Virus record (IMG/VR): IMGVR_UViG_3300029288_000145
Coordinates: 1-64,000 of that record
Reading direction: 5' to 3' (one strand)
DNA: 64,000 nucleotides
From: a virus
Taxonomy: Duplodnaviria > Caudoviricetes
How positions within the stretch are numbered: position 1 is the stretch's first letter; the number at the start of each line of letters is the position of its first letter. Below the pieces are notes generated by a model. The model saw only the letters and a list, made by a program, of their open reading frames with translations, did not search any database and had not been told where the DNA came from. The position numbers were made by a program, and so were the translations under genes. Below are positions 1 through 64,000 of the stretch, one piece after another.

Positions 1-446
1 TAATACAACCGGTTTCCCTTCAGGTGCATGATGGGTGTTCCCATAACTTTGTAGGCCGGGAGGTTTTTTATTATTGCCATAGCTTCGGCATCCATAAGTG
101 AGAAGTCAACGGCATCAACGCTGTTGGTATCATCGGCATTTACCGGGTAAACCCTCCTTATGCTTAGATAGGTGGGTATAGAGTTTATTATTGATACCGG
201 CAGGACGGAATAATATTTGTCGTTTTCTTCGACAACATCAACGGTGTACGTTTTGAGTAGCGTGTCGAATACGTCAAAGTCCTGACTTTTTTTGAGCTTT
301 ATAAACAGTATAAGGCATACCTGTAGCAATACTTCATTTATAGTATTGGCAACAACTTCCGGGTGGTAGGCATCGAGATCGTCCTGGGACGGGTTGCCGC
401 CGGTTAGTTTGTGTATGACATCTTCAATATAGTCTATTTTTCTCAT
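1..446 (-). CDS. Virion structural protein, partial (runs off the left edge); ring/adaptor-like by position
   Basis: Translated by hand: ATG at 446 overlaps the TGA of 443..1195 (ATGA); frame MRKIDYIEDVIHKLTGGNPSQ... stays open to position 1. Confidence 0.6.
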   Translation of the reverse strand, partial: MRKIDYIEDVIHKLTGGNPSQDDLDAYHPEVVANTINEVLLQVCLILFIKLKKSQDFDVFDTLLKTYTVDVVEENDKYYSVLPVSIINSIPTYLSIRRVYPVNADDTNSVDAVDFSLMDAEAMAIIKNLPAYKVMGTPIMHLKGNRLY

Positions 447-1195
447 TTACTTTCCTTTTGCTGCATTATTTCCGCATATTGGAATAGTTGTGCGTTACTG
501 AGGTTTACACCCACCCTGGAGAGCATTTTGTTGGCTATACGGAGGTGTGTTCCCTCATACATGGATAGTTCCACTGTAAGCGATGTGAGTATGGTTCCCA
601 CAACCGTTTGTCCCTGGCTGCCAACTTCCCCGGCCAGTAGTTTATGTTTCTCACCTGTAGAGAGGAATATTTCAAGTCCACTCGAATTTATGTAGTAATC
701 ATATAACGGTGTTTCGGCCTTTTTTATGTACGTGAATTTTATTCCCCTCATATTTGCGGGATAAAACTCTATACTGTTTTGCCGTACCGTACATATCGGG
801 TACTTCATGGTCGGCATGGTGGCTCCCTGCTTGGTTATTCTTATGTCGTACTGGGACGTGGATATAAACGATATTGGTCGCCAGGAATATACCGGTGCCG
901 TATTTACTGTCCGGGCATACTTAAACCTGCATCCTACAAATCTGTAGTAGTCTGTGGGTAGTGTGGCTATGCCATCACTGTCAAGCTGGAGTCCGGGGTC
1001 GGGTATTACGGTTACATAGGGTTTTATTTCCTCGGTGATCTTTAAATCACGCTCATAGTTGGCAAGGATTTCGTCATACATTTCCTGCACCGCAACGGGC
1101 AATACAAGGTTGAATTTCTCCGGGTCATATGTTTTTCCCGAATTTTCTTTTGTTGATACAAACTGTATATAGTCGTATAACTTGCCTAGGTTCAT
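443..1195 (-). CDS. Putative head-tail ring/adaptor protein
   Basis: 250 aa in the structural operon; N-terminus (LYDYIQFVSTKENSGKTYDPEKFNL...ITEEIKPYV) recalls ring proteins of crAss-related Bacteroidota phages. Recognition only. Confidence 0.45.
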   Translation of the reverse strand: MNLGKLYDYIQFVSTKENSGKTYDPEKFNLVLPVAVQEMYDEILANYERDLKITEEIKPYVTVIPDPGLQLDSDGIATLPTDYYRFVGCRFKYARTVNTAPVYSWRPISFISTSQYDIRITKQGATMPTMKYPICTVRQNSIEFYPANMRGIKFTYIKKAETPLYDYYINSSGLEIFLSTGEKHKLLAGEVGSQGQTVVGTILTSLTVELSMYEGTHLRIANKMLSRVGVNLSNAQLFQYAEIMQQKESK

Positions 1196-1196
1196 G

Positions 1197-2363
1197 CTAT
1201 TCCTGTCTTACAAATGAGAGTGTTATAAGTACTTTCCCGCCAACTGTGCTTTTGTAACTTACAATTTGTAACTTTTCTGTAGATGCAAATTCGTTATAGG
1301 CAGATGGCGTTATTGTGTATTCAGTTCCAACAACTGTGCTGGGAGGAATTTTGTATATGCCGGCAACAAGTCCTGAACCTGTCATTAACTGATCAGAACC
1401 ATCCATGAATGTTATGTGTGCACTATCTGTGGCGGCTATTGCTTTTACTACAATAAGGTTTACTTTATATAGGGAGCATTTATAGGGTAAGGATATTTTG
1501 TAGTTGCCCTGTTCCCCGGTTTCAAAGCTCAGATTTATTGTTTGCATCTCCAAACGGAGGCCGGAATTTAACTCCGTCACCCTCACAGTACCATCTTCTA
1601 TGGCTATACTGTCAACGGCTGCTCGCTGGATAGTTGTAAGTCCAACGTTTGATACCGCAATATCCCCGGTTATACTTACCCCTACAGGACGGTTTGTGGC
1701 CGACCCGACATACATATATGTTGCCGTCAGGTTTGCCATCATAGCGGCAGTTACTTTTGTGGCTCCAATAGTTGTTACCCCGGCAGTAGATATTGTTACA
1801 TCGCCTGCTGGCACAACGGAGTTAAGATCATTGCCGTCTCCGATAAGTATCGCTCCACTTGTTGAGGCATCCAAATCTACTGGCCTGTTACTGGCATTAC
1901 CTACTTTTATATGGCCTCTGTCCATGTCGGTAAGGTATCTATTTCCTATATTTTTTACTATAATCCTGTTGCTGTCAATAAAATCACTTTCATTAAATCC
2001 CGGAAGTACTCTGACCTGCCAGGCGGCTCCATTGTAATAACAAAATATTAAAGATTTTACAAGTGCCTGCTCATCAGTAAGGCTGTATCCGAATATTGTA
2101 AGGTTATTGACGCCAAGCGTTAGTACTCCATTGTAAATAAATTCAACTATAGCTCCGGCATACGCCGTCCCAGTTGGTGTTACCGTCCAGGAACTTGCCA
2201 GGGTATAGGTGCCATAAAGATACCAGTAGTCAACATAGTTGGCCATAGGTATATTTAGCGTACCTCCTCCGGCAGTCAGTTCTTTTGATTTGACAATTTT
2301 ATACTGCTGACCACATAAGGCCAACGGTATAAGTAAGGCGAGAAATAAAAGGAATTTTTTCAT
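1197..2363 (-). CDS. Fibre-like virion protein with N-terminal signal-peptide-like sequence
   Basis: 388 aa; two imperfect internal repeats (VGNASNRPV...GDVTISTAGVTTI / VGSATNRPV...GDIAVSNVGLTTI); N-terminus MKKFLLFLALLIPLALCG-QQ. Confidence 0.55.
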   Translation of the reverse strand: MKKFLLFLALLIPLALCGQQYKIVKSKELTAGGGTLNIPMANYVDYWYLYGTYTLASSWTVTPTGTAYAGAIVEFIYNGVLTLGVNNLTIFGYSLTDEQALVKSLIFCYYNGAAWQVRVLPGFNESDFIDSNRIIVKNIGNRYLTDMDRGHIKVGNASNRPVDLDASTSGAILIGDGNDLNSVVPAGDVTISTAGVTTIGATKVTAAMMANLTATYMYVGSATNRPVGVSITGDIAVSNVGLTTIQRAAVDSIAIEDGTVRVTELNSGLRLEMQTINLSFETGEQGNYKISLPYKCSLYKVNLIVVKAIAATDSAHITFMDGSDQLMTGSGLVAGIYKIPPSTVVGTEYTITPSAYNEFASTEKLQIVSYKSTVGGKVLITLSFVRQE

Positions 2364-2365
2364 AT

Positions 2366-4264
2366 TTATTTTATTGTATGTGTTACTCTTAACTGATATG
2401 CAATAACATCGGCAACTCCACCGGCCAATGCTTTGTCAATATTGATATTTATTGCAAGCGGGTTGGCGAGTGTTTCTGTGGCTGATACATACCCAGGATA
2501 GTCAATTATCTTACTTCCCGATGGGAGGAGGTATTCTATGCCACTGTATATTTTCTGGTTGGTGGCATCTACCCTGACTATTCTTGCCCACCATTTTACG
2601 TATGTTCCAACCATGAATGGCGTGAGTCCGTCTGAGTATAGTAATATGCTTGCACCACTGCTGCCAAATATAATGGCCGTTCCATTTTCAAGTTCGATAG
2701 TGGCGGCAACGAGCAATAACGTTTCGACATATACCTCACTACCATCTGTGGCAAGTGTTCCCGCCGGCAGTGTGTAGGTTTTTATCGTTTGTGTGGATGC
2801 AGATGCAGCATTTTGTGTGGCCGTATTGTCGTTATACAGTATCTTGCTGGTAACGGCTGTTGAGCCTGCCGCACCGATTATGGTTAATTGATACACCCAG
2901 GAACCGGCAGTCTTTTTATAGACATACCCAAGGGTGGTGTTTATGTATGTGTCTCCGTTACTTCCCACTGAATTGCTTGGCGGCAGAGATGTTCCGTATA
3001 GTATCTGGGCACCCGTTACAGTTGAACTTGATGACGTTCCCCTGGTGGCATAGACACGGACACTTGTCGTACTTGTAGATTCACAGGTACACTGGGCATC
3101 ATTGATAATATCAACGATAAGATCACAATATTCCTGTTGTTTGGTGGTATTGCCACAGTTCTTTGCAGCATTATACAACTGCATATACATTTGAACAAGG
3201 CGTACCTTGTTGTCGAGCAGGTTGGCTTGTGTCGGGTTGGTTGTCCTTAATTCAGCGAACCGGACAAATAATGCTTCAATACAGTTGAATAGTTGACATT
3301 CACAATCATCACATACAACATTGCAGTCCTCATCGGCACTTATGATAGCGTTTAGGTACACATCACTGCCCAGACTCCATTGTACGGAGTTGGACATGAG
3401 TATTCTCCAGTGACGAGTCCATATTTCTGTTCCCACCCCACCATATACCTCCACAGCAGCGGCAGCGGCTCTTGTAATATCTGCCTGTACCGTTGGCGTG
3501 GTTGTTGGAGGACGGAAGATGTATGTGCGACTAGATGTTCCCACAAACGTACTACCATTTATGGTTATCGTATAGCTTGTGTTGTCTGTGGCCGTTATTT
3601 GTGAATATACACAACTGGCACTGACATCAACATCACTCGTTATGGGTGAGTATGAGACGTATAGGGTTTTCTTTAGTGTGGTATCAATAGTCGAACCGCC
3701 GGCACCATCCCATGTGTATTCTGTGTATGTATTAAGGGCGGTGAAGTTTCCATCAGCAACGGCAGATGGTATTGTTTCGTTTACGACAATATCTGTTGAG
3801 TTTATGGTATCCCAGGTTGCCGAGGCAACGGTATATCCCCGGTTGTTTGCGGTAGAACCTGCCACATAAAAAACATTATTACCGCCGGCCAGTGTTGCAA
3901 AGGCACCTGTTCCATCAACAACATTGAAGGTTTTTGTTGCCTGGGTAATAGTATTTATGGCGGCTGTGGTCGGATTGGAATATACCCTTACTTTGTATTC
4001 AAGGGTGTAAGACCCTCCAAGCATATAGTCATCCACGTCTATTGGTAGTGGAATATCAATTTTTGTGTCGGATATGGCGTTGTTGTAGGGTTGTATGTCA
4101 GGGGTTTTCCATGAGGTGTTGTTGTAAAAGACACCGTATCCGGTTAATGTGCATTTTAGCAGACCGAGAATGACTTTCTCATCAACGTATGTGGTTGTAT
4201 CTTGAATGTCTAATGATACAGGAGATTCATCAACGTTGAAATCTGCACGCCAAGTATATGCCAT
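2366..4264 (-). CDS. Tail/virion structural protein
   Basis: 632 aa, Thr/Gly beta-rich domains, a Cys-rich helical middle (CDDCECQLFNC...CTC) and the fibre-type motif PSNSVGSNGDTYINTTLGYVYKKTAGSW. Confidence 0.55.
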   Translation of the reverse strand: MAYTWRADFNVDESPVSLDIQDTTTYVDEKVILGLLKCTLTGYGVFYNNTSWKTPDIQPYNNAISDTKIDIPLPIDVDDYMLGGSYTLEYKVRVYSNPTTAAINTITQATKTFNVVDGTGAFATLAGGNNVFYVAGSTANNRGYTVASATWDTINSTDIVVNETIPSAVADGNFTALNTYTEYTWDGAGGSTIDTTLKKTLYVSYSPITSDVDVSASCVYSQITATDNTSYTITINGSTFVGTSSRTYIFRPPTTTPTVQADITRAAAAAVEVYGGVGTEIWTRHWRILMSNSVQWSLGSDVYLNAIISADEDCNVVCDDCECQLFNCIEALFVRFAELRTTNPTQANLLDNKVRLVQMYMQLYNAAKNCGNTTKQQEYCDLIVDIINDAQCTCESTSTTSVRVYATRGTSSSSTVTGAQILYGTSLPPSNSVGSNGDTYINTTLGYVYKKTAGSWVYQLTIIGAAGSTAVTSKILYNDNTATQNAASASTQTIKTYTLPAGTLATDGSEVYVETLLLVAATIELENGTAIIFGSSGASILLYSDGLTPFMVGTYVKWWARIVRVDATNQKIYSGIEYLLPSGSKIIDYPGYVSATETLANPLAININIDKALAGGVADVIAYQLRVTHTIK

Positions 4265-4293
4265 GTTAAAGTATTAAGGGTTTTTAACTATGG

Positions 4294-4324
4294 CAAATTT
4301 ACTTATATAATCTTTAAATTCAAA
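4294..4324 (-). promoter_or_regulatory. Bacteroidota sigma70 promoter, structural-gene class
   Basis: Minus strand TTTG-N19-TAAATTTG, 30 nt before ATG 4264. Confidence 0.75.
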
Positions 4325-4340
4325 ATTGAGGTAATACAAA

Positions 4341-4535
4341 CTACTTTTCATAATTTTTACAAACAAAATAATCCAATGTAGTGTAATACTTTTGCATTAC
4401 CATACCCGTTTTTAGGTTTACGATTACACTTCCATAGACATATAGTTTACCGCAAGTTCCCGTATGTTTTGTTTTCTTCTGATAATGTTTACAGGTTCTA
4501 CAACAACTTACTTGTGTAATAAAATTTTCTGTCAT
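4341..4535 (-). CDS. Small Cys-rich hypothetical protein
   Basis: 64 aa with CxxCxH..C..C spacing; co-oriented with neighbours. Confidence 0.5.
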   Translation of the reverse strand: MTENFITQVSCCRTCKHYQKKTKHTGTCGKLYVYGSVIVNLKTGMVMQKYYTTLDYFVCKNYEK

Positions 4536-4549
4536 ATATTTATTTTTGG

Positions 4550-4891
4550 TTATTCACCCTTTCTTAATTTGCCTATCGTTTTACCTTTATACACTACTCG
4601 TTTACCACGTATTTTATAGCCAGGAAATTTTTCCCTTTGCTTTTGTTTCTTCTTTTTCCGAGGCTTTTCTAATCCGTGTTGTTTCCGGTGACAATCCCTG
4701 CAAAGAGTAATTAAAAATATATCCGGTACATCTAAAACACCATTCAGATAATGTATATGATGTACCTGTAATTGTTTTTTTGATCCGCACCGTTGGCATT
4801 TGAAAGAGTCTCTTTTGAGAATTCTCAGCCTTATTTCGTGCCATTCTTTTGTATAGTATTGCTGATTGAATTCTTCTTTGGATAGTTGCAT
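4550..4891 (-). CDS. HNH endonuclease
   Basis: WxxIRLRILKRDxFxCQxCG..LQVHH..Y...LITLCxDCH; paralogue of 15940..16308. Confidence 0.85.
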   Translation of the reverse strand: MQLSKEEFNQQYYTKEWHEIRLRILKRDSFKCQRCGSKKQLQVHHIHYLNGVLDVPDIFLITLCRDCHRKQHGLEKPRKKKKQKQREKFPGYKIRGKRVVYKGKTIGKLRKGE

Positions 4892-4982
4892 GACTTAAAA
4901 ATGATATGAATAAAAAGCGGGGGAATAGCGAAGTTTTGACAAACATATTTTTGTTTTTCAAAATTTAGGCAATTAAATCGGA

Positions 4983-5246
4983 TTACTCAATTACATATTC
5001 CATTATTCCATCATAGGGGGTGGTGGAAATACGTCCGGTGTAACCTAGGCTTTTAAGAAATTGAATCAAATCTTTATCCGCCTCTTCCCTTGAACTATAT
5101 TTGTGAGAAGCGAATGGCTGTCCGTCTATTTCGATTACGGAACGATATTCCCCAACATTATCTTTATAAGTTAGTGCTATGTTGGTAAACGACCTCAACC
5201 GTTTATCATCTTTGAGACCCAATAACTGTTTTAATAAATTTTTCAT
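4983..5246 (-). CDS. Hypothetical protein
   Basis: 87 aa ORF with A-rich leader, in operon. Confidence 0.6.
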   Translation of the reverse strand: MKNLLKQLLGLKDDKRLRSFTNIALTYKDNVGEYRSVIEIDGQPFASHKYSSREEADKDLIQFLKSLGYTGRISTTPYDGIMEYVIE

Positions 5247-5256
5247 ATTGTTGTTG

Positions 5257-5877
5257 TTATGCTTTTATTTTTCTCACCATCTGGCGAACCTCGCCAACGG
5301 CAATATCCAGTTTCTCACGCAACCGATCAAGCACCTCATCGTCACGCTCTACACGGACAAGTATAGGCTTTAGTTTCGGCGATGAATACCCTACAAAGTC
5401 AACAAAATCCCATCCGGTGCATAACATCTGACCATGTACCTGCCAGAAATAAATTCCGGGAAGTTTCTGCGTTTCAAGGTATTCGTTATAGACAAAGAAT
5501 GACGGGCATTTAATTTCAATACCACCATTTTTGCCGACAATTTTACCATCCGGGGAGGCTCCAACGTATTTGTTGTACTCCCAGAAGCCTCCATTTTCAA
5601 TATCTTCAAAGGTATGATTCTGGTAGTATTCCCTGGCATATGGTTCTCTCTCATGACCTCGTGCCATCCACTTGTTTGAGTAACCTTCCTCAGACTCTCC
5701 GGTAACAATTTCGTATGCGACTCTTATTATCGCCTTTTTGTACGTAAGTGTTGATGGTGCAGAGAACAGATCGCCGAACATGCTGGCGGTGAATTTTCCC
5801 AGACGAAGGGCATCCCACTCCTCACTGTTCTGGTCAATGTTGTGGAAACAGGGGTACTTACTCTTTTGGACTGGCAT
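5257..5877 (-). CDS. YqaJ-like (lambda-exonuclease family) viral recombinase nuclease
   Basis: QNSEEWDALRLGKFTAS, MARGHEREP, GASPDG, IEIKCP, YFWQVHGQM motifs. Confidence 0.9.
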   Translation of the reverse strand: MPVQKSKYPCFHNIDQNSEEWDALRLGKFTASMFGDLFSAPSTLTYKKAIIRVAYEIVTGESEEGYSNKWMARGHEREPYAREYYQNHTFEDIENGGFWEYNKYVGASPDGKIVGKNGGIEIKCPSFFVYNEYLETQKLPGIYFWQVHGQMLCTGWDFVDFVGYSSPKLKPILVRVERDDEVLDRLREKLDIAVGEVRQMVRKIKA

Positions 5878-6346
5878 TGCTTAACAGTTTGATGTTCTCC
5901 TCGGTAAGTCGGTACTTGTCGGTTATTTTGGCGATACCGCCACCACCTTCCATAAACTTAATGGCGTTTTTCCATGTGGCATTTCCTGGTTTAAGTTCGG
6001 GCTTTTCCATAGACGGCTGTTGTTCACGTAGCCGGAGTCCCTCGGTAACATCACCAAATGCCTTTACATCATCTTTCACGTATATCTGTACGGCAACGTT
6101 TTTCCAGTCCTCAATGTAGGCACTCTTCGTGAATTTCTTCATGATCTTACAGTTGGTGACGTTGAGTATCATTGGTTTTATTGCCGGGTCGGTAAATACC
6201 GCCACATTTCGTGGTTCGATTTTTCCCTGTTTGTTGTCAATTTCACGAACCTCCACCAGTTTAATGATGGCCTTCAGGTCTCCTTCAAGATCACAGGCAC
6301 CCAGATAGTCCGAGTTGAATACTTTTTTGTAATGCGTTTTTGTCAT
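5858..6346 (-). CDS. Putative ssDNA-annealing/recombination partner of the YqaJ nuclease
   Basis: Likely start MTKTHYKK at 6346 (track start 6376); THYKK..SDYLGA, KPMILNVTNCK, YIEDW motifs; coupled directly upstream of the exonuclease. Confidence 0.55.
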   Translation of the reverse strand: MTKTHYKKVFNSDYLGACDLEGDLKAIIKLVEVREIDNKQGKIEPRNVAVFTDPAIKPMILNVTNCKIMKKFTKSAYIEDWKNVAVQIYVKDDVKAFGDVTEGLRLREQQPSMEKPELKPGNATWKNAIKFMEGGGGIAKITDKYRLTEENIKLLSNASPKE

Positions 6347-6357
6347 GATTTTTTCCT

Positions 6358-6907
6358 TTATTTTTTCTTTATCCATAATTTCGGCATATGCCCGTCCTTA
6401 GACCGGACATCGAATATGGCGTGCCACTGGTCGGTTATGGTGACAAACTCCACATCCATATTGTTCTCGACAAACTGGGAGCCATAAGTAAACAGCTTTG
6501 ATACCCCGGCAGATGTTGTGTATGATAGTCTGGCATAGTCCTCGTCAAAAATAACGAGTTCTACAGACTTTAATCCCTCCTGTCCTATAAAGGATATGAG
6601 TTTAGCCTTAATTGTTCGTTTGGTTGATTTTGCCATAAATGTATGTTATTAGTTTGTCGTTTACTTTTATAAATATTACCGGCTTGTCCTGGAAGAATGG
6701 AAAGCATGACTCCAGTTTTTGTTCACGCCCATCTTCACGTATATCAGCCCTTATTGTTGTTTGCGATATTCCTGATAGTTCTTCAAGTTGTGTTACCGTC
6801 ATGCAGTTATACATGAGATATTTCCTTACTGAGAAAATATCCTTGCCGGTAATTTCCGACAACCTTCTCAGGTGTTCTTCTGGTATGGTTATCGTTTTTA
6901 CTATCAT
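6358..6907 (-). other. Two small hypothetical CDS (6358..6636; 6608..6907, possibly HTH)
   Basis: Overlapping co-oriented ORFs behind the promoter at 6912-6956; second has VTQLEELSGISQTTIRADI (HTH-like). Confidence 0.55.
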
Positions 6908-6911
6908 GGTT

Positions 6912-6956
6912 CAAAATTACAAATATGAGATTGTTTTTCCAAATTTATTTTAAAAT
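6912..6956 (-). promoter_or_regulatory. Promoter, extended class (ATTTTAAAATAAA-TTTG-G)
   Basis: ATTTTAAAATAAATTTGG, N20 spacer, TAATTTTG. Confidence 0.7.
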
Positions 6957-6970
6957 TGTTTTATGTGGTT

Positions 6971-7052
6971 ATTTTTAATTAGACTAAATAACGGGATGTT
7001 GGTCATAATCAGCTTTCTATATTTAGAAGGTGAACATACCAGCTAGTTATAG
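6971..7052 (+). repeat. attI-like recombination site, copy 1
   Basis: ATTTTTAATTAGACTAAATA..ATTTAGAAGGTGAACATACCAGCTAG|TT; gapless alignment with copies at 11557, 31023 (minus) and 45566 (minus). Confidence 0.75.
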
Positions 7053-8072
7053 CCAACCTTAAAAAACCTCGCAGCTTTCGACACAACCATTGGAAATGTC
7101 GAGTTCGCATAAGTCAAATAAAGAGGCTTGTTTGTATTCAGGCTTGTATTGGCTTTCATCAACTGCAACTTCAAAAGGTTGCTTCGCCATTTTTACAATA
7201 TCCCAAATACTTTTATTTTGTCTAAAGCAATTAATAGGCGGTTTCATTAATGGGTTGTGGCTTTTAGAGATAGGTATAAAAGCACTGTATTTTTGTTCCA
7301 TTTCAGCCCACCAGTTAATAGTTTCAGGAGTTTCATTTACTATTGTCATTAGCTTTCTAAATGATTTTTTAAAGCATAAATCACAATTCCCCTCGTATGT
7401 TTTAAGTTCCAAATCAAAAGGCTGTTCACTCCAAAATTTATTAATGTCATTTTTTCGGGTTGGAATATCAGAAACCAATGGATAAACAAACCTTTGTTTT
7501 TTCGCATCTGGCGCAACCCTATCAATTTCATCTATTCTAATCCCAATTGCAGTAAACCAATGTTTCCAGCCAATAGAACGGGCATAAGCCTGTATTGTGT
7601 ATTTTTTTAATTCTCGTGTGCAATGGGGGCTTTTTACACTTGGCATTCCGTGTTTAGCAATCATCGCTTCAAAAGGTTCACCGTTTCGGCTTGCTGTTTT
7701 GTAATCAACAATCTTGGCTCTAACTCCTTTTCTGTGTTCAGGATTGGTAATTGCTTCAACCCAAACACAATTAAAGCCAAAGTATTTATCGCACCGTTCA
7801 ACAAAATCCAATGTTTCATTTCTTTCTTTACCTGTATTGGCAAAAACAACAATAATATTGTATTTATATTTCCAATTGTCAATTATCCATTTAGTCATAA
7901 AAGCCGATGTCCTACCACCAGAAAATGAGATTAGTAACAAAGGCAGGCTATAACACGTGCTATATGCCAGTTGGGTTTTATCGGTATTTGAATATTTCTG
8001 CATCTAATTTAGTTTAAGTGTAATTTGATAGGGCGGTGCGCTGTAATCCCAACCGGACACATAGCACCATCG
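7047..8072 (+). mobile_element. Integron-like gene cassette 1 (1026 bp), cargo PAPS-reductase-family gene on the opposite strand
   Basis: Begins G|TTATAGCCAACCTT, ends with attC-like site whose inverse core AAGGCAGGCTATAAC is complementary at 13/15 positions. Confidence 0.7.
7059..8003 (-). CDS. Phosphoadenosine phosphosulfate (PAPS) reductase family protein
   Basis: SFSGGRTSAFM PP-loop, VFANTGKE, HCTRELK, GIRIDE, GNCDLCFKK, C-terminal CxxSCE. Confidence 0.85.
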   Translation of the reverse strand: MQKYSNTDKTQLAYSTCYSLPLLLISFSGGRTSAFMTKWIIDNWKYKYNIIVVFANTGKERNETLDFVERCDKYFGFNCVWVEAITNPEHRKGVRAKIVDYKTASRNGEPFEAMIAKHGMPSVKSPHCTRELKKYTIQAYARSIGWKHWFTAIGIRIDEIDRVAPDAKKQRFVYPLVSDIPTRKNDINKFWSEQPFDLELKTYEGNCDLCFKKSFRKLMTIVNETPETINWWAEMEQKYSAFIPISKSHNPLMKPPINCFRQNKSIWDIVKMAKQPFEVAVDESQYKPEYKQASLFDLCELDISNGCVESCEVF

Positions 8073-8078
8073 TTATTC
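7948..8078 (+). repeat. attC-like hairpin 1 (131 bp)
   Basis: CTATAAC-ac-GTGCTATATGCCAGTTGGG ... CCCAACCGGACACATAGCAC-catc-GTTATTC. Confidence 0.7.
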
Positions 8079-8783
8079 CACCACCTCCCATTCGTTAATA
8101 TTATCCGGAACAGCAGTCCAAAACATAGGATATATTCGCTGACTCTTTAAATCGGTCTTGACAAAAAAATCTCCCATAACCCAGCCCTGTAAATAGACGG
8201 GAATATTTTTTATTCCATACTTGGGTAAACTTGATGCACCATATATCGCCTTGGGTAGTTTTACCTTTATCTTTTGTAAATTAGCATCCTTTGGCAAGTC
8301 TTTGATTTTTTTCATGATTTTAACTTATTATTACTTGTAATATTGCTATATTTGCTTGTTTTCAAAATACTTCCCAAAAAGTTGTTCAAAAATAATTGCC
8401 TTATTTTTCATTTCAGCAACCTCCTGTTCTTTTTTCAAAATCTCTTTTTGGAACTGCTCCAATATAGTAGATTTTTTTAAAGGAATATCCCACTCGTTTA
8501 GGTTTGTAATTTCAATTCCTTCTGAGGCTGAATTGTAGTAGGCAAATTCAATACTTGCCGAACTATATTCGCTTTTTAAATAAGCAATAACAACTGTGGG
8601 TCTTTCCTTATAATTATCAAACCCAATTATATTTCCGATGTAACTTCTGTATTCATTGTACTCTTTTTTAAGTATTTTCACATAATCACCTACTTTGTAA
8701 TTATCAATTACTTTTGCGGTTCTAAGGTCAATTTCCATTTTAATGCCATTAACCTCAATAATTCTTTTGTTTTCTGTTTCCAT
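8073..8783 (-). other. Two hypothetical CDS (8073..8315; 8346..8783)
   Basis: Co-oriented ORFs; the TAA stop of 8073..8315 lies inside the GTTA crossover of attC-like 1. Confidence 0.6.
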
Positions 8784-8795
8784 TTTTTTTTAATT

Positions 8796-9242
8796 TTAGT
8801 TTATCATTTCAATTAATTGTTTTACCAATTCCTCCTGCCGGCGTAACATTTCCCGGTGTTGTTCGATCAATAATTTAAAATCCTGGATAGCACCCCTTAT
8901 TTCTTCCTGGGACTTCTCCTTGCGTATAGATTTCCCATAAGAAATTAACTCCTTCATCATTTCTCCGTACTCACTCCTGAAATCGTAATTTACTTCCCAC
9001 ATATTCCCTCCCTCAGAGAGCCAGTTGATTACCGTTGTGTGATCATATATTCTTTCACGTCCCCTGGCAAGAACACGCCCTATTTCTGATTTCGATATTC
9101 CAAAGCGGTTTAGCACTATGGCAACAACCCACTTGAATTTCATGATGGCTCCCCTCCGGGTATATACCTTCAGGTCTGTTTGTTTTATTTCCAGAGCCTT
9201 GTCTAATATAGCGTTGGCAAATTCAGCGTCTTTATTACTCAT
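8796..9242 (-). CDS. DnaA domain-IV-like HTH protein with coiled-coil tail
   Basis: RRGAIM..KWVVAIVL..FGISKSEIGRVL....DHTTVI resembles the DnaA C-terminal DNA-binding signature (DHTTV). Confidence 0.6.
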   Translation of the reverse strand: MSNKDAEFANAILDKALEIKQTDLKVYTRRGAIMKFKWVVAIVLNRFGISKSEIGRVLARGRERIYDHTTVINWLSEGGNMWEVNYDFRSEYGEMMKELISYGKSIRKEKSQEEIRGAIQDFKLLIEQHREMLRRQEELVKQLIEMIN

Positions 9243-9371
9243 TTTATTCCCTGTATTATTATCGTATCAAATGGCATCATATCGGAGTTTCCCGCCTGGG
9301 TGCAGTAATGTTCACGGCAGACTTTTATCAGTCCTCCTATAGTATCTTCTTCTGTGACAGGGATGGGTATT

Positions 9372-9902
9372 TCAACACTCATTCCCCGGTCTCCCAGGTT
9401 CATTATCGTCCGGTATGTTACCTGTAATTTCATTTTTTATAGTTATTAATCGGCTGAAAGAAGCACCTGTATTTTTCTCATATATATCTCTCATTGACTT
9501 TGTCCCGCTGTGTATAAGCCAGTGTTCTTCAGGGTCTAGTAGAATAATATTTCTTTTGTCAGTCTTGTACTGGGGAAACTTTCCTTTTGATAGCACATGG
9601 TGAAACATGTTGAAATGAACATCTGTTCTATAATATCCATCAAGGTTTCTTCCGGACAAGTAACTTACGTGGGGTCTCTCTGCCCATATTTCGTTGAATA
9701 TTTCGGCCTCGGTTTTTTCAGCCGAGGCCGGGCTGTATGGTATCATCGTTTCCATCTCCCAGCAGGCCGGGCAGATTCCCAGTTGCAGGGTGGACATAAA
9801 TCCACATTTATTGCAGATGAAATGGGTCTTTATCTTCTTCTTCCGGGTAAACGTACTTCTCTTCATATTTGCATTTTTTACATTGCCAGTATATACGGCC
9901 AA
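9372..9902 (-). CDS. Zinc-ribbon plus HNH-like nuclease
   Basis: FICNKCGFMSTLQLGICPACWE (RadA-type ribbon) followed by HHVLSKG...NIILL...EHWLIH. Confidence 0.55.
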   Translation of the reverse strand: MAVYTGNVKNANMKRSTFTRKKKIKTHFICNKCGFMSTLQLGICPACWEMETMIPYSPASAEKTEAEIFNEIWAERPHVSYLSGRNLDGYYRTDVHFNMFHHVLSKGKFPQYKTDKRNIILLDPEEHWLIHSGTKSMRDIYEKNTGASFSRLITIKNEITGNIPDDNEPGRPGNEC

Positions 9903-9943
9903 GGTCGGCCTTTACAACCATATCCGTTCCACATAAAGGGCAC

Positions 9944-10416
9944 TTATCCATTTTCAGACTCAGTTTCGGTTAAATCTTCGAGCCTTTCCAACAGAATTTT
10001 CTCCTCGTCATTTAGTACGGGAAGGTCTTTTTTTAACCCCGTCTGCCGGTATGCCTTGTTGATCTTTCTCACTACCGAGGCAAAGGTGTTTATCTCTGTG
10101 TGAACAAAGACTATGGTCGTATTGATCTTCTGCTTGACCTTCATTTGCCACGAACTTTTTTGTAGTACAAAGCCTTCATAGACTTGTGGGTTCTTTTTCC
10201 CCAGCCCAACCTTCCCCAGAGTTCGGCCATGCGGCCATACGAAACGGGCGGGTCTGTCTCCCGGCATTTTTTAAAGAACTCTACCTGCTGGGGGGTAAGA
10301 AAAATTTCGGTTGACTGTGGTGGCCTTCCCCGGTACTTGTCGAGTTCGGCCATCAATTCCTCGTATGTGATTTTATCCGTCATATTTCTTCGCATTGTGA
10401 GCGTTCTATTCTCCAC
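9944..10416 (-). other. Two small hypothetical CDS (9944..10144; 10141..10416)
   Basis: ATGA coupling at 10141-10144 argues the track ORF 9944..10267 really starts at 10144. Confidence 0.55.
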
Positions 10417-11219
10417 ACTTTGTGTCGGGTAAATACCATATCCTCATCACCCTCCCTGATAAGGTAGCCGCCGATATGAGGCGTGCTTGTCCTTCCCAGG
10501 GGTATCCTGTTTGTGAATGGAGTTTTTAACTGCCAGGCAGGGGTGACAAGGCTAATGCCGTATCCGTTTTTCGTGCCAAACCGGGTTTCAAATTCACGGT
10601 GGCGGTGACTCCTGACAATAACTACCGGCGGTTCATCTCCCCAGCGGCCAGCTTCATTGAGCGTTTCAACCATCTCCTTTTGTACGGCTGTGGACTCGTA
10701 ACTTGCTGATGAGGTTGTTCCTATATGGTGGGTAACGTGGATGAGTGCTTTGTTGGCACCGAACCTTAACCACAGCTCCCAGCGTGAGTATGCGCCGAGT
10801 TCGTCCCGGACAGCTCCCAGGGATTCGGCTATTCGTTCTTCACTGTCTCCGGATATGCCACCATGTACTTCTGTTCCCCGGATATGGTAGTATGCCTTAC
10901 ACTTCGGAGCCGATACTATGGGTTTCATTATAGATACACAGATATTCTCCTGGTCTTTGATGTTGTGGCTGATCTGGGACGTGCTGCCATGATGTACTCC
11001 GTCAATGGCATCACCGTTTAGTATAACAGCATAGTCCTGTTTTTTCGTTACTTTGGGCACCCATTCCCCCCAGAACTCTTCCCAGTATCCCCACATTTTT
11101 AATTGCAGGGGAGAGGGTAGGACAACGTTTCCGCCGTCTATCTGAATACCCTCTTTCGGTAATAATCCGAAACGACAGCCACAGTGTAGGTCAGAAATTA
11201 CGATAATGTTGTTGATCAT
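10380..11219 (-). CDS. Calcineurin-like metallophosphoesterase
   Basis: DLHCG, NGDAIDG, RGTEVH, THH and SHRH metal-binding motifs. Confidence 0.85.
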   Translation of the reverse strand: MINNIIVISDLHCGCRFGLLPKEGIQIDGGNVVLPSPLQLKMWGYWEEFWGEWVPKVTKKQDYAVILNGDAIDGVHHGSTSQISHNIKDQENICVSIMKPIVSAPKCKAYYHIRGTEVHGGISGDSEERIAESLGAVRDELGAYSRWELWLRFGANKALIHVTHHIGTTSSASYESTAVQKEMVETLNEAGRWGDEPPVVIVRSHRHREFETRFGTKNGYGISLVTPAWQLKTPFTNRIPLGRTSTPHIGGYLIREGDEDMVFTRHKVWRIERSQCEEI

Positions 11220-11229
11220 ATATTTTAAT

Positions 11230-11503
11230 TTATTTTCTAAAAAACGCCGATGCTGACTCTATTGAGAAATTAAGCTCATAGCCGTCAGAGTCTTTCATGG
11301 CTATAAATCCACCACATGATGATTCCCTGGCATATTTTATTTGCAGTTCATTGAGACATTTAGTGGCCTCATCTTTGAGTTCGTTTTTTTGTCGGCACCC
11401 GGCCAAGAGTTTCCCACTTCCAGTCCATCATTTCCATATAACTGTGGACAAGCTCAAAATTGAAGTCTTTGAGTATCTGCTCAACCATCTCCTCATGTCT
11501 CAT
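11230..11503 (-). pseudogene. About 90-aa phage gene broken by a +1 frameshift in an A7 run
   Basis: MRHEEMVEQILKDFNFELVHSYMEMMDWKWETLGRVPT then stop; deleting one A (plus T-run 11384-11390) gives KNELKDEATKCL...SSCGGFIAM..YELNFSIE to TAA 11230. Confidence 0.6.
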
Positions 11504-11507
11504 AGTA

Positions 11508-11550
11508 CAAAGGTAATACTTGTTAATAACTTTTCCAAATTTATTTTTAT
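11508..11550 (-). promoter_or_regulatory. Promoter, extended class
   Basis: AAAAATAAATTTGG, N20 spacer, TACCTTTG; 5 nt before ATG 11503. Confidence 0.7.
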
Positions 11551-11556
11551 TATACT

Positions 11557-11638
11557 ATTTTTAATTGGACTAAACAGAACCATATTATTGATTATCAGGA
11601 GATATTATTTAGAATGTGAACATACTAGCTAGTTACCT
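11557..11638 (+). repeat. attI-like recombination site, copy 2
   Basis: ATTTTTAATTGGACTAAACA..ATTTAGAATGTGAACATACTAGCTAG|TT; gapless with copy 1. Confidence 0.75.
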
Positions 11639-12355
11639 GCCATTTAAGAAAACAGCCTCACCGACTATCGGATGAACACAATTCCTTAATATTTGAACAG
11701 GGCAATGATTTTTACCGTAGTAAATAGTTTCTTCAAAATGAATGCCTAACCAATCCATCGTTGCTTTTTTTCCTTCCATATTAGCTTTGTTTATAAAGTT
11801 TTGGGGTTGCTCAACTTTTACCTGGTTAATTTTAAAGTTTGCCCAAAATAAATGTCTTCCAATTTCGGCAGTTGGTTCAATCAATGGTTTATAATATGGT
11901 TTTACATTTTCAACAACCCATTTGCCTTTAAAAAAGTGCTGTAAAAATATAATCACTTCATAAAGTTTAAAGTCTGGATAATCGGCTACTTTGTGCCTTG
12001 TAAATTTCATCATCTTGCTGTGTTTTTGGCACGGTGGGGAAATCCAAACGAAATCAAAGTTTTCATAGTTGTTTTTTAAATATTCGTAAGCATCGCCAGT
12101 AATTACCGTATCATTCGGGTAAAGCTTTTTATAAAGTGCTGCTATTTTAGGGTCATTTTCAACAGCCGTAACCTGGCAATCTTTCCAATTTTTGCGATTA
12201 CCGCCAACCCCGGCGCAAAGATTTAAAACACGAAAAACGGCAGGTAACACGCGGTCATACTCCATGCCGGGTGTCGTGGTTTGCCAAAGTTCCTGCTGTT
12301 TATTAAGTTTTGTCATAATTTGATAGTGTTTCGTTATTAATCCGGCACGTAGCAT
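11633..12355 (-). CDS. Short DNA cytosine-C5 methyltransferase
   Basis: VLNLCAGVGG (motif I), SPPCQ (catalytic PC), VVENV (motif VI); true start probably ATG 12316 or 12265. Confidence 0.85.
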   Translation of the reverse strand: MLRAGLITKHYQIMTKLNKQQELWQTTTPGMEYDRVLPAVFRVLNLCAGVGGNRKNWKDCQVTAVENDPKIAALYKKLYPNDTVITGDAYEYLKNNYENFDFVWISPPCQKHSKMMKFTRHKVADYPDFKLYEVIIFLQHFFKGKWVVENVKPYYKPLIEPTAEIGRHLFWANFKINQVKVEQPQNFINKANMEGKKATMDWLGIHFEETIYYGKNHCPVQILRNCVHPIVGEAVFLNGR

Positions 12356-12366
12356 ACCGCAATTCG
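11633..12366 (+). mobile_element. Integron-like gene cassette 2 (734 bp), cargo C5 DNA methyltransferase on the opposite strand
   Basis: Starts G|TTACCTGCCATTT; inverse core AAACGGCAGGTAAC complementary 13/14. Confidence 0.7.
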
Positions 12367-12372
12367 TTATTC
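12242..12372 (+). repeat. attC-like hairpin 2 (131 bp)
   Basis: AGGTAAC-ac-GCGGTcATACTCCATGCCGG ... CCGGCACGTAGCATACCGC-aattc-GTTATTC, one extrahelical base. Confidence 0.7.
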
Positions 12373-12747
12373 AACCTCTAGGTACTTACACTCACATCCC
12401 ATGATAGCATCTTTTGTATCCATACAGCCAGTTACATCCTCACCCACACGATACAAAACGTTACTGTATAACTCACAGACGTTGTAGTTTTTTACCAGCT
12501 TGCCGTCTATATACTTCTCCACACAGTTGCTCGGTGCTGAACGGATGATATACCCGTACTGGTATCCGTAATCGCCATGAGTGACCTCCATGATGAGTAC
12601 TTTATTGTCACCGTATCCCGGAGTCATGGGGTCGTCCTTCTGGCAGCCAATGAGCATATAAAGAAATATACCTACTATGGCACCGATGATCATTGCCCGT
12701 AATATGTCTTTGAGCATACTACTTGGGTCTATGTTAAGATTTATCAT
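12367..12747 (-). CDS. Putative lipoprotein
   Basis: Hydrophobic stretch ending LIG-C-QKDD (lipobox); its stop overlaps the attC-like crossover. Confidence 0.55.
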   Translation of the reverse strand: MINLNIDPSSMLKDILRAMIIGAIVGIFLYMLIGCQKDDPMTPGYGDNKVLIMEVTHGDYGYQYGYIIRSAPSNCVEKYIDGKLVKNYNVCELYSNVLYRVGEDVTGCMDTKDAIMGCECKYLEVE

Positions 12748-13174
12748 CGCTTAGTCTTTTGATTTCACATTCAAGATACCATAACGCCTTTTTTAAGTCC
12801 TCAATTTCTTTGTCGGCATTTTTCTCCCCAGCCCTCCAGAGGTATTTCATGGCATTGCCCCGGCAGAAATTGAAGTGCTTGGTTACGTCAATACACTCGA
12901 TGCCAAATCCTTTTTTGTAGTAGTTTGGGTTGATGGGGTCGAAGGGTTCTGCTTGGGACTGATCTGGTTTGGTATCGTCAAAACTACACTTAACGGCAAT
13001 TTTTCCTCGCACAATATGTCCCTCGGCAACAACAGGCGTAAATGCTACAAAATGTGCGCAATGCACACACTCTTCACTACCAATAATGACTGCTGGAGAC
13101 TGGTAGTGTCTTTTAAGTACCGGACATTCCGCTACCGGCTTGTGCTCTTCATTTAATTCGCTGAAATAAATCAT
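12734..13174 (-). CDS. DUF3310-domain protein
   Basis: DPINPNYY..GIECIDV...FCRGNAMKYLWRAGEK....EDLKKALWYL. Confidence 0.8.
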   Translation of the reverse strand: MIYFSELNEEHKPVAECPVLKRHYQSPAVIIGSEECVHCAHFVAFTPVVAEGHIVRGKIAVKCSFDDTKPDQSQAEPFDPINPNYYKKGFGIECIDVTKHFNFCRGNAMKYLWRAGEKNADKEIEDLKKALWYLECEIKRLSDDKS

Positions 13175-13193
13175 GTTTTTTGTTTTTTAAATA

Positions 13194-13418
13194 TTATTCA
13201 CTCGGACATTTATCAAAATATATCTGCTCATGAACCCTTAACACAATAAGTTCTTTAACGAAGGCCATTAAGTCCTGAAGGGTGTCTTTTGTGATTGGAT
13301 ATTCTACCTCTCTTTTTTCTTTATCCATAAACAGCATTTGACCGTCCATGTTTTGCAAGTGAACATATCCTAAGCACTCTAAGTGTTCAATGATGTCTAA
13401 TTCGGTTATTTTTTTCAT
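13194..13418 (-). CDS. Hypothetical protein
   Basis: 74 aa, in operon after the helicase. Confidence 0.55.
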   Translation of the reverse strand: MKKITELDIIEHLECLGYVHLQNMDGQMLFMDKEKREVEYPITKDTLQDLMAFVKELIVLRVHEQIYFDKCPSE

Positions 13419-13429
13419 TCCGGTTTATT

Positions 13430-15151
13430 TTAAAATGGTAATTGTTCTTCGTTAATTTCTGTCTTTTCTTCTTGATTTATATAATTAGTATTGTCATACG
13501 TTGTACCTGAAATATCACTTAAACTATACCTGCCATTGGCCTCGTTGTATTTAAAAGAAATATCGCCTATTTTCCCTAAGTGCCTGAATTTTACTTTTTG
13601 AACATATATCTCCGTTGTTTCTTCCGTGAAGTTCCTGTAAACACAAATTCCGTAATCGGTTTTATTATAAAAATGAGCTGAACCAGATATATCATACAGC
13701 GAAGGAATTTCGTATTCTGTGCTGTTTTTCTTCTTTTGCATTTTCCGGGGATGTGCTGCAATTATAACAAGTATATGATTCTCCTGGGCAAAGTTTATGA
13801 TCTTTGTCAGCATTTTGTTTATATACGTTGTTTCGCTTTCACTCCCCATCTGGTGTTCAATTCTATTCCAGGGGTCAATAACAAGGATTTTGATATTATG
13901 CCGAAAGATTAGGCTCTTTGTTTCTGTGAATATATTTTCAAGTGTATATTCACCATTATCAGGCTTTATGAAAAAAATGTGTTCAACAAGGTAGTTGAAA
14001 CAATCATTAAATTCATCCATCGTTAATTGATTAAGTGACTTGCCAGTAATTTTTTCGCTTATTTTTGCGTAATGAAGTTTTAAAGGATAATTCTCAGGAC
14101 TGAAATAAGCAATTTTATATCCATGATAAATCATAAACTTTGATACTAAAAAGTCTATAAATTCGCTTTTACCATGAGATGGTATTCCGGTAACAACTAA
14201 CAACCTACCCAACTGCCAACGGATAAAATTATCAAGTCCAGATATTTCCAACGTCATTCCCTGATCTATTCCGTTCTGATAAATGTCTAATATTTCTTCA
14301 CGAATATCATTGAGTGTTACAACGCCTTTTATTGGAAATCTTTTAGCATTTGTTATTGTTTCTACAAGTGCCTGTTTGCCATATTTTAATAAATATTCAT
14401 TTGCATCTTTGCAGTCATTAAAATCAACCTTAAAGCATTTTTCTATTCCAAACCTGGCAGAAATTCTGTCCCTGAGATTTAACCCTGGTACATCGTTATC
14501 AACGGCAATATATATATTGATCTTATCTGTGAAGTAATTTATTACGTTGTCGAAATACTTAATATCAGCATTAGCCCCGTTTGGAACAGATATAACATTT
14601 TCAAGCCCAGCCTCAATATATGAAAGACAGTCTATTTCTCCTTCGGTGATTATTACGGAATTTGTTTTGTAAATGCTGTCTATGTTATAGGGTATTATTT
14701 CTGCCCCTTTAAATAACTTAAAGTTCTTTTCCTTGTCCCTAAATTTTATATTTACAAGTTCTTTATTTCTGTAATAGTTAAAACAAATACACTTAGTTTC
14801 TTTTCCTATTTGCGGGAAAAATTCATCTTTACTAGTTACTTTTGCCTTTCTCAGGGTTTCGTGGGATATTCCCCTTTCGGAAAAATAATCAATAATATGC
14901 TGGCTTAATTCAATTTTAATTTCCGCCGGAACCTCATAGGTTTGCTTTTTGTATATATATTCAATTTCGTTTAAGGTTCCTGATATTTTGCAATTATGAC
15001 ATTTAAAAACTCCTTTATCAATATCAACAGATAAACTCAAATCGTTTTTATGCTTTCTGTAATCATGACAAAAGACACACTTGGTTTTCACACTCCCGGA
15101 TGTTTTTCCGTAAAGATCGAATCCATGTATATTAAACTTAGCGATTTTCAT
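13430..15151 (-). CDS. T7 gp4/Twinkle-type primase-helicase
   Basis: Zn ribbon CVFC..CHNC, TOPRIM IITEGEID / DND, Walker A GIPSHGKS, VIDPWN, AHPRK; C-terminus EEQLPF. Confidence 0.9.
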   Translation of the reverse strand: MKIAKFNIHGFDLYGKTSGSVKTKCVFCHDYRKHKNDLSLSVDIDKGVFKCHNCKISGTLNEIEYIYKKQTYEVPAEIKIELSQHIIDYFSERGISHETLRKAKVTSKDEFFPQIGKETKCICFNYYRNKELVNIKFRDKEKNFKLFKGAEIIPYNIDSIYKTNSVIITEGEIDCLSYIEAGLENVISVPNGANADIKYFDNVINYFTDKINIYIAVDNDVPGLNLRDRISARFGIEKCFKVDFNDCKDANEYLLKYGKQALVETITNAKRFPIKGVVTLNDIREEILDIYQNGIDQGMTLEISGLDNFIRWQLGRLLVVTGIPSHGKSEFIDFLVSKFMIYHGYKIAYFSPENYPLKLHYAKISEKITGKSLNQLTMDEFNDCFNYLVEHIFFIKPDNGEYTLENIFTETKSLIFRHNIKILVIDPWNRIEHQMGSESETTYINKMLTKIINFAQENHILVIIAAHPRKMQKKKNSTEYEIPSLYDISGSAHFYNKTDYGICVYRNFTEETTEIYVQKVKFRHLGKIGDISFKYNEANGRYSLSDISGTTYDNTNYINQEEKTEINEEQLPF

Positions 15152-15938
15152 TCATTTCCTGTTTAAGACGTTCAATTTCCTCTGGTAACATATTTGCTCC
15201 GTTTGGATGATATAATTGCCAATAATGAAGTTTGTCTTTAATTTCATCCCAGGACTTTTCAATCTTTTCACCTCCGGTTATTGCCCGGACTTTAAACAAC
15301 CGTACTTCTGGAGATTTTTGTGCCGTATTATTTTTCCATGTTCTAACCGCCGCCTTCCATTTCTTCATTTTTGTTTTACCTACCATCCACCCCCTTGTTT
15401 CATAATAGTCATAAAAATATTGCCCAGTAAATGAAGTTATGTTTTGTTCTTTAAGGTAATTATTTATTTCTTCAACTGATGGTATAATAAATATATTCTT
15501 TTCTTTATTTCCTTTATTATCTTTATTGTTTGTGTTACGCAGCTGTTCCTCAGCTGTTACTTGGCTGCTACTTGGCTGTTCTTTGGTTGCTACTTCTAAA
15601 ACAGCGTTTTGCTGATATTCGTCATATTTACAAATAGTTACGGTTGTGTAGTGGCTGTTACTATTTATTTTTATCATTTCTAACTTTTCTAATTTTTTCA
15701 ACCACTTATAAATTGTGCTACCATCTATGCCTGTTTGCGCCTCAGCAGAATGTCTACCAAATAATAATTGCCCCCTGTTTAGATTTACTATGCTTTGACC
15801 CTGACCTATTTTAACACCAACAGTCTTTTGTTTATAATTTGCCTTTAATAGAAGCCATATCCAAATTTTCAACCCCTTTTCAGAGGCAAATATATTTGAA
15901 TCCAGAAGGGTTCTGTGTAAATATATATACCCTTCCAT
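15138..15938 (-). CDS. Phage replication initiator (lambda O-like architecture)
   Basis: N-terminal GYIYLHRTLL wHTH, low-complexity linker, C-terminal FYDYYETRGWMVGKTKMKKWKAAVRTW; directly upstream of the helicase. Confidence 0.75.
   Translation of the reverse strand: MEGYIYLHRTLLDSNIFASEKGLKIWIWLLLKANYKQKTVGVKIGQGQSIVNLNRGQLLFGRHSAEAQTGIDGSTIYKWLKKLEKLEMIKINSNSHYTTVTICKYDEYQQNAVLEVATKEQPSSSQVTAEEQLRNTNNKDNKGNKEKNIFIIPSVEEINNYLKEQNITSFTGQYFYDYYETRGWMVGKTKMKKWKAAVRTWKNNTAQKSPEVRLFKVRAITGGEKIEKSWDEIKDKLHYWQLYHPNGANMLPEEIERLKQEMNENR
15484..15595. repeat. Candidate origin: five tandem 11-bp iterons (15541-15595) beside an AT-rich tract
   Basis: AGCTGTTCCTC, AGCTGTTACTT, GGCTGCTACTT, GGCTGTTCTTT, GGTTGCTACTT; period is not a multiple of 3. 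Confidence 0.6.
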
Positions 15939-15939
15939 A

Positions 15940-16308
15940 TTATTTCTGATTATCTATCATAAAATTTAATGCCTCCTTGAAGTTTATTTTGTTGTTTTCT
16001 ATCCAGTAAGTATATATATCCAATGTGTGTAAGCACACTCCATTATTATACAAACTCTCAATTATTTTTTTTTCATACTCCTTACAAGAAATACTATAAT
16101 CTTCATGACAATCACTACATAATGTTATTAAACTTTCAATAGGATATTCCCATACATTTTTATTGGGTGAATAATAATTATGGTGCACATGCAATGTGTT
16201 TGTTTTTGACCCACAATACTGACAGGTAAATTCATCTCGTTCTAAAACCTTCAGTCTTATTTTTTGCCATTCTGGGTGATTATATTGTTTGGCAAATTCT
16301 TTTTTCAT
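15940..16308 (-). CDS. HNH endonuclease
   Basis: WQKIRLKVLERDEFTCQYCG...LHVHH.YY...LITLCSDCH. Confidence 0.85.
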   Translation of the reverse strand: MKKEFAKQYNHPEWQKIRLKVLERDEFTCQYCGSKTNTLHVHHNYYSPNKNVWEYPIESLITLCSDCHEDYSISCKEYEKKIIESLYNNGVCLHTLDIYTYWIENNKINFKEALNFMIDNQK

Positions 16309-16321
16309 GACATGAAATATT

Positions 16322-16428
16322 AAAACCCCTACTCACAGACGGGTTATTCAGACCTACCTTATGCAAGGATGTGTGTCCGTTTTCGGGGTTCTTTTTAGAT
16401 TGATTTAACATAAGGTAAATCTGAATAA
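16322..16428 (-). promoter_or_regulatory. Structured 5' leader of the replication operon
   Basis: 20-bp stem with 18/20 pairing (16344-16363 with 16409-16428) plus competing AACCCC/GGGGTT pairings. Confidence 0.45.
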
Positions 16429-16433
16429 GACTA

Positions 16434-16465
16434 CAAATTTACACAATGCTTTTTCGTTTTCCAAA
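16434..16465 (-). promoter_or_regulatory. Promoter of the HNH-initiator-helicase operon
   Basis: TTTG-N20-TAAATTTG. Confidence 0.7.
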
Positions 16466-16478
16466 CTGACCCGGCTGG

Positions 16479-16673
16479 TTATGCTATCCCCAGTCCCCTG
16501 ATGTCGTTCCAGATGCGGTCAAACTGTTTGTGGGTTTCCTCTTCTGTCTTAAATTTGACGGCATTGTTATTGCCATCAACGCCAGCGAACTGGATGACGC
16601 TTTCCCAGGTCTCGATGTTTTTTACCTGATCAAGATTAACGATTAAATCTTCACATTTCACGAAATTTGCCAT
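16479..16673 (-). CDS. Hypothetical protein
   Basis: 64 aa ORF with A-rich leader. Confidence 0.55.
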   Translation of the reverse strand: MANFVKCEDLIVNLDQVKNIETWESVIQFAGVDGNNNAVKFKTEEETHKQFDRIWNDIRGLGIA

Positions 16674-16744
16674 AATATTTGTTTTTTAAATGGTTTCAAA
16701 TAATTCCCTTTCAGCCTTGCGCCTTGCAACAAGTCCAGGTAATA

Positions 16745-17227
16745 TTACACTTTTACCGTATTTAATCTTGGATCGGTAAACACAATTTCGGGATGAACAA
16801 ATATTGTGTTTTTGTATTTCCTGATTCTCAGCATTACCTCACCTCCATTGCTCTGGTTGTTCATACTCGTATTTCCCTCGATGGAATAAAAGGTGTAGTC
16901 ATCTCTTTGTTCCTGGTATATACCAACATGGTCGAATTTACCATCTCCCTGCCAGTCGAAGAAAACAATATCTCCCGGAACAGGATCATCGGTAATCCAC
17001 TTTTTCTTTTTGAAGTATTGCAGGGCTGTATATACCCCAGCAAAACCTTTTGTGTAACCAATATTACCCAATGGGTAACCGGACTGGTCATAAACCCATG
17101 ATACGAATATCCCACACCAGGGGAGACCATCAAGGCCAAACCATTCGCCATACTTTGTTTTGTTTGAGTTGGGAGGATATTCTTTATATCCTATTTCCCC
17201 CTCTGCAACTTTAATAATTTCTTTCAT
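16745..17227 (-). CDS. CHAP-domain peptidoglycan hydrolase (endolysin candidate)
   Basis: PWCGIFVSW, PGDIVFFDW, DHVGI, IEGNT catalytic motifs. Confidence 0.85.
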   Translation of the reverse strand: MKEIIKVAEGEIGYKEYPPNSNKTKYGEWFGLDGLPWCGIFVSWVYDQSGYPLGNIGYTKGFAGVYTALQYFKKKKWITDDPVPGDIVFFDWQGDGKFDHVGIYQEQRDDYTFYSIEGNTSMNNQSNGGEVMLRIRKYKNTIFVHPEIVFTDPRLNTVKV

Positions 17228-18453
17228 TTCCTTTTATGTATTTTTCAAGTAAATTCGGGTCATAAACAACCAAGGAGTTTTGTACCGGAACCCGATCTGG
17301 ATTTTCCGGGATGGTCACCTTCACTGTGGCGAAATAGTAAATTTCGTTCACCACCTTACCGGCCTCTTTCCGGGTCGGGTATATCGTCCTGCCGGTATAA
17401 AAAAAGTCACCATTTCGGTATATATTTACCCACCCACAACGGTAGTTTTTGTTTTGCAAAGATTTTGGCAAACCCATACTGCTACCGACTTACGACTACT
17501 TTAAGGGTGTCTCCGGCAATGAATAATGTCCTGGGTGCTATAAGGGGAAACTCGTACTTCCACATGGAGGCTGAATCCGTTGGCCGGCAGATAAAGGTGG
17601 TCTTTTGCGACACCGGGTCATAGTCTATCCTCCAGACGTATGCTACCGGAATCGTCTTTATTTTTTCATATACCGCAATTCGTTTTCCCAACTCTTCATT
17701 CCAGGATTTATATACTATTGTTATTATAACAAATACAGCCGCCAGTAAATATGGAAAAATACGTTTCATAACTTTCTCTACTTTATACCCATAATACACT
17801 TGCGTAATATATGGTGTTGACGGTGAAACATATGATGATGACGGTGAATAATCTCTTGGCATGATTTTAAACTTTATACGGGTTAAACAAAATCCAAACA
17901 CGATCTGTTATGGCTGGCTTATAATTCACCACATCAACAGAATTTGCCCGGACATAATTTTCACGGTCAACACTTAACACCTCGAACTTCGTACCGTCCT
18001 GGGTCATAAAGACATCATTGAGATATAGGCAGCGATCTTTGGGTATGAATTTGAGCGTGGCACCATATCTTTTCTCCGGTTCAATTTTCAACAACCGGCA
18101 AATTCTCAGTTTCCACTTCGGCAGGTAACCCAATTCCATTACCCAGATCGTCTTGTCGTGAACTTCAACTACTTTATTCATGCCGCTTGTTTATTAAATT
18201 TTCTCATTAAACGAGATGCCTTGGCGTTCTTCCTGTTTCGCCGGATTTTGTTATTCCAGGCACGGAGTTTCATGTCTTTATAATACACCCATGAGCCTGT
18301 TTTTCTCGACTCTGTTTTATGTGCTACCGGATATTTGGTAAGGTATTCTGGGTTTTCCTCTTTGTGTTCCTGATTGGGAACGGGAGGGGTTTCAACAACC
18401 TTTTTTGGTCTGGCGTGAAACAGTGTGCGTACTTTTTGAAACGGAGTTTTCAT
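17211..18453 (-). other. Four hypothetical CDS (17211..17477; 17482..17901 with TM; 17867..18181; 18178..18453)
   Basis: Overlapping co-oriented ORFs behind the promoter at 18466; last probably starts at ATG 18453. Confidence 0.55.
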
Positions 18454-18465
18454 TATTTTTTTGAA

Positions 18466-18510
18466 CAAAGTTAATAATAAGACCCACCCTTATCCAAATT
18501 TATTTTAAAT
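18466..18510 (-). promoter_or_regulatory. Promoter, extended class
   Basis: ATTTAAAATAAATTTGGATAAGGGT, N21 spacer, TAACTTTG. Confidence 0.75.
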
Positions 18511-18523
18511 TTTCTTTTCGGGG

Positions 18524-19289
18524 TCAGTCCTTTTTATCCGTATAACTCGATGCGCTAGAGGTTTCGGTTGGTGGCAGTGGCTTATAATCTGCCGTTCGGC
18601 ATCCGTACATTGTTACTATACCCGGCCAATATGGTTTAGGAATTGTCGGACTATCAGGATATGCGGGAATTATTGGATTAACCGGTTCTGACCATTCCAC
18701 CTCCTTCATCTTCTCAGTGATAAGTTTGATCAGCATATCCATTTCTGGAATCGCTGTGTCAATAAATGTGGAGCTTAACACTCCTTGTAGCCAAAAAATA
18801 AAATCTCGTGGTTTCATATTATTATTTTAAAATTGTTTTAGTCAACATGCGAGTCCCAGTATTCACGCCTGTTTCTGTCAGACGTGCTTACAATTAACAG
18901 CATTATTTCGAGCACCATAATAACGAAAAAACACGCTACTATCCGGAACGGCAGAAGCACAATGTCTGTGATTTTCTGTTTCATAAATTTGATTTTAATT
19001 ATTCTGTTCCTTCCTTATATTCATTGCAAAATCGCTCACATAATCCCCCCCACCCAAATCCATTTGAAAATTCTTCGATCAGCTTATTCTCCTCATCAGA
19101 GTATTTCGCCTTATCCCAGGTCGGGTCGCCATTTCTTTCCAGGGATGCGTATGTTTGTCCTTCATCGTATTGACGTATTCCCCACGCCTCAGTCCAGCCA
19201 ATGCCGTCACTTTCCATTTTAGGAAACGCCTCAAATTCTACACTGAGCATCTCCCCGTCTGGTTTCTCTATGTTTTGCGTGAGTTTCAT
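18524..19289 (-). other. Three small CDS (18524..18817; 18838..18984 48-aa TM peptide; 18999..19289)
   Basis: 48-aa ORF translated by hand; track ORF 18999..19535 likely starts at ATG 19289 (ATGA coupling). Confidence 0.55.
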
Positions 19290-19345
19290 TTCTTTTGCGG
19301 GGTGCAGGCTGTAAGTATCAGAAGTAAGTAGATTAGTTTTTTCAT
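19286..19345 (-). CDS. 19-aa micro-lipoprotein MKKLIYLLLILTACTPQKK
   Basis: Basic N-terminus, hydrophobic core, LTA-C lipobox; ATGA overlaps with both neighbours. Confidence 0.55.
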   Translation of the reverse strand: MKKLIYLLLILTACTPQKK

Positions 19346-22124
19346 TCCGGTTCTTGTTTAGATTTATAACAATCAATTTCTGTAAACGTGTCAAAATCAC
19401 AATACTGGTTTTTGCCTGAGTTATTACAGGTATCCCATTTGGGACATGGAAACCTATGTGCCTGCTTATTTTGCCTTGACTCCATAACCAGACCTTCAAG
19501 CCACTCTGTATATTCCTTTGTATATATCTTTCCATCTGGATATATGTCAGAATTTATCCATGCGGCATGACCTGTGGCCTCAAATTCTTTTTGTAGGTAG
19601 TTCATTTCGTTTATTTTAAAGGTTCAATTACCAAATACTTATCAGCAGCCAAGTCATCATAAGCTCCCCACTCCTCACCATCAGCATTAAGTAGACTGTA
19701 ATAATCTTCTATTTTACGCACTTCCCAGAAGGTATATTCCCAATATGGCTCTATTTTAACATCAACAACATTCCAATATGTTGCTGCAATAACTAAAAAC
19801 TCATGGTCTGCTTGCGGTTTTTTGTCTGTCCAGTTCATTTCGTTTCCTCCTTGAATTGATTATAAACTTCTTCAAATTTTGCGGGCTCACCGCTTATCTG
19901 AAAGTGATAGTCCCCATTCTCATACACCCAATCGAACTGATTAAGAACTAGCCACGTTAAGAATTTTGCAGCCTCGTCCTTCCGGGCTTCGTCCAGCATC
20001 ATTTCTACATCCCTATGATTATAACACATGTCTGCTGTTCCATCACCATTATCCATTGGAAAATATGGATGCTTTTGCATTATTTCATCATTGCTCATAA
20101 TTGTTCTTTTATGCGGTTAATTACAAAGCTTGCTCCTAACTGAAATATCCGTACTTTTTCAAACCCTTCCTCTGAGTCTGAATCAAGTATGTTGTCAAGT
20201 CCATACATTTCAATTTCTTCATCATCCGGCAACTCGATCCCGGTGGGAATTGCATTGCGGTATTCCTGCGCATATATTTCATCTTCTTTTTCTGTGTATA
20301 GTTTCATTTTATTGAGTTTTATCTTTCTTCATATTGGTAAATATACAAAACAACACTTCCGACATCGCCTGTTTTATCTCCTGTTGAATATGTGTATATT
20401 ATCTTTCCGTCAGTTGTATGTGTTATCATAGCTTTTTATTTTACTCTTCTTCATAAACATAAGAAATAATCAATAATACAAGAACAAGCGACCACCCAAA
20501 AGCACTTGATATTGCTAAAGCAGGACACTTATTTACATTCACTAGTACAAATGCGATATTTATTGCAATCAATAATATTACGATAATTTTACCTAGTTTC
20601 ATATCTCTGTTAGTTTTTTGATTTCAACCTGATATTTCTTGCACTGTTCGCAATCCTCATCCTTGTATCCGTTGCCGTGTAATTGCAAAAACACCGACTT
20701 ATCATCAGCCATTTTTTCAAGATGCTCAATATACTTGCTTTGTAAGTGTATCAAAGTGTTTGCAATGTTTTTTTCGTATTTCATAATTTTACTTTTTATT
20801 GGTTAATTTATTTCTTCCAATTGCTTTATTATATTTTTCAACATCTTTTTTCAAGGCTTTATAGTCCTCAATAGTTATAGGCTTTCCGAAATAAGCCACT
20901 ATTTCACCGCTTGTGGTTGTTACCATTTTGATTTTTGGCATATAGTTTATTTTAAATTATTATTTTCTTCTCAATATGCCCAGCGTAACCCCTCCTCTTT
21001 AGTTCTTCAATCAGCTCTTCATCGGTTATGTCGGCGAACTTGTCCGGTTCCGTGTCCTGTTCCTCTACCGCCTCAATAACATCAAAAAGAATGTCAATCT
21101 GGAGCAGGGGAATATTAACCGGCGCAATATTGGTGGGTAACATAACTTCAACATATTTCTCATGTGCATTGCGCACATCATAAATTTCTCCAGCAGCAAT
21201 AAAATTCCTTATAGTCTTTTTTGCCATCAAAAAATGATCATCCCAAAATAAATCATCCCTGTATTTCTCTTCGTCTTTTATCATTTTCCCTCCCCTATTA
21301 AAAGTTTTAACCCCTGGACGATGGCGTCATGGGTGATGAATAACTTCGTATCGAAATATTTCTGCCGCTTCGGAATCCTGTCAAACCATTCATCGCCACT
21401 AGATTGGCAATATATTACTTGTAATGCACCCCTACAATCATGGACTTCTACATACCACCCAATCTTGCCATCATACGTATCATACGTGGGAATAGTTTCG
21501 ATGTATATGCACTTGCCATACAAAAAATACTCCACCAGATCATACGATATATCCTCACCAGGTGTTATTTCCATTCCGGACTGAGCCAGAAGAGATAATA
21601 TTTCATCATTTACGTTGCTCGACATTAAGGCCATAATGTTTATTTTAAATGTTTTTTCCGCTCTTCCATCATGGCCTTTGCAAATGTATAACAGTCTGCC
21701 GCAAATAATGCAGGAGGTGTTTTAAGATAATTGGGGTCGCATAATAGTCCGCAAGCACACTGCCCGGCGAAGTAGTCTATCAAAAGCATGCCTGAATTAT
21801 GTAATAAACGTGATTCATCGGCTAAATTTCTGTCATAAAGGCTAAAGTCTTCAGACATACCGGGAAATGCATAAGTTTGTGCCATAGTTATTTGAAATTA
21901 AACGGGTTTGAACTAAATATATCACCAAACATCGAGTTTATTATGTTATCCTCAACACACTCTTTTACGACCAGGCAGTAAAAATTCTTGTGTTTGCCCT
22001 TCAGATACTTCTCCAGTCCACACTTGGCCTCGAAGGAGTTTGATTTGTTCTTCACACGCATCTTTCCGGACTTGATAACAACCCCGTCCCTGTCCCGACA
22101 TTCGTATTTAATTATGAAGTTCAT
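19342..22124 (-). other. Run of about 12 small accessory CDS (19342..19605, 19611..19838, 19835..20098, 20095..20307, two short ORFs about 20310-20602, 20599..20784, one about 20790-20940, 20952..21284, 21281..21634, 21640..21885, 21888..22124)
   Basis: Tightly packed co-oriented ORFs with frequent ATGA overlaps; no function recognised. Confidence 0.6.
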
Positions 22125-22141
22125 AGACTTAATTTACAGCA

Positions 22142-22186
22142 CAAAGTTAATATATCAATTACCCTTATCCAAATTTATTTTAAAAT
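22142..22186 (-). promoter_or_regulatory. Promoter, extended class (leftward member of a divergent pair)
   Basis: ATTTTAAAATAAATTTGGATAAGGGT, N20 spacer, TAACTTTG. Confidence 0.75.
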
Positions 22187-22195
22187 TTTCTCAAC

Positions 22196-22226
22196 TTTGA
22201 AAACATAACATTATTCAGTAAATTTG
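22196..22226 (+). promoter_or_regulatory. Portal gene promoter, structural-gene class
   Basis: TTTG-N19-TAAATTTG, 20 nt before ATG 22247. Confidence 0.75.
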
Positions 22227-22246
22227 CAGAATAAAAGAATCAGAGC

Positions 22247-24589
22247 ATGATTTATCTTAACAAGTCCTTTAGTGACTCCATTTTCCCCATGCCCAAGGAT
22301 ACCGTTCCCCATGATGACGCATGGTACCTTAACTGGAGCAAGTTTATTTATAGTTATGGCATACGTCAGTCAAATGGCATATATGCTTTTAAGGATACCC
22401 TGAACAACCTCCGGTTATACGGAGCTGGCCGGCAGTCAATTTCTCCATACATATCACGTATGAACCCCACCGACCCCCTAAAGTCCAGCACGGCGGGAAC
22501 GGTTGACGACACCTCTATAAAGGGGTATATGAACATAAACGAGTCCATCCTCCCTATTATACCCAAATACAGGAACGCCTTTATTGGACTCATGGGACAG
22601 ATCGAGCACGACATAAGCGTTGACGCCACAGACGAGGGCAGTGAGCTGGAGCGTATGCAAAAAAAAGAACGTGCCTGGTTTGAGAAAACATTTGCCAAGG
22701 AACTCGGTCTTGTTGATGAAGTCCTGGGCATGAAAAAAGAAACCCAGGAGTTTACCCCCGACAACAGGGAGGAGTTCGAGGCTTACTGGGAGATGCACAG
22801 CGATAAGCTGGAATCAGAGATTGCCCTGCAAGAGATTATACGTGATGGATTTGCCCAGAGTGATGACCGGGAACTCAATGACCGGCTGTGGGGAGATTTA
22901 TTCGACCTAAATATGGCCGCCACTATGGACTATGTTGACACCGACACCCAGAGGGTAAGAGAACGCTATATTGATGTAGCCAAACTGATTATACAGACAG
23001 ACGGTGAGAGCCGGTCATACAAAAACTCCACCTTTGCCGGATATATGGACACTTATACCATAGCAGATTTACGCAAGGAGACCGGATGGGATGAGGAGTT
23101 AATACACGGTCTGGCCGGAACATTCAACAACCAATTCGGAAACGAGAACTTAAATCTGAACAGCCCGGCCTCATACTACCTGAACAACAGCACGAATTAT
23201 GACAACATGTTTGTCCCGGTACTAAGGATAAACTGGAAGTCTGAGGAGTCCGAAAGCATATCTGTAGAAATAAACGCCGACAAAGTTCGTCCCCAGGAGG
23301 TTGATCGTGGCAAGATACAGAAGAAGGGCGACAAGTACTTCAAGAAGGTAAAAAACAAGAGCACCTCACACTGGATGGTTCACCAGTGCCAGTGGATTAT
23401 CGGCACCAACTATATATTTGGCAGCGGAATCATGCCCGACCAGATCAGGAGCAAGAACAACTCACGCCTACCATTCCACAAGTACGAACTGAGCGGACAG
23501 AGTTTATGTGAGATGAGCATGCAGCCGGCAGACCAGATGCAGATGGCTTTTTTAAAGCTACAAAATGCTTTAGCAGCAGCACCGAATAAAAAACTTATAT
23601 TCGATTACGACACCGTTGTTGCCACAGCAAAAGAACTAAAGGCTTCACCGGCAGATATTCTCACCATCCGGAATATAGGCAACTCAGACATGGTTTTAAA
23701 ATACCGCACACATAACCCATATACGTTTGAGCAGAAGCAATCACCACCGTTTATCGAAGTAGAGGGCGGTATAGGAAACTTTCTCGAAGAGTTCCACAAA
23801 ATATTTGAGAGCCACAGACTTATGCTCGAAGATTTAACCGGCCTAAGTGCCCTGGTGACTGCTGGCAACCCACAGTCCCAGGCAGTAGGCATAAACCAGA
23901 TACTGGCCTCGGCAACAAATAACGTATTAAGACCCATATATAACGCTTTTTGTATTATAAAAAAAGATACAGCACTTAATATGGCCTTACGTGGACAGGT
24001 ACTCGCCGCCACAAACAGGGGAAAAGATTATGGCTATGAAGCTGTAATAGGACAGACAGGTGTAAGTATCTTAACAACACTCTTCAATAAAAACAAAACC
24101 CCTATTGATATTGGCATTGTTATCCAGGAACGTCCATCACAGAAGGAGCGTGACGAGATAGAGATGATGCTACAGAAGGCCGTTATGTCGGGCAGAGACG
24201 GCAAACCATCCATAACAACGGCTGACTACTTCTTTATAAAACGCATGATGAATCTCCCCGGAGGTGTCAAGAAAGCCCAGCAGATGTTGGCCATACGTGA
24301 AAACCAGTTCTTTGAAAGAGAAATAAGGAGAGCCAATGACGCCAATACCCTCAACAACAAACTCGCCCAGGAGACCGAACAGAAGAAAATGCAGTTTGCC
24401 GGTGCCCTGGAGCAGATGAAACTCCAGGTGGATATTATGCGAAAGAAAAACGAAACAGATGAGGCTATACGCCTCTATGTCGTCCAGGCTATAATTGATG
24501 AGAAAATCACCGCTCCCGCTGAATTTATACGACAGCTAACCGCCGATGCCATGACTAAACAGGAAGCTACACCAACTACGCCGGCTTAA
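22247..24589 (+). CDS. Portal protein (crAss-related type)
   Basis: 780 aa; LRLYGAGRQS...YMNIN..ILPIIPKYRNAFIG resembles the conserved N-terminus of crAss-like portals; C-terminal coiled coil. Confidence 0.75.
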   Translation: MIYLNKSFSDSIFPMPKDTVPHDDAWYLNWSKFIYSYGIRQSNGIYAFKDTLNNLRLYGAGRQSISPYISRMNPTDPLKSSTAGTVDDTSIKGYMNINESILPIIPKYRNAFIGLMGQIEHDISVDATDEGSELERMQKKERAWFEKTFAKELGLVDEVLGMKKETQEFTPDNREEFEAYWEMHSDKLESEIALQEIIRDGFAQSDDRELNDRLWGDLFDLNMAATMDYVDTDTQRVRERYIDVAKLIIQTDGESRSYKNSTFAGYMDTYTIADLRKETGWDEELIHGLAGTFNNQFGNENLNLNSPASYYLNNSTNYDNMFVPVLRINWKSEESESISVEINADKVRPQEVDRGKIQKKGDKYFKKVKNKSTSHWMVHQCQWIIGTNYIFGSGIMPDQIRSKNNSRLPFHKYELSGQSLCEMSMQPADQMQMAFLKLQNALAAAPNKKLIFDYDTVVATAKELKASPADILTIRNIGNSDMVLKYRTHNPYTFEQKQSPPFIEVEGGIGNFLEEFHKIFESHRLMLEDLTGLSALVTAGNPQSQAVGINQILASATNNVLRPIYNAFCIIKKDTALNMALRGQVLAATNRGKDYGYEAVIGQTGVSILTTLFNKNKTPIDIGIVIQERPSQKERDEIEMMLQKAVMSGRDGKPSITTADYFFIKRMMNLPGGVKKAQQMLAIRENQFFEREIRRANDANTLNNKLAQETEQKKMQFAGALEQMKLQVDIMRKKNETDEAIRLYVVQAIIDEKITAPAEFIRQLTADAMTKQEATPTTPA

Positions 24590-24981
24590 ACCGTAAAAGT
24601 ATTTCCTTTGCGGTTTAATGTTTCAAAATAGAATTTTCCCTCAAACGGCTTTATTTTTACTATATCGAAATTTATACCAACATTCACTATATATAATTTC
24701 GCTATTCTTTTATGAACCGTTGTTATTAAATCTCTAAACCCTTCTAAATCCCTATCACGCTTGTAGTGGTTGCAACTCCTACAACTTGGCTGAAGGTTGT
24801 CGAAGCTGTCAGGGTTAAATTGTTGTTCTTGTTTGAATAAATTTATGTAATACTTTGCATGAGCCTTGCTTGTTTCATGATCAATTTGCATATCTTTATA
24901 TTTTATTTCCCTCCCACAATATGCACACCTACCACCGTATTTTGCATAAACTCTATTTCTTAACTCAATTCGCTTATTCAT
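24586..24981 (-). CDS. HNH endonuclease
   Basis: YGGRCAYCG..MQIDH...NLQPSCRSCNHYK. Confidence 0.85.
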   Translation of the reverse strand: MNKRIELRNRVYAKYGGRCAYCGREIKYKDMQIDHETSKAHAKYYINLFKQEQQFNPDSFDNLQPSCRSCNHYKRDRDLEGFRDLITTVHKRIAKLYIVNVGINFDIVKIKPFEGKFYFETLNRKGNTFTV

Positions 24982-25004
24982 CTTTGCGGCTTTTTGGTTC
25001 TAAT

Positions 25005-25358
25005 TTATTCCTCCCATTCGATATGGATGGTGGCTACTAAATGACCAACTTTATTCCCCTGTATTTGAGCTATGTGTTCGTTTGGATGTATAATTCCATA
25101 ATAAGGGTTTGAAAGGGGGTCAGTATAAATATTTATCCACCCCTCCTTCTTGCAGGAGGCCATGATGAGATCGGAATCATTTTTTCTTCCATCATCCCAC
25201 TTACCTTCTGCTGTGTGTGAAAATACTTGTCCGTTTATCCACCCCGCTAGTTTCCATTTTGGCACATCCGGGCTATAAGCCCCGAACTTATACGGACGCC
25301 CGTCACGAGTTACTACCGGCTTTCCTGCAATGCATTCTTCTAAATTAAAATCTTTCAT
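25005..25358 (-). CDS. Conserved-type phage hypothetical protein
   Basis: FNLEECIAGKPVVTRDGR..KEGWINIY; start moved to ATG 25358 because a promoter occupies the longer 5' extension. Confidence 0.6.
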   Translation of the reverse strand: MKDFNLEECIAGKPVVTRDGRPYKFGAYSPDVPKWKLAGWINGQVFSHTAEGKWDDGRKNDSDLIMASCKKEGWINIYTDPLSNPYYGIIHPNEHIAQIQGNKVGHLVATIHIEWEE

Positions 25359-25370
25359 AGCTTTTTTACG

Positions 25371-25415
25371 CAAATTTACAATACCCATATCCTATTTCCA
25401 AATTTATTTTCAATT
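25371..25415 (-). promoter_or_regulatory. Promoter, extended class
   Basis: AATTGAAAATAAATTTGG, N20 spacer, TAAATTTG. Confidence 0.7.
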
Positions 25416-25419
25416 TCAT

Positions 25420-26880
25420 GGGCACCACTTACCCTCGTCTGCATTACGGTGGCAATATACTACGTTTTATGACCATGTTCGCAACCAATTCATCAGACGG
25501 TGTCTGGTATATCCAGACGAATCCGGGTACCGTGTCCTGATTAATCCTCCTATCTCGCTTTACCACGTCCTGTACGCCACGACATCGCACCCCTGAGTGG
25601 TACTTCTTAGCACAGTTCATATCATCGCCCCGTAGATCGTCTTAAAATCGCTCATATCTGTTCATTATTTATCCATGTTCGCTTTAAACGAACACCGCCC
25701 AGGAGTGAACACGCTCCATAGGTACCACAAACCGGTGCTGATCGCATTATTTTACCCCCATTTTGTCAGGTTTTTAACCCCATAAACTTGACTTTATACT
25801 AATTAAATGAAATTACTAACCCATTACCCCACCGGTGAACGAACCGCATTTAAACACTCTAAACACATATTTTTTGACTCAAACCGAGCTGTGATTTTTT
25901 TAGCTATTTTATACCGCTCGGTTTTGTACACGAAATCATAGGTACATATATCAGCCGAGGTTCAAAATAAAAATCCAAATTTGCTAACCCCACCGGCATG
26001 TAAATCAATAAGTTATGATGAGATACCAAACATATAAAAGTAACTCCCTGATTATCAATTAATTAAAAGCAAATAATCTGCATACACGACGTTCATTCAA
26101 TTAAAATTAGTTGCTTGATATTCAATTCATTCTGTCTTATTTAGAATCATTCTAAATATAGTAGCATGAATGACAATAACATACAGAGGCAATATAATTA
26201 TAATAAATAAATGATATGTTAGAAATTTCTAACATTTAGTAAAAAATCATTTCATAACTATATAGCATACAACGATATATAGTAATATTAAATAGATAAG
26301 TAATTAAGCAGGCTGTTTATGTATTGTATTGATATATAATACAATGCTAATATAATATATGTTATTTTATTTAATAGTTGATAGTGTCAACTAATTTTGT
26401 GCGTGAACAAATATAGTGCCAAACGATATAATTTTTGAATGTTTATTTTAAAATAAATTTGGTGATTTGCTTGCATTGGCTGGATAAATGTATTATCTTT
26501 GGTATATTATGAATGAGATAATGAAGGCAAACAGGACGTTTAACACAAATATTTAAATATAATGTCATGAATATCAAATCAATGTTTAAAACAAAAGGGG
26601 CGAATGATGCATTAACTGGTCAAAAAATTATGTCAGTAAGATATTTAGATGATAATATGACCAGAAAATTATATTTATCAGATGCTCCCTTAATCATTAC
26701 CTTATCAAATAATGCTTGACAAGCATTTATGGAATAGTTCCAAAACAACGGGAAAATACCGGAACATCTTTTTAAGCGAGTCTAAAAAAGAGACTGAACA
26801 AAAGATTAAATCAGGTATTTATAAACTTGTAAGCCTGAATTAAACATATTTGAAAAGCGAAACTAAATTTTAAATAACAC
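25420..26880. other. About 1.45-kb largely non-coding strand-switch region with several palindromes
   Basis: No convincing ORF; palindromes at 26138-26158 and 26216-26235; IHF-like WATCAAnnnnTTR matches near 26003 and 26052. Confidence 0.6.
26444..26501 (+). promoter_or_regulatory. Promoter for the rightward early-type cluster
   Basis: TATTTTAAAATAAATTTGG at 26444-26462, then CTTG-N20-TATCTTTG (motif about 12 bp further upstream than in other copies). Confidence 0.55.
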
Positions 26881-26896
26881 AATAAATATTATTATC

Positions 26897-27433
26897 ATGA
26901 AAATCGTTGAATTAAAACTTTATTCGTTTAACGAATTATCAGACGAGGCAAAACAAAAAGCATTATCTGATTATAACGGTGATTCAGAATATTTTTGGGG
27001 AGACGAGGCAATGGGTAGCTTGAAAAAATTCCTGGAACATTTCAATTGTGAATTAATTGACTGGTCATTGGATTTCCTGGAACCACACCGGAACAGTTAT
27101 AAAATTGATATTCCCGAATATATGCAGGAAAAAACATATGACGAATTGAAGGGATATATTGAAGGAATGGGGAAATATGACCCGGAAACATTAAAGGGTC
27201 TTGGCTCCTGTATGTTTACCGGCGTATGTTTCGATGAATCATTAGGCGATGGAGCTAGAAAAGAATATTACTCAGGCACCACAGGCATAAGCGACATTAT
27301 CCATGCCGGGATTTCAGAATGGGAAATTGATGTAAAAAAAGACTGTGAATACAATTACAGCGAGGAATGTTATGCCGAAACATGCGAATCAAACGAATAC
27401 TTATTCACTGAAGAAGGTCAATTATGGTCATAG
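26897..27433 (+). CDS. Acidic early-type phage protein
   Basis: LYSFNELSDEAKQKAL...CESNEYLFTEEG, a pattern common in phage early regions; function not recognised. Confidence 0.6.
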   Translation: MKIVELKLYSFNELSDEAKQKALSDYNGDSEYFWGDEAMGSLKKFLEHFNCELIDWSLDFLEPHRNSYKIDIPEYMQEKTYDELKGYIEGMGKYDPETLKGLGSCMFTGVCFDESLGDGARKEYYSGTTGISDIIHAGISEWEIDVKKDCEYNYSEECYAETCESNEYLFTEEGQLWS

Positions 27434-27569
27434 TAACTTCACCCGGCGAATTGTCAGACAGGCAGAAGAAGTTAATCAGTATTTTGCCTGTCAATATTGG
27501 CAGCCATGAACTAAAAAAGTTAATCCTGAAATATAGGAATGAATGTAAAACAATAACAATCAAACACAA

Positions 27570-28648
27570 ATGAAAAGAATAAAATACATAGTAGTAGCAG
27601 ACAGAATTGAATTAGTAGCTTTCACACTCCCAGTTAGTAAAAAACTTGCTACTGAAATATTAAAACAATTAAGCAAGGATATAAGGCCAGGGGTAACGAG
27701 TGCAAACAAATATCAAAATTGGAGGCTTAAAGAAGTTAAAGTATAATATTATGGCAGTACTAATCACATTATCTGGAATACTTTTAAATACTCTGATCAT
27801 TACCCTGCTGATCATAAGAGATTTGAAAAGGGAAATTAACGAATTAACAATAATTAAATAAAAAACAAATGAAAAGTATTATTTATTGCGAGGTGCCTAC
27901 AAATTATCAGTACACCTCACTTGTAACCTTAATGGGACATGCTAAGGTACATAATAACAATGCCCCGGCTCCAAAATGGTCTGCCCTCTATTTTGAGAAC
28001 AAAAAGGAGGCTAAAAAATGGATAATGGAAAGGAAATATGAATTGTATGATGATCGCAATGACAGGATTAATCATGGCCGGGGTGATAATACCGGGTTAG
28101 AATATGATGCCGCCACCTGTTATATAATGCCATTGTCTGAATTTCTCGAAAGGCATAGCAGCATATCAGACAAAGATATTCCAATTTATTCAGGCAGTCA
28201 AATTTAAAACACACAAACATATGAAAAAATCTGACATACCCTTCGTTTGCCTGGTTATTATGGCCGGATGCATGGTGACCGGCATATTTTACCGGCCAGC
28301 ATTTAAAATAATGATGGTGTTTGCCGTTATTATTGTCCTGTACTATATCGTAAAAAATTTTAAGGAGGCATTTAAAATACCGAAGTCATGAACGAAATAG
28401 AATATCAAAACTATGTATCAAAAATGATAAACAAATCTGCTCAGGCTATTAAAATGAGCTATTTGTTAGCACTTGAAAACAAGGAGCCTAAATCAAAAAC
28501 ACACAGACTCGAAAAGCGCATTGACCGGGCAAGGGTATTGATACACAAAGTATTATACAAGGATATTGTTTTGGAGGCCAATTTCGATAAAAAATTCCTT
28601 CAAAAAGCCCTGGGAGAAATCAATGAGATATTATCCGGTCAAAAATAA
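27570..28648 (+). other. Four small CDS (27570..27746; 27869..28207; 28221..28391 two-TM; 28388..28648)
   Basis: Two translated by hand; A-rich leaders; ATGA coupling at 28388. Confidence 0.55.
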
Positions 28649-28685
28649 ATAAATTTGCAAAGAGTATTTTAAAACACTAAATTTG
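28641..28685 (+). promoter_or_regulatory. Promoter, extended class
   Basis: AAATAAATAAATTTG-N20-TAAATTTG. Confidence 0.65.
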
Positions 28686-28699
28686 TTAAAATAAATATT

Positions 28700-29683
28700 A
28701 TGGAAAAAATCAAAACGTACAAAGCATTTGACAAAGAGCTTAAATGCCGTGATTTCCAATACGAAATTGGAAAAGAATACAAGCATAAAGGAAAGGTGGA
28801 AATATGTTCATCCGGTTTTCATTCATGCATAAATCCCTTTGACTGCCTGAGTTATTACCCACTAATCGAAACACGATTTTGTGAATGTGAGGTATGGGGC
28901 AAGACTGACAAAAACAATGATGATAGTAAGGTGTCTAGCGAATTTATTCTGATTGTAAAGGAATTGTCGGAAAAAGAATTTAACCTCATTTGTGTAGATT
29001 TCTTAATAAAAGAATGTGAAGAAAAGCAGTCAGGAGACGACTCGCAGCAGTCACAGTCAGGATACGCCTCGAAGCAGTCACAGTCAGGATACCGCTCGCA
29101 GCAGTCACAGTCAGGAGACGACTCGCAGCAGTCACAGTCAGGAGACGACTCGCAGCAGTCACAGTCAGGAGACCGCTCGCAGCAGTCACAGTCAGGAGAC
29201 CACTCGAAGCAGTCACAGTCAGGATACCGCTCGAAGCAGTCACAGTCAGGATACGCCTCGAAGCAGTCACAGTCAGGATACCGCTCGCAGCAGTCACAGT
29301 CAGGAGACGACTCGCAGCAGTCACAGTCAGGAGACCGCTCGCAGCAGTCACAGTCAGGAGACCACTCGAAGCAGTCACAGTCAGGATACCGCTCGAAGCA
29401 GTCACAGTCAGGATACCGCTCGAAGCAGTCACAGTCAGGAGACGACTCGCAGCAGTGTTCTTGTGGTTATGATTCTGAAATAATTGCAACAGGAGAAAAT
29501 AATGTCGCTGCCGCAATTGGTGAAAAATCCAAAATTAAAGGCATTATCGGCACCTGGATAACACTGGCAGAATATGACAACGATTCAAAATGTATCTGTG
29601 TAAAATCGGCCATCATTGATGGTAAAAAACTTCTGCCCGATACATGGTACATTCTTAAAAACAAAAAATTCACTGCAATATGA
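28700..29683 (+). CDS. DUF7666-like protein with 9-aa tandem repeats
   Basis: YKAFDKELKCRDFQYEIGKEY..GFHSC.NPFD N-domain; C-terminal VKSAIIDGKKLLPDTWY. Confidence 0.75.
   Translation: MEKIKTYKAFDKELKCRDFQYEIGKEYKHKGKVEICSSGFHSCINPFDCLSYYPLIETRFCECEVWGKTDKNNDDSKVSSEFILIVKELSEKEFNLICVDFLIKECEEKQSGDDSQQSQSGYASKQSQSGYRSQQSQSGDDSQQSQSGDDSQQSQSGDRSQQSQSGDHSKQSQSGYRSKQSQSGYASKQSQSGYRSQQSQSGDDSQQSQSGDRSQQSQSGDHSKQSQSGYRSKQSQSGYRSKQSQSGDDSQQCSCGYDSEIIATGENNVAAAIGEKSKIKGIIGTWITLAEYDNDSKCICVKSAIIDGKKLLPDTWYILKNKKFTAI
29027..29458 (+). repeat. 16 x 27-bp coding tandem repeat QSG(D/Y)(D/A/R/H)S(Q/K)QS
   Basis: cagtcagga-NNNNNNtcg-NagcagtcA units counted from the sequence. Confidence 0.95.
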
Positions 29684-30639
29684 AAAAAACAATCACAAAA
29701 TCAGACATCTTATACAAGATGTTTCAGCTACAGGCAAAAAAAACGATTGAGGGAGAAAACCGGGCAATAGAATTTTGCCGGGCTTACTCAATCGAAACAG
29801 GGGTGCCATACCACCGGATAAAAAAGTATATGGAGACCTATACAGGTAGCCCTGAGAAATTCCCTGGCTGGGTGCAGAAAATGGAAAGAAAACGCCTGAT
29901 GAAGAGAAGGGCAGCAGCAAACACGGTCACTATTTACGAAAAGCATAAATAACAAAGCTATGAAACTGGAAGTATTTGAATTTTGGCATAACCAGAAAAT
30001 AAAAGAATTTATTGTGGAATATTCCAAGGTGCCTGTAAAAACAGATGGCCGGGAATGTGAGGTGTCTCCGGGAGTTTATCAGTCAGAGGTATCCATTGAT
30101 GGGATAAAAATGTACGTGAAACATGATGATAATTTTGCCCTAGTTGAGTTTTCCAAGCATGATATTACCGCCATGTCATGCGCCATGAAGGAAATTCAGG
30201 AGGCAAAGGAATTGCAGACAATGAGTCAGGAAGAACTTAATGACTTCTACTCATGAAACAGTTTGTTCCGATCACAACCATAAGCCGTGAAGCACGGTTT
30301 TTGGCGCATCCCTGGTGTTATATCCTGAAAGAAGGGTTTAATACTTATTTTGCCCTGGGAGTAAATTACCGAGAAACGGTTAAGGTTCCGTTTCTCAAAA
30401 AGCTAATTGATTCCGATATGATCATGCCGGGAGGTCATGACAAACATGGCCGGGAGATGTATGTTCGTGGTGTCACCAAGAAAAGCGAAGAGGAAATACG
30501 GGACAGTTCGCTGGCGTATGTTTTTCATCTGCTTTGCAAATATCCTACTATTGAAAAATGGGATTATCCGGGTGCATACTTGGCGGCAAAGAGTAGGCTG
30601 GCGGAGGTAGTAAACTCAATTAGACGTAATGGTGGCTAA
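29680..30639 (+). other. Three hypothetical CDS (29680..29952; 29960..30256; 30253..30639)
   Basis: Coupled ORFs; the TAA of the last lies in the crossover of attC-like 3. Confidence 0.6.
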
Positions 30640-30765
30640 CGGTACTTGTGTAAATTTCAGTGCCGTAAAATTAGTACAAACTTTAAATTGAAAATAAAAT
30701 GAAAAATCAAGTAGAAAATTATCAACAAAGCACTGCACAGGCATTGAATTTACACAATGTTAGCA
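30634..30765 (-). repeat. attC-like hairpin 3 (132 bp)
   Basis: Plus strand GGCTAAC-ggtac-TTGTGTAAATTtCAGTGCC ... GGCATTGAATTTACACAA-t-GTTAGCA. Confidence 0.7.
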
Positions 30766-30947
30766 GTAGTGCCAAAGGTGGACTTCGTAAAATTAAAGAT
30801 GCAGAGCAACCTTGCCTACATCCTGAACATAATCCACCGATGCACATTTATTTAACAGCAGGAACTTATGAATACACCTGCCCTTCTTGTGGCAAGGTTA
30901 CGACATTCACAGTGCCATTGATTACGTTTTAGAGGCATTACTGCTAA
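30640..30947 (-). mobile_element. Integron-like gene cassette 3 (308 bp)
   Basis: GTTAGCAGTAGTGCC (30759) versus GGCATTACTGCTAAC (30934-30948): complementary 14/15. Confidence 0.7.
30699..30932 (+). CDS. Small Cys/His metal-binding protein (cassette 3 cargo)
   Basis: CLHPEHNPPMH...YTCPSCG; start codon lies inside the attC-like loop. Confidence 0.65.
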   Translation: MKNQVENYQQSTAQALNLHNVSSSAKGGLRKIKDAEQPCLHPEHNPPMHIYLTAGTYEYTCPSCGKVTTFTVPLITF

Positions 30948-31023
30948 CTAGTTGGTATAGTCACCTTCTAAATATAGTTGCGTGAATATCAGCAATGTAG
31001 TGTTATTTAGTCTAATTAAAATT
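30942..31023 (-). repeat. attI-like recombination site, copy 3
   Basis: Minus strand AATTTTAATTAGACTAAATA..ATTTAGAAGGTGACTATACCAACTAG|TT; gapless with the other copies. Confidence 0.75.
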
Positions 31024-31366
31024 ACTTCTCAATAATGGTTATTTGATACAGGGCTTCAACGATCTTTTTTTTAATCCGAAACATAGCATAAGCGGAACCG
31101 GACTTCATTCCCTTAACATCCCAGACCTCCGTATGTCCATCGGCAAAAGTTATGAGGAAATCTGCCTTATAAAATCCACAGTTAATGTCATTTATTATTA
31201 TGTCATACCTAGGCTGGCAAATGTATTCCGTAATAACCTTGCCTCGTTTAAGCAGTTCAAGTTGTGCCGCATAGTTAGCTTCCTTCTTAGAGTCATAAAT
31301 ACGTCCATTAAATTCCGTCCGTTTGGCGTGGAACTTATTTCTTTTTGTAAAAGGATGAGAAGTCAT
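31022..31366 (-). CDS. DUF1064-like PD-(D/E)xK endonuclease
   Basis: NKFHAKRT..GRIYDSKKEA...YKADF...VWDVKG. Confidence 0.8.
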   Translation of the reverse strand: MTSHPFTKRNKFHAKRTEFNGRIYDSKKEANYAAQLELLKRGKVITEYICQPRYDIIINDINCGFYKADFLITFADGHTEVWDVKGMKSGSAYAMFRIKKKIVEALYQITIIEK

Positions 31367-34300
31367 AACTATTATCGTTTGGTGCGGTCATTTGTTGCAT
31401 GTATCTGTTATAAGCAGACTTGGCTCCCAGTAGTGCTGCCGATACTGCTGATACCAGGTCACAGTCCTTTAAATACTCAATACCCCTCATTCTCTTACAC
31501 TCTTCTAAAAAGTCATCATGCTTTATCCGGGCGCTGTGATATTCGATATAATCACGCACAGAATTAAACCTGTCCTGGTTGGCGGCGGCACCTGCCCAGA
31601 AACCGGGTTTTTCAACAATCTTTCCAGTAACATTATCAATGTCGTGTAATAAATATCCACCAAAGCCAAATTCAATAAAATCCCTCCAGAGTGTTTTGAT
31701 ATTGTTCTCCAAGTACATCATAGAGCCAAAGTACACACACATTTTTATCATGTCCCAGGAATATTCACTGCCGGCAGGTCGGTAACGATAGGTACATACG
31801 ATATTATATGTCTCCCATTCTGATACCTCTTTGTTGTCCGGGTCAATATTCATATCTCTTAGACGAAGTACGGCACCACCACCATCGGACATTCTTTCAC
31901 GAGATTCACGTAGCTGTGCCTCTGTCTTTGTTGAAAACTCAAAGGGGTCTCCACCGGCCACATACTTTCCGGGAAAGGCGGGATAGTAAATGCCATCTTT
32001 GAGAACTCTCTTACTCCTGATCTCTTCAGGTGGCATGTGTGAAAGCAAAAAGCGTCCATCGGGATTTTCTTTAAACACAACTTTGCCGGTTTGGTCTCCT
32101 CCCTCAAACTCGAAATTACCCCTTATCGGCTTATCCTTACCCGTCAGGCGATATAATTCTGCTAACTGGTCATTTATCTTGACTGTGTTAAATCCGATTG
32201 ATGTGGAGGCTCCTTGGAAGCACTCGGCATATGTTGTTGGAAAGAGTTCAACAAACCTGTGATATTGCCTCATGGCTGTCGGCGTGCCTTTTGATAGCAA
32301 TATCTGTCTCTGGGATGAAATAAAATCTTTGGCACCATAATTCTTTTTGATAAAGGCCGCCTGATCTGGAGTCGGATTGCTTATAACTGACAGTCCGTGC
32401 TTGTCTATAAACCCCTTCATACCGTCATAGGCAGGTATGAAAAGCGTTCTTAGTCCTGATGCTGTCTGCCCGGTAAGCTCGTTGATCTGCTCAAACCGGG
32501 ACTGTTCACACAAACGCCTGAAGTTGGATATTGTTACGGCATTAGCCTCCTCTACCGTTGTCGGGTGGATGCTGAAACCGACAATCTCATCTCCTATTGA
32601 CTGACATTCTTTGACGACATTCCACCGGTCAAATATGTCCTCTTGACTTTCCCTGGTGTTATGAACAACGGTGTAATCTGACAATAAAAACCTTCTATTT
32701 CCATCAATAATAAAACCATAATAGTTGCCAACACCCATTAATTCAACACGAAATCCAGTGTGTTTAGGGTTTCTGGAATTTTTGTTTTTATTTTCAATAA
32801 TTGGCATTTTTTTTCGTGGAATGAGACAATGTATTCTGTGCATATCAAATCCATAAATGCGTACTCGGTAAACGGGACAAGTATAAATTGGCTTGTTTGG
32901 CCTTTTTAGAGTGGCTATTTTTGCGTGAATAGTACTACCAAACCCACAACTAAGTGCCAAATCTTTTACCTGTTCAGCTAATATTGGTAATTTTAGGGTT
33001 ATTTCGTATACGCATTTATTTTTAGTGGTACATCTGTGACCATCCGTGTCTATTATGCCAGCCAATAATTTAAGTCGATTGTCTATACTATCAACTAAAT
33101 AATCTTTTATTATGTGTTTATTACGGATTAAATTATTACTACTTAAAAATCTTTGAATATAATTTATTTGGCGACCATGTGAAATAAATTTATATCCCTT
33201 ATAGTATCCAACATACTTTGTATAATTTGATATAAGATTCTCATTTAAACCAAGTTTGGTTGCAGCATCTTTTCTACTATGATACCGATTTATAAAATTA
33301 TTATTTCTATCATAACAATCAAATATAGCGGTTCTTTTCTTCGATAACCGATAAGTTATTCCATCTTCTTTTATAACCACCTTATATCCACCCTCTTTTG
33401 CGTAGTTATAAATGTAATTTATTACTTCTTTATCCACATTAGTTATGGCTGGTTCAGCAGAAGCACCATCTCCTAGCCATAAACCATACAAATATGGGTC
33501 TATTATGTGTTGTTTTTCAGGATAATCTACCCCAACACTATATAATACTAATCCACGCTTTTGATATTTTGACAATTTTAAATAATCTAATACGGTTAAT
33601 TCTATTATTTGTCCTTTTTTATATTTATAAGAATAAAATTGAGATTCATCACTTATCTTACATACGAGAATATGATTACTATTACACACCCAAGGGTCGC
33701 CTTTATTTGGTATTATCTTATATAGATCGTCCTGTCCACATACGGTAGATAATACATTTCGTTCTATTGAATCATCTCCCATAAGCAAATCGCCAGGAAG
33801 AATGTCTTGAACCATTTTAACGTCTCCATTATACATTCTTATAGGCGTATCCTTACCAAAACAGTTTCCTTCTTCATCACTCAGTATGTATTTTAGCTTT
33901 TTACCGTTATAATAAGACTTGTCAGAGGTCTGGGCGTAGTCGAATTTTGTTTTAAGTTCCTTCTTTTTATACAGGATAATCTTACCGTCCTTATTTCGTT
34001 CTGCCGGGGCGTTGCAGCTTATATTTTCCTTGGGATTGGTAGAACTATCCACCATTGGCTTAAAGTAAAACGGTATCTTCTGAAAGGCCGGAACAAGTTT
34101 ATCGGAAAATTGTGTCTTGGCATTGGCAGAGGTGTAAGATTGTAGCCCTATAAGAGCTGCTATAGACCGGGTGCCGATCTCCAGACCTACAGATATTGAC
34201 TTGTGCGTGGCACCATCCCTCCTGTGCTTGGGATAACAGAAGCCATAACATATCAACCTGCCGTAATCTTTAAGTTTTACGTCTCCATTATCATCTACAG

Positions 34301-34856
34301 CAACTTTTTTTGGCCGTCCCTTGTCGTCCCATTCGGAATATACGGGTGCTTTTGTTGTTGTGGCACAATCCCTGGCAAAGAGGAACCACCGTCTGTCCCT
34401 ATCCCTGTATTCGGCGGCACCTATATCCAGGTTGTAAACGGCTAAATACCAGTAATGCCAGCCATCCAGAAATGTTGGCTTGCCGTTATTAAAAAACCAG
34501 TATCCGTATAGCCTGTAATGCCATTGACGTTTTATCCATAATATCTCATCCTTATAATATTTCTGCCGGGCTTGCAGTTCGTTCCACACATCATCGGCAA
34601 AGGTATGTTTGTCAATAAGTTTGAGTATCTTTTTTGGTGTCGGTGGAATACGCCAGTATTGTTCATCACAGGGTTCGCCAAATCCATCTATAAGATGCCA
34701 TACAGGAGGTTCCGGCAGGTTTATACGCTGGGCGGTTAAGTCCGGGTCATTGTCATTAATGTAAAAATGGGTGTCGGCATCCTTGTAGGTAATGAGAATA
34801 TCCGGCTTTATAAGGGGTGAACTCTTATAATATTCAAGTGCCTGTAGTCTCTTCAT
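31335..34856 (-). CDS. terL: Terminase large subunit interrupted by an intein
   Basis: KHRRDG Walker A-like, YILSDEEG Walker B, C-terminal RNase-H-like GGDP/SDGG/ENN; 771 aa after removing the intein. Confidence 0.85.
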   Translation of the reverse strand: MKRLQALEYYKSSPLIKPDILITYKDADTHFYINDNDPDLTAQRINLPEPPVWHLIDGFGEPCDEQYWRIPPTPKKILKLIDKHTFADDVWNELQARQKYYKDEILWIKRQWHYRLYGYWFFNNGKPTFLDGWHYWYLAVYNLDIGAAEYRDRDRRWFLFARDCATTTKAPVYSEWDDKGRPKKVAVDDNGDVKLKDYGRLICYGFCYPKHRRDGATHKSISVGLEIGTRSIAALIGLQSYTSANAKTQFSDKLVPAFQKIPFYFKPMVDSSTNPKENISCNAPAERNKDGKIILYKKKELKTKFDYAQTSDKSYYNGKKLKYILSDEEGNCFGKDTPIRMYNGDVKMVQDILPGDLLMGDDSIERNVLSTVCGQDDLYKIIPNKGDPWVCNSNHILVCKISDESQFYSYKYKKGQIIELTVLDYLKLSKYQKRGLVLYSVGVDYPEKQHIIDPYLYGLWLGDGASAEPAITNVDKEVINYIYNYAKEGGYKVVIKEDGITYRLSKKRTAIFDCYDRNNNFINRYHSRKDAATKLGLNENLISNYTKYVGYYKGYKFISHGRQINYIQRFLSSNNLIRNKHIIKDYLVDSIDNRLKLLAGIIDTDGHRCTTKNKCVYEITLKLPILAEQVKDLALSCGFGSTIHAKIATLKRPNKPIYTCPVYRVRIYGFDMHRIHCLIPRKKMPIIENKNKNSRNPKHTGFRVELMGVGNYYGFIIDGNRRFLLSDYTVVHNTRESQEDIFDRWNVVKECQSIGDEIVGFSIHPTTVEEANAVTISNFRRLCEQSRFEQINELTGQTASGLRTLFIPAYDGMKGFIDKHGLSVISNPTPDQAAFIKKNYGAKDFISSQRQILLSKGTPTAMRQYHRFVELFPTTYAECFQGASTSIGFNTVKINDQLAELYRLTGKDKPIRGNFEFEGGDQTGKVVFKENPDGRFLLSHMPPEEIRSKRVLKDGIYYPAFPGKYVAGGDPFEFSTKTEAQLRESRERMSDGGGAVLRLRDMNIDPDNKEVSEWETYNIVCTYRYRPAGSEYSWDMIKMCVYFGSMMYLENNIKTLWRDFIEFGFGGYLLHDIDNVTGKIVEKPGFWAGAAANQDRFNSVRDYIEYHSARIKHDDFLEECKRMRGIEYLKDCDLVSAVSAALLGAKSAYNRYMQQMTAPNDNSYDFSSFYKKK
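32658..33863 (-). mobile_element. Intein (402 aa) with LAGLIDADG homing endonuclease
   Basis: Block A CFGKDTPIRMYNG, blocks YGLWLGDG and LAGIIDTDG, terminal VVHN followed by Thr; visibly more AT-rich than its flanks. Confidence 0.9.
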
Positions 34857-35535
34857 ATGGGTTGTAGTCTGGGAAAGGTGGTTTATTTGCCGCCAGCTTT
34901 ATTGCAATATCCTCCGGGGTAAGATTGAGCAGTTCGTTCTCAATATTCTCCATGAGTTCGATATACATAGCCTCGGCATTGTCGCCACTTAATAGATATA
35001 GTGATGATTCCTCTATACCTTTGCGGTAGGCATCTATATTACCACGTATGGTCGCCCTGTCTTTTGGTTCGGCAGTCATCTTTAATAATGACAGCTCGTC
35101 AAATAGCTGTTCCATGTATGTCATGACTATAGCATGGGTGGGAGATTTTTGTACGAAGCAGTACCGGAGTGCCATCTGGTTTACCGCTTTATTTTTATAG
35201 AGAATAACATCCTCATAGTGCCGGGTGAACTTATTATCCTTGGCTTTAGGGTCTTTGCCGAACTCGGCCAGTTTTGCCGCCTGTACCCGGCGTTCCATTA
35301 TCTTGCTAAATTCTATTAAAGGGGAGTTAATATCGTAAACATATGCGACAAATTGTAAGACCCTAGTTCTGTTTAATATCATGGATGACAGTGGTGTTGC
35401 CTCCTCAATAAGTTTCAATCTAAACTCAGGGTATATTCCTAACTGGGGTATTTTTTCAAATGGGTCATCGCCCGGCTTCAGGCGATGTAGTGGAAAATAT
35501 AACTTATCGAAATCTTTTAATTTATCCGGTTCCAT
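34834..35535 (-). CDS. Helical protein coupled upstream of terL (small terminase candidate)
   Basis: 233 aa overlapping the terL start; assignment by position only. Confidence 0.4.
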   Translation of the reverse strand: MEPDKLKDFDKLYFPLHRLKPGDDPFEKIPQLGIYPEFRLKLIEEATPLSSMILNRTRVLQFVAYVYDINSPLIEFSKIMERRVQAAKLAEFGKDPKAKDNKFTRHYEDVILYKNKAVNQMALRYCFVQKSPTHAIVMTYMEQLFDELSLLKMTAEPKDRATIRGNIDAYRKGIEESSLYLLSGDNAEAMYIELMENIENELLNLTPEDIAIKLAANKPPFPDYNPYEETTGT

Positions 35536-35542
35536 ACATTTG

Positions 35543-35614
35543 TAGCGAGGGGTGGAATCGAACCACCGACTATGGGATTATGAGTCCCACCTTCTACCAC
35601 TGAAATACCTCGCA
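35543..35614 (-). tRNA. tRNA with CAT anticodon (Met, Ile2 or fMet unresolved), no encoded CCA
   Basis: Folds: acceptor TGCGAGG/CCTCGCT, D stem TTTC/GAAG, anticodon TGGGA-CTCATAA-TCCCA, T arm GGTGG-TTCGATT-CCACC. Confidence 0.85.
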
Positions 35615-35620
35615 AGGTTA

Positions 35621-35643
35621 GGGAGGGGAATTTCACCCCTCCC
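35621..35643. other. GC hairpin just upstream of the tRNA 5' end
   Basis: GGGAGGGG-aatttca-CCCCTCCC; no U-tract in the transcribed direction. Confidence 0.5.
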
Positions 35644-35664
35644 AGGAAGATATAAAAAGCAGGA

Positions 35665-36846
35665 TTAAAGTGCGGACATACCCCTGTAGAAAGCAGTATG
35701 TATGGCTTCACCTTGTTCGAGAACGGCTGTGGCAGCATCAAGAGTATCCTGATTCTGACAATATTCGTAATCGGCCTGGTCGTTGTAGTTGATGATCTCT
35801 TTCCATGCTGTGATGGTATCGGCATCTGTCAGGTCACGGTACATGGCACGAATGGCGAGTCTTGCCCACATGTCATAATATACCTCATTCAGATCGTCAA
35901 TTATACGGTAAACAGAGTCATTGCTGAAACCACCTGTAGGAATGACAGTTTGTAGGGTGACGGTGTTTGTTCCACCAACATAGTCAGTAATCAGTGAGTA
36001 GTACTTCTTAGCAGTTCCGGCACCGGTGTAGAGATACTTGTTATTGTAGGTGTCATTCGTTGCATGAAGCGCGTAGAATCTGTCTCCTGTCGTTGCAGCA
36101 GCAGCAATAACGGCGGTGTATGCACCGGCTGAACCACTTTGTGCTGTTCCTGAGTTTAAAAAGCGCAGGTAGCCACTGAACAGGTTGGTTAAGTACGGTT
36201 GGGAGCAACTGGGGTGAATTTTATTCCACGCCCTGTCATGGGTGAGGTTGCCAGAGGCATCAGCAGCAAAGTACAGGCACATATAAGCGGATGCGTTATA
36301 AATTGCATACGTGGATGTGCCATCAGGTGTTGCCGTCCATGCTTTTGCAGTAACAGCCACCTTTGTTGCGGTGTCATTTGACCTGATATACCTCTTGTCT
36401 CCTGAATCAGTACCGCCAGTAATTACAATGTAATAACTTGCATAAGCATTTGTTCCAGCGGCATCGGCAGCGGCAAGGGTGATCTGTAAACCACCACCGG
36501 CCTGTGCTGTACCTGTTGCAACAGATGTCCCGGCAGAAGTTGATTTCAGTGCCGTGTAAAGGGTTGATAAATTCGGTTCAGAAACTTTGCTTGTACCACC
36601 GGCACTGGCCGCCTGGGTATCGCATAGAATAAATACGTAATCGTAAGACGTTGGATTTGGTGATGCTATAGCAGCAGCGACCAAGGCATTAACGGCAGTT
36701 TCATCGGAGCCGTAAACGTCCACGAGAACGGTGGAGGCAGTTGATTTGCACTCCTGAATAAAAGCAGCACCGGCAACTTCGTACTCCCGGTTGCTGTTGT
36801 AGAAACACAGAACATTCTTTGCTTCTAGTAAGTTTGATGCACTCAT
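35665..36846 (-). CDS. Ala/Thr-rich virion protein with a duplicated beta domain
   Basis: 393 aa; repeats ITGGTDSGDKRYIRS...STYAI / YTGAGTAKKYYSLITD...SVYRI; has its own structural-class promoter. Confidence 0.5.
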   Translation of the reverse strand: MSASNLLEAKNVLCFYNSNREYEVAGAAFIQECKSTASTVLVDVYGSDETAVNALVAAAIASPNPTSYDYVFILCDTQAASAGGTSKVSEPNLSTLYTALKSTSAGTSVATGTAQAGGGLQITLAAADAAGTNAYASYYIVITGGTDSGDKRYIRSNDTATKVAVTAKAWTATPDGTSTYAIYNASAYMCLYFAADASGNLTHDRAWNKIHPSCSQPYLTNLFSGYLRFLNSGTAQSGSAGAYTAVIAAAATTGDRFYALHATNDTYNNKYLYTGAGTAKKYYSLITDYVGGTNTVTLQTVIPTGGFSNDSVYRIIDDLNEVYYDMWARLAIRAMYRDLTDADTITAWKEIINYNDQADYEYCQNQDTLDAATAVLEQGEAIHTAFYRGMSAL

Positions 36847-36896
36847 TTTGTTTTACTGTTTAACAGTTAATGTAAATTAGATGTGTGAATAAAGTA

Positions 36897-36927
36897 CAAA
36901 ATTAACTAATTAAATAATAAAATCAAA
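36897..36927 (-). promoter_or_regulatory. Promoter, structural-gene class
   Basis: TTTG-N19-TAATTTTG. Confidence 0.7.
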
Positions 36928-36934
36928 ACTGAGA

Positions 36935-36981
36935 AATTTTAAAATAAATTTGGAATTACTGTATATAGTTTCGTATCTTTG
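36935..36981 (+). promoter_or_regulatory. Promoter, extended class
   Basis: AATTTTAAAATAAATTTGG, N21 spacer, TATCTTTG. Confidence 0.75.
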
Positions 36982-37000
36982 TTCTGTAAAATAAAGACCT

Positions 37001-37420
37001 ATGGTATTTAAATGGAAGCGGCCTAAAGAGAACTACAACCCACACGTTGATTTCCGTGCGTGGGACAGGCAGGAGAACAGGTTTCATTATGAAATACAGC
37101 TATCGGAGATGAAACACGACTTTTTTTTCATACACTATCTCTCAGGACGTTTTGAGATACATCCATTTATCGGGTCAAGAGATAAAAATGATGTGAAAAT
37201 ATACTGGAAAGACCTGGTGGCCGGCTGGCAGAATGGCGAGAAGTGGATATGCCGGGTAGAACTTATCCAGGACGACATGGGAGCCTTCTGTTTCCATCCA
37301 GATTACCTTATTCCACCAAAGTACGAGGTCAAGTGGAGTGACGGATATGTTTTCGGCAATGAATATCTGCCATTTTCCGAACCCGTTGACGAGGATAGCG
37401 TTCAATTTAAAAAACATTAA
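37001..37420 (+). CDS. YopX-family protein
   Basis: DFRAWD...FIGSRDKNDVKIY..DLV...GNEY. Confidence 0.75.
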   Translation: MVFKWKRPKENYNPHVDFRAWDRQENRFHYEIQLSEMKHDFFFIHYLSGRFEIHPFIGSRDKNDVKIYWKDLVAGWQNGEKWICRVELIQDDMGAFCFHPDYLIPPKYEVKWSDGYVFGNEYLPFSEPVDEDSVQFKKH

Positions 37421-37461
37421 CTTGGAATTTGTGGTCAAATAACTTATATTTGTAAGAAAAA

Positions 37462-38050
37462 ATGTTAAGCCAAGAGTTCATAAATGATTGTTTTGTACGG
37501 GATGGCGAACCGTATCCGTGTCGTGGTGATATATATGTTGAATACGAAGTAAAACATTCCGTTCCAAGTATAGTATCATATGACATTACTTATATAAATG
37601 AAGAGTCGGATACACTTGAATTTCCAAGGGTGAATGATATTATCCTGCAACTGGGCAAATCTCGCAGAATAGTGTCGGCCACATACGACATTGATACAAA
37701 AACCCTCATATTGAACTTTAATGAGAAAATATAAGGAGTTGTTTAAGAAGATTGAGGCCGAACCTCATCGTGCATTTACGTATATAATGTCAATATTTGA
37801 CGGTATATACAATGATATGATGGAAGCCTGTGGCCGGGAGGAGAATCCAAATGCAGTCATGGAAATCGTAAATATGCACAATAAGAAATACAAAAGAATC
37901 TCAGTGGCAATAAACAAACATATTGAACAACGCTATGGTATAAAGAATTTACTCCGTAGTGAGGCGTTCCTGGACACTATAAAGTCCAATATTTTAATGG
38001 ACAAACAAGCGTTCCATGTGTATAACTGCTACTGGGGATTATCGAACTAA
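37462..38050 (+). other. Two hypothetical CDS (37462..37734; 37721..38050)
   Basis: Preceded by a TATATTTG -7 box near 37445-37452. Confidence 0.55.
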
Positions 38051-38051
38051 T

Positions 38052-38804
38052 ATGGAAGATCAAAAGAAGTATGTAGGGTACATCCGTGTATCAACAAAAA
38101 AACAGGGTGACAGTGGTGCCGGACTTGAAAGCCAGGAGGCTATTATTAAGGCTAAGGCCGGGGATAACCTGGTGAAAATATTTCGAGAGATCGAATCCAC
38201 ACGCAAGAGCAACAAGCGGTTTGAATTTTACAAGGCACTCAATATGTGTGTTGAAAACGGCTATGTACTTTGCATAGCCAAGATTGACCGTGCTATACGT
38301 GATATGGACTTGCTTATGTCTCTGGAGAAGGCGGTATCTGCCGGCAACCTCGAATTTTTTATCTGCAACCGACCCTGGGCAGATAAATATACTATCAGAA
38401 ATGACGTGAATAATGCCGAGCAGGAACGCCAGTGGATTTCTGAACGTACCAAGGCCGGGCTTGCTGTGGTTAAACTCAGGGGAACTAAAACCGGAAAGCC
38501 ATATATGCCTCCGAGGGGATTTCGTGAGGACAGAGCACGTCTTGAACGGGCTATTATTGCCAGCAGGGAGGCTAAGACAATTAAGAGACTGTGCCATCCG
38601 GAAATGATCAAGAGCCGTGCATTTATGATGGAACTACATAACTCCGGAAAGAGTGGGTGGGCTATTGCCAATGAACTTAATAAGAATGGGTTTAAAACCT
38701 CCACCGGCGGCCAGTGGCGACAGGGTTCTGTCTATACCACACTACAATTACCCTTTGATGAGGGTATTGTAGAAAAATATAGGGACGTTTACCAATGGCT
38801 ATAA
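38052..38804 (+). CDS. Small serine recombinase (resolvase/invertase type) with C-terminal HTH
   Basis: YIRVSTKKQ..SG.GLESQ, AKIDR, ISERTKAGL, IANELNKNGFKT..GGQW; likely start 38052. Confidence 0.9.
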   Translation: MEDQKKYVGYIRVSTKKQGDSGAGLESQEAIIKAKAGDNLVKIFREIESTRKSNKRFEFYKALNMCVENGYVLCIAKIDRAIRDMDLLMSLEKAVSAGNLEFFICNRPWADKYTIRNDVNNAEQERQWISERTKAGLAVVKLRGTKTGKPYMPPRGFREDRARLERAIIASREAKTIKRLCHPEMIKSRAFMMELHNSGKSGWAIANELNKNGFKTSTGGQWRQGSVYTTLQLPFDEGIVEKYRDVYQWL

Positions 38805-39609
38805 TAGAAGGATACCTCGATATTAAGGAATACATTCCCGGCCAGATCATTAAGTCATGGTGCGGAGATGTCTATGAGGTTATCCGTGTGGTTAAGGCCA
38901 GTAAGGAAACAGTTGTGCAGAGAAATGGAAAGCTGTACAATATAACATGGGGACATAATAAATTCTTTTTGAATAATGATGACACTGATTCTAAATGACG
39001 AGGAAGATATTAAGAGGGCATTGAAGTCCTTAGATATGATGTCATGCCTCTGGGGAATAACTGAATATTTACGTGATGAAATTAAGTACCACGACAAGCC
39101 ATATGACCCGGTATTGGAGAAACTGGGTGAACTTATGGACGAGAATAATGTGTCTTTTGAAGAACTGTATCATTAAAAAAAATAATATGCATCAAATTGT
39201 AGAACAAACACGGGAAGAAAGGATAGCCTGGTATATGCAGCTACCCCAAAAAGAATTAGCAGAAATGCTTGTTAATAGTGAAGAAATTTTCGGTATAAAA
39301 CGGAACTCAGGAACCATCATTGCGGGAAGGTCAACATCCACATCTGTATCTCTTGATGGTAGTAATCCAACAGTTACATACAAACAATATCCAGCAACAG
39401 AAACATCAACTAAATTACACAATATTGTTTACAAAGAATCCCATATCCACCGATTAAAAGAAATAAAAGGTGTATCTCTAAAAGATTTTGCCAGCGGGCA
39501 TGGTTTATTTTGGATAATTAAGAATATTTTAATCGAACAAGATAACCGAATTAATGACCTGGAGTATAATTTAGCCGAATTGCGTGGAGAAGTTGAACCT
39601 GAAAATTAA
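38795..39609 (+). other. Three hypothetical CDS (38795..38998; 38976..39176; 39187..39609)
   Basis: Coupled ORFs ending convergent with the capsid operon. Confidence 0.55.
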
Positions 39610-39628
39610 AAACTAAATAATACGGATA

Positions 39629-40108
39629 TTAAGTATTATTACCGTAACTCTGTGCACGGCTCTGTGACCACTCGTTGTTGAGTGTCTTTAACCTACTCTG
39701 TATCATGCTTACCAGCCTGTCAATGTCTGATTTTAAACTCCTGTAGTAATTAAATGTATATTTATTCAACAGTTCGATGCGTTTATTGTCTTTAAGTTGC
39801 TGGCGAATATACATCTTTCGTTTAGCCTCAGTCATTTCCGTAAGTTCCAGGAACAATCTCGCCTCTTCATCTCCATTATCCTGCTTACACTGATCGGCAA
39901 TTAGTCCAAGGGAGGAAACTAAGGCTCCTAAGTTGATATTATTTATAGACAACCGCTCACCTATCTGCCCAAGTTCTCCCGGAGTTATGGTGTCAAAGTT
40001 GTCACGCACAAAATCAGCATCTTTCCGTATAGAAACGAGAAATGTATGCTTGGGATGTGAGTATATGCCGGTGATCTGATCAACGGCCATCTTATCTATT
40101 CCTTCCAT
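39629..40108 (-). CDS. Helical hypothetical protein, end of capsid operon
   Basis: 159 aa, coiled-coil character. Confidence 0.55.
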   Translation of the reverse strand: MEGIDKMAVDQITGIYSHPKHTFLVSIRKDADFVRDNFDTITPGELGQIGERLSINNINLGALVSSLGLIADQCKQDNGDEEARLFLELTEMTEAKRKMYIRQQLKDNKRIELLNKYTFNYYRSLKSDIDRLVSMIQSRLKTLNNEWSQSRAQSYGNNT

Positions 40109-40779
40109 TCGGCCATTATTCGGTTTCGCTGAACAAGGTACATTTTATCAATAGCATCGGTGCCGTGTATGGTGTCATTTAAATATAAAGAACTGTTTTT
40201 CCTCAACACCACACCATCACCAACGGCAACGTCAAAGTGATCTCCCTCCCAGGGTTCGTACTTGTATTCCTCAATCATACAGCCTTTATAGGCTACATTT
40301 CCCCAGATATAACTGTCCCTATTTTTTAACGTAATTGGGACATCCAGGGTAGTGTCAATTTTAACCTCTGTAGGCTTAATTAGAACCCATCCATTTAACG
40401 GATACACCTCTTTATTCCGGATGCGTACCTGTAAATCCCAGTACCAGATAATAATGTATGTGGAATCACCATCTATTATGTACGATGTAGCCTTGTTGAC
40501 GGCTGTATCGAGTCCAAGTGAAGTAAGTCCGGCCATGTAGTCGAAATATACCTGGTCACCCTCCTGTGCTTCCATAGGTACTTTCCAGGGCATAGTTTTG
40601 CTCTGGGCATCTCTGGTGTAAACCAGTTTACCTGATTTTATAAATACGCCTTTTACGGGTGCGTGTTGGCCGGGGTTGTATGATTTGTCAACATACAGGC
40701 CACTCTTTGTGGTGTCATTCATATTGTCAATGCGAACAAGTACTTTATTCGGCATTAACTTAATGCTATTTATATCCAT
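40096..40779 (-). CDS. Tandem double GroES-like co-chaperonin
   Basis: IKLMPNKVLVR...TTKSGLYV and VYPLNGWVLIKP...VAVGDGV; start reassigned to ATG 40779 right after the upstream stop. Confidence 0.75.
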   Translation of the reverse strand: MDINSIKLMPNKVLVRIDNMNDTTKSGLYVDKSYNPGQHAPVKGVFIKSGKLVYTRDAQSKTMPWKVPMEAQEGDQVYFDYMAGLTSLGLDTAVNKATSYIIDGDSTYIIIWYWDLQVRIRNKEVYPLNGWVLIKPTEVKIDTTLDVPITLKNRDSYIWGNVAYKGCMIEEYKYEPWEGDHFDVAVGDGVVLRKNSSLYLNDTIHGTDAIDKMYLVQRNRIMAEWKE

Positions 40780-40780
40780 A

Positions 40781-41065
40781 TCAGAATGGTAAGTCGTCTC
40801 CGCCGGCCTGGGGTGGTATAGGTTCTTCTTCTTCTTTTGGTTTTGGTTTGTACGTGTCCAGGACAACGCTGTGTGTGTATCCGTATTCAGATACCTTCTT
40901 CATAGGACTGACAATGATGTTGATGTACTCCTTGCCACGTTTATCCTTCCACTTGTATTCCTGTATGTCATTTTCACTGAGGTCTGTCAGGCATACTGAA
41001 ACGACAATGAATTTCCCGAAACGGCCTTCTTTTTCCTTGGCCGAACCACAATAAATTTTTTCCAT
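40781..41065 (-). CDS. Small OB-fold/SSB-like protein
   Basis: 94 aa beta-rich core with acidic tail ending GGDDLPF. Confidence 0.5.
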   Translation of the reverse strand: MEKIYCGSAKEKEGRFGKFIVVSVCLTDLSENDIQEYKWKDKRGKEYINIIVSPMKKVSEYGYTHSVVLDTYKPKPKEEEEPIPPQAGGDDLPF

Positions 41066-41067
41066 AG

Positions 41068-42018
41068 TTATTCTTCGATTACAATTTTGTTGGAATATTT
41101 TAATACTTTTTCCTTAATGATTTCCAGGTCAACACCACCGGTAAATTTCAGGTATAAAAACAGATCGTTTTCGGCATTGTCTTTAATGTCGCATATTTTG
41201 TCGCCGGCAACAATATCTGTTTTGTTGGCTCCCTTGTTGTGTGCCCAGTAGCGGTGGACTCCGGATGTGTGGTGTATGACAGCATTACATTCTATTGCCG
41301 TCATTACCAAGGCTCTTAACCGTACCTCATCATTTATCTTCATGGATTTTATGAAGTCGTCATAAGCCTTGTCTCCCTCGGTTGCCATTTTGTTAATAAT
41401 ATACGAGTGTAGTTCGATAGCCACCTGTGTCGGGTCTTTCTGGTCAATAAGTGGAAGGCCAAAGTATTTGGCGACAATTTTCATGTCCTCAAACGGTATG
41501 GCATTATCCCGGTCAAGCAGGTACTTGTATATTGTGTACTTGCGTTCCTCATTATTCAACCTCTGGCGGGCTTCAGCGGCCTCATCCCTGACAATGTAAT
41601 CCTTCCCGGCCTGGGGTGAGATAAATGATAACCAGAATATAATCTCAATCTTGTCGGCATGGAAAATATTACTCTTTGGCAGGATAGATATTTTCCTGGG
41701 CATATAGATTGGTTCCTTTGTCTGGGCATCAACTTTTTGTGATGTGTAATACACCCATGTATGGGGTATGCCATCCTCTTCTGTGCCGAAATTTTCAATG
41801 ATTGTAGCCTTGCATCTGATACCACGTTCTGATGGTTGGTTCATACGATTGTTGCGTACATCCTCAGATATTAGCCTGGGTGGGTAGGTGACGACAAATC
41901 CTCTTTCGGATTTCAGCCACTTGTCTTTTAGTTCTTCAAACTTGTCGTGTAGTACGACTTCGATGGGGTTTTTAGATTTCTTACTCGGTTTGATTAATAC
42001 GCCATCTCTCAATAACAT
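41068..42018 (-). CDS. Conserved capsid-operon protein
   Basis: 316 aa directly after the capsid gene, as in crAss-related head modules. Confidence 0.5.
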   Translation of the reverse strand: MLLRDGVLIKPSKKSKNPIEVVLHDKFEELKDKWLKSERGFVVTYPPRLISEDVRNNRMNQPSERGIRCKATIIENFGTEEDGIPHTWVYYTSQKVDAQTKEPIYMPRKISILPKSNIFHADKIEIIFWLSFISPQAGKDYIVRDEAAEARQRLNNEERKYTIYKYLLDRDNAIPFEDMKIVAKYFGLPLIDQKDPTQVAIELHSYIINKMATEGDKAYDDFIKSMKINDEVRLRALVMTAIECNAVIHHTSGVHRYWAHNKGANKTDIVAGDKICDIKDNAENDLFLYLKFTGGVDLEIIKEKVLKYSNKIVIEE

Positions 42019-42038
42019 AATTACTCCTTTTATTTAAA

Positions 42039-42068
42039 GAAAAGGGGAGTTGTTATACCCCCCTTTTC
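42039..42068 (-). terminator. Rho-independent terminator or attenuator after the capsid gene
   Basis: GAAAAGGGG...CCCCTTTTC stem followed by TTT on the minus strand. Confidence 0.65.
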
Positions 42069-42084
42069 GGGGTTTAATTTTCTC

Positions 42085-43515
42085 TTAGTATGCAGGATGA
42101 ATGATATACACCTGGTTGGCATGGAACATCTGGAAACCTTCTTCCGAACGTAACCATTCTGTTTTGCTGTCAACGTCAGTTGTATAACGGAATCCACCAC
42201 CGGCACCACCAAAGATACCTTTTTCGTTAAGACGGCTGTATCCATAATTTTCAGGATACCTGATGGCAATGTTCTTCAGAACTTCGCCCGTCTTGGCATC
42301 TTTTGAGTTTGCAATCGGTACGGCAAACATCCATTCGTCCATTTTGTAAGCACTTGGGAATGTCCTTGGGTCGCTGAGATCATCAAGGGTAGTGAACATC
42401 CACTTGATACCGGCATGATCGCATCCATTGAAGTTGAATGTTGCAACGAAAGCGTCAACAGCTTCGTGTCCTTCAAGCCTCTGGATTTGATTTTTCGTCC
42501 AGTCAACACCTGAGTAGGTTGTGTAGTTCTTCAGCACGGTATTAAGTTCATTGTGCCTCTTATAACCCATGAATACGGCTATAACGTCAGACGCAACCTT
42601 CTGGGATTTGTAGTAAACGCCCATGTCCTCGAAATCTGTCATGGCGAAGTCGCCAACGTCAATTTCGTTAGATGAGCCGAGTTCTGCACCCCAGGTGAGT
42701 AAACCCTTGGTTGTCTGAATAGGATTGCCAGAGCCGGGTGAACCACTCCACCTTGCAGCTTCAGTCGCAGATACAACTAAGCCGGTGTTTGTGTTGTCCT
42801 TACCAAGCATGTAAGCGTTTCCACGTTTCAGTGCAAATCTGTATTCGGTGTCGAAGTACATATCTGACCAGTAACCATTAATGGTACGGCCATCGGCAGC
42901 ATAGGAGGTAAACCACAGTTGGGGAATAAGTTCCTGCCCTTCAAAGCTCAATGCTTCTTTAAAGGTCTGGGTTTTAAATGTCCTTTCTACCGGGAATGTC
43001 AGGTGGCCTTCGGGAGAGCCGGTGCCCATACCAGCGGCAAATGACCAGATACCTATTTGCGTTCCTGATGTAACAGCAGGAATGGTATCGGTTGCCCTGA
43101 TAGGTTCAATAGTGATGGTATGTGCTGTTGAGTTCGTGGTTGTTTTATACATGATACGTCCCTGAACGAGATCAGCACCAGCGAAACCAACGATGTCACC
43201 GGGATTTGCGTAAGTTTTGCCGTCCTGGTGGTCGCCGGCAGCAATCGTCAATGTGACGGGGTTGCCCTGTCCGGGAGATGCCACGTTACCGGTTGTGGTA
43301 ATGTATGTGTGTACCCATCCCTTTTCAAAACCTGACCAGGTATTTGATTTTACAGGTAACACACGGTTCATCATCCTGAACCAGTTGTAAAAGTTATTAT
43401 ACTGAAGTCCGTGCTGTGCATAGACCTCCATAAGTTTTTGCGGTTGTTTGATGTAGTCGTGAGCGGACATTATCGTATAGTCGCCCGGTGATGCTACATA
43501 TGCTGGAATTGCCAT
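42085..43515 (-). CDS. Major capsid protein
   Basis: 476 aa after a scaffold-like gene and before a terminator; N-arm beta insertion (GDIV..TITIEP), TQTFKE..EGQE and C-terminal SEEGFQMF pattern. Confidence 0.75.
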   Translation of the reverse strand: MAIPAYVASPGDYTIMSAHDYIKQPQKLMEVYAQHGLQYNNFYNWFRMMNRVLPVKSNTWSGFEKGWVHTYITTTGNVASPGQGNPVTLTIAAGDHQDGKTYANPGDIVGFAGADLVQGRIMYKTTTNSTAHTITIEPIRATDTIPAVTSGTQIGIWSFAAGMGTGSPEGHLTFPVERTFKTQTFKEALSFEGQELIPQLWFTSYAADGRTINGYWSDMYFDTEYRFALKRGNAYMLGKDNTNTGLVVSATEAARWSGSPGSGNPIQTTKGLLTWGAELGSSNEIDVGDFAMTDFEDMGVYYKSQKVASDVIAVFMGYKRHNELNTVLKNYTTYSGVDWTKNQIQRLEGHEAVDAFVATFNFNGCDHAGIKWMFTTLDDLSDPRTFPSAYKMDEWMFAVPIANSKDAKTGEVLKNIAIRYPENYGYSRLNEKGIFGGAGGGFRYTTDVDSKTEWLRSEEGFQMFHANQVYIIHPAY

Positions 43516-43549
43516 TTTGTTTTTGTATTAAAAGTTTTTAAAAAGTTGT

Positions 43550-44704
43550 TTATTGTGCTGCTCTTCCCGTTGAAATGTAATGGTTTAACCTTGCTTCTTC
43601 TTTTTCAGCAGGGGTAAGTTCTTTTTCGCCCTCGTCCTTTTTAACAGCACTCGGAGGGGCACTAGGATTGTAATATTTTTTCGTTGTCTCCTCAACGGTA
43701 TCCTTGTAAACCTTTTCTAAGGCTGTGGCAATGATAGTGTTGAAGTTACGTGTAATGTAAAGATTTTTTGCGAAGTTGTTTAACAACTGAATATTGTCTT
43801 TTGTGGGTTTTAGCTCGTTCTGAACGGCATAGTTGGCCACGAGTGACAGTATCTCCTTGTTTTCCTTTTCCTCTATCGGTATGTCATAACTCACTTCCAG
43901 GTCGTTCTGCTCGTCAATCTGGAACTTTGTTGAACCGGCAAAGGTTTTAAAGGCGGATTCTACCTCAGTTTTAAACGGGGCTGACCAATCTTTCTTTAGG
44001 TTGTCAATATCAGTTTCACGCTGCTTGCTGACATCCTCAATCTTGGGTTTTTCAATCCCTTCAAATCTTTTCATTAACTTCTTATACTCTGTCTTGGCAT
44101 CCAACTCGAATTGCAGGGAGTCACGCTTGTACTCCTTGCTGTCGGTGTCAGGCTCATCATCGAACAAAAAGGGATACTTTACTTTAATGTATTCCTCTGC
44201 CTTGTCCTTAAATTCAGGATTCTCTAACGTAAGTCCGAGTTTCATGATTGCAAGCGAGTCTGGTTCTCCTAGTGCGAGTTTCTTGTATAAATCGTACTGA
44301 TCGGGGGTCTCTTTCTTAATGACCGCCAGTTTGTAGAGAACCTCATCCTCAAAAGGATTGAAGGCTTTTGCTTTTTCCAATTCAGAGGTGAGGCTTTCCC
44401 TGGCCTGTCGCAAGCCATTGTACTCTTTCTCTAAATCTTCTAATGATTTTATATTATCGCCAAATCTGGAATAATCAACTTGTTCCGGGACGGCAGGTGT
44501 CTCCGGTGGTTTAGGTGGTTCTGCATCCGTTATAGGATTTTTTACCTCCGGTTCTGTCGTAGGAGGGGGTGGGGGTGGTTCGGGCTTCTGCCCTGGTTCA
44601 TAAAATTCAGTACCTTCAGGATAACCCATTTTGAATAGGTCTTGCTTTCCAAGAAATTCCTCTGGAATTTCCACACTCATTTTTTCTGTATTTGTTTCTG
44701 CCAT
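43550..44704 (-). CDS. Capsid scaffolding-type protein
   Basis: Acidic, Pro-rich N-terminus (PEPPPPPPT), coiled coils; immediately upstream of the capsid gene. Confidence 0.6.
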   Translation of the reverse strand: MAETNTEKMSVEIPEEFLGKQDLFKMGYPEGTEFYEPGQKPEPPPPPPTTEPEVKNPITDAEPPKPPETPAVPEQVDYSRFGDNIKSLEDLEKEYNGLRQARESLTSELEKAKAFNPFEDEVLYKLAVIKKETPDQYDLYKKLALGEPDSLAIMKLGLTLENPEFKDKAEEYIKVKYPFLFDDEPDTDSKEYKRDSLQFELDAKTEYKKLMKRFEGIEKPKIEDVSKQRETDIDNLKKDWSAPFKTEVESAFKTFAGSTKFQIDEQNDLEVSYDIPIEEKENKEILSLVANYAVQNELKPTKDNIQLLNNFAKNLYITRNFNTIIATALEKVYKDTVEETTKKYYNPSAPPSAVKKDEGEKELTPAEKEEARLNHYISTGRAAQ

Positions 44705-44747
44705 TTAACATTATTTCCGTGCTTTGCACACGTTTTAATTTCTTTTA

Positions 44748-44779
44748 CAAATTTAATTTATATAAAATAAAATACCAAA
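44748..44779 (-). promoter_or_regulatory. Capsid operon promoter
   Basis: TTTG-N20-TAAATTTG. Confidence 0.7.
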
Positions 44780-44787
44780 CTGACCCT

Positions 44788-44833
44788 TTTTGAAAATAAA
44801 TTTGGATTTATGGAGGTGTATTTTGTATCTTTG
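44788..44833 (+). promoter_or_regulatory. Promoter, extended class
   Basis: TTTTGAAAATAAATTTGG, N21 spacer, TATCTTTG. Confidence 0.7.
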
Positions 44834-44855
44834 CTTGTTATTAAGACTAAATATT

Positions 44856-45058
44856 ATGAGTGGACTATGGCTTTTTATTTCGGGAGTAGTGATTGGTGCT
44901 TTACTGTGTTTAATTTGCATGGCTGTTTTTTTTCCGGACATTGAAGAATAAAAATAAATATTATGGGTGTTTACAGATGGTGCGAAACCGGCGATTGGTT
45001 GCTATGTGGAAAAGTGAAACAAGGAATAGACGGTGAATTTATTGAGTGGTTCACTTAA
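44856..45058 (+). other. Two 31-aa micro-ORFs (44856..44951 single TM; about 44963..45058)
   Basis: Translated by hand: MSGLWLFISGVVIGALLCLICMAVFFPDIEE and MGVYRWCETGDW...EWFT. Confidence 0.45.
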
Positions 45059-45062
45059 TGGT

Positions 45063-45153
45063 ACATAACGGTTGAGGCTAAAAGCAGTTGCCTTGAATAC
45101 TGCTTGAAATTACGCACAGACTATCTAGCAATTGCTTTTAGCCTGTGTTATAA
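45063..45153 (-). repeat. attC-like hairpin 4 (91 bp)
   Basis: Plus strand ACATAAC-ggttg-AGGCTAAAAGCAGTTGC ... GCAATTGCTTTTAGCCT-gt-GTTATAA. Confidence 0.7.
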
Positions 45154-45490
45154 ACTGTAAAAATTATGGGCGAATATGCAGATATGGCAATAGAAAGTGG
45201 TTTGTCAAATTATATTGACTTTAAAACCCATAGCGGAATTTATGAGAATGATGATTATTTAGACGAGTGGGAGGGTGAAGACATACCATTCATTCGTGCT
45301 GAAAAGTGGGATAGTTTTGGATTCCTTGAAATAAAAAGAGAAACAAAAAAGGCTTGGTTACTCATAATGAATGGTAAGGCTGAGCGTTGGTTTCCAAAAA
45401 AGCATTGTAAGATTAAAGGCAATATAATTTTACTTCCAATATGGCTACGCAATAAAATGGCAGGATGGGAATAATTTTTATTGTTTATAA
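45069..45490 (-). mobile_element. Integron-like gene cassette 4 (422 bp), cargo ORF 45166..45474
   Basis: GTTATAAACTGTAAAAATT (45147) versus AATTTTTATTGTTTATAAC (45473-45491): complementary 17/19. Confidence 0.7.
45166..45474 (+). CDS. Hypothetical protein (cassette 4 cargo)
   Basis: 102 aa, MGEYADMAIE...ETKKAWLL...WFPKKHC..LPIWL. Confidence 0.65.
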   Translation: MGEYADMAIESGLSNYIDFKTHSGIYENDDYLDEWEGEDIPFIRAEKWDSFGFLEIKRETKKAWLLIMNGKAERWFPKKHCKIKGNIILLPIWLRNKMAGWE

Positions 45491-45566
45491 CTAGCTGGTA
45501 TGTTCACATTCTAAATAGTCTCTACTGATAATCAACAACATCCCACTATTTAGTCTAATTAAAAAT
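45485..45566 (-). repeat. attI-like recombination site, copy 4
   Basis: Minus strand ATTTTTAATTAGACTAAATA..ATTTAGAATGTGAACATACCAGCTAG|TT. Confidence 0.75.
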
Positions 45567-45637
45567 AACGTATTATTTGAACAGAGAGGGGATGCCAACT
45601 TAATGACACCCCCTCGCCAGATTAAGTTATTTACAGC

Positions 45638-46222
45638 TTAATCGAGCTTGATGAACTGGGAATAATGTATTGTTGAGTTTGGATTGCTAAATTTTGCATC
45701 TAATTTATATGACCAGGGCTTCCATAATTTTGGCAGGAACCACTTGGCATCTTTAAACCGTGATATTGCAGAGATCATTGTGTCAGTGTAATTACATTTT
45801 AATAGGTTATTGCTATACAGGCAGGTATAATACCCATCGGTAAAATATTTTATATCCGGGGTGGGTGTTTCTTTTCGCATAGTATCCATCTGGGCAATCA
45901 TTATTCCCATAGTTGAATACTGCATTTCCATAACATATTCGGTGCTTCTTAATTTTATGCCAAGTAGTTCCAGTTCTTGCTTATATTTGTTTACTGTGCT
46001 GTTTAGCCTTTCAACTTCTTTTTTATCTACAATTACCTGAACCTTTTCGACAACAACCTGGTTTTTTTCATTACGGAAGGTGTCGATGCGTGTTATTAAA
46101 GACTTATTGCTGGTTTTTAATTGTGATATGGTGTTGTTTTTATCCTTTAATCTGATGACTAAAAAGACAATAGACAGTAGTAGAATAAGTGCTACCGCTG
46201 CCAGGATTATTTTTATCCTCAT
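45638..46222 (-). CDS. Spanin-like protein (N-terminal TM plus coiled coil)
   Basis: MRIKIILAAVALILLLSIVFLVI then coiled coil; follows two small TM genes. Confidence 0.55.
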   Translation of the reverse strand: MRIKIILAAVALILLLSIVFLVIRLKDKNNTISQLKTSNKSLITRIDTFRNEKNQVVVEKVQVIVDKKEVERLNSTVNKYKQELELLGIKLRSTEYVMEMQYSTMGIMIAQMDTMRKETPTPDIKYFTDGYYTCLYSNNLLKCNYTDTMISAISRFKDAKWFLPKLWKPWSYKLDAKFSNPNSTIHYSQFIKLD

Positions 46223-46467
46223 TATGTTTTGTTTTTATCTTTCCTTAGTTTCCGGCAACCGATATATACTGTCCATATACCGGCCACGATTGCAACGGAA
46301 AATGATGTCCATTGCAAAATGGTTGTTATGAAATGTTCGATAGGAAATGGGATTATTTCAACGGTTTCTTTCACCTGCCCAAATATCATTCCGGTAAAAA
46401 CACCACTGACCGTTAGGATAAGTGAGTTTATCTGGTCACTTAGCCATGTAATTAAGCGTGTAATCAT
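46222..46467 (-). CDS. Small two-TM protein (holin/antiholin candidate)
   Basis: 81 aa, two hydrophobic segments, basic C-terminus. Confidence 0.5.
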   Translation of the reverse strand: MITRLITWLSDQINSLILTVSGVFTGMIFGQVKETVEIIPFPIEHFITTILQWTSFSVAIVAGIWTVYIGCRKLRKDKNKT

Positions 46468-46529
46468 ATTATATTGGGATTTTTATATTGGTGTTTGTTT
46501 ATTTGGCACTTAATTAGGTTGTAATCACA

Positions 46530-46880
46530 CTACGATGGGATTTTCATTTTGGTTTTTATGATCTCCGCCAGGCGGTCAAATGAAAGGCCGACAATTAAGG
46601 CGTATGCGTAACTCCATTCCATGCCGATTATTTCCTTAGGGAATCGTATTGTCACGAATAATACAGCTATGGTAGCCAGGAAAGCTATCATCTTTGGCTT
46701 GTTGTTGTCCCACCAGTAGCATAAAGAAAATTGGTGTGGCGTTTCTGGGTTATGTTTTACAGCAGCTTTGGTCTGGAAATACCACTTAATGAATATACCC
46801 AGGGATGCGAATATAAAACTCGTAATTAATTCTACTGGGGTTAACGTTCCAAAGAGTGCTGATACGATTTCTCTTATCAT
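46530..46880 (-). CDS. Holin-like three-TM protein
   Basis: 116 aa with three hydrophobic segments. Confidence 0.5.
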   Translation of the reverse strand: MIREIVSALFGTLTPVELITSFIFASLGIFIKWYFQTKAAVKHNPETPHQFSLCYWWDNNKPKMIAFLATIAVLFVTIRFPKEIIGMEWSYAYALIVGLSFDRLAEIIKTKMKIPS

Positions 46881-46896
46881 TGTTTTTCTTTTTACG

Positions 46897-46927
46897 CAAA
46901 ATTAATGAATTATAAGACGGTTTCAAA
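46897..46927 (-). promoter_or_regulatory. Promoter of the membrane/lysis genes, structural-gene class
   Basis: TTTG-N19-TAATTTTG. Confidence 0.7.
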
Positions 46928-46936
46928 ACTGACACC

Positions 46937-49900
46937 TTACATTACCATAAAGAAGTTATGATTTGTTGCTGGTGGCGATGGTGAAGCTGATATTGACAAT
47001 GACGGGCTACTTGATAATGATGTCGATGGTGAGTGTGATATTGAGGAACTTATACTCGTACTGAGTGAGGCAGATACCGAACTCGATGGCGACAGACTGA
47101 TGCTTGAACTTACAGAACTTGACGGTGATAGACTGATACTTTGACTTATAGAACTAGATACAGAACTACTTGGCGATAATGATATACTGGTCGATGGAGA
47201 GGCACTGATGCTTATAGAGATACTAGTGGAAGGTGATAACGAAATAGATTCGCTTATACTTGTACTCGGCGAGACACTTGCCGATATAGACGTACTCAGG
47301 CTTGATGAAATAGATAATGATGGAGATAGAGATAGAGATGTAGATATTGAACTAGACGGGCTTACCGATGATGAAGGACTACTAGACGGTGAACTTGATA
47401 TACTTGTAGAATGGGAACCCGAAAACGATTCAGATATACTTTCCGATGGTGATACGCTTGATGATAATGAATGACTTATGCTTTCAGAAATAGAGGATGA
47501 TGGTGAACTACTTGGTGATGAACTTGGTGATAATGATGGTGATGAACTTACACTCGTGCTTACAGACAATGATGGAGATAGGGATATAGATTCACTAGCT
47601 GAACTAGATGGTGATGTTGATACAGATTTTGACGGACTTATACTTGGTGAACTACTGATGCTTACGGATGGTGATGTCGATGGCGATACACTTCCCGAAA
47701 TACTACTTGATACAGACAGGCTTATTGACCCAGAGGGTGAACTGCTCGGACTTAACGATACCGATTCAGATGGACTAACTGATATTGAACTGGAAATTGA
47801 TAATGATGGCGATAGGCTGATACTTGATGAGGGCGATAACGATATGGATAATGAAGGACTTAATGATATTGAACCGGATGGTGAACTGGAAGGGCTGGAT
47901 GATACCGACCCACTTGGACTTGTACTTATTGATGTACTTACACTTGACGATGGTGACCTGGATACACTCGAACTTGGCGAGGTTGATGGTGATACTGAAC
48001 TTGATAGTGAACTACTGGGTGATTCTGATGGTGATGCACTGATGCTGGTACTTATACTTGTACTAGGAGATGTTGAGGCCGAACTGCTTATGGAACCAGA
48101 GGGACTTAATGACGGCGAACTAGATACCGATAGTGACGGGCTTAGGCTGATGGAGGAACTTATGGATAGGGATGGTGATAAACTTATCGAACTTGATATT
48201 GACCTGGACGGTGATAATGACACCGAGGAACTTACTGAACTACTTGGACTAAGTGATGGAGAAGTGCTTAAACTATGTGAAACCGAACTGGATATTGATA
48301 GCGATGGAGATAACGATACGCTTGACGACAATGATGTGGATGGACTCAGTGATACCGAACTTGATACCGAACTACTTATGGATAACGAAGGGCTTAACGA
48401 AATACTACTCGATATTGACCGGGAGGGTGACGATGATATACTTGAACTTATTGACGTTGAAGGTGACGAACTTATTGACCTGGACGCCGATGAGGAAGGA
48501 CTGACCGATATTGACGATGATGGTGATACAGATATTGATGACGAGGGACTTACTGATGTAGATGGAGAAGATAGAATAATTCCCCAGAAATTTACCTTTA
48601 CAGTGGTGGTGGCCGGAACACTTAAAGATGCAGAAGGACTGCTAGATAAGGATGATGACAATGAAGAACTGGCGGAACTGCTGACGGAACTACTGGCGGA
48701 ACTGCTGGGTGATGAAGATACAGAACTCGATATTGATAGGGACGGACTTAAACTTATACTTGTACTGGGTGACAGACTTGGTGATGTTGATGGACTGGCT
48801 GAACTTGATGGCGAAGAACTTACAGAGCTTGATATAGATGTTGAGTGTGATCCTGAAAACGATTCCGATATGCTTGATGAAGGTGACACGCTACTTGACG
48901 GTGAACTACTTACAGAACTAGATAAAGATGTACTCGGCGAACTACTTTCAGACGTACTCACAGAACTTGATATACTTGTTGACGGAGATATGCTTTGTGA
49001 TGGAGATAGACTTGGACTGGATGATAGTGAAGTTGATGGTGAGTTGGATACAGACGTGCTTACACTCTCGCTTGGTGACGATGATAGGGAAGAACTTATA
49101 CTCGTACTGGGAGATACAGAACTCGACCTGGACGAACTTGGACTGCTGGATATTGACGTGGATGGCGATGTTGAAATTGATGATGACAAACTTCGTGACG
49201 GCGAATGTGATCTTGATGAACTCACCGATGTTGAAGGAGAACTGCTTACACTTATTGACGGTGAAGTGGAAACGGAGGATGACACACTTATACTTGGCGA
49301 CAGACTGATACTTGTCGATGGTGATGTTGATGGTGAAACGCTGCTTGACACAGAACTACTCGGCGATGAACTTATTGACCGGGATGGTGACAAGCTGGGA
49401 CTGGACGATACTGATTCTGATGGACTAGATGATACAGAACTACTTATTGATGTGGAAGGACTGACAGAAGATGATAATGAGGTGCTTACAGAGGATGATA
49501 CAGATTCACTCTGGGAAGAGCTGGGACTGGATGACACACTCCTACTTGGACTTAACGATATAGATAATGATGGAGACAGGCTTGGTGAACTCGAAATTGA
49601 TGAACTTGGACTTAATGAAATAGAACTGCTGATACTTAATGACGGCGACAATGACACTGAACTTGATATACTACTTGATATTGAGCTACTAATACTGGTC
49701 GATGGTGAGGCTGATATTGAAGAACTCACACTTGTACTTGGTGAAACCGAACTGGATACAGAAGAACTTGGTGAAGAACTCAGTGAACTACTTGGTGACA
49801 ACGATACCGATGAGGATAATGAGGTACTTACAGAGGACGATAATGACCGGGACACTGACGTTGATGGCGACACCGAACTCGACACAGACGTACTCGGTGA

Positions 49901-51541
49901 CGTACTTACACTTGTACTTACAGAACTTGACGGGCTTGTTGATACTGATGAACTTGGGGAGGTGGATAATGAACTGCTTATACTTTCACTTATTGACGAA
50001 CTTATTGAACTGGATGGACTGCTTGATATTGATAGACTTGGCGATAATGATATTGAACTACTTTCACTACTACTGATAGAACTACTTATAGATAATGAAG
50101 GACTTAACGAGGCCGAACTGGATGGTGATAAACTGATACTTGAAGAAATAGATAATGATGGTGACAGGCTTACGCTACTTGACGGCGACAGACTGATACT
50201 TGTTGATGGTGATAGGCTGGCCGATGGACTAGCCGATACCGATGTTGATATTGACGAGGATATTGATGATATGGGATTGCCCAAAAATATAACGACATAC
50301 GCTCCATATATTCCTATTTCACCATTAACAGGGACAACAACGGTGGGTAGATAATTTTTGCCATCATTAAGGGTTAATGCTACCGTCCTTACCCTTTCCT
50401 TATTTGAATTAGCGAATTCTATTTTGGAATTTGTTATATGGGCATCTACGGTGCCTGAGTCAGCATTATCCTCACCCAGATCGACATAAATATCACCATC
50501 AACAGATTCGTTTCCAGTGACCTCAAAATACGGCGTATATGTAGAGTATGCGTTGGCATCAAAAAACATCCTTCCCTCTGTGTGTTCCTGCGCCACACCT
50601 ATACCCGCATAACCCCGGCTGATTCTATAATAAACGTCTATGGCGGTAACATTTATTACCCGGAGATATAATCTTGCCTCACTTATCCTGGCGTTGTAAC
50701 TTTCACTGCCAGATTTTATTTTTACCTCTATCAGATCGCCGTTATCAAAGTTTGTAGCATTGTTGGCGAAACTGACCGAACAAAGTGTTGGCGTGGTACT
50801 GTTGGTAGATACTTCACTTCCGGTTATTGCGTTTCCTGACGAATCATATAAACAGGCATATGCTGTGGATGCTGCATTTTCAGAGTACATAACAACCTCA
50901 AATGTCCATACATTACCAGAACCAATTGTAGAGAACCTGTTTTCATCCTTCTTAAAATATGCGTATCTTTTTGGTATATCTTGGGTATAAGATGTGCTTG
51001 TTGTGGAATCAACAGCAGTACCATTAAACCGTGAGGATTCTCCAAAATCACTTCCAATAAGGGGTATTTGTATTCTTGTATTTACGAACTGATTCTGTTG
51101 TACTATTATCCGTGATGAATATACCTTTACCTCGTTATTTACCGATGTGCCGGGTATTTCTATGTCATAATCATTTGCACCACCAACCATAGATAGTGCC
51201 GCTGTGCGAAACCGGGTTGGCACCGTTGTCCCTCCCGGAACGGGTATGGCATCAATAATACTAACACCATTTACCAGGCGTGGGGAATAACTGCCGGCGT
51301 TGTCGTTTGTGGCAACTATTTCCCAGTAATATGTGCCATTATAGTAATCAGCGGTATCAATATTTATCCTTGTCCTTGTAAATGTTGTATCGGTGGTTGA
51401 ACTGGTACAGGTAAGGCTACAATTATCCAGGGGTATTTCAAATATTGGGGAACCAGCACTTGGGCTTGGCGAACTCGACAGTGATCTTGAAGGAGATACT
51501 GAGGCTGAAGGTGAACTCGATATGGATGTTGATGTAGACAT
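46937..51541 (-). CDS. 1534-aa serine-rich repeat protein: about 390-aa globular domain plus about 1,100-aa (Ser-X)n stalk
   Basis: Ser at alternate positions from about aa 424 to 1522, one break (VPATTTVKVNFWGII); TAATG-coupled to the upstream gene. Confidence 0.8.
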   Translation of the reverse strand: MSTSTSISSSPSASVSPSRSLSSSPSPSAGSPIFEIPLDNCSLTCTSSTTDTTFTRTRINIDTADYYNGTYYWEIVATNDNAGSYSPRLVNGVSIIDAIPVPGGTTVPTRFRTAALSMVGGANDYDIEIPGTSVNNEVKVYSSRIIVQQNQFVNTRIQIPLIGSDFGESSRFNGTAVDSTTSTSYTQDIPKRYAYFKKDENRFSTIGSGNVWTFEVVMYSENAASTAYACLYDSSGNAITGSEVSTNSTTPTLCSVSFANNATNFDNGDLIEVKIKSGSESYNARISEARLYLRVINVTAIDVYYRISRGYAGIGVAQEHTEGRMFFDANAYSTYTPYFEVTGNESVDGDIYVDLGEDNADSGTVDAHITNSKIEFANSNKERVRTVALTLNDGKNYLPTVVVPVNGEIGIYGAYVVIFLGNPISSISSSISTSVSASPSASLSPSTSISLSPSSSVSLSPSLSISSSISLSPSSSASLSPSLSISSSISSSESSSISLSPSLSISSSPSSSISSSISESISSSLSTSPSSSVSTSPSSSVSTSVSTSPSTSVSSSVSPSTSVSRSLSSSVSTSLSSSVSLSPSSSLSSSPSSSVSSSVSPSTSVSSSISASPSTSISSSISSSISSSVSLSPSLSISSSISLSPSSSISSSPSLSPSLSISLSPSRSVSSSPSSSQSESVSSSVSTSLSSSVSPSTSISSSVSSSPSESVSSSPSLSPSRSISSSPSSSVSSSVSPSTSPSTSISLSPSISVSSSVSTSPSISVSSSPSTSVSSSRSHSPSRSLSSSISTSPSTSISSSPSSSRSSSVSPSTSISSSLSSSPSESVSTSVSNSPSTSLSSSPSLSPSQSISPSTSISSSVSTSESSSPSTSLSSSVSSSPSSSVSPSSSISESFSGSHSTSISSSVSSSPSSSASPSTSPSLSPSTSISLSPSLSISSSVSSSPSSSASSSVSSSASSSLSSSLSSSPSASLSVPATTTVKVNFWGIILSSPSTSVSPSSSISVSPSSSISVSPSSSASRSISSSPSTSISSSISSSPSRSISSSISLSPSLSISSSVSSSVSLSPSTSLSSSVSLSPSLSISSSVSHSLSTSPSLSPSSSVSSSVSLSPSRSISSSISLSPSLSISSSISLSPSLSVSSSPSLSPSGSISSSASTSPSTSISTSISASPSESPSSSLSSSVSPSTSPSSSVSRSPSSSVSTSISTSPSGSVSSSPSSSPSGSISLSPSLSISLSPSSSISLSPSLSISSSISVSPSESVSLSPSSSPSGSISLSVSSSISGSVSPSTSPSVSISSSPSISPSKSVSTSPSSSASESISLSPSLSVSTSVSSSPSLSPSSSPSSSPSSSISESISHSLSSSVSPSESISESFSGSHSTSISSSPSSSPSSSVSPSSSISTSLSLSPSLSISSSLSTSISASVSPSTSISESISLSPSTSISISISASPSTSISLSPSSSVSSSISQSISLSPSSSVSSSISLSPSSSVSASLSTSISSSISHSPSTSLSSSPSLSISASPSPPATNHNFFMVM

Positions 51542-53370
51542 TACCCTTGTTGATATACCCTACAGGCTACTGTATCGGCACCATCTTTATAATTGGTTAA
51601 ATCAGAAATTGTTGCTGTTAATGTAAAGTCCGTGTCCTCCGGGGAGGTGTTGTCGGAATCAATGGTATCCCATGTTAGTGTTGATCTATTATATATTTGT
51701 AGATATACGGTCACCAGTGGTGGGGGACTATTAGTTTGTAATACACAGGTAAATATTCCAGAATTAAACGTGCCTACAAAATTTTTAAACTGGTGAATAG
51801 CATATTTCCCAGATGCACTTTGATCTACCCAGTCGTTATCTACTGCTGCAACATATATATAATCTATTGCCGAATATGACGTGCTTAGGTCATCATCTGC
51901 CGCTGGTAATGCCAAGTAGTCTCCCCGTGAATAGTTTTCTGTGGAGGGTGACGTTGATGAACTTATGCTTGTGGATGGAGATAGGGATAATGATGAACTT
52001 GGTGAACCTGATGGTGAACTACTTAAACTTATACTTACCGAACTTGATAATGAACTACTTAGTGATAACGATGGTGATTTGCTTATACTACCACTTACCG
52101 AACTACTAACACTGCTTGATGGTGATGGACTGGCCGATATTGATGTTGATATTGAACGACTTGGAGAATGTGAGGCTGAGGCTGATGGTGAACTGCTTAT
52201 GCTACTACTGGGTGTGCTTACTGCAATATATGAAACCAATCCGGTTTTTACATACCTTGCTGTAGGGGTTCCGCTTGGTGTAACATCTATATCTATCGCA
52301 TCGTTTGATGTAATATTATCTGTGTGAATAGTATCGTTTGCTGTTGTTGCTGCATCTGCAATAGTACATGTAAGAGTGCCATTTCCAGCATTTATACGAA
52401 GTGTTATTGCATAAGATTTTCCTGCTCCTGGTGTCCCACTTAAAGCTGCATATAGTTTTTTAAATACTGAAGTATATCCACGTTGATATGAATTAGCCTC
52501 TGTTGATATTGGCGAAAATAAAATAGTTCTATTACAGTAATGATACCTTGTAGCACTTGTTGAGGTATTAACATTAGTACCACCAAGCAATAAACTCTCC
52601 CCGTTTATGGTTGCAACAAAAGATAATTTTCCATAAATTCTCGGTCTTGCCGATGGAGTGTTTAAAGGCACAATTTCTAATGAAACCAAATCCCCTGCAA
52701 CCACGGCAACATTATGGGTCGTATCGCTTCCCGTGGTATCGTCTGCTGTTATCGTACAGGTTAATGTTGTTGCTACCCCGTTAAGATAAAGAGTAAAAGA
52801 ATACGCATCTGGCGAAGTTCCGGGGTCGGCACTTAATGAGGTAAAAAGCCTGTTTATCGTCCCTGCCGTTGGAATTATTTGAGACACCTGCACTTCTGTT
52901 GTTGATGTAACGCCTACACCGCCTCCCGTTACGCCCTGATATTGTGTGGCTGAATTATCACACACACCACCAAACATCAAATTACTTTCATTGGCTGTTG
53001 TGCCATCGAATTTTAATACCCATGAACAGTTTGTGACTGTTGGTGTATTTGTAGGCACTGATTTTAAATAAATAATATCTCCTTCAGCAAAAGCTACTCC
53101 TGCACCTGAATAAGTACCGCCAACAGCAGCATCGGCAATATGAACTGTTATAGCCGTATCAACTCCGTTTTTAACAACGGTAAAATCATAAGAAGTACCC
53201 GCCCCCGGTGCTGCACCAAGTTCTACATAGAAATAACTATACGTTCCAACGCAGGCAAGTTGCTTTAATACAGCCACATTAGTATTCCATGTGTCACCAC
53301 CTTGGACTACGTTGTAACTATTGGCACTATTTGATAGTGTCCCGCCCCTGCCTGTTATGCCTTGTATCAT
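51541..53370 (-). CDS. Virion-type protein: three repeated beta domains, about 90-aa (Ser-X)n linker, C-terminal domain
   Basis: Repeats YVELGAAPGAGTSYDFTV / FTSLSADPGTSPDAYSFTL / YAALSGTPGAGKSYAITL. Confidence 0.7.
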   Translation of the reverse strand: MIQGITGRGGTLSNSANSYNVVQGGDTWNTNVAVLKQLACVGTYSYFYVELGAAPGAGTSYDFTVVKNGVDTAITVHIADAAVGGTYSGAGVAFAEGDIIYLKSVPTNTPTVTNCSWVLKFDGTTANESNLMFGGVCDNSATQYQGVTGGGVGVTSTTEVQVSQIIPTAGTINRLFTSLSADPGTSPDAYSFTLYLNGVATTLTCTITADDTTGSDTTHNVAVVAGDLVSLEIVPLNTPSARPRIYGKLSFVATINGESLLLGGTNVNTSTSATRYHYCNRTILFSPISTEANSYQRGYTSVFKKLYAALSGTPGAGKSYAITLRINAGNGTLTCTIADAATTANDTIHTDNITSNDAIDIDVTPSGTPTARYVKTGLVSYIAVSTPSSSISSSPSASASHSPSRSISTSISASPSPSSSVSSSVSGSISKSPSLSLSSSLSSSVSISLSSSPSGSPSSSLSLSPSTSISSSTSPSTENYSRGDYLALPAADDDLSTSYSAIDYIYVAAVDNDWVDQSASGKYAIHQFKNFVGTFNSGIFTCVLQTNSPPPLVTVYLQIYNRSTLTWDTIDSDNTSPEDTDFTLTATISDLTNYKDGADTVACRVYQQG

Positions 53371-53373
53371 TTC

Positions 53374-53604
53374 TTAGTTTATCTTTTTCGTCTTTGTCCA
53401 GTCAATTGTTGTTTCTGAACCTTTTTTAGTAATGATTTTTTCTTTAATTATCTCCTGTTTTTGTAATTCCATCCATCCGTTTAGCTTGACATTATTATCA
53501 ATCAGATAAGCCCATGCCTCTGCACGTTCTTCTTCTGATGGATTTAACAGTGTAATTACACTTTCATCATTAAGTATGATGTTTGTTTTCCTGTTGCTTA
53601 TCAT
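53374..53604 (-). CDS. Hypothetical protein
   Basis: 76 aa, in operon. Confidence 0.5.
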   Translation of the reverse strand: MISNRKTNIILNDESVITLLNPSEEERAEAWAYLIDNNVKLNGWMELQKQEIIKEKIITKKGSETTIDWTKTKKIN

Positions 53605-54514
53605 GTTTTTTTATTTTTATCAGATCATCGTCAGTCCATCCCGGAATCGGCCAGAATTTCTCCACAAGCCAACTTAATGGGTGAACTCCATTAAATTTGT
53701 TGTTAAGCCACAGGTCTTTTGAATACCTACGTGCCTTTTCCTGTGCTTTCCCTGACATGGGGTAGGGAAATGAGAAGTCACCTCCCTGGGTGCGGAACAT
53801 ATGTCCGAACCATGTTTTTTTATTACACACCAACCGGCCTCCGGTCAGCCACGTTTTACAGGCTATTTCCGTTCCCTGTTGTCCCCACGAACCGTGTTCT
53901 TCATCACAAAAGTTATACTTCCAGTATCTCTCCCTTGTCAACATCCAACAGGCACCGATAAGGGACATGTTTTCAACAATGTCCCCTTCTGGCTTGCGGT
54001 CATTCCAATATTGGAAATGTAGGTTGTTGTCAAACCGCCACTGGGAGGTTTTTATTCCCCTATTCGATTTCCAGATAACTTCTTTATGTGTTGGCTTTCC
54101 ACATTCTTTACAGACGCCGGAGGGACTCATATATCTCCTGTGTCCATCCTCACACACCCAGTCGAATACGTGCCAGTTATACATGAGTGGTACAACAGTC
54201 CAGTCATCCTGCATGTCGGCCATTAGTTTGACATCAAACCCTTCGTCAAAGGCACAGTGGGCATCACACTTCATAACGTATTTTGCCTGTGATAGCCGAC
54301 AACATTGATTGGTAATTGCCCTCTGGCCTATTGCTTCGGGTACATAAAATATTGTCAGGTCGGGATGTTGCGGTATGGGAATATGATTCCACTTACCGTC
54401 CAAACCAACGATTATTTCTGTGGCACCTCGTTTATTTTTAAGAATGTCCTCAATAGTGTTGAGTAACCATTCCTCATTTCGTGCCGGTATTAATATGGAC
54501 AGGTCGTACTTCAT
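53570..54514 (-). CDS. GT-A glycosyltransferase (GT2/GT27-like)
   Basis: LSILIPARNE, KCDAHC (DxH), WGQQGTEIACKTWLTGGRL...FGHMFR. Confidence 0.85.
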   Translation of the reverse strand: MKYDLSILIPARNEEWLLNTIEDILKNKRGATEIIVGLDGKWNHIPIPQHPDLTIFYVPEAIGQRAITNQCCRLSQAKYVMKCDAHCAFDEGFDVKLMADMQDDWTVVPLMYNWHVFDWVCEDGHRRYMSPSGVCKECGKPTHKEVIWKSNRGIKTSQWRFDNNLHFQYWNDRKPEGDIVENMSLIGACWMLTRERYWKYNFCDEEHGSWGQQGTEIACKTWLTGGRLVCNKKTWFGHMFRTQGGDFSFPYPMSGKAQEKARRYSKDLWLNNKFNGVHPLSWLVEKFWPIPGWTDDDLIKIKKHDKQQENKHHT

Positions 54515-55032
54515 AGATTTTTCAGGTCTTTAAAGTTTGATAAAACTGTTGCCCAGGGACGACATTCCTTCCAGTCGAACCTGTATTTGAAATTGGAATA
54601 CATTTCTTCCGTATATCCATAGGTATCCGGTTCTTCTGTGTCATGTAAAACAAGGAACTCTGCACTGTCCTTAAACCTGACAACATCACGTCCCCGGTAT
54701 CCCCAGGTATAGTCCTTTTGTGGTACGGCGTGGTCTATAAGTATAACTCCAGCCCTGTCTTTAATGTTTACGTCTGTCATCCAGTCATTTACCTTTACGA
54801 TACGGTGCATCTTGCTCTGGAACTGCTTGGCATACAGGTAGAATTGTTCTTCGCTTTCATAGGTGATAAGTTTGCGGCCAAATCCTTTACACATCCAGTG
54901 TAAGAATGGCGTACTACCAATGCCACAGCCGAACTCAATGACCGTTCCCGAACTATTGATAATAGTTTCATAGAGCATCCACATATGGGAACTCCATCCT
55001 TTGCCGACATTAACTTTGTGTTTAAGATACAT
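54511..55032 (-). CDS. Small class I SAM-dependent methyltransferase-like protein
   Basis: VIEFGCGIGST, ITYES, VILIDH. Confidence 0.7.
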   Translation of the reverse strand: MYLKHKVNVGKGWSSHMWMLYETIINSSGTVIEFGCGIGSTPFLHWMCKGFGRKLITYESEEQFYLYAKQFQSKMHRIVKVNDWMTDVNIKDRAGVILIDHAVPQKDYTWGYRGRDVVRFKDSAEFLVLHDTEEPDTYGYTEEMYSNFKYRFDWKECRPWATVLSNFKDLKNL

Positions 55033-55729
55033 ATAGATAGTTTTTTTTAAGGTTCGTTATTTCTCCCCAGTAGGGGACATCTGTTAATTGACTTTTCATA
55101 TCCGCCCTAACACTCCAGCTAACACCCTTGCCGGTTTTAAATGTTATACACGGATTTTCAAGAGATACCCTTACCGTGTTTTTGTCATGGGTGGTAAATC
55201 GCCTCCGGAATGGCATATTATGATTTTTATCGCCGGCAAACCATTGTGGCATACCCTCAAAGAATATTTCACATTGTTTGATAAATAGTTCCCTGTCAAT
55301 AATCTGGGCACCATCGGAATCACTTTTAGGGTAGTAGTATGGATACTCTTTGGCATCAAATACTACCTGTATATTTTTCATCCTATATGCTTTACCAGGT
55401 TCACTGGGTTCAAAGGCAAAGTAATCGGGTGGATACAGATAGTCAGATTCAGCAAACACCAGATATTGAGAGGTGGCTTCCAAGGCTCCTAGATATATTT
55501 GCCGGAACTCGTTAAGATAACTCTGGCCAACATCACCAACACATATATTGTGCCCTATATCCATAGGTTTTTGGGTAACACTTATCATTGGCAGCCCACA
55601 CCTATTATGCAACATTGTTTCAACAACCTGTCTTTCAAAACGTGGGTTTTCCCTGTTGCTGCTGTAATATATTATTGTTTTATTTAACATTTGCATTACA
55701 AGTTTTACATAGTGGCATATCAAAATCAA
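55022..55729 (-). CDS. GT-A fold glycosyltransferase-like protein (paralogue 1 of 3)
   Basis: PMISVTQKP, NEFRQIYLG, VFAESDYLY; start may be ATG 55690. Confidence 0.65.
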   Translation of the reverse strand: MILICHYVKLVMQMLNKTIIYYSSNRENPRFERQVVETMLHNRCGLPMISVTQKPMDIGHNICVGDVGQSYLNEFRQIYLGALEATSQYLVFAESDYLYPPDYFAFEPSEPGKAYRMKNIQVVFDAKEYPYYYPKSDSDGAQIIDRELFIKQCEIFFEGMPQWFAGDKNHNMPFRRRFTTHDKNTVRVSLENPCITFKTGKGVSWSVRADMKSQLTDVPYWGEITNLKKNYLYVS

Positions 55730-56414
55730 GATTCATGTGCCTTTTCCTTAATGGTTTGGCAATTTTAATGATCTCAGCGAGACTTTGTTTAGTAATATCG
55801 CCAAGGATAACTTCGCCGTTGTAGTCCAGGCAGCACATTGACACTCTTCCATCCCATAATATACAGGTATGTTTGCTGAAGGCGTAACAGGGCACCCTGA
55901 CCACTCCCTCTTTTTGTTTGGGGTCGTCAAAGTAGTCGTTAGCCCTGTAAGTGCTTACTTTTGACCGGTGTCCCCATTTTTTCTTAAAGGCTTTTTGCTT
56001 TTCAATGTCTGTATCAAGAAATACACGAGATATTCTTACATAGAAATCGGCATTGTCAAGCAGTTTCCTTATGTTTTTTTCATAAGCATCTACCCCGTTG
56101 TCACTGCAATTTATTCCGTTCAGACATTTGTATTTCAGCACTCTGTCAACATCCATAAGTCCTCCGTTTGTAGACAGGTTTACTTTCACACCCTGTTCTT
56201 CCATATAATCCAACCATTCGTATATCCTGTCAAAAGCAAAGGGGTCACCATACAGATACGGACTGTACTGTTTGATATTGTTTTTCTTACCTTCGGAAAT
56301 GATGTGGTGAAATAATTCATCACTCATTTCTCCCTTTGGTCTCGTCACACGAAGGCCAGGACAATAGGAACACTTCAGGTTACACTTGTAGGAACTTTCA
56401 AATATAAGTCTCAT
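55680..56414 (-). CDS. Radical SAM protein with SPASM/twitch domain
   Basis: CNLKCSYC (CxxxCxxC), GDP, LSTNG; PC...DGRVSMCCLD...LGDI...CKTC. Confidence 0.9.
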   Translation of the reverse strand: MRLIFESSYKCNLKCSYCPGLRVTRPKGEMSDELFHHIISEGKKNNIKQYSPYLYGDPFAFDRIYEWLDYMEEQGVKVNLSTNGGLMDVDRVLKYKCLNGINCSDNGVDAYEKNIRKLLDNADFYVRISRVFLDTDIEKQKAFKKKWGHRSKVSTYRANDYFDDPKQKEGVVRVPCYAFSKHTCILWDGRVSMCCLDYNGEVILGDITKQSLAEIIKIAKPLRKRHMNLDFDMPLCKTCNANVK

Positions 56415-57142
56415 TAGCGAAAATGTTTTAAAATTTCTTCAGCCCTTCCCCAGTATGGGATGTCATAGGCTTGTATCTCTCCATAGCTTTTGCGGTGTTT
56501 CCTCTGCCGTTCTTCACTTGCCCAGTCGTGGTTTACCTGTATGAAGGCAACCTTGGCAGCATGGGTGTCGCAACAATTCCTTAACCCCACACCCAGATTT
56601 CTCTCAACCATACCCCGGCCAACTTCACCAACCCTGTTTTCAGGGCATCCATCAGGCCATTTTGTATAACGTTCTTCTAGGGCATCAATAAGATACTCTC
56701 TAGGAGCGATCAGGGCGGCGTTGCTTAAACGGTTCCTCCAGTGATAGACCGGAATACCCCAGGTGAATAACGTTGCCCTGTTGCGATCATACAGAACCTC
56801 ATTATCACATGGACGCCTGAAGGTGAAGTGAAATTCGTGATACAGGCAGTCATCCTCGGCTACCGCTACATATTTTGTTTCCGCCACCTTACAAGCTCTT
56901 AACATTTGCCTGTAGATGTTGTCAGTACACTTTTTTCCATCATCCAGAATGTTGTGCCCGAAATTTAACGGCTCCCTGGACACGCTGATAATAGGAGTGT
57001 CCTTTATTGCCTCCAGTAATACCTCTTTTTGATAAGCGGCAAAGTGTGGCTTATGCTTTTCAAGCATTGAGGCCGTTAAATAGATTACTGTCATTTGTTC
57101 TATCATACGAATAATTTTAAGTATTTGTCCGGTGATTCCCAA
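56414..57142 (-). CDS. GT-A fold glycosyltransferase-like protein (paralogue 2)
   Basis: PIISVSREP, NIYRQML, VAVAEDDCLY. Confidence 0.7.
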   Translation of the reverse strand: MGITGQILKIIRMIEQMTVIYLTASMLEKHKPHFAAYQKEVLLEAIKDTPIISVSREPLNFGHNILDDGKKCTDNIYRQMLRACKVAETKYVAVAEDDCLYHEFHFTFRRPCDNEVLYDRNRATLFTWGIPVYHWRNRLSNAALIAPREYLIDALEERYTKWPDGCPENRVGEVGRGMVERNLGVGLRNCCDTHAAKVAFIQVNHDWASEERQRKHRKSYGEIQAYDIPYWGRAEEILKHFR

Positions 57143-57798
57143 TAGGGTATAGTATATGCCTGTATTCTTTTCATCTGTTTTTTATGCCTGTGTTCAATAG
57201 CCTCTTTGCCAGTGTTTTCGTTTGTGAAGTAGTCGTGATCAATTTGTATAACTCCATTATAACTCCAAAATGGGAGTGTTTTTGCCGGGGTTAGTCCTAA
57301 ATACTTTTCTGATTTACCTATTTCGTTGCAGTGTTCTACCGGCACCAGTGGGTATTTATCAAATCTTTCTTCGAGACTTTTTATCACAGCTAACCGGCCT
57401 CCGACCATAAAGGCGTTTATGTAACTCTGTTTCTTTTCCATAGAGTAGATAGGCTTTGCCCAGGTATAAAGGTTCCACCTGTACTGATTATATGCTATCT
57501 CATCTATTTGCGGTGTAAAGGCGAAAAAGTGATCAGAAGCATATAAACAGTCATCCTCGGCTATGGCAATAAACGGTGTTGTTGCCAACTTTGCGCCTCT
57601 TAATATCTGCCTGTAGATATTATTGACGCCAAGTCCTCCGTCCTGGATGATGTTTTTGTCACCGAACTTCATGGGTTCACGAGATATGGTTATTATTTCA
57701 CACCCATTGGAGGCTGTTAATAGAACATCCATCTGGTAACTATGCCATTTTTCAGGAACCCGGTTTGCTGTTAAATATAATATTGTTAAGTTACTCAT
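57103..57798 (-). CDS. GT-A fold glycosyltransferase-like protein (paralogue 3)
   Basis: EIITISREP, NIYRQIL, IAIAEDDCLY. Confidence 0.7.
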   Translation of the reverse strand: MSNLTILYLTANRVPEKWHSYQMDVLLTASNGCEIITISREPMKFGDKNIIQDGGLGVNNIYRQILRGAKLATTPFIAIAEDDCLYASDHFFAFTPQIDEIAYNQYRWNLYTWAKPIYSMEKKQSYINAFMVGGRLAVIKSLEERFDKYPLVPVEHCNEIGKSEKYLGLTPAKTLPFWSYNGVIQIDHDYFTNENTGKEAIEHRHKKQMKRIQAYTIPYWESPDKYLKLFV

Positions 57799-58703
57799 AC
57801 TGTTTTCCTTATTATTGCTGTTTCATAACCAAGAGCTTTAAGTATCCCTGCCCGGTGGCATCCGTCTATAAGGCGGTTGTCGGTACGTACTACAAGAGGA
57901 CTTTTCAATCCTTTGAGCTTTACATTATTATACAAGTCCAGTTTACTTAATAAGAAATTGTCTGCTTCTTTTTCAGACCATTTTTTACTCCTGTATTTGC
58001 GCAAAAAGTTGGCGTATTCGGACTTCATGGGACTATGGCTGGTATAGAAATCCATTGTGCTGTCACTATTTCCTATTGATTTAATAGGCACCCGGTCAAG
58101 GTGTTTGCTTTTAAATATGATAGACGACATCTCCCTGGGTGACGGGTCTCCTTCTGGATTTATCCAGGGAATATAACCGGTTTCCTCCCAGTCTTTGAAG
58201 TATTCCCTGAGAGCTTCTATGGATGATAACGCCCTCCATGATTTGTATGTTGTTTTTACGGTGACGATAAGGCAATATCTGGTCTTGTATTGTAGTTTGT
58301 CTAGATATTCAAGCCAATCAATGATTCTTAGGTGGTAGTGGACGTTTACAAGTACAGTAACATCAGCCAATGGAAGGAAATTAGTGGCTTTTGTTAGGTC
58401 GTCTAATATTATGTTGTAATCAAGGTCATGATCATCACGGTATTTTATTCCTCGTTCCCATGCGCCTTTATCTGATTCAACTCCTATTACCCGTTTATAT
58501 CCAAGTTCTTTTGCGAGACCCAGATATAATCCGGCATTGCACCCACCTTCAATGTATGTCAGTTCTTTACATAGTTTTGGTAGTAAGGGAAGTACAAAGT
58601 AGTTCCATTTTCCCACGTCCCAGAATTTGCTGTTTTTTTCAAGTTCATACCTTTCGTTTGTGGGATCGCCAGGCAGGTGTTGATATACGTTGTATTCTTT
58701 CAT
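57795..58703 (-). CDS. Class I methyltransferase fused to a ParB/Srx-like domain
   Basis: YIEGGCNAGLY..VIGVESD; C-terminal GLKSPLVV...LIDGCHRAG. Confidence 0.7.
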   Translation of the reverse strand: MKEYNVYQHLPGDPTNERYELEKNSKFWDVGKWNYFVLPLLPKLCKELTYIEGGCNAGLYLGLAKELGYKRVIGVESDKGAWERGIKYRDDHDLDYNIILDDLTKATNFLPLADVTVLVNVHYHLRIIDWLEYLDKLQYKTRYCLIVTVKTTYKSWRALSSIEALREYFKDWEETGYIPWINPEGDPSPREMSSIIFKSKHLDRVPIKSIGNSDSTMDFYTSHSPMKSEYANFLRKYRSKKWSEKEADNFLLSKLDLYNNVKLKGLKSPLVVRTDNRLIDGCHRAGILKALGYETAIIRKTV

Positions 58704-59477
58704 TTATATCCCCCACCTTGGTTTAATTATATTGTTATAGTAATTTTCCCATGTCTCCCGGCTGTAATTGAATGATGCCCTGGAAAGTTCCCCAGAATAA
58801 TGGTGTGTGCGCTTAAAACTCCTGTGTTTGTGTGCGTGGAAGGTGTTTTTGTTTAACATCAACTTACCGCCACGTACCCATGTTTTAAACACCATCTCAT
58901 GACTGTCCTGGTAGTGCGTACCATATCCCTCGGATTGTAATTCCTTGATACAGAAATCCCACCACGATTTTTTCATAATCCATACAGAACCCTGGATGGC
59001 CATGTTCTCGGCAATGGCAACATTTTTTAATTGTTCATCCCGTTCCGGCCATGCCACAGAACTGAATTTTTGTTCCTTGCCGACAATTAGTAGTTTGCAG
59101 AAATTTACCGGTGGTAAGTCCATTATTTTCCATTTCTCCGGGTCGAGATAGTACCTTGTTGGTGCCACTATCCAGTTGTCCTCAAATGTTTCGGTAAGTT
59201 TTTTGTCGTATCCTTCACTAAACAGGCAGTGTTCATCAGTTCTCATGATGAATTCTCCCTTGGCAACGGCAACTCCATGATTTATAGCATTACGCATACC
59301 ATGTGCTTGTCCGTTGTGGACGATTTTTATTCTCCTGTCATTTCTCAATTGTTTTTCCGGCCAATAGCCATCTAAGACTGCAATGATCTCAACATCTCCC
59401 TCTGCATTGTCAAGTAATGAGTCAATGGTTGGGTGAAGAAACGGGTCTTTGTAGCTTGGAATTATTACAGAAAGCAT
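58704..59477 (-). CDS. GT-A glycosyltransferase (GT2/GT27-like)
   Basis: LSVIIPSY, VLDG, RTDEHC (DxH), EMVFKTWVRGGKL...HAH. Confidence 0.85.
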   Translation of the reverse strand: MLSVIIPSYKDPFLHPTIDSLLDNAEGDVEIIAVLDGYWPEKQLRNDRRIKIVHNGQAHGMRNAINHGVAVAKGEFIMRTDEHCLFSEGYDKKLTETFEDNWIVAPTRYYLDPEKWKIMDLPPVNFCKLLIVGKEQKFSSVAWPERDEQLKNVAIAENMAIQGSVWIMKKSWWDFCIKELQSEGYGTHYQDSHEMVFKTWVRGGKLMLNKNTFHAHKHRSFKRTHHYSGELSRASFNYSRETWENYYNNIIKPRWGI

Positions 59478-59491
59478 TTATTATTATTTTA

Positions 59492-60367
59492 TTATGGTTC
59501 ATTTGCTATTGATACAAAGTCAAAGGTGTCCAAATTTGTGTCTCTTATGAATCCAAGATACATACATTTACCGGCAATGGTTGTCCCTGGTAAAAGTCCA
59601 CACTTGTCTTTAAATTTTCCACCATATGTTAATAACCTGGGCACACCGTTGTCATATATCCTGATCCTTTTGTTTCTTCCATTGGCAACAACGCCGGTGG
59701 GATTGTTTATGAGTAGGTCGGTGTCAAGTGCCGTGAATTCAATGTCGTCATAGGAACCGAAGTCTGGCGTAAATGGACTGGTGGTGGTGGTTAATGTCAA
59801 TACCCTGGGTGCGGGAATAACGGGTGTTGTCAGTTCTAATCCGGTTTCACCGGCATTTACTGTAGGAACTTTGCCGGCATTACCGGTATAGGATTTTGTT
59901 ATGCTGTCGGTAAGACTTAGAAATGATTGTACGGAATAAATATCATCCGGCCATGAGTAGGTTAAATCCACCTGTGGCAGATATTGGGCTTTTATCGTTA
60001 TGACGAATATTATAGCAACCGGAGGAGACGCAGGAGTACCACTAAGAGCGTAAGCACCTGAAGTATTAAGAGTAGTCGTAATAAGAACGCCACCCGCTGT
60101 ATATGCAGGGGTTTCTGTAGGTACACCATTAATTTCAGTAATAATAGCATCAGCCAACCCCGGAAACCTGTCGGGTGAGATTGTGTAAAGCGTAGGAGAT
60201 ACTGAGCCACCCCCGACTTTTGGGACTGTAACTGTTCCTGTGTTTGCTGTAATACTGTTCCAAATCGGGATAACATAGTCTATGTTTTTTAATAAGTTAA
60301 TATCTGTTTCATAGTCCTTGTGGTCGTGCATTAACCATCCAAACCGCTTGTCTATTTGTATAGCCAT
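59492..60367 (-). CDS. Fibre-type structural protein
   Basis: Thr/Gly-rich; C-terminal FTPD..LINNPTG..GRNKRIRIYDNG..RLLTYG module typical of phage fibre tips. Confidence 0.55.
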   Translation of the reverse strand: MAIQIDKRFGWLMHDHKDYETDINLLKNIDYVIPIWNSITANTGTVTVPKVGGGSVSPTLYTISPDRFPGLADAIITEINGVPTETPAYTAGGVLITTTLNTSGAYALSGTPASPPVAIIFVITIKAQYLPQVDLTYSWPDDIYSVQSFLSLTDSITKSYTGNAGKVPTVNAGETGLELTTPVIPAPRVLTLTTTTSPFTPDFGSYDDIEFTALDTDLLINNPTGVVANGRNKRIRIYDNGVPRLLTYGGKFKDKCGLLPGTTIAGKCMYLGFIRDTNLDTFDFVSIANEP

Positions 60368-60370
60368 AAA

Positions 60371-61113
60371 TTAAGATGTTTTGTGAAGTACCCATCCGGT
60401 ATATGATCTTAATGTTGCTAATACGCCAGCACCAGTGTCTATGGGGTTATCATACCTGTCACTTTTATAACACTCGAACTTTGCTATACCAGAAGAACTT
60501 TCGTCAATTCTTATTACCCTCCATTTGGGGTCTGTAAATGCTGTGCCTTGTTCAGCCGGATAACACATATATGTCATGCTATTGACGGTATCCTCGACAA
60601 TATATGGGATGCTGAATACATCCCGCAACACCTGTAATATTTCCTGGTCGATCTTCATTATGCAATGGCAATGTATGTTAATGTTCCCGGAGCAACGGCG
60701 GTGATAGCAAACCCATTCTTGGTCAGACTTGATGGAACGCCAACACCAACACTATCAACATCGTTTATTAATAATGTGTATGTTGCAGTAGGAAGTGGTG
60801 CATCAAATGTGATTGTATTTGCACCTGTGGTAAGTTCAACCTGTCCCTCGGCAATGCTTGTTTCGTGGCAGTATCCCTCAATGGCCGTAACGAAGTCGTC
60901 AAATGTTGCTGTGGATGGTGACGATGTGTCAAGCCAGTTCAAAATTACCTTGGCTGGTTCATAAAAGCCATCACCTGATATGTATAGGTGTACTTCGTTT
61001 TTTGCCGGAACCGGGTTTATTGAACTTATGTATCCCTTATTGACGATACGTTTGCGCCCTGAATTCCTTAATATTGTTATGTAATCCGTTCCGTTTGTTA
61101 CTGATGTAGTCAT
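60371..61113 (-). other. Two small structural-type CDS (60371..60658; 60658..61113)
   Basis: First has the YP..GTA..DPKWRVIRI motif common in small virion proteins; TAATG coupling. Confidence 0.5.
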
Positions 61114-61140
61114 TTTTATACTTTTTAATTGTTATTAATA

Positions 61141-62646
61141 TTAACCTGCACCTGATGGACTGGTTGATAAGGATGTTGATACTGAGGATGATATACTTGT
61201 TGATGGACTAAATGAAACCGAACTTGATACAGAGGTAGATTCACTGCTTGATATTGATGTCGATGGGCTTACAGATGAGGATGGACTGCTGGATATACTT
61301 GTGGATGGCGATATTGATATGGAAGTAGAAAGACTTGTTGATATTGAAGTCGATGGACTTGTAGATGGTGATGTGGATATACTGGTTGAAGGACTTGTAG
61401 AAATTGATGTGGAGGGACTGATAGATATTGATGTCGATATGCTGGTAGATGGACTATTTGATATAGATGTTGAAGGACTGAGGGAGATTGATGTGGACGG
61501 TGATGTTGATGGACTGGATGATACCGAAGTTGAAAGACTTGATGATATTGAGGTTGAGGGGCTGATAGAACTGGATAAAGAACTCGATATACTGCGTGAC
61601 GGGGAACTTGACCTACTTAGCGATGGCGATGTTGATATAGAAGTACTTGGTGATATTGATACACTGCTCGACAAACTGCGTGATGGTGAAGTTGATGGAC
61701 TTAATGACGGTGATGTTGATACTGATGTCGATGGACTCAATGACGAGGATATACTTGACGACACACTTATTGACGGCGATGTTGATATTGAGGTCGAGGG
61801 TGATATTGAAACGCTACTGGAAACACTTGTCGATGGTGAACTGGATACACTGGTCGATGGGGAAGTACTGATACTTGTCGACACCGATGTTGATACCGAA
61901 CTGGATACACTGGTTGATGCAGAACTTGATATTGAACTGGAAGGACTGGTTGATATACTGCTTGATATTGACAACGAAGGGCTGACAGATAATGATGGGC
62001 TACTGGATACCGATGTAGACGGACTGTGTGATATTGAACTGGATATACTTGTTGAGGGTGAAAATGCGTCCCTGTGTGTAACCTGCCAGATGTTTGCAAC
62101 AACATTTATGGCTCTTTCCATTACGGTGCCGGCAGCCGTCCAGCTTTCCCGGTAGTCACCATTTGACAACGTGCCATTTACGGTGTAGTATATGTAATCA
62201 CCGTCAACATACGTGTTCCCGTGTGGGTTTGATGCGGCGATTATCTTGGCAAGTAATTGTGTAGTATTCAGGTCAATAGACATGAGGCACTGACCTAATT
62301 TGGTATCATTGTATGTAAGCAATGACATTGTTGAATTAACCGGCATTGCTTTGAAATAAATTATTTCATCACAACTTATGATATTCAATGCGTTTACCAA
62401 TTCACCACCCTTGGTAAGTACAGGAAGTTCAACTCTTGTTCCTGGGACAAACTCATCGACCATAGCCAATAAGCTGGCATATGTTTCGGTTGTAATGTAT
62501 TTGAAGGTCAGAAAGGCTTCCTGGTATTCAAATTGACGGGTACTCCCCTTGTCTCTGATGTTTGACATACGACCCACATTGAAATACTTAGTCTCGCTGT
62601 GTGCTGTATTGTTCTTTTTTGTGGTGGTTAAATAGGCGAACTGCAT
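61141..62646 (-). CDS. Protein with about 195-aa N-domain and about 305-aa (Ser-X)n tail
   Basis: Ser at alternate positions from about 62062 to 61147; first gene after the promoter at 62662. Confidence 0.8.
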   Translation of the reverse strand: MQFAYLTTTKKNNTAHSETKYFNVGRMSNIRDKGSTRQFEYQEAFLTFKYITTETYASLLAMVDEFVPGTRVELPVLTKGGELVNALNIISCDEIIYFKAMPVNSTMSLLTYNDTKLGQCLMSIDLNTTQLLAKIIAASNPHGNTYVDGDYIYYTVNGTLSNGDYRESWTAAGTVMERAINVVANIWQVTHRDAFSPSTSISSSISHSPSTSVSSSPSLSVSPSLSISSSISTSPSSSISSSASTSVSSSVSTSVSTSISTSPSTSVSSSPSTSVSSSVSISPSTSISTSPSISVSSSISSSLSPSTSVSTSPSLSPSTSPSRSLSSSVSISPSTSISTSPSLSRSSSPSRSISSSLSSSISPSTSISSSLSTSVSSSPSTSPSTSISLSPSTSISNSPSTSISTSISISPSTSISTSPSTSISTSPSTSPSTSISTSLSTSISISPSTSISSSPSSSVSPSTSISSSESTSVSSSVSFSPSTSISSSVSTSLSTSPSGAG

Positions 62647-62661
62647 TGCTTTTTTTGTTTA

Positions 62662-62692
62662 CAAAATTAGTAAATAATAACTGCGTTTCAAA
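62662..62692 (-). promoter_or_regulatory. Promoter of the Ser-repeat/glycosyltransferase operon, structural-gene class
   Basis: TTTG-N19-TAATTTTG. Confidence 0.7.
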
Positions 62693-64000
62693 GTTGAGGC
62701 ATTTCAGTCTCTTTCTCTTTTTCTAATTTTCTCTCCTGCTTTTCAAGTTTATCAAAATCTGTCTCTTCATCTATTTTAATATTGGGGTTAATTTTCTTTA
62801 ATTCTGTGGCATATTTTAATATAAAATACATTCTTGCCCATTTCTGTCCCTGTTCGTAATCGTCTCTTAATTTTTCCTTTAGTTCATCATGGGTTATTTC
62901 TTCATCATCAATATTATTAAGATCAACGGCGGCTAGTCTTAATTTTGCCTGGTTGCTCATTCTGGAATATTCAGAATATAATTTACTTGATAATTTAATT
63001 TTTTCTCCACTTATAACAAGCGTATGTGATGGTGATGTTGGCAATAACTCGCTGTCTCCGGTTGTTTTATAAAGACTATAAAGCCTGTAATATGGATGTT
63101 TTGTATCTACTTTTCTTCCTTTAAATATGCTGAATAAATTGAATAATACATCATTACGACCTTCTGGTGCTATGGGTATTTGCTCTCCGGATATATCAAT
63201 CTTTGGCGCAAGTTCTTTTCCACTAAACAACCTTATCTTTTGACGGTTAAGTATAGTTTGCCACATATCCTCATCCTTTGTTTCCTTTAATACTTCCAAT
63301 TTACTCCTGCTTATTGTAGATAGCCAGTTTGGTACTAATGGTAGCGTTGTGGTATTTATCATGGCATTTAACCATTCCGTACCATACCTATCTCCGTCCT
63401 GTAGTGCATTTAAGGTATTACTGGTTCCCTGAACAAATGGTTGTTCAAGCGATATACTGGCCAAAGAACTTATTTTGTTAAATACTTCTGTCACGCTAAA
63501 TTTTAACTCATTCATATCTTTTATTTCTTTGGCGGACATACCTTTATACTTGCTTGCATTGAGTCCAACAACCATCCCTACTATTCCGGTTTTGTTATAT
63601 GCAATACGGCGGTCTCCATCTTTCGCTCCACCTTTGGAGTTTCCCATAATCCAACGCATTAACAGGCTGGTATTAAGTTCGTATGGTCTGTCAAATTTGT
63701 ACCTCATTTCTTTAACAGCCTCATCCTCTTCTTTTATAGAACCTGATACTATGTCATTCTGTACTAACTGGCCTATGACATATTGCAGGGTCATTCCGAC
63801 CAAGTATGTATTGAGACTGTTTATGGCCTTATATTTTTCACCCCTAGAGGCATGATATAAAAATGTCAACATATTCAGTTCGGGTATTCCGATCATAACA
63901 AATCGCTTGAATACATTGAGCGGTGTTCTCATAAATAGAAATTGGGAACGAGCTAATACTTTTAAGGCGGCTCCGATAACGGGTTTATCTCCTAAATAAT
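62688..64000 (-). CDS. C-terminal part of a large internal virion/ejection-type protein (runs off the right edge)
   Basis: Frame stays open upstream of track start 63932 to the edge (YLGDKPVIGAALKVLARSQFLFMRTPLN); FMRTPLN, QPFVQG and PLVPNW patterns. Confidence 0.55.
   Translation of the reverse strand, partial: YLGDKPVIGAALKVLARSQFLFMRTPLNVFKRFVMIGIPELNMLTFLYHASRGEKYKAINSLNTYLVGMTLQYVIGQLVQNDIVSGSIKEEDEAVKEMRYKFDRPYELNTSLLMRWIMGNSKGGAKDGDRRIAYNKTGIVGMVVGLNASKYKGMSAKEIKDMNELKFSVTEVFNKISSLASISLEQPFVQGTSNTLNALQDGDRYGTEWLNAMINTTTLPLVPNWLSTISRSKLEVLKETKDEDMWQTILNRQKIRLFSGKELAPKIDISGEQIPIAPEGRNDVLFNLFSIFKGRKVDTKHPYYRLYSLYKTTGDSELLPTSPSHTLVISGEKIKLSSKLYSEYSRMSNQAKLRLAAVDLNNIDDEEITHDELKEKLRDDYEQGQKWARMYFILKYATELKKINPNIKIDEETDFDKLEKQERKLEKEKETEMPQL

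Follow-up and report, generated by a model that had tools for sequence, protein, structure and literature searches.

The window, as we call the whole stretch of 64,000 nucleotides that was analysed, belongs to the complete 76,930-bp (77-kb) genome of a Bacteroidota phage and contains an 82-bp element in four gapless copies that are 73-85% identical. Further copies are absent across the 76,930-bp record, and 0.05-0.3 matches to the two conserved boxes of the element would be expected by chance. One cassette stands ahead of every copy; the cassettes are 1026, 734, 308 and 422 bp long, length being the distance between the two crossover points. The single hairpin at each locus spans 125, 125, 126 and 85 nt from TAAC to GTTA. 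With 3 nt on either side these become the 131, 131, 132 and 91 of the original prediction, whose four element copies and cassette lengths were reproduced on remeasurement. The loci are 4.6-19 kb apart (about 4.6, 18.4 and 14.4 kb), and all lie at the 3' end of a transcription unit with one cassette per site, as had been noticed before.

Two of the loci are read on the minus strand. At the first, copy 1 of the putative landing site (6968-7049, the 82-bp element read from TAAC) has an TAAATTTGG promoter-like box after it on that strand. Cassette 1 (7047-8072), with end cores GTTATAGCCAACCTT (7046-7060) and AAGGCAGGCTATAAC (7939-7953), encodes a PAPS-reductase-like protein of 314 aa (7059-8003), whose start codon is within the loop of the attC-like hairpin 1 (7951-8075). 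The outer TAAC of this hairpin contains the stop codon of the resident gene at 8073-8315. The same promoter-like box comes after copy 2 (11554-11635), again on the minus strand. Cassette 2 (11633-12366) holds a 240-aa open reading frame for a short C5 DNA cytosine methyltransferase (11633-12355), about 40 N-terminal residues of which are encoded by the hairpin and missing in homologues; the outer TAAC of hairpin 2 (12245-12369) again contains a resident stop codon, that of the gene at 12367-12747. The other two loci are on the plus strand. Hairpin 3 (30637-30762) has the stop of the resident gene 30253-30639 in its outer TAAC, cassette 3 (30640-30947) encodes a zinc-ribbon-like protein of 77 aa with no assigned function (30699-30932, start codon within the hairpin loop), and copy 3 (30945-31026) adjoins the end of a convergent DUF1064 gene (31022-31366). 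Locus 4 has a short-form hairpin (45066-45150, fold z -3.8). The protein of cassette 4 (45069-45490), 102 aa without a family match (45166-45474), starts immediately after the inner core, and copy 4 (45488-45569) precedes a GC-rich inverted repeat and a convergent gene (45638-46222).

In each cassette the start core and the inner core of the hairpin are complementary, at 13/15, 13/14, 14/15 and 17/19 positions in cassettes 1-4 (one or two mismatches per core pair), and the resident-gene-end sequence past the hairpin has no such complementarity. This pattern, too, had been described, and it can be read directly from the letters. A purpose-built finder (pattern TAAC-arm...arm'-GTTA-x...rc(x)-TAAC) gave exactly four matches in the 76.9-kb genome, each running as far as the TAAC with which an 82-bp copy begins. 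There were none in 40 order-2 Markov shuffles of the genome and, with relaxed settings, two in 20 shuffles.

The hairpins have invariant TAAC/GTTA boxes, an unpaired spacer of 4 nt against 1 nt and a 19-pair stem in which 18 pairs co-vary. When 32 phage and bacterial hairpins are aligned, 18 of 24 predicted pairs show compensatory changes, 93% of cells are paired compared to 67% after shuffling, and the covariation score reaches 0.646 compared to 0.165 in shuffles, of which none out of 500 is as high. The expected covariation across homologues is thus present. On the phage genome the covariance model R1, which represents the hairpin family, recognizes only the hairpins of cassettes 1-4, at 84.4, 79.2, 63.7 and 45.5 bits; the last of them (E 4e-9) was not used for training. 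Both results bear out the reading of the loci as integron-style cassettes whose folded sites are attC-like.

In bacteria, hairpins of this family occur at more than 120 genome loci, mostly in Bacteroidota and Ignavibacteria, with a modal length of 126 nt. Many are in arrays, and arrays are found both in chromosomes of Bacteroidota and in numerous phages. The family is linked to a tyrosine recombinase. An R1 match, whose polarity never varies, lies within 1.5 kb downstream at 18 of the 30 recombinase loci in bacteria, and hairpin arrays are present at 60 of 80 viral loci encoding the enzyme. In Pedobacter glucosidilyticus ...CTAG|TTA and an array lie directly downstream of the recombinase gene, and the order from the attI position to G|TTA ... 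x'TAAC-A...C-G|TTA has identical polarity there and in the phage. This recombinase is XerA-like (208 bits with NF040815), and its nearest solved structures are those of XerA, 4a8e and 5hxy. An IntI integron integrase was considered as the linked enzyme and rejected: the match to TIGR02249 reaches 191 bits (cut-off 265) in two pieces, skipping model positions ~182-240, the IntI-specific insertion is missing, and XerA is nearer. The search for an IntI-like recombinase has yielded a linked tyrosine recombinase, but not one of the IntI type. The phage itself has no PF00589 match either in the window, where the lack of a tyrosine recombinase had been pointed out, or in the rest of the complete record. 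The integrase that the original prediction placed elsewhere in the phage or in its host is thus not encoded by the phage, and any enzyme that recombines these loci must act in trans.

The gene of a phage cassette is on the strand opposite to that of a bacterial cassette gene, namely the one reading TAACG...TGTTA. In viral arrays we counted 42 genes in sense and 2 in antisense orientation; in bacterial arrays there were 0 and 22. The inversion of cargo relative to site polarity, first seen at these four loci, hence holds for phage versus bacterial arrays generally. Cargo transcription runs toward the element in the attI position, not away from it, and with the gene on this strand read-through from the upstream operon would express it.

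A homologue of the cassette 1 cargo is found on contig L273, at 85% nucleotide identity over window positions 7964-7054, in an array where a second cassette comes after it. The end cores of the two cassettes differ on both sides and the changes are compensatory (TAGCC/GGCTA versus CCAGC/GCTGG). Between the cargo proteins and proteins elsewhere identity is 73-90% (90% and 80% among the values), against 54% for the top match of the phage helicase. These sequence comparisons support the existence of the shared cassette pool that had been proposed. Three close homologues of cargo 1 are in phage operons without a hairpin, meaning that the gene spreads by other routes too.

What might these loci be? 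We consider it probable that they are single mobile cassettes of a Bacteroidota integron-like system, inserted at a phage site of ~90 bp by an enzyme provided in trans. Each cassette would consist of a hairpin-forming recombination site (TAAC/GTTA 'R box', asymmetric unpaired spacer, co-varying stem of ~20 bp) and one gene. In the excised circle the ends of the cassette would pair and the hairpin would grow by 13-17 bp; such pairing would explain why the start core fits the inner core but does not match what lies past the hairpin. Site-specific recombination would place the cassette at (C)TAG|TTA, on the edge of a phage-specific site comprising the 82-bp element and roughly 10 partly conserved bases across the crossover, four copies of which stand at operon ends. 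The most likely source of the enzyme would be the XerA-like recombinase of a cassette platform on the host chromosome, or that of a co-infecting phage. Read-through of the phage operon upstream would express the cargo, the start codon of which is in or just past the hairpin. If correct, cassettes at a conserved site in a phage without its own recombinase point to an undescribed route by which phages collect genes, and the presence of landing sites at four dispersed loci is new. From the integron-cassette reading this account retains the cassettes, their orientation and the pool, but neither an IntI-type enzyme nor a phage-encoded integrase.

Neither a stable fold (z -1.8 to +0.1) nor covariation is seen in the 82-bp element; what is conserved is sequence, in blocks, and the element behaves like a double-stranded site. 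It is exactly in the attI place. The insertion nucleotide is identical at all four cassettes, TAAC|TAG, and about 10 bases across the crossover are partly conserved (GGTGGAATAAC, GGTTGAATAAC, GGTGGCTAAC, GGTACATAAC). These features suggest that the element is a recombination target. It has no significant similarity to the attI-like sites adjacent to recombinase genes in bacteria and phages. With PWMs made from the boxes of 23 bacterial and 33 phage sites of this kind, the ends of the element ranked 5-13 and 19-129 of 154,000 when the core was included; once the common TAAC/AGTTA was removed, the ranks were about 1400 and above 1300, and the ends were not singled out. The platform box reads ...ATATAAAnnAG|TTA in bacteria and TAAC|TATTATATAT in phages, and the phage site has CTAG|TTA and a TAT in common with it, nothing more. 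Empty or differently filled sites, which related phages had been expected to provide, were not found, since IMG/VR, JGI metagenomes and 2.1 Mb of fetched loci contained no relative bearing the element.

All four copies are occupied, so the element could be tied to the cassettes otherwise than as their target. It might be a regulatory or protein-binding module of operon ends, beside which real cassettes were inserted at GTT with low specificity or were retained as harmless. The dissimilarity to attI-like sites would agree with this, as would the position at transcription-unit ends, with promoter-like boxes after copies 1 and 2 and convergent genes after copies 3 and 4. Integron integrases are reported to be able to insert cassettes outside att sites (bioRxiv 10.1101/2022.09.11.507474). 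However, four independent cassettes entered at one nucleotide, the partly conserved bases across the crossover are what is expected of a pre-existing site that has been split, and the hundreds of other GTT sites in the genome carry no cassette. On balance we find a module of this kind an unlikely explanation.

The chances are smaller still that the loci are fossils, inserted in an ancestor that had or met a recombinase and now fixed as immobile phage genes. A complete genome devoid of a recombinase would fit a fossil state, as would the mismatches in every core pair and the equal content of loci 1 and 2 in two independent assemblies of the phage that are 99.99% identical. Yet all four hairpins keep 45-84 bits against the family model, and the end cores are still 87-93% complementary despite the fast divergence between homologous cassettes. 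This retained complementarity suggests either recent insertion or ongoing selection, and recombination may still be active.

The window does contain a recombinase gene that the original prediction omitted: at 38016-38804 a serine recombinase of 262 aa is encoded. With its Resolvase domain, intact RVST catalytic motif, partial Recombinase domain and a top PHROG match to 'DNA invertase', and with inverted boxes flanking the central palindrome of the element, it could be supposed to act on the dyad-featured 82-bp copies (CTAAATA...TGATAATCA...TATTTAG) and to have inserted the cargo there. A serine recombinase makes its crossover in the middle of its site, but the element at these loci is intact, with the cassette at the edge. 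The hairpin family is tied to tyrosine recombinases in bacteria and phages, no serine recombinase is encoded by G005 and P12002L, other complete phages that bear cassettes, and this one lacks the zinc-ribbon and coiled-coil parts found in serine recombinases that integrate DNA, all of which makes its involvement very improbable. Single-strand transposition of the IS200/IS605 (HUH) type, suggested by the hairpin sites and insertion beside a fixed tetranucleotide, and homologous shuffling of repeated regulatory cassettes like the PeSLs of T4, for which the repeated element could provide homology, are scarcely credible, as the complete genome has no PF01797 match to a Y1 transposase, homology is confined to one side, and co-varying end cores with linkage to a recombinase suit circular cassettes.

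We know other systems that these loci resemble in part. In T4-type PeSL 'mobile regulatory cassettes' a short repeated regulatory element flanks accessory phage genes, as it does here; their shuffling is thought to rely on homology between repeats on both sides, whereas the phage loci are repeated on one side and have a hairpin with cassette-specific cores on the other. Elements of the IS200/IS605 type have subterminal hairpins at both ends and a Y1 enzyme, in contrast to one hairpin per phage unit and no such enzyme in the phage.

Classical integrons share more with the phage loci: one gene per cassette, a folded imperfect-palindrome site (attC sites range from 57 to 141 bp, and the hairpins of 85-126 nt fall inside this range), ...AAC/GTT... 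R boxes, an unpaired spacer, a stem that varies yet stays paired, G|TT crossover, and pairing of the first cassette bases with the inner core of that cassette's site. If the 82-bp element has the role proposed, a double-stranded, sequence-conserved target with the crossover at its edge is another common feature. The differences are that the linked enzyme is XerA-like without the IntI insertion and the phage has none, that the phage cargo is encoded on the other strand with respect to the polarity of the site, and that single cassettes occupy four dispersed sites rather than forming one array. There is no attI beside an intI gene, intI being absent, with a Pc reading into the cassettes; expression would instead be by operon read-through, from start codons inside the hairpin.

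Sites resembling attC have been described on phage genomes as CALIN (Qi et al. 2023, PMC9892861). Like those in our phage they are beside methyltransferase genes and in virulent phages without an integrase. They were handled as ordinary integron attC and assayed with IntI1, and no landing site, inverted orientation rule or Xer-like partner is described there. One of them, P12002L_attC1 of a Polaribacter phage, is a short hairpin of the TAACG...TGTTA type (L265, 30056-30008, minus strand) upstream of a methyltransferase gene, and it was the sole non-recombining site among six phage sites with IntI1 (PMC9892861). This is the sole published hairpin of its type. A CALIN in IntegronFinder 2 comprises at least two neighbouring attC sites without an integrase (PMC9024848); the single phage hairpins, 4.6-19 kb apart, fall short of two. 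Cassettes away from a recombinase-linked platform also result from non-attI genomic insertion, for which little beyond a GTT core is reported to be required (bioRxiv 10.1101/2022.09.11.507474). The phage differs in using one extended element four times, at the same nucleotide.

The closest likeness is to the Xer-type integron-like arrays of Bacteroidota chromosomes and phages, of which we found no description in the literature searched. The phage loci share with them the hairpin family, the split-core signature, DNA methyltransferase cargo and polarity to the attI position. Those are arrays usually beside a recombinase gene, while the phage has dispersed single cassettes with no XerA-like enzyme adjacent, and its 82-bp site, distinct from their attI-like box, is so far unique to this phage.

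The same arrangement is found at four places in the phage genome, as the original prediction had claimed. Its constant part is the 82-bp element, with four gapless copies at 6968-7049 and 11554-11635 on the minus strand and at 30945-31026 and 45488-45569 on the plus strand; the genome holds no further copy. Each copy is co-oriented with the gene immediately upstream. Read in the direction of transcription, all four loci follow one order: the end of a resident gene, TAAC, a hairpin, GTTA, the end core x, the cargo gene, the reverse complement of x, TAAC and the 82-bp element. The outer TAAC contains the resident gene's stop codon at three of the four loci. The cargo start codon is in the hairpin loop, again at three loci; at the fourth it comes directly after the inner core. 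Cassette lengths, hairpin lengths and the complementarity of the end cores (13/15, 13/14, 14/15 and 17/19) were all as predicted. A finder built on this signature returned exactly these loci in 76.9 kb and nothing in 40 order-2 Markov shuffles. "Closed" cassettes without hairpins did not occur in the phage genome above shuffle level. The cargo consists of a DNA methyltransferase, a PAPS-reductase-like enzyme and two small proteins of no assigned function.

The hairpins have relatives elsewhere. Genomes reached through the primase-helicase bear the same hairpin-cassette units in arrays. The hairpin of the first cassette (c1) is plainly homologous to one in L096, a DTR-complete 44-kb phage, where it stands ahead of an N6-methyltransferase gene; between the cargo of the second cassette (c2) and the protein of the second L096 cassette no relationship was detectable. 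In species-representative genomes a pattern scan located more than 120 hairpin loci, mostly in Bacteroidota and Ignavibacteria, with a modal hairpin length of 126 nt and many arrays that carry the split-core signature. We aligned 10 phage and 22 bacterial hairpins and folded the alignment with RNAalifold. There are 24 predicted pairs, 18 of which show compensatory changes, and 93% of cells are paired, compared with 67% after shuffling. Covariation scores 0.646, where shuffled alignments give 0.165 (none of 500 as high), and the value falls to 0.08-0.16 when the partners are slid. In the layout, the TAAC/GTTA box is invariant and one G-T pair is conserved; the unpaired spacer is asymmetric (4 nt versus 1 nt), and a stem of some 19 bp encloses a variable loop. 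R1, the covariance model made from this alignment, matches only the four hairpins in the phage, and it gives 45.5 bits (E 4e-9) to the c4 hairpin, which was absent from its training set. Covariation, whose absence the original prediction had counted against itself, is thus present across homologues. R1 found nothing at E<=1 in Polaribacter phage P12002L, whose hairpins are short forms of 49-58 nt that the pattern finder alone recovers.

On the TAACG strand, columns 5/128, 24/112 and 20/115 of alignment A4 hold G-T pairs in 30, 27 and 14 of the 32 sequences. Since such pairs become A-C mismatches on the complementary strand, it is suggested that one strand may fold better than the other.

What evidence is there that the cassettes move? 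Homologues of the c1 cargo protein have 90, 84 and 83% identity and those of the c2 methyltransferase 73-80%, against 54% for the best homologue of the phage helicase and none above that. The first 20-40 residues, encoded here by a hairpin arm and the core, are missing in the cargo homologues. In the ENA scaffold L273 the c1 cargo recurs at 85% nucleotide identity from inner core to end core (window 7964-7054). There, the hairpin ahead resembles that of c2 more, and a second cassette follows instead of the 82-bp element. The two end cores have changed jointly, from TAGCC/GGCTA in the phage to CCAGC/GCTGG in L273. Three further close homologues of the c1 cargo lie in phage operons without a hairpin, so this gene spreads by other routes too.

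Two Logan contigs from SRR8542065 meet at hairpin 2: one ends at 12245 and the next begins at 12269, with a 25-nt overlap in the 3' arm. The final base of the inner GTTA is exactly where the first contig stops. Such a break may reflect population heterogeneity or a coverage gap at the hairpin, and we give it no weight as evidence.

The orientation of the cargo separates phage from bacterial cassettes. As reference we took the strand reading TAACG...TGTTA, and as unit the whole cassette between consecutive hairpins; these counts replaced a window-based count of ORF orientation that was noisy and gave inconsistent numbers. Viral arrays have 42 cassettes in sense and 2 in antisense, bacterial arrays none in sense and 22 in antisense, the remainder being unclear. 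Pedobacter and the phage nevertheless agree in how the hairpin is oriented with respect to the attI position (site, G|TTA, cassette, x'TAAC-A...C-G|TTA). The claim that the cargo is antisense to att polarity is therefore borne out, and the inversion characterises phage cassettes in general.

Which enzyme goes with these hairpins? Pedobacter glucosidilyticus has a tyrosine recombinase gene with ...TTTACTAG|TTATAGCC and a hairpin array immediately after it. Among 30 bacterial loci found with this recombinase, 18 have an R1 match no more than 1.5 kb downstream, with identical polarity throughout. The protein scores best against the XerA model NF040815 (208 bits). With the integron-integrase model it reaches 191 bits (cut-off 265), in a two-piece match that omits the IntI-specific segment, and its nearest solved structures are archaeal XerA. 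The integron-like reading is supported for the cassettes but needs correcting for the enzyme, whose family is Xer-like, not IntI. Relatives of the recombinase occur in 384 IMG/VR contigs; we fetched 80 of these viral contigs, and in 60 the recombinase gene is closely preceded, on its own strand, by a hairpin array. In these recombinase-encoding loci (L278-L357) a strongly conserved box, TAAC|TATTATATAT, comes after the last cassette (34 distinct sites), and the recombinase start codon is about 55 nt beyond it, so that the array and the gene run in one direction. The bacterial order is the reverse, with the recombinase ahead of the array.

The 82-bp element stands where attI would: the crossover has the conserved part to one side, and insertion of the cassette is at the edge of the element. 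Across the crossover some 10 further bases are partly conserved (GGTGGAATAAC, GGTTGAATAAC, GGTGGCTAAC, GGTACATAAC), the pattern to be expected had an older site of about 90 bp been split four times at the same nucleotide. In contrast to the hairpins, the element has no fold (z -1.8 to +0.1) and no covariation, and it has three conserved sequence blocks, which is how a double-stranded site for protein binding behaves. Of the attI-like regions that adjoin recombinase genes, those of bacteria end in ...ATATAAAnnAG|TTA (23 sites) and those of phages begin with the TAAC|TATTATATAT box. With matrices from these sites the four 82-bp ends rank high solely through the shared core, and in PWM tests against the bacterial and phage boxes nothing is significant once that core is removed. 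Searches for the element outside the phage gave 0 matches and 11 chance matches with a first and a second exact pattern in IMG/VR, 0 with one pattern in JGI metagenomes and none by nhmmer over 2.1 Mb of fetched loci. As there is no sequence tie to the attI-like regions, and as these searches brought up neither the element in another genome nor an empty site, its role as a target rests on geometry; on that footing we incline slightly towards the view that it is the recombination target. An empty site would then read as the resident gene end, TAAC and TAGCTGGTATG....

At L273:1070-1428 the array closes with TAAC and then ATCTTATATCCACC. Its reverse complement, GGTGGATATAAGATG|TTA, is like the bacterial attI-like crossover box.

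The first 64 kb of a 76,930-bp IMG/VR virus record make up the window. An independent ENA contig (L020, 76,880 bp, 99.99% identical) spans the record ends (window 1 / record end 76930), which means a circularly permuted, complete genome of about 76.9 kb, despite a CheckV completeness estimate of 66%. The phage encodes virion proteins, a primase-helicase, a CHAP lysin, a YqaJ exonuclease, a large terminase with an intein (31335-34856, minus strand; 1173 aa, with Hint and LAGLIDADG matches), a protein with a Cpn10 (GroES-like co-chaperonin) domain (40096-40866, minus strand; 256 aa) and tRNA-Met, the sole match in an Rfam gathering scan. No close phage relative was found with the terminase as single query or by INPHARED blastn, and identical-protein lookups returned the same phage in two other assemblies or no match. 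The helicase relatives and promoter-like TAAATTTGG boxes point to a host in the Bacteroidota, where the -7 promoter box is TAnnTTTG. A AAAATAAATTTGG box, in minus-strand reading, lies upstream of minus-strand operons at 6912-6957, 22142-22187, 25371-25416 and 11530-11556 and matches that motif. A 27-nt tandem unit is repeated at 28946-29564 in at least 16 overlapping in-register copies, 62-95% identical, within the gene at 28700-29683.

The window had been said to lack a tyrosine recombinase. It does, and so does the complete genome, which has no Y1 transposase either. The most economical reading is that the enzyme would be supplied in trans, by a host platform or by a co-infecting phage. Alternatively, the phage could use its own serine recombinase (38016-38804, plus strand; 262 aa), which has a Resolvase domain with an intact YIRVST catalytic motif. 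It has only the start of the "Recombinase" domain and no zinc ribbon, and its best PHROG match is "DNA invertase". This protein is unlikely to be the inserting agent, since the cassettes sit at the edge of the 82-bp element and not at its centre, the hairpin family is tied to tyrosine recombinases, and other complete cassette-bearing phages have no such gene. Though the phage encodes this protein, it has no obvious invertible segment. An integrase elsewhere in the phage is ruled out by the complete genome.

Supply of the enzyme in trans is part of a wider proposal, which we put forward tentatively and hold somewhat less probable than its converse. The phage would be a distributed capture platform. 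Four private sites of about 90 bp would lie at its operon ends, and a recombinase taken from the host or a co-infecting phage would insert circular hairpin cassettes there, drawn from a phage-specific pool in which gene orientation is opposite to that in bacterial cassettes. Cassettes of that pool would be expressed only when in a phage. If this is true, gene orientation alone separates a "phage" from a "host" cassette economy. The types of cargo suggest an exchange, among phages, of genes for DNA modification and counter-defence. A compact landing pad for engineering would be a further gain, should the 82-bp site be sufficient as a target.

Integrons are the textbook bacterial gene-capture system. 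It is held that they need IntI and hardly occur in Bacteroidota (PMC9024848; bioRxiv 10.1101/2024.07.02.601686), and the IntegronFinder 2 survey found Bacteroidetes almost without them (PMC9024848). Clusters of attC on phages were described by Qi et al. 2023 (PMC9892861). One of their sites, P12002L_attC1, is a short member of the present hairpin family, upstream of a methyltransferase gene, and it was the sole site of six that did not recombine with IntI1 (PMC9892861). Our data point to a parallel gene-capture system with a simpler Xer-like enzyme, common in Bacteroidota and their phages. To this the present phage adds two testable points. A genome that lacks a tyrosine recombinase can still house cassettes, spread over several copies of one dedicated site; and phage cassettes are built in reverse of the bacterial ones, their start codon falling within the recombination hairpin. 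The distributed platform, if true, would amount to an integron counterpart adapted to phages, with several sites and no recombinase of its own.

Follow-up and report, generated by a model that had tools for sequence, protein, structure and literature searches.

Integrons are the classic gene-capture machines, and their viral counterparts are known only as a few predicted attC sites. Short recombination sites are also used by Xer/dif exploiters, such as the CTX phage with its folded single-strand attP and the pdif modules of Acinetobacter plasmids, in which the host recombinase acts in trans. In these systems, a folded hairpin can present a duplex-like site, and modules are bounded by short sites. 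Polaribacter phage P12002L is among the phages with predicted attC sites (Qi et al. 2023, PMC9892861), and P12002L_attC1 was the one site not recombined by IntI1 in the assay of that study (PMC9892861). This failure may point to an enzyme other than IntI1. In T4-type phages, conserved intergenic motifs that flank accessory genes were named PeSLs, and modular gene shuffling was proposed for them (PMC2839356, PMC4122927).

The DNA analyzed here, referred to as the window, comprises positions 1 to 64,000 of IMG/VR virus record IMGVR_UViG_3300029288_000145 (Duplodnaviria; Caudoviricetes), i.e., the initial 64 kb of a linear contig of 76,930 bp. Completeness of the contig was 66% (CheckV). A tailed-phage gene set was present, including a primase/helicase, a DnaD-like loader, a YqaJ-like recombinase domain, a 1173-aa terminase, and a CHAP lysin. 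Eight promoters with a Bacteroidota signature point to a Bacteroidota host. Relatives of the phage were detected neither by megablast against phage records nor by comparison of primase/helicase loci in IMG/VR; the closest known phage match was 41% identical. Homologues of the metallophosphatase were numerous and 60% identical, but were located in unrelated contexts. For a 384-aa protein of the structural module (43550-44704, minus strand), a word-based search of 5.8 billion clustered proteins gave no homologue. The large subunit of the terminase (31335-34856, minus strand) is unusually long, and matches to terminases begin only near residue 316; a 114-aa Holliday-junction-resolvase-like ORF (31022-31366) follows directly. 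A 327-aa protein (28700-29683, plus strand) consists in part of about 20 tandem 9-residue repeats (SQQSQSGDD / SKQSQSGYR), which are encoded by a 27-bp DNA repeat at 28946-29564. Very large proteins of degenerate short repeats are encoded at 46937-51541, 51541-53370, and 61141-62646 (-). Their repeat families are rich in GAT/GGT/GAA on the plus strand, and they had been labelled Ser-X proteins with glycosyltransferases as neighbours in the initial annotation.

Four sites that align without a gap had been reported for this DNA, and this alignment was reproduced on realignment. The conserved unit comprises 80 nt, read in the direction of the neighbouring gene. Copy 1 is located at 6970-7049 (minus strand) with its TAAC core at 7046-7049 on the gene-sense strand, and copy 2 at 11556-11635 (minus strand), where the TAAC core includes the stop codon of the cassette ORF. 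Copy 3 (30945-31024, plus strand) abuts with its outer end the stop of the convergent gene at 31022-31366 (minus strand). Copy 4 (45488-45567, plus strand) is followed by a G+C-rich hairpin at approximately 45585-45615. Pairwise identity among the four copies was 58-68 of 80 positions (72-85%). A profile built from these copies was run against the whole 76,930-bp contig and gave exactly four matches (E-values from 4.5e-24 to 8.7e-22); the next match on the contig reached only an E-value of 0.13. The outer limit of similarity is sharp, and copies 1 and 4 terminate in ATAAC.

The invariant blocks of the element are TAACTAG, TTCTAAATA, TTTAGTC, and AATTAAAA. Its 28 variable columns fall into 13 runs versus 18.5 expected (P=0.006), in agreement with the earlier statement that free spacers separate fixed blocks. 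The proposed inverted pair CTAAATA/TATTTAG with a spacer of 29 nt was present in all four copies, with one G.T pair in copy 2. The proposed central palindrome TGATWATCA stood in part: it is exact in copies 2 and 4, reduced to TGA-N3-TCA in copy 3, and broken in one arm in copy 1. The consensus fold of the 80-nt element is very weak (-1.7 to -2.4 kcal/mol), and covariation is absent. The sole consensus stem, of 7 A/T-rich pairs with a 29-nt loop, accounts for -1.7 kcal/mol. No match in the element was obtained in an Rfam search, in which a tRNA-Met was the only match found. A search for intrinsic terminators (G+C-rich hairpin plus U tract) gave no terminator-like match inside the element.

A different accessory ORF runs towards each copy, and each copy starts at the TAAC core directly after this ORF. 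Cassette 1 (7050-8075, minus strand, 1026 nt) has a hairpin at 7951-8075 and an ORF at 7059-8003 for a PAPS-reductase-like protein; its arm after GTTA (7940-7954) pairs with 7046-7060. Cassette 2 (11636-12369, minus strand, 734 nt) has a hairpin at 12245-12369, an ORF at 11633-12355 for a short C5 DNA-methyltransferase-like protein, and an arm at 12235-12248 that pairs with 11632-11645. The C5-methyltransferase-like protein has only 240 aa. FxGxG, PCQ, and ENV are present, the target-recognition half is seemingly missing, and the first ca. 40 residues are encoded by the hairpin. Cassette 3 (30637-30944, plus strand, 308 nt) has a hairpin at 30637-30762 and an ORF at 30699-30932 for a 77-aa protein with a zinc-ribbon-like motif; here, the arm at 30759-30773 pairs with 30934-30948. 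In cassette 4 (45066-45487, plus strand, 422 nt), the hairpin is located at 45066-45150, the ORF at 45166-45474 codes for 102 aa with no assigned function, and the arm at 45147-45163 pairs with 45475-45491. G+C content of the cassettes was 35-39% versus 39.8% for the genome, a difference within one standard deviation and thus uninformative.

An imperfect hairpin lies upstream of each cassette ORF, with lengths of 125, 125, 126, and 85 nt in cassettes 1 to 4. The hairpins open with TAAC, end with GTTA, and carry the ORF start codon inside the loop. They are the four best TAAC...GTTA hairpins of the genome, each located 308-1026 nt from its copy of the element. At three of the four loci, the TAA of the opening TAAC is the stop codon of the preceding resident gene. 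Spacers are asymmetric, with 4-6 nt on the 5' side of the gene-sense strand versus 1-3 nt on the other side. Of the classical attC boxes (RYYYAAC/GTTRRRY), only AAC/GTT(A) is kept. Starting from the GTTA of the hairpin, 14-17 nt are the reverse complement of the nucleotides ending at the TAAC of the element, and this complement differs from cassette to cassette. Beyond the GTTA/TAAC core, 5-6 nt per cassette are perfectly matched, which for all four cassettes is expected by chance with a probability of about 4^-22. At position 11 of the complement, G faces T in all four cassettes, as a G.T wobble on the gene-sense strand.

The rebuilt circular junctions form a single long hairpin, in which an outer stem is followed by an asymmetric internal loop and then by an inner stem with its loop. 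Compared with the integrated state, this hairpin gained 8-10 kcal/mol in folding stability in the four cassettes, and in each of them folding was better in the gene-sense strand than in the antisense strand. (N)TAAC is all that the two junctions of any one cassette share, so that the crossover would lie within TAAC. On the gene side, the junctions have the motif TGGTGG-N1-2-TAAC in common; copy 1 is closer to copy 2, and copy 3 to copy 4. Because the first bases of each cassette complement the inverse core of its own hairpin, the cassette ends are interpreted as the footprint of circular cassettes inserted by site-specific recombination.

The same cassette rules were found in two further IMG/VR records (here G001 and G002), in P12002L, and in Flavobacterium phage tooticki6-1. 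The hairpins of P12002L (about 120 nt) agree with the present ones in their core, in the asymmetry of the spacers with respect to the gene direction, and in having a cassette-specific complement. P12002L_attC1, as given by its published primer sequence (PMC9892861), reads TAAC, 6 nt, GGCTAAACGG ... CCGTTTTAGCC, 2 nt, TGTTA; the cassette 4 hairpin is arranged in this way, too, and has some of the arm sequence in common with it. Among published sites, P12002L_attC1 is the most similar one. A pattern derived from the P12002L/cassette-4 hairpin type matched seven IMG/VR loci, and the complement rule was true in three of them. The two most complete records of these three, inspected at full length, have two adjacent hairpins in one case versus five hairpins at several places in the other. 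The hairpins of G001 and G002 include some of 125 nt, the wobble at position 11 is likewise present in them, and position 11 is also affected in the complements of tooticki6-1.

Over its final 23 nt, cassette 4 is identical to a cassette end in G002, with the identity breaking off precisely at TAAC|. Different cassettes therefore have the outer stem of the site in common. Beyond TAAC|, another hairpin follows in G002 and the 80-bp element follows here. The match (45465-45491 of the window versus approximately 82843-82865 of G002) covers stop codon, 3' UTR, and core; the ORFs and the phages are otherwise unrelated. In phage tooticki6-1, about ten cassettes following these rules form an array. 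The last of them adjoins non-hairpin sequence at its 3' end in gene sense, and there the array stops. Matches of 98.6-100% to this region in about 40 related cultured phages do not continue past that point. The phages tooticki, filifjonk, and lillamy share one sequence as far as ...TGTAG|TTAT, after which their cassettes differ. In tooticki6-1 this is the stretch 1560-1760, with identity to TGTAG|TTAT upstream of a 65-aa gene, and the phages compared belong to two genera. The break is a clear-cut natural case of cassette turnover at the terminal site in cultured Flavobacterium phages that have no tyrosine recombinase. The terminal duplex site in this hairpin-cassette family thus behaves like attI. 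The cassettes beside the 80-bp sites were shown to belong to the hairpin-cassette family of Bacteroidota phages.

On balance, and with moderate confidence, the four 80-bp copies are regarded as fixed, non-cassette, attI-like terminal docking sites for the four hairpin-bearing cassettes. The TAAC/GTTA end of the element is a recombination junction, as four cassettes with their own hairpins and complements of 14-17 nt abut the same sequence, and the element is taken to be a reused target because the cassettes next to this one sequence are different. The site begins exactly at the recombination junction at all four loci. The 80-bp copies occupy the same position as the terminal site of the family, and both end in TAG|TTA. 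In its first ca. 20 nt (TAAC, 6 nt, GTATGTTCAC), the site is similar to the family hairpins in the layout of spacer and arm; the likeness to the L and R boxes of attI is one of layout only (TAAC-N6-GTAT arm). The term attI-like, used in the initial annotation, is supported in part and can be kept for the function, as four cassettes abut the same CTAG|TTA end, but not in the sense of a classical integron: the contig (66% complete) has no tyrosine recombinase, the four sites are dispersed, and the cassettes are backwards. From the four occupied junctions only, we infer that the site is used as a target. No empty copy of the 80-bp site was found, and no relative of the phage was found either. The occupation of all copies and the sharp outer boundary would be equally expected of a unit moving together with the cassette. 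Further observations speak against docking sites: the only recombinase found on the contig is a serine recombinase about 7 kb away, the sequence after the cassette ends in other phages bears no likeness to the 80-bp site, and internal motifs of the element recur at 26.1 kb without a cassette and are perhaps unrelated to recombination.

Eight copies of one promoter of the Bacteroidota -33/-7 type were found, consisting of TTTTAAAATAAATTTGG and, after about 20 nt, TAnnTTTG. The signature is TTTG with TAnnTTTG about 20 nt on, behind a common A/T-rich upstream TTTTAAAATAAA stretch. These early promoters, at 6947(-), 11543(-), 18502(-), 22177(-), 25406(-), 26454(+), 36945(+), and 44797(+), delimit the early transcription units. 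All four sites are located at the 3' end of an early transcription unit with a strong early promoter, and for this reason expression of an inserted cassette by read-through is predicted. The element was present at all four cassettes versus four of the seven operon ends whose ends are seen. Because the three other unit ends carry neither cassette nor element, the element goes with cassettes and not with operon ends. One early promoter lies directly downstream of copy 1 (6925-6960, minus strand) and another downstream of copy 2 (11515-11555, minus strand), where the distance from TTTG to the site is 10 nt shorter than for copy 1. Promoters abutting copies 1 and 2 had been compared to the promoter of intI; they do abut the sites, but are ordinary early promoters of the next operon and not of the intI type.

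The region 25600-26900 comprises 1.3 kb between divergent early promoters and contains no ORF of at least 60 aa. G+C content is higher in its left part, while the centre is rich in A/T and contains several palindromes, one of them TATTTAGAA-TCA-TTCTAAATA; no Rfam match was obtained. It may be a control region or a replication origin. A motif cluster within this non-coding region (26041-26175) contains CTGATTATCA, TAATTAAAA, TGATATTCA, and TATTTAGAA-TCA-TTCTAAATATAG, and no cassette. The stretch at 26.03-26.18 kb was the strongest outlier genome-wide, with 24 8-mers per 150 bp in common with the element versus a mean of 2.0 (sd 2.2). Based on the conservation pattern and on this recurrence, the internal blocks TTCTAAATA, TGAWWWTCA, TATTTAG, and TAATTAAAA are considered putative sites of accessory or regulatory proteins. 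The recurrence at 26.1 kb suggests that an operator role of these blocks would fit equally well.

At the pattern stringencies used, no copy of the element was detected elsewhere. In IMG/VR, three patterns gave 43 loose matches in coding sequence, which were attributed to chance. The JGI metagenomes gave two chance matches, and the 185,579 species genomes of GTDB, searched with two patterns, gave another two. An origin of the site as a copy of a host dif site gained no support, since the core plus right arm was absent from the 185,579 species genomes. No recombinase gene adjoins any copy, and the neighbours are ordinary phage genes. No match to PF00589 (tyrosine recombinase) was obtained anywhere on the 76.9-kb contig, which is 66% complete. 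Neither tyrosine nor serine recombinases were found in five other hairpin-bearing phage records and two cultured phages. The missing tyrosine recombinase is no objection here, because complete cassette-bearing phages encode none either. As no tyrosine recombinase was found in the contig, the two complete cultured phages, and the five IMG/VR records, the recombining enzyme probably acts in trans. An IS200/IS605-type mechanism was rejected: a Y1 HUH transposase is absent from the contig, and the variability of the hairpins also argues against it.

The cassette would enter as a circle, with the outer stem of 14-17 nt, the asymmetric internal loop, and the inner stem folded in the gene-sense strand. 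Strands would be exchanged within the core at TAA|C, which reads G|TTA on the opposite strand. The first ca. 20 nt of the site would offer, as duplex, the arm-spacer-core layout of the 5' half of the hairpin. The enzyme supplied in trans would be encoded by the host or on the missing third of the genome, and would most likely be a tyrosine recombinase. The remaining internal blocks may bind the accessory or regulatory proteins mentioned above.

Among the other readings, a serious though unlikely one is that the element is a degenerate or derived hairpin site (an ORF-less unit, or what is left of the attC-like site of an adjacent cassette) which is carried or copied with the cassettes and would not be a dedicated duplex target. 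Its beginning, TAAC-N6-GTATGTTCAC, compares with the 5' arms TAAC-N6-GCTATGTG, CGGTATGC, GCATACAC, and CGCTATAC of the family. TAACTAG at the start can pair with CTAATTA near the end, around the CTAAATA/TATTTAG stem, and such pairing gives the family topology with the long spacer on the same side. The sharp outer boundary, the ATAAC ends of copies 1 and 4, and the occupation of all four copies agree with this view, as does the usual presence of another hairpin after a cassette end in the arrays of other phages. However, the predicted fold is very weak and shows no covariation, the 3' side is devoid of GTTA, and the base after TAAC is T in the element and G in 11 of 11 family hairpins examined. 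Invariant blocks with free spacers would also be unexpected for a decaying relic. We rate somewhat lower the view that the element is mainly cis-regulatory (an operator cluster, an insulator, or a protein-dependent terminator) and that cassettes accumulate there because insertions are harmless. The location of all copies at 3' ends of early transcription units would be explained in this way. Two copies are followed at a short distance by the next early promoter, and the two spacings differ by 10 nt, i.e., one helical turn; the control region at 26.03-26.18 kb is the strongest outlier for words in common with the element, and fixed blocks with free spacers suggest protein contacts. Nevertheless, three other operon ends are without the element while every cassette has it, and no terminator-like hairpin with a U tract is present. 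The exact start of the element at the recombination core at four of four loci would be left unexplained.

Small serine recombinases such as Sin and beta act at sites that comprise several subsites over about 80-90 bp, the crossover being located at one end. A serine recombinase of 262 aa is encoded at 38016-38804 (plus strand; Pfam Resolvase, 1.7e-16), with a Resolvase domain and the start of a 'Recombinase' domain, and it is the only site-specific recombinase found on the contig. The possibility that the element is a res-like or att-like site of this enzyme is nevertheless very small. The gene adjoins no copy and is about 7 kb away from the nearest one, and on the cassette side the core is not flanked by dyad-symmetric sequence. 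In the cassette sites, structure is kept but not sequence, which indicates a folded single strand as substrate and not a duplex; five other hairpin-bearing phage records are without a serine recombinase. The enzyme is about 40% identical to a family of proteins of about 225 aa, and its homologues are located in defence islands with no link to cassettes. Hardly any weight is given to an action of element and hairpins as RNA, either as 3'-UTR or as processing signals, with the long-range complement closing the ORF in an RNA stem. The orientation follows transcription throughout, the wobble at position 11 would be G.U on the sense strand, and start codons are located in hairpin loops, as such a function would imply. 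Yet the 80-nt element has neither a stable or covarying fold nor an Rfam match, and homology between related phages breaks exactly at G|TTA, which is a signature of DNA recombination.

Returning to terminal docking sites, a wider proposal can be put forward tentatively and with considerable doubt. According to it, a docking module would have been multiplied to the 3' ends of four early operons, composed of an attI equivalent and putative protein sites of the control-region type, and these operon ends would serve as expression slots loaded in trans by a host recombinase. If true, the phage would possess an integron counterpart that has no integrase, is distributed over multiple sites, and receives hairpin-tagged genes from the host or from other phages. 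Four independent junctions with one 80-bp partner provide a rare, internally replicated view of the non-hairpin (attI-type) partner. The predicted crossover is pinned to four bases, and a defined duplex substrate for finding the recombinase is available. If the sites are true targets, accessory genes such as those for DNA-modification enzymes would be placed at several pre-set, well-expressed positions, and a route for rapid exchange of anti-defence genes would be given.

Compared to integrons, the similarities concern the architecture. Like attI of IntI systems, e.g., attI1 of class 1 integrons, the element is a non-hairpin site ending in G|TT(A) with cassettes inserted beside it. Each cassette has an imperfect hairpin with AAC/GTT cores, the cassette start is complementary to the inverse core of its own hairpin, and the site is conserved while the cassettes differ. 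In contrast to integrons, the phage encodes neither IntI nor any tyrosine recombinase and has no Pc-type promoter, and four dispersed sites with one cassette each are present instead of one site with an array. The phage cassettes are read from the upstream operon towards the site. Relative to integron cassettes, their genes are reversed: the hairpin is located 5', and its loop includes the start codon. The outer stem comprises 14-17 bp with a fixed G.T wobble instead of an R box of 7 bp, and of the GTTRRRY consensus only GTTA is kept. Unlike in Xer/dif systems, no dif-like 11-6-11 site could be demonstrated in the element.

The phage attC sites and CALINs of Qi et al. 2023 (PMC9892861) are similar in their DNA methyltransferase cargo and in the lack of an integrase in the phage; that paper describes hairpin sites only, and no conserved docking site in multiple copies. 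The closest likeness in position is to the end of the array in Muminvirus and Lillamyvirus phages (tooticki6-1, filifjonk9-1, lillamy9-1), which also have no tyrosine recombinase. There, a non-hairpin TAG|TTA is located at the gene-sense 3' end of the last cassette. This terminal site is simply the upstream region of the next gene, has no sequence likeness to the 80-bp element beyond TAG|TTA, and is present once per genome, at the end of a ten-cassette array. The PeSLs have in common with the present loci the conserved intergenic motifs next to accessory genes, but are promoter-plus-terminator motifs acting through homologous recombination (PMC2839356, PMC4122927). The junctions described here are base-exact, with cassette-specific complements and hairpins that are not conserved in sequence. 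The present phage thus combines terminal sites that are dispersed and occur in multiple copies with backward, hairpin-first cassettes, in the absence of a recombinase in cis.

Follow-up and report, generated by a model that had tools for sequence, protein, structure and literature searches.

A widespread phage module that couples Ser-X proteins to GT27-like enzymes predicted to glycosylate them

The window, the whole 64,000-nucleotide stretch of DNA analysed here, comes from an uncultured 77-kb phage. On its minus strand lies a unit of 15 tightly coupled genes (62646-46937) with intergenic gaps of -50 to +27 nt. The unit encodes three Ser-X proteins, three small proteins, five GT-A enzymes, two class I methyltransferases, a radical SAM/SPASM enzyme and a 76-aa protein. 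The initial annotation had described about 15.7 kb of mostly coupled genes behind a promoter at 62662, with one Ser-X protein heading the operon and two at its end, a layout borne out by the following features.

62662..62669, minus strand: promoter box TAATTTTG, Bacteroidota-type -7, 16 nt 5' of the SerX-A ATG
61141..62646, minus strand: SerX-A, 501 aa, a 195-aa globular head and a C-terminal tail of 152 Ser-X units
60658..61113, minus strand: 151-aa protein, no family match
60371..60658, minus strand: 95-aa protein
59492..60367, minus strand: 291-aa protein, possibly virion, weak PHROG matches
58704..59477, minus strand: GT2a, GT27-like GT-A enzyme, 257 aa, PF00535 5e-17, DEH motif and C-terminal His
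57795..58703, minus strand: 302-aa class I SAM methyltransferase, Methyltransf_23 0.0065, 100-aa C-terminal extension
57103..57798, minus strand: GT-A paralogue 1, 231 aa, unnamed family, fold from the AF2 model
56414..57142, minus strand: GT-A paralogue 2, 242 aa, 39% identity to paralogue 1 (alignment A3)
55680..56414, minus strand: compact radical SAM/SPASM enzyme, 244 aa, PF04055 6e-9, PF13186 6e-12
55022..55729, minus strand: GT-A paralogue 3, 235 aa, same family, 25% identity to paralogue 1 (A3)
54511..55032, minus strand: 173-aa methyltransferase-like protein, GCGIG SAM motif, weak Methyltransf_23 match (0.09)
53570..54514, minus strand: GT2b, GT27-like GT-A enzyme, 314 aa, PF00535 2e-7, D84-A-H86 and H238, Cys/His-rich insert
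53374..53604, minus strand: 76-aa protein, no family match
51541..53370, minus strand: SerX-B, fibre-like protein of 609 aa: 395-aa head, then 46 Ser-X units, then a C-terminal beta-sandwich domain of 130 aa
46937..51541, minus strand: SerX-C, 1534 aa, 14 Ser-X units followed by a globular part of 400 aa and by runs of 275 and 266 units
46897..46904, minus strand: next intergenic TAATTTTG box, just past SerX-C and 5' of the lysis-like genes

The box at 62662 is of the Bacteroidota type. The motif TAnnTTTG, which we take to be the Bacteroidota -7 consensus, is enriched in the window (99 observed versus 73 +/- 9 expected), and sigma-70-type sites are present there in no excess over chance. The box at 46897-46904 marks the end of the unit. 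Upstream of the cassette are genes for virion structural proteins, identified by PHROG, and for a giant protein of 2408 aa; downstream are small proteins with membrane-like segments that form a lysis-like block. Family searches with the 151-aa protein and the 76-aa protein (the latter against Pfam, NCBIfam and PHROG) gave no match. Of the three small proteins, the 291-aa one alone resembles structural and tail proteins in PHROG, and does so weakly (2e-5 to 5e-3). Elsewhere, the genome carries other DNA-related accessory genes, namely a C5 methylase domain and a PAPS-reductase-like gene.

The unbroken Ser-X runs comprise 152 units in SerX-A, 46 in SerX-B, and 275 and 266 in SerX-C, with zero slips of the serine phase inside any run. 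The X residue is Pro, Ala, Val, Ile, Leu, Ser or Thr. All six serine codons are used in mixture and DNA words hardly recur (3 of 1526 in-frame 18-mers are repeated, and no 30-mers), which indicates that the pattern is kept by selection on the protein and rules out DNA slippage as the origin of the tracts. Across 193 Ser-X proteins the alternating position is 99.1% serine, and runs in relatives exceed 500 units. A hydropathy scan of the Ser-X proteins and the enzymes found no signal peptide and no membrane segment, in agreement with the earlier description of Ser-X proteins that lack a signal peptide or wall anchor; no hydrophobic N-terminus was found.

The end domain of SerX-B is found on 14 other Ser-X proteins, and its predicted model is similar to a baseplate chain of phi812 (Z 8.1) and to carbohydrate-binding modules (Z 5-6). 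At loci L013-L016, the SerX-B head has homologues in which different repeats replace the Ser-X tract; these loci are enzyme-free, a pattern drawn from four phage loci only. The head of SerX-A has no Pfam family, the globular part of SerX-C has no IMG/VR relatives in a single-sequence scan, and neither falls in a recognisable virion family. Together with gene order, two weak matches, a PHROG tail fibre match (0.0034) and the fold of the SerX-B end domain, would place the Ser-X proteins on the virion.

The eight sugar-adding and tailoring enzymes of the cassette are predicted to be soluble. Five GT-A enzymes had been recognised initially, a count that stands: two are identified by PF00535 and three by their modelled GT-A fold. 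The two Pfam GT2 enzymes, GT2a and GT2b, are both GT27-like, and their family profiles match polypeptide GalNAc-transferases (E 1e-10 to 1e-12), which are the best solved relatives of both families over the whole catalytic domain. The GT2a profile (A5) aligns with ppGalNAc-T4, -T12, -T1, -T9 and -T2 over positions 3-255 (E 1e-12 to 1e-7). The best 14 PDB matches of the GT2b profile (A1) are all ppGalNAc-Ts, with GalNAc-T1 at 9e-11. The DxH and Gal/GalNAc-T motifs of GT2b align to GalNAc-T1: D84 and H86 pair with its DAH, and residues ~175-245 with its WGGEN...GHVFR region. D84, H86 and H238 are invariant in 12 sequences; in GT2a, D81 is invariant and H83 nearly so, with H216 and H218 invariant in 25 sequences. 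A DxH motif in place of DxD is limited to GT27 and GT60, both polypeptide Ser/Thr O-glycosyltransferase families (PMC7185993). Judged by motif and profile, GT2a and GT2b belong to this clade that glycosylates polypeptide Ser/Thr, and the likeness to GT27 is more informative on the donor and metal site than on the acceptor.

The phage enzymes share with GalNAc-T1 (1xhb), T2 (4d0t) and T4 (5nqa) the GT-A domain, the D-x-H, the Gal/GalNAc-T motif and the C-terminal metal-binding His, and the dense mucin Ser/Thr tracts on which GT27 enzymes act can be likened to the phage Ser-X tracts. Unlike GT27 enzymes, they are soluble proteins of 257-314 aa outside a secretory pathway, and GT2b has a Cys/His-rich insert. 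Pfam finds PF00535 only, with no ricin-type lectin domain or type II anchor, and the chains end just past the catalytic domain; maximum hydropathy is 0.78 for the 257-aa enzyme and 0.53 for the 314-aa enzyme. Animal ppGalNAc-Ts usually favour Thr, whereas the phage site is almost always Ser. In relatives, GT27-like enzymes often carry a further GT-A domain or a methyltransferase domain as a fusion, and in five relatives the partner of GT2b is a domain from the unnamed GT-A family; of 250 strong representatives, most are multi-domain proteins of 450-1350 aa.

The three GT-A paralogues have no Pfam family, and the profile of their family finds no relative among PDB sequences. The AF2 model of paralogue 1 (pLDDT 86) has a GT-A fold, and an acidic E-x-D motif, E81-x-D83, is invariant. 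Its best Foldseek matches are BoGT6a, alpha-1,3-galactosyltransferase, SpsA and TarP (E 4e-7); GT6 and SpsA/TarP score similarly and have the GT-A fold and acidic E-x-D in common with the paralogues, at TM of just 0.45-0.56 and with no sequence similarity. Of the two methyltransferases originally proposed, both are supported weakly by sequence (Methyltransf_23), and the 302-aa protein also by its Atlas features (0.99 to a viral methyltransferase cluster) and its structure (TM 0.5-0.55 to class I methyltransferases). The 173-aa protein has a PHROG methyltransferase match at 0.006 and homologues in 36 of 80 viral loci. The radical SAM assignment is secured by PF04055 and the SPASM domain PF13186; the enzyme has a CxxxCxxC motif (C11-x3-C15-x2-C18, residues 11-18) and seven C-terminal cysteines. 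BtrN is its nearest solved protein, a weak match (7e-4), and scores against NCBIfam equivalogs are all far under cut-off.

The unnamed GT-A family is encoded in 298 IMG/VR contigs, and in the 80 loci analysed the co-occurrence of Ser-X genes with the enzyme set, proposed initially as a check, was found in 68. A Ser-X protein is encoded in every one of the 32 loci where the enzyme block has 4 kb or more of flanking sequence on each side, and the 12 Ser-X-free loci are all cut near the enzyme block. Every Ser-X ORF (123 of 123) shares the strand of the enzymes, with gaps whose median is 42 nt, and 19 of 21 MAG loci have a Ser-X protein. The backbone proteins of these loci have no detectable similarity to those of this phage, and the 193 Ser-X proteins sort into 103 clusters by their globular parts; the linkage is thus not inherited synteny. 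Relatives add nucleotide-sugar genes (a dehydratase, UDP-GlcNAc 2-epimerase and nucleotidyltransferase); no nucleotide-sugar gene is present among the scanned ORFs of this phage. Copies of the module are also present in chromosomes and prophages of Patescibacteria. The initial statement that no described phage equivalent at this scale was known holds in that no description of a Ser-X/enzyme module was found in the literature and tblastn against 50,697 deposited phage genomes gave no match to GT2b (E <= 1e-5) or the unnamed GT-A family (E <= 1e-3), although the module recurs widely in IMG/VR.

A parallel with the serine-rich repeat proteins (SRRPs) of Gram-positive bacteria had also been drawn. 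The likeness of the tracts stands, since GspB, Fap1, PsrP and SraP have alternating Ser-X tracts of hundreds of residues, and so does the gene set, in which neighbouring genes encode cytoplasmic enzymes and several transferases act stepwise; for the phage, such glycosylation would be the counterpart. GalT1 of the Fap1 pathway has an N-terminal GT-A half in common with GT2a. Homology of the machinery is rejected. Pfam, NCBIfam and PHROG searches of all operon proteins returned GT-A-type matches only, with no GtfA/GtfB (GT-B) initiators, and no Sec-like gene is present among the ORFs scanned; the phage initiators resemble eukaryotic mucin-type enzymes, and the Ser-X proteins, products of a late operon, have neither an accessory Sec system nor a signal peptide or LPXTG wall anchor. 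In staphylococci, two dedicated soluble enzymes, SdgA and SdgB, O-glycosylate Ser-Asp repeats stepwise, and the sugar shields the stalk against proteolysis (PMC3794999). Serine occupies every second position in both cases; X is Asp in the staphylococcal proteins, which are cell-wall rather than phage proteins and are modified by other enzyme families. Mycobacteriophages use transferases of their own to glycosylate their virion proteins, according to Freeman et al. 2023 (cited in PMC12582341 and PMC10568470); the tblastn search above revealed no relative of GT2b or the unnamed family in the deposited phage genomes.

All the computational tests run here agree with the initial reading of glycosylated filaments: two of the soluble enzymes belong to the DxH clade, and the enzyme block travels with Ser-X proteins across unrelated backbones. 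Glycosylation itself, the glycan and the position of the proteins on the particle are inferred. The cassette is probably a late-operon device for making mucin-like glycoprotein appendages. It is unlikely that the cassette glycosylates the Ser-X proteins for a role off the particle, as a released or cell-associated matrix, a decoy or a coat of the infected cell. Such a use exists somewhere, since in Patescibacteria chromosomes (L172) the module lies among cellular genes beside giant Ser-X proteins, and the globular parts of SerX-A and SerX-C, with no virion family, are compatible with it. In this phage, however, signal peptides and membrane segments are lacking, and the genes are flanked by virion genes on one side and a lysis-like block on the other. 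Fibre-like proteins with different repeats have heads homologous to that of SerX-B, and the model of the SerX-B end domain resembles a phage baseplate chain; at locus L155, moreover, the module is flanked by a tail-collar-domain protein and an integrase.

Alternatively, the enzymes could make or alter a non-protein glycan, either a host envelope polysaccharide or a free glycan, with the Ser-X proteins as plain flexible linkers encoded alongside. GT2 and GT6-like enzymes mostly use glycan or lipid-linked acceptors, and there are well-known phage glycosyltransferases that modify glycans of the host surface. Nevertheless, this alternative is quite unlikely: the operon lacks any membrane-bound transferase, flippase, polymerase or priming enzyme, the DxH clade glycosylates polypeptides, and across unrelated backbones the enzyme and Ser-X genes strictly co-occur, side by side and on one strand. 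Plain linkers would also need no unbroken serine phase over as many as 275 units here and more than 500 in relatives. Hypermodification of phage DNA by glycosylation of modified bases, unrelated to the Ser-X proteins, is highly improbable, for although phage DNA glycosylation is known (for example, as mentioned in PMC13326640) and the genome has the two accessory genes noted above, no hydroxymethylase or thymidylate-synthase-like gene is present among the scanned ORFs, the cassette sits in a late structural operon, and the tight Ser-X linkage would be left unexplained.

For mucin-like appendages, we infer the acceptor, the sugar, the order of steps, the virion location and the benefit to the phage as follows. 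In the infected cytoplasm, soluble GT2a and GT2b would use a host UDP-sugar to put the first residue, probably a HexNAc or a hexose, on the every-second-position serines of SerX-A, SerX-B and SerX-C. The three GT-A paralogues would lengthen the chains, and the two methyltransferases and the radical SAM/SPASM enzyme would tailor them. The products would be stiff, hydrated, protease-resistant bottlebrush stalks, with that of SerX-B joining its head domain to the distal beta-sandwich domain. They may enter the particle as fibres, encoded where T7-like phages have their tail-fibre gene. The shielding of the staphylococcal stalk suggests a comparable benefit for the phage proteins. The cassette is a widespread mobile module rather than a one-off, and because the same pairing recurs in hundreds of other phage contigs, the phage very probably sugar-coats its Ser-X proteins.

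The source contig is a phage, and the window comprises the first 64 kb of its 76,930 bp. The phage encodes a primase-helicase and a helicase loader, and PHROG virion structural proteins are present at both contig ends. The terminase is at most ~27% identical to deposited relatives, the nearest being those of Flavobacterium and Cellulophaga podophages; its intein matches Hom_end_hint (residues 332-428, 2.7e-15) and LAGLIDADG_3 (residues 594-669). A TerL search for a base-rate control set found no relatives, and the operon DNA (11 kb, megablast) had no match in 50,697 deposited phage genomes. Genes outside the operon include the following, with G000:C1 and L001 denoting the phage's own contig.

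31335-34856, minus strand: large terminase of 1173 aa, whose interrupting intein includes a homing endonuclease of the LAGLIDADG type (domain matches)
38016-38804, plus strand: serine recombinase (Resolvase PF00239, 1.7e-16, and a Recombinase domain)
40096-40866, minus strand: 256-aa protein in which a Cpn10/GroES domain is extended at both the N- and the C-terminus
45638-46880, minus strand: three small proteins with membrane-like segments, after SerX-C
G000:C1 62688-69914 (L001:688-7914), minus strand: highly charged 2408-aa protein without a family match, directly upstream of the operon

The operon consists of fifteen minus-strand genes running from 62646 to 46937 with intergenic gaps of -50 to +27 nt. 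It opens with SerX-A, one of three fibre-like proteins with serine at every second residue, followed by proteins of 151, 95 and 291 aa, the putative initiating glycosyltransferase GT2a (58704-59477), a 302-aa methyltransferase and two GT-A paralogues. These are succeeded by a radical SAM/SPASM protein, a third GT-A paralogue, a 173-aa methyltransferase-like protein, the second putative initiator GT2b, a 76-aa protein, and finally SerX-B and SerX-C. The SerX-A start has a TAATTTTG box 16 nt ahead of it, and the next intergenic copy on the same strand lies immediately past SerX-C. Because these boxes bracket the operon, the proposal of the initial annotation that one promoter heads a single unit is reasonable. 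The sequence TAnnTTTG, which we take to be the Bacteroidota -7 promoter box, is enriched in the window (99 copies versus 73 +/- 9 in shuffles); scans for sigma-70 promoters and terminators gave chance-level results only. Read-through from the upstream 2408-aa gene, across a gap of 41 nt, is a possible alternative to an own promoter.

The serine tracts consist of unbroken Ser/Thr-X units with zero phase slips: 152 in SerX-A, 46 in SerX-B, and 14, 275 and 266 in SerX-C. All six serine codons are mixed through the tracts and repeated DNA words are nearly absent (in SerX-C, no in-frame 30-mers and 3 of 1526 in-frame 18-mers recur), which rules out recent slippage and shows that the alternating pattern is kept by selection on the amino acids. 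Across 193 Ser-X proteins the alternating position is serine in 99.1% of cases, while the X position is occupied by proline (32%), alanine (17%) and valine (13%), then by serine, isoleucine and leucine. A single-sequence scan of IMG/VR found no relatives of the globular part of SerX-C. Two antisense ORFs were rejected as genes: one of 958 aa in SerX-C (47478-50354, plus strand), a by-product of the 6-nt period, and one of 284 aa in SerX-A (61301-62155), open only through the same periodicity.

GT2a and GT2b match GT2 in Pfam, and single-sequence searches of solved proteins already indicate polypeptide GalNAc-transferases. With profiles made from phage homologues, the top 14 PDB matches of GT2b are ppGalNAc-Ts (eukaryotic polypeptide GalNAc-transferases, CAZy GT27) throughout, the best at 9e-11; the alignment places DAHC on DAHC and includes the WG..E....W..GG....GH.FR block. 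The GT2a profile aligns over positions 3-255 with ppGalNAc-T4, 12, 1, 9 and 2 (1e-12 to 1e-7). In both families the D-x-H motif and a C-terminal histidine show no variation or hardly any. In a survey of GT-A enzymes, DxH replaces DxD solely in GT27 and GT60, which have polypeptide Ser/Thr O-glycosylation in common (PMC7185993). In contrast with the ppGalNAc-Ts, GT2a and GT2b have neither a lectin domain nor a membrane anchor and are thus GT27-like, short of full membership. GT2b (53570-54514, minus strand) also contains a Cys/His-rich insert at residues ~120-142 (C..H or C, then CxxCG), possibly a zinc ribbon, that is kept in the close GT2b family and missing from the paralogous GT2b branch and from ppGalNAc-Ts.

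The three GT-A paralogues have no family in Pfam, PHROG or NCBIfam. An AlphaFold model of one (12 homologues, pLDDT 86) adopts a GT-A fold, with bacterial and animal GT6 enzymes, SpsA and TarP as the closest structures, and an E-x-D motif is invariant in this unnamed GT-A family. The radical SAM enzyme harbors CxxxCxxC and a SPASM domain and falls below every NCBIfam equivalog cut-off; its nearest solved relative, by a weak match, is BtrN, a similarly sized radical SAM enzyme that oxidises an alcohol. Just 6 of the 80 viral loci encode the enzyme, which makes it an optional tailoring step. The 302-aa protein is a predicted class I methyltransferase, as judged from Atlas features and fold. A ParB-like motif (DGCHR) at its C-terminus, which hinted at a role on DNA, was dropped, as Pfam at E <= 1 is empty there; both this protein and the radical SAM enzyme also matched designer pentatricopeptide proteins in the PDB, hits that had no passing stretch and were set aside as spurious. 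None of the operon enzymes has a membrane segment.

We consider it probable, on sequence grounds, that the cassette O-glycosylates the alternating serines in the cytoplasm and so gives rise to glycoprotein stalks in fibres. The GT27-like enzymes would start glycosylation on the alternating serines within the cytoplasm, the GT-A paralogues would lengthen the glycan, methylation and the radical SAM step would tailor it, and the resulting stalks would be built into fibres. By analogy with SdgA/SdgB, whose glycosylation guards Ser-Asp repeat proteins (PMC3794999), the modification could plausibly shield an extended stalk from proteases; it might also stiffen and hydrate the stalk.

The proposed placement of the Ser-X proteins on the virion relies on gene position and on SerX-B. 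The operon is preceded by structural proteins (phrog_14543, 13977, 14478), after which come three large proteins, among them the 2408-aa giant, whose position makes an internal or ejection role probable. The small proteins after SerX-C probably form a lysis block; within the group there are weak spanin and holin PHROG matches, and in a 194-aa member the N-terminal membrane segment is strong (hydropathy 3.44). The late order of structural genes, Ser-X block and lysis-like genes resembles that of T7-like phages and thus places the Ser-X genes at the position of the T7 tail-fibre gene. The head of SerX-B weakly matches a tail fibre in PHROG (0.0034), and the 130-aa end domain of the protein is also C-terminal on 14 other Ser-X proteins with different heads. 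A model of the end domain (pLDDT 77) is a beta-sandwich whose best structural match is a phi812 baseplate chain (Z 8.1, 129 residues aligned), followed by many carbohydrate-binding modules (Z 5-6). The predicted architecture fits a head-stalk-tip fibre. That the Ser-X proteins are glycosylated yet not carried on the virion is an unlikely alternative.

Three independent lines connect the enzymes with the tracts: fusion, co-occurrence, and independence from ancestry together with a negative control. GT2b is fused C-terminally to a domain of the unnamed GT-A family in five relatives (L002, L004, L005, L007, L011), and most of the 250 strong representatives of its family are multi-domain fusions of 450-1350 aa, some holding two or three GT2b-like stretches. 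Co-occurrence was counted from the enzyme side, with loci selected by enzyme profile and a Ser-X protein counted if it had at least 15 unbroken Ser/Thr-X units. Searching IMG/VR with a profile of the unnamed GT-A family turned up relatives in 298 contigs. The initial annotation had proposed looking across phages for Ser-X genes together with this enzyme set, and a Ser-X protein does lie beside the enzymes in 68 of the 80 fetched contigs. It is present in all 32 loci with at least 4 kb either side of the enzyme block, and the 12 loci without one all end close to the block. The Ser-X ORFs are on the enzyme strand in 123 of 123 cases, at a median distance of 42 nt from the block. Loci selected with GT2b agree (8/9 evaluable viral loci), as do MAG loci with both flanks (19/21). 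From the tract side, 301 residues of the SerX-C tract matched 596 stretches in IMG/VR, all of which were lost on tblastn confirmation, probably to low-complexity filtering; their number is of similar magnitude to the 298 contigs with enzymes, at most a crude hint. The gene order of the window is the recurrent one in relatives: a short Ser-X protein, GT2a, GT-A, optional methyltransferases or radical SAM, GT2b, and one or more long Ser-X proteins.

This association is independent of common ancestry. No backbone proteins in common with this phage were detectable in any locus, yet GT2b is still 48-64% identical; the contigs with the module span 4.5-175 kb, and clustering of the 193 Ser-X proteins on their non-repeat parts gives 103 clusters. 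As a negative control, homologues of the SerX-B head (38-43% identical) occur in four phage loci, where repeats of other kinds stand instead of the serine tract; the enzymes are absent from all four. Enzymes that make a glycan not linked to protein, with the tracts as mere linkers, would be consistent with the glycosyltransferase folds and have this pairing against them; such an arrangement is more doubtful still. Modification of DNA by the enzymes is highly improbable.

The GT2b profile gave 174 matches in species-representative genomes. The best 80 of the 174 are 48-63% identical and belong mainly to Patescibacteria MAGs, with some DPANN archaea and some MAGs labelled Gammaproteobacteria. 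Some relatives are clearly chromosomal: the module lies in the neighbourhood of L172:1894-6665 in a complete 917-kb Woesebacteria chromosome (CP066693), where it adjoins a CapD-type dehydratase, a UDP-GlcNAc 2-epimerase, an epimerase and a carbamoyltransferase. These neighbours suggest that the sugar in this relative is a modified one of the 6-deoxy-HexNAc type. Another locus (L155) is prophage-like, with the module between a tail-collar-domain protein and an integrase. GT2b and the unnamed GT-A family had no tblastn match among deposited phage genomes.

O-glycosylation of serine repeats and virion glycosylation are already known; protein glycosylation of phage particles has been recognized in a few mycobacteriophages, and glycosylated particles also occur among giant viruses that infect algae and amoebae. 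We found no published description of the enzyme family, of this acceptor grammar in phages or of the portable cassette, nor any account that pairs Ser-X virion proteins with GT27-like enzymes of phages, in the literature searched, which takes in few subscription journals. To our knowledge, the DxH-clade polypeptide O-glycosyltransferases (GT27/GT60) have until now been treated as a eukaryotic invention. Tentatively, the clade may instead be an old mobile prokaryotic-viral family with a native role in making mucin-like bottlebrush stalks out of tracts in which serine strictly alternates. Such stalks would belong to phage fibres and to the giant proteins of ultra-small cells (Patescibacteria, DPANN), and phages would shuttle the enzyme-plus-acceptor cassette between hosts; the family may also be the source of eukaryotic mucin-type O-glycosylation.

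If the proposed glycosylation is true, small soluble relatives of mucin-type initiators that can be expressed in bacteria would be usable for defined mucin-like glycoproteins, and the origin of the GT27/GT60 clade would become directly testable. A portable acceptor tract and enzyme kit would be common in uncultured phages and Patescibacteria, giving a new picture of phage fibres that would bear on adsorption, adherence to mucus and biofilm, protease resistance and immune recognition.

Follow-up and report, generated by a model that had tools for sequence, protein, structure and literature searches.

The locus described here raises the question of whether a phage may encode enzymes that place sugars directly on serines of its own proteins. 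A preliminary description of this DNA noted two glycosyltransferases that carry motifs of animal polypeptide GalNAc-transferases (family GT27) and proposed that, lying beside Ser/Thr/Pro-rich proteins, they start O-glycans that three AEDD/AESD paralogues then extend. The stretch analyzed (64,000 nt, hereafter the window) is part of a 76.9-kb IMG/VR virus record that is 66% complete by CheckV. It encodes a large terminase and a primase/helicase, and its source is an uncultivated tailed phage. Eight genes on one strand form a cassette within a run of virion-type genes, and same-strand genes upstream of it match “virion structural protein” PHROGs. The cassette encodes two GT27-like GT-A enzymes (GT-A1 and GT-A2), three GT-A-like paralogues (X1, X2 and X3), two methyltransferase-like proteins and one radical SAM/SPASM protein. 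These genes, their neighbors and the motifs discussed below are as follows.

46937..51541, minus strand: 1,534-aa protein, candidate acceptor; Ser-x tracts cover residues 2-29, 426-975 and 992-1523 (1,110 residues; translation)
51541..53370, minus strand: 609-aa protein, candidate acceptor; one Ser-x tract covers residues 388-477 (51940-52209; translation)
53570..54514, minus strand: GT-A1, soluble GT27-like GT-A glycosyltransferase, 314 aa (Pfam GT2 in the N-terminal half, E 2.2e-7)
53792..53887, minus strand: GT-A1 Gal/GalNAc-T-like motif, W210-G-Q-Q-G-T-E216...W222...G225-G226...G-H238-M-F-R, which carries the GalNAc-T match
53792-53806, minus strand: GT-A1 GHMFR, residues 237-241 (ORF translation)
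53831-53887, minus strand: GT-A1 WGQQGTEIACKTWLTGGRL, residues 210-228 (ORF translation)
54101..54154, minus strand: GT-A1 Cys/His-rich insertion, CEDGH...CKEC (sequence)
54254..54268, minus strand: GT-A1 CDAHC, the DxH metal-binding motif (D84, H86), residues 83-87 (sequence, alignment)
54511..55032, minus strand: 173-aa putative methyltransferase-like protein with a SAM-binding-like EFGCGIG motif (Methyltransf_23 only at E 0.09)
55022..55729, minus strand: X3, GT-A-like paralogue, 235 aa (AESD at 55442-55453; resembles the fused protein P0002)
55680..56414, minus strand: short radical SAM/SPASM protein, 244 aa (Pfam SPASM, E 6.4e-12; Radical_SAM, E 6e-9)
56414..57142, minus strand: X2, GT-A-like paralogue, 242 aa (AEDD at 56849-56860; profile A3, E 4e-95)
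57103..57798, minus strand: X1, GT-A-like paralogue, 231 aa (AEDD at 57550-57561; 37% identical to X2, E 4e-49)
57795..58703, minus strand: methyltransferase-like protein, 302 aa (weak Methyltransf_23 match, E 0.0065, under the cut-off)
58704..59477, minus strand: GT-A2, paralogous soluble GT27-like GT-A glycosyltransferase, 257 aa (Pfam GT2, E 5.4e-17)
58821-58838, minus strand: GT-A2 HAHKHR, residues 214-219 (ORF translation)
58860-58901, minus strand: GT-A2 HEMVFKTWVRGGKL, residues 193-206 (ORF translation)
59226-59240, minus strand: GT-A2 TDEHC, residues 80-84 (ORF translation)
59492..60367, minus strand: 291-aa protein, a probable virion component, encoded between GT-A2 and the 501-aa Ser protein (phrog_3030, E 2e-5; phrog_18179, “virion structural protein”, E 9.4e-4)
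61141..62646, minus strand: 501-aa protein, candidate acceptor; one Ser-x tract covers residues 196-499 (61150-62061; translation)

The cassette enzymes are soluble, as judged by hydropathy: the maximum over 19 residues is at most 1.27 in all eight proteins (0.53 in GT-A1), and none has a membrane segment. Every NCBIfam match of the radical SAM protein fell under its cut-off, and a 44% identical homologue lies in the cassette of another locus, L136. Homologues of the 302-aa methyltransferase-like protein (32-41% identity) occur in the L012, L134 and L135 cassettes, and those of the 173-aa protein in L004, L013, L031 and L137. Our literature searches found no description of such a phage system.

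GT-A1 and GT-A2 are paralogues (30% identity, E 2.3e-27) belonging to families of 4,246 and 1,786 proteins, respectively. All motif strings quoted in the preliminary description were found, at the positions it gave, in the two minus-strand ORFs, and their key residues are invariant: D84, H86, E216, W222, G225 and H238 in an alignment of 42 GT-A1 family sequences, and D81, H83, E194, W200, G203, G204 and H216 in one of 41 GT-A2 family sequences. The DxH residues of GT-A1 align to DAHC of GalNAc-T7 and GalNAc-T1. The proposed correspondence to animal GT27 motifs stands for DxH, the later His and E...W..GG, but only in part for the WGGENxE core, which reads W-G-Q-Q-G-T-E in GT-A1, with Gln in place of the first Glu, a residue that is essential in GalNAc-T1. 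GT-A2 lacks WGGEN, and of the animal motif it retains just the second Glu, Trp, Gly-Gly and His. The Cys/His-rich insertion of GT-A1, which is a probable zinc ribbon and may bind metal, is replaced by CxxC...CxxC in other members of the family and is absent from some members and from GT-A2.

Sequence and fold comparisons both place the two enzymes near GT27. In a phmmer search with GT-A1 against 177,635 distinct PDB sequences (E <= 1), all 16 matches were polypeptide GalNAc-transferases (best E 3.9e-5). With the family profile, GalNAc-transferases were the top 15 of 28 PDB matches (E 1.4e-17 to 4.4e-11), the best of them aligning across both enzyme halves, whereas other glycosyltransferases matched only at profile positions 1-99, in the N-terminal half that generic GT2 enzymes share with GT-A1. 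No full-length relative of either enzyme was found in GenBank phage records. The predicted models are confident (pLDDT 95.2 for GT-A1 and 95.3 for GT-A2), and for both, every match listed within the top 50 Foldseek ranks was a GT27 GalNAc-transferase, which bears out the likeness to GALNT structures. A non-Foldseek structural aligner gave GT27 Z scores of 26.2 and 24.6, against at most 18.9 for other GT-A enzymes; the GT-A1 model aligned with mouse GalNAc-T1 over 264 residues (VIA Z 26.2, rmsd 2.8). Judged by profile and predicted model, GT-A1 and GT-A2 are thus closer to GT27 than to any other solved glycosyltransferase.

The likeness has limits. Eukaryotic GT27 enzymes (e.g., mouse GalNAc-T1, 8v9q/1xhb; human GalNAc-T2, 2ffu/4d0t; Toxoplasma GalNAc-T3, 8uhv/6s22) share with the phage enzymes the GT-A catalytic fold, the DxH motif, a later His within a GHxFR-like sequence and E...W..GG, but the phage enzymes are only 16-22% identical to them, are cytoplasmic and phage-encoded, and lack the ricin-type lectin domain, the stem and the membrane anchor. 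The absence of a lectin domain, already noted in the preliminary description, held for GT-A1 in Pfam searches even at E <= 10, which returned only the N-terminal half of Glycos_transf_2 and a sub-threshold Glyco_tranf_2_3 match, and the GalNAc-T1 fold match takes up residues 1-303 of its 314. With no lectin domain, no membrane anchor and no complete WGGEN core, the enzymes are called GT27-like here; these gaps leave membership in the family unestablished, and a GT27-like fold is by itself no proof of a peptide acceptor.

Like mucins, the candidate acceptor proteins have repeats rich in Ser, Pro and Thr. The three flanking proteins contain 1,504 residues in total of strict Ser-x repeats, in which Ser occupies alternate positions over as many as 550 residues. 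In the 1,534-aa protein all six Ser codons are in use, and the tested grid revealed no exact DNA repeat of more than 18 nt; the codon usage together with the lack of long repeats suggests that the protein pattern itself is under selection. None of the three proteins has a PHROG or Pfam match; the N-terminal part of the 609-aa protein, whose gene begins 200 bp downstream of that for GT-A1, falls in viral-only Atlas clusters. Gene context would place all three in the virion.

The association between enzymes and tracts extends well beyond the window. Of 17 distinct viral contigs with GT-A1 or GT-A2 as anchor, 13 have an ORF of 200 aa or more that contains 30 or more residues of uninterrupted Ser-x, the tract ORF lying about 2.5 kb or less from a cassette gene in all 13 and about 1.2 kb or less in 12. 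A further contig (L010) has an (SSTP)n tract instead, and the three without a tract (L008, L009 and L011) are all incomplete on at least one side. The globular parts of the tract proteins of other phages are unrelated to those in the window. In the reverse direction, a blind sample of 80 viral loci chosen by DNA pattern yielded genuine heterogeneous tracts in real proteins at two loci, both with GT27-like genes; GT27-like genes occurred at none of the remaining 78.

X1, X2 and X3 appear to belong to the same pathway as GT-A1, since other genomes fuse them to it: GT-A1 is fused to an X-type domain in many relatives, the C-terminal domain of such fusions is a relative of X1 (E 8e-9), and X3 is 41% identical to that of the 522-aa fused protein P0002 (E 2e-16). 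In 8 of 13 loci an X domain comes after GT-A1, and L136 preserves the gene order GT-A2, X, radical SAM, X, X, GT-A1, tract protein. The X1 family comprises 121 proteins, none with a Pfam domain, and E81 and D83 (X1 numbering) are invariant in the X family alignment. The Atlas model of X3 (pTM 0.87), whose true start is probably residue 12, has viral “Glycosyltransferase” and PF00535 clusters as neighbors (TM 0.63-0.73), in keeping with the earlier view of the trio as glycosyltransferases.

The best reading of these data, and one that we consider fairly probable, is that the cassette directly glycosylates virion proteins in the cytoplasm. We infer the tracts as acceptors, as well as the first-acting enzyme, the donor sugar and the linkage. 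The enzymes would act in the host cytoplasm ahead of virion assembly, with host nucleotide sugars as donors; Pfam scans of 62 window ORFs found no nucleotide-sugar synthesis genes. By analogy with GT27, the GT27-like pair would be the best candidate for sugar transfer onto polypeptide, and the remaining enzymes, X1, X2 and X3 among them, would extend or decorate the chain. GT-A1 is the leading candidate for the transfer because GT-A1 types form a one-per-locus orthologous group, a single clade of 16 rows in our tree (SH-aLRT 100). The locus on contig L010, which is minimal, with a GT-A1 type enzyme, the (SSTP)n protein 1.3 kb away and no X match in 17 kb, lends some support to GT27-like initiation.

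The roles could be reversed, with an X-type enzyme starting the chain on tract serines and the GT27-like pair only extending it. X domains are almost as constant as GT-A1 and often fused to it, X has no solved sequence relative that we could find, which leaves its acceptor wholly open, and some animal GT27 isoforms favor peptides that are already glycosylated. We nevertheless think this unlikely, given the X-less arrangement of L010, the GT27-like genes without X in L139 and L009 (both short pieces), and the fact that polypeptides are the acceptors of the only solved enzymes that stand out as relatives of the GT27-like pair. Another explanation is that the enzymes modify host envelope glycans or lipids, for serotype conversion or receptor masking, and that the Ser tracts are flexible linkers that share a fiber region with them by chance. 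GtrB-type GT2 enzymes of phages do modify the host envelope, the N-terminal half of GT-A1 is common to generic GT2 enzymes, and a GtrB-named crAss-like phage protein appears far down among the BFVD matches listed (E 2.9e-8). Set against this are the lack of a membrane segment in every cassette protein, the absence of flippase and polymerase families among the 62 scanned window ORFs, the persistence of the enzyme-tract link across phages with unrelated tract proteins, and its recurrence in the reverse test (2/2 versus 0/78); we regard this explanation as improbable.

Still more doubtful, to the point of being very improbable, is a role of the cassette in sugar hypermodification of phage DNA. 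Glycosylation of 5hmC by phage GT-A enzymes has been described, and, like the enzymes here, those are soluble and encoded in multi-enzyme cassettes (bioRxiv 10.1101/2023.12.21.572611). The window also encodes a C5 cytosine methylase, but at 11633-12355, 41 kb from the cassette, which lies among virion rather than replication genes. In DNA-hypermodifying cassettes, GT-A and GT-B enzymes are encoded beside genes for C5-methyltransferase and 5mYOX or thymidylate synthase; the GT-A enzymes of that preprint have other active-site motifs (R...DDD...EDY/F, not DxH plus His), with JGT and TarP as nearest structures. The cassette here has no such gene neighbors. Neither a Tet_JBP nor a thymidylate-synthase family was matched in the 76.9-kb record; the absence of Tet_JBP is weak, given that its control matched no genome.

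Direct cytoplasmic glycosylation has a parallel in Gram-positive Ser-rich repeat glycoproteins, which, in the accessible text of two reports, are glycosylated by soluble cytoplasmic enzymes before export (PMC7948813, PMC6973325). Like GspB, Fap1 and SraP, the proteins here have very long tracts with alternating Ser, but the carriers are phage proteins and accessory Sec genes were not found. The initiating enzyme of those systems (GtfA/GtfB) is a GT-B type pair, a family without a Pfam match in the cassette. The N-terminal half of GT-A2 matches GalT1 (5hea, E 5.5e-4), a follow-on enzyme of the Fap1 pathway.

A second parallel comes from mycobacteriophages such as Che8 and its relatives (Freeman et al. 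2023, Cell Host Microbe). As described in PMC11256854 and PMC12619734, their glycosyltransferases are reported to glycosylate capsid and tail-tube subunits of the same phage, so that a glycan shield forms. In both cases phage glycosyltransferases would serve the phage's own virion, here as proposed from genes alone. The mycobacteriophage glycans, as described there, sit at capsid and tail-tube C-termini, whereas the Ser-x tracts proposed as acceptors here span 90 to 1,110 residues and lie in other large proteins. With O-linked glycans, which may be methylated, on their serines, the phage particle would bear mucin-like, sugar-coated stalks or brushes.

GT-A1 and GT-A2, two paralogous glycosyltransferases, are encoded at the two ends of a cassette of eight consecutive minus-strand genes, running from 59477 to 53570, whose products are, in order, GT-A2, a 302-aa methyltransferase-like protein, X1, X2, a 244-aa radical SAM/SPASM protein, X3, a 173-aa protein with a SAM-binding-like motif, and GT-A1; X1 to X3 are three further GT-A-like paralogues.

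58704–59477, minus strand: GT-A2 (257 aa)
55680–56414, minus strand: radical SAM/SPASM protein, unusually short, 44% identical to its homologue on L136, another viral contig with cassette enzymes
53570–54514, minus strand: GT-A1 (314 aa)

The preliminary description had picked out motifs resembling those of animal polypeptide GalNAc-transferases (GT27) in both proteins, and translation of the two ORFs placed every quoted motif where it had been reported. The two proteins are 30% identical over residues 5–284 (E 2.3e-27), and in each the Pfam family Glycos_transf_2 (PF00535) matches the N-terminal half only (GT-A1, E 2.2e-7, 31.4 bits, model positions 1–113 of 168; GT-A2, E 5.4e-17, 62.7 bits, positions 1–125; cut-off 23.3 bits). 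As judged by profile, the N-terminal nucleotide-binding half is of the PF00535/CAZy GT2 type. When GT-A1 was compared with PDB sequences at E <= 1, 16 of 16 distinct matches were polypeptide GalNAc-transferases (T10, T7, T1, T9, T2, T4, T12 and Toxoplasma enzymes), aligned through residues 171–275. GT-A2 had seven matches: four bacterial glycosyltransferases in the N-terminal half (GalT1 [5hea], 6p61, 3bcv and 9jma) and, over most of the protein, three GalNAc-Ts, namely GalNAc-T4 (residues 42–249, E 9e-4), GalNAc-T12 and a Toxoplasma enzyme (6s22). A profile built from 42 family members recovered 28 PDB sequences (E <= 0.01), with GalNAc-Ts in the first 15 places (1.4e-17 to 4.4e-11). The best GalNAc-Ts aligned to both halves of the profile, whereas chondroitin synthase, GalT1, 6p61 and other non-GT27 enzymes aligned to positions 1–99 only, indicating that the C-terminal half is specifically GT27-like.

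Structural comparison led to the same enzymes. AlphaFold models of GT-A1 and GT-A2 had mean pLDDT values of 95.2 and 95.3, respectively, and a pTM of 0.92 each. The Foldseek comparison with GALNT structures that had been proposed as a check bore out the suggested relationship, in that, for both models, every match listed within the top 50 ranks against the PDB was a GalNAc-T (E ~3e-15 to 3.5e-12, 15–22% identity). VIA-align, an aligner independent of Foldseek with which 48,161 representative chains were compared, ranked mouse GalNAc-T1 (Z 26.2, 264 aligned residues, rmsd 2.8) and Toxoplasma GalNAc-T3 (Z 24.6) ahead of 6p61 (18.9), K4 chondroitin polymerase (18.6) and SpsA (17.9), a gap of ~6 Z units between GT27 and other GT-A enzymes. 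On the predicted models, the catalytic domain is a GT-A domain whose nearest relatives among solved structures are GT27 enzymes.

The residues conserved within each family are consistent with this placement. Invariant columns comprise D84, H86, E216, W222, G225 and H238 in 42 GT-A1 sequences and D81, H83, E194, W200, G203, G204 and H216 in 41 GT-A2 sequences, and these align to the DxH, second Glu, Trp, Gly-Gly and His of the GT27 motifs, with the DxH and the later His falling on DAHC and GHVFR of GalNAc-T1. Like GT27, both families show a DxH motif and, beyond the Gal/GalNAc-T motif, a further His, and by analogy with GT27 structures we predict that the DxH residues and, as a third ligand, this His bind metal. 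GT27 enzymes catalyze retaining transfer of GalNAc from UDP-GalNAc to Ser/Thr of a polypeptide, and their full Gal/GalNAc-T motif is WGGENxE...FRxW.CGG. GT-A1 has W-G-Q-Q-G-T-E ... K-T-W-L-T-G-G at this position and GT-A2 keeps only E194, W200, G203 and G204, such that the WGGEN of GT27 is WGQQG in the former and missing from the latter. GT27 enzymes also have a type II membrane anchor with a stem (Golgi), unlike GT-A1 and GT-A2, in which the first beta-strand begins at residue 5 and residue 2, respectively, and the maximum hydropathy is 0.53 and 0.78. Likewise, the C-terminal ricin-type lectin domain of GT27 has no counterpart in these 314- and 257-aa proteins, as the preliminary description had noted: Pfam returned nothing but GT2-type families even at E <= 10, and the catalytic fold spans residues 1–303 of GT-A1. 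GT-A1 carries, in addition, a Cys/His-rich insertion at residues 121–138 that some family members lack. Because the lectin domain and anchor are absent, WGGEN is altered and this insertion is present, we call the enzymes GT27-like without assigning them to GT27 itself. A different insertion, of ~190 aa, in frame and stop-free, interrupts the variable loop before the C-terminal half in the GT-A1 orthologue of another viral contig (L013, 10001–11460, plus strand).

Both enzymes belong to large families. GT-A1 has 4,246 relatives at E <= 0.001 (among 4,450 candidates), forming at least 911 clusters at 50% identity, and GT-A2 has 1,786. In BFVD the matches were exclusively GT-A proteins of uncultured phages and giant viruses (best, A0A516LS96, E 1.5e-20). 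GT-A1 matched no PHROG or NCBIfam entry; GT-A2 matched no PHROG, and its NCBIfam matches were all far under the cut-offs. The 50,697 GenBank phage records contained no full-length relative of either protein, only two N-terminal-half matches to GT-A2, and hence we found no cultured model phage. Two MAG contigs with a GT-A1 relative, 3.3 and 1.9 kb long and carrying the labels actinobacterium and Clostridia, probably come from phages and were mis-binned, and therefore provide no evidence about hosts.

X1 and X2 share 37% identity (E 4e-49), and X3 shares 41% (E 2e-16) with the C-terminal domain of P0002, a 522-aa fusion protein whose N-terminal part is a GT-A1 orthologue. The X family had no match in Pfam, PHROGs, NCBIfam or PDB sequences; its profile reached only a GH57 enzyme among the last (E 0.087), which we regard as spurious. 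The structural neighbors of an Atlas model of X3 (pTM 0.87) were viral clusters annotated as ‘Glycosyltransferase’ together with PF00535 clusters (TM 0.63–0.73), and E81 and D83 of the AEDD motif, which we infer to occupy the position expected of the GT-A acidic motif, are invariant in 31 sequences. No match was found for the 173-aa protein in PHROGs or NCBIfam, and all NCBIfam matches of the radical SAM/SPASM protein were far below the cut-offs. None of the eight cassette proteins contains a hydrophobic segment (maximum 19-residue hydropathy <= 1.27).

The cassette is flanked on the same strand by genes for three proteins, of 1,534, 609 and 501 aa, that contain, respectively, 1,110, 90 and 304 residues of tract in which every other residue is serine, without interruption for as many as 550 residues. 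At the positions in between, P (20%), S (19%), I (15%), T (12%), L (12%) and V (11%) predominate. The serines draw on all six codons, and on the grid tested the DNA showed no exact repeat longer than 18 nt, indicating that the pattern is maintained at the protein level and does not reflect recent slippage. The globular parts that the tracts follow or link matched no Pfam or PHROG family, and the N-terminal part of the 609-aa protein fell in viral-only Atlas clusters. Upstream on the strand of the tract genes are a 2,412-aa ORF and proteins that match ‘virion structural protein’ PHROGs. Two further observations concern ORFs associated with such tracts. The one antisense to the 1,534-aa gene is in all likelihood no gene but an artefact that mirrors the periodicity of the Ser codons. 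The other, a small protein that recurs beside GT27-like genes on four contigs and has no copy in the window, consists of an N-terminal region of ~120 aa (starting like ...FELK/FKLKENLP...) followed by a Ser-x tract to the C-terminus, and looks like a dedicated acceptor.

47478–50354, plus strand: 958-aa Asp/Glu/Leu-rich ORF antisense to the 1,534-aa tract gene
L004, 2001–2873: small tract protein
L013, 4504–5400: small tract protein
L031, 9094–10431: small tract protein
L062, 415–1350: small tract protein

To examine the association of enzymes with tracts, we looked in both directions across viral contigs. The forward test used 17 distinct contigs, 11 anchored on GT-A1 and six more on GT-A2 (GT-A2 anchoring returned seven loci, of which L138 is the same contig as L003 and L140 is the contig of L062), and a tract was scored as a Ser-x run of at least 30 residues within an ORF of at least 200 aa. 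A tract was present by this rule in 13 of the 17; L010 has an (SSTP)n tract, which falls outside it, and the three contigs lacking a tract (L008, L009 and L011) all end early on at least one side. The tract ORF nearest to a cassette gene lay within ~2.5 kb in all 13 positives and within ~1.2 kb in 12 of them. Since the globular parts of the window’s tract proteins have no relative in any of these loci, it is the tract, and not any one protein, that accompanies the enzymes. The reverse test used a TC-period-6 DNA pattern, which gave 11 matches in the window versus none in shuffled sequences, and which identified, among the matches listed, at least 80 loci from at least 118 stretches of viral contigs. 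Most were simple repeats or spurious frames, so the test rests on the two of the 80 listed loci with genuine heterogeneous tracts in real proteins, L031 (152 residues) and L062 (80 residues). Both carry GT27-like genes, L031 with two X genes as well, whereas none of the other 78 had a match reaching the GT27-like C-terminal half (L090 had generic N-terminal-half GT2 matches only). The numbers are small; the contrast is clear. A Ser-tract peptide used as query matched 587 stretches, none of which was confirmed by tblastn.

The core of the cassette is one enzyme of GT-A1 type, usually accompanied by further GT27-like paralogues, and X domains, while methyltransferase-like and radical SAM genes are present in some loci and absent from others. 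L136 preserves the order of the window (GT-A2, X, radical SAM, X, X, GT-A1, tract protein). We built a tree of 36 GT27-like, phage-only sequences from the window and the 17 loci by a quick search, with arbitrary root and no bootstrap, leaving out L138 and L140 as repeats, as well as matches whose envelope fell short of 200 aa or whose full-sequence E exceeded 1e-30. GT-A1-type enzymes formed a clade of 16 sequences on a long stem, one per locus (SH-aLRT 100). The remaining 20 showed greater diversity, a locus contributing as many as three, and included a clade of five containing GT-A2 and sequences from L134–L137 (SH-aLRT 99).

The source of the window is a tailed phage. The record is linear, 76,930 bases long and 66% complete by CheckV, with the window covering 1–64000, and it encodes a large terminase (phrog_6681, E 3.6e-48) and a primase/helicase (phrog_239, E 1.6e-98). 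The best cultured relatives of the latter, from a Riemerella phage (41% identity) and Flavobacterium phages (36%), constitute weak evidence that this looks like a Bacteroidota phage. Other genes in the record include a serine recombinase that could be an integrase or invertase, and a PAPS-reductase-like protein, a C5 methylase and a GroES/Cpn10-like protein that may serve in DNA modification and as a phage co-chaperonin.

7059–8003, minus strand: PAPS-reductase-like protein
11633–12355, minus strand: C5 cytosine DNA methylase
13430–15151: primase/helicase
31335–34856, minus strand: large terminase, 1,173 aa long because it contains an intein, with a Hom_end-associated Hint domain at residues 332–428 and a LAGLIDADG homing endonuclease at 594–669 (Pfam), flanked on both sides by PHROG terminase matches
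38016–38804, plus strand: serine recombinase with Resolvase and Recombinase domains, encoded on the other strand from the structural genes and terminase, between which it lies
40096–40866, minus strand: 256-aa protein with a GroES/Cpn10-like domain
62688–63998, minus strand: 414-aa ORF at the window edge, the C-terminal end of the 2,412-aa ORF, which continues to record base 69926 (L141) and has no PHROG match; beyond it, upstream on the same strand, the ‘virion structural protein’ matches are proteins of 1,276 and 269 aa

Phage particles assemble in the cytoplasm, so any glycosylation of particle proteins has to take place there, through soluble enzymes that use nucleotide sugars, and no flippase, polymerase or oligosaccharyltransferase family was matched by Pfam among the 62 window ORFs scanned. 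In the simplest model, a GT27-like enzyme would begin the stepwise, direct O-glycosylation of tract serines. GT-A1 is the constant member and stands alone with the (SSTP)n protein in L010. Chain extension would fall to the other GT-A enzymes, and trimming or decoration to the methyltransferase-like and radical SAM proteins. What goes beyond the presence of soluble GT27-like enzymes next to tracts we infer, and our data support in part the preliminary description, which had assigned initiation to the GT27-like pair and extension to the three AEDD/AESD paralogues. The roles could also be reversed, with an X-type enzyme starting the chain and the GT27-like pair only extending it, an arrangement that we consider unlikely. 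Modification of the host envelope instead of phage proteins is disfavored both by the absence of membrane segments from the cassette proteins and by the two-way link of the enzymes with tracts. Hypermodification of DNA by the cassette is disfavored as well. Phage DNA sugar-hypermodification cassettes place a glycosyltransferase beside a C5-methyltransferase and either a 5mYOX/TET enzyme or thymidylate synthase, whereas here the sole C5 methylase is 41 kb from the cassette and the record has no match to PF12851 (Tet_JBP) or PF00303 (thymidylate synthase), the former half of this result being weak because the PF12851 control was positive in no genome. Moreover, the phage DNA GT-A enzymes described in bioRxiv 10.1101/2023.12.21.572611 differ in motifs and nearest structures.

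O-glycosylation of tract serines on virion proteins, our preferred explanation, would make the system a variant of two known kinds, namely O-glycosylation of proteins with Ser-rich repeats and glycosylation of phage virions. SRRP systems use a GT-B GtfA/GtfB initiating pair with accessory Sec genes, whereas no such Pfam family was matched in the 62 window ORFs scanned. Glycans on the capsid and tail-tube proteins of mycobacteriophages are credited to Freeman et al. 2023 in PMC11256854 and PMC12619734; there phage glycosyltransferases reportedly attach the glycans to virion proteins, whereas here gene context and co-occurrence suggest such glycosylation. In a search of the full-text literature, no publication on phage GT27-like enzymes or on the glycosylation of Ser-x tracts in phages came up. 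On a broader reading, which we offer tentatively and consider less likely than not, a large viral lineage of at least 911 clusters at 50% identity comprises cytoplasmic, lectin-less GT27 relatives that directly O-glycosylate kilo-residue Ser-x tracts on particle proteins to form mucin-like glycan brushes on virions, the cassette moves between unrelated phages of different host phyla, and the lineage could be a prokaryotic-viral sister, or even the source, of eukaryotic GT27.

To our knowledge, a few mycobacteriophages are the only phages known to have glycosylated particle proteins. If the cassette enzymes do sugar-coat serine tracts, their families, of 4,246 and 1,786 proteins, would represent a very common and undescribed type of phage surface, and such a coat could affect sticking to hosts and slime, resistance to proteases and evasion of recognition. 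Mucin-type O-glycosylation would also gain a relative outside eukaryotes that is small, soluble and lectin-free, and which would be useful for studies of peptide-acceptor choice and for bacterial glyco-engineering.
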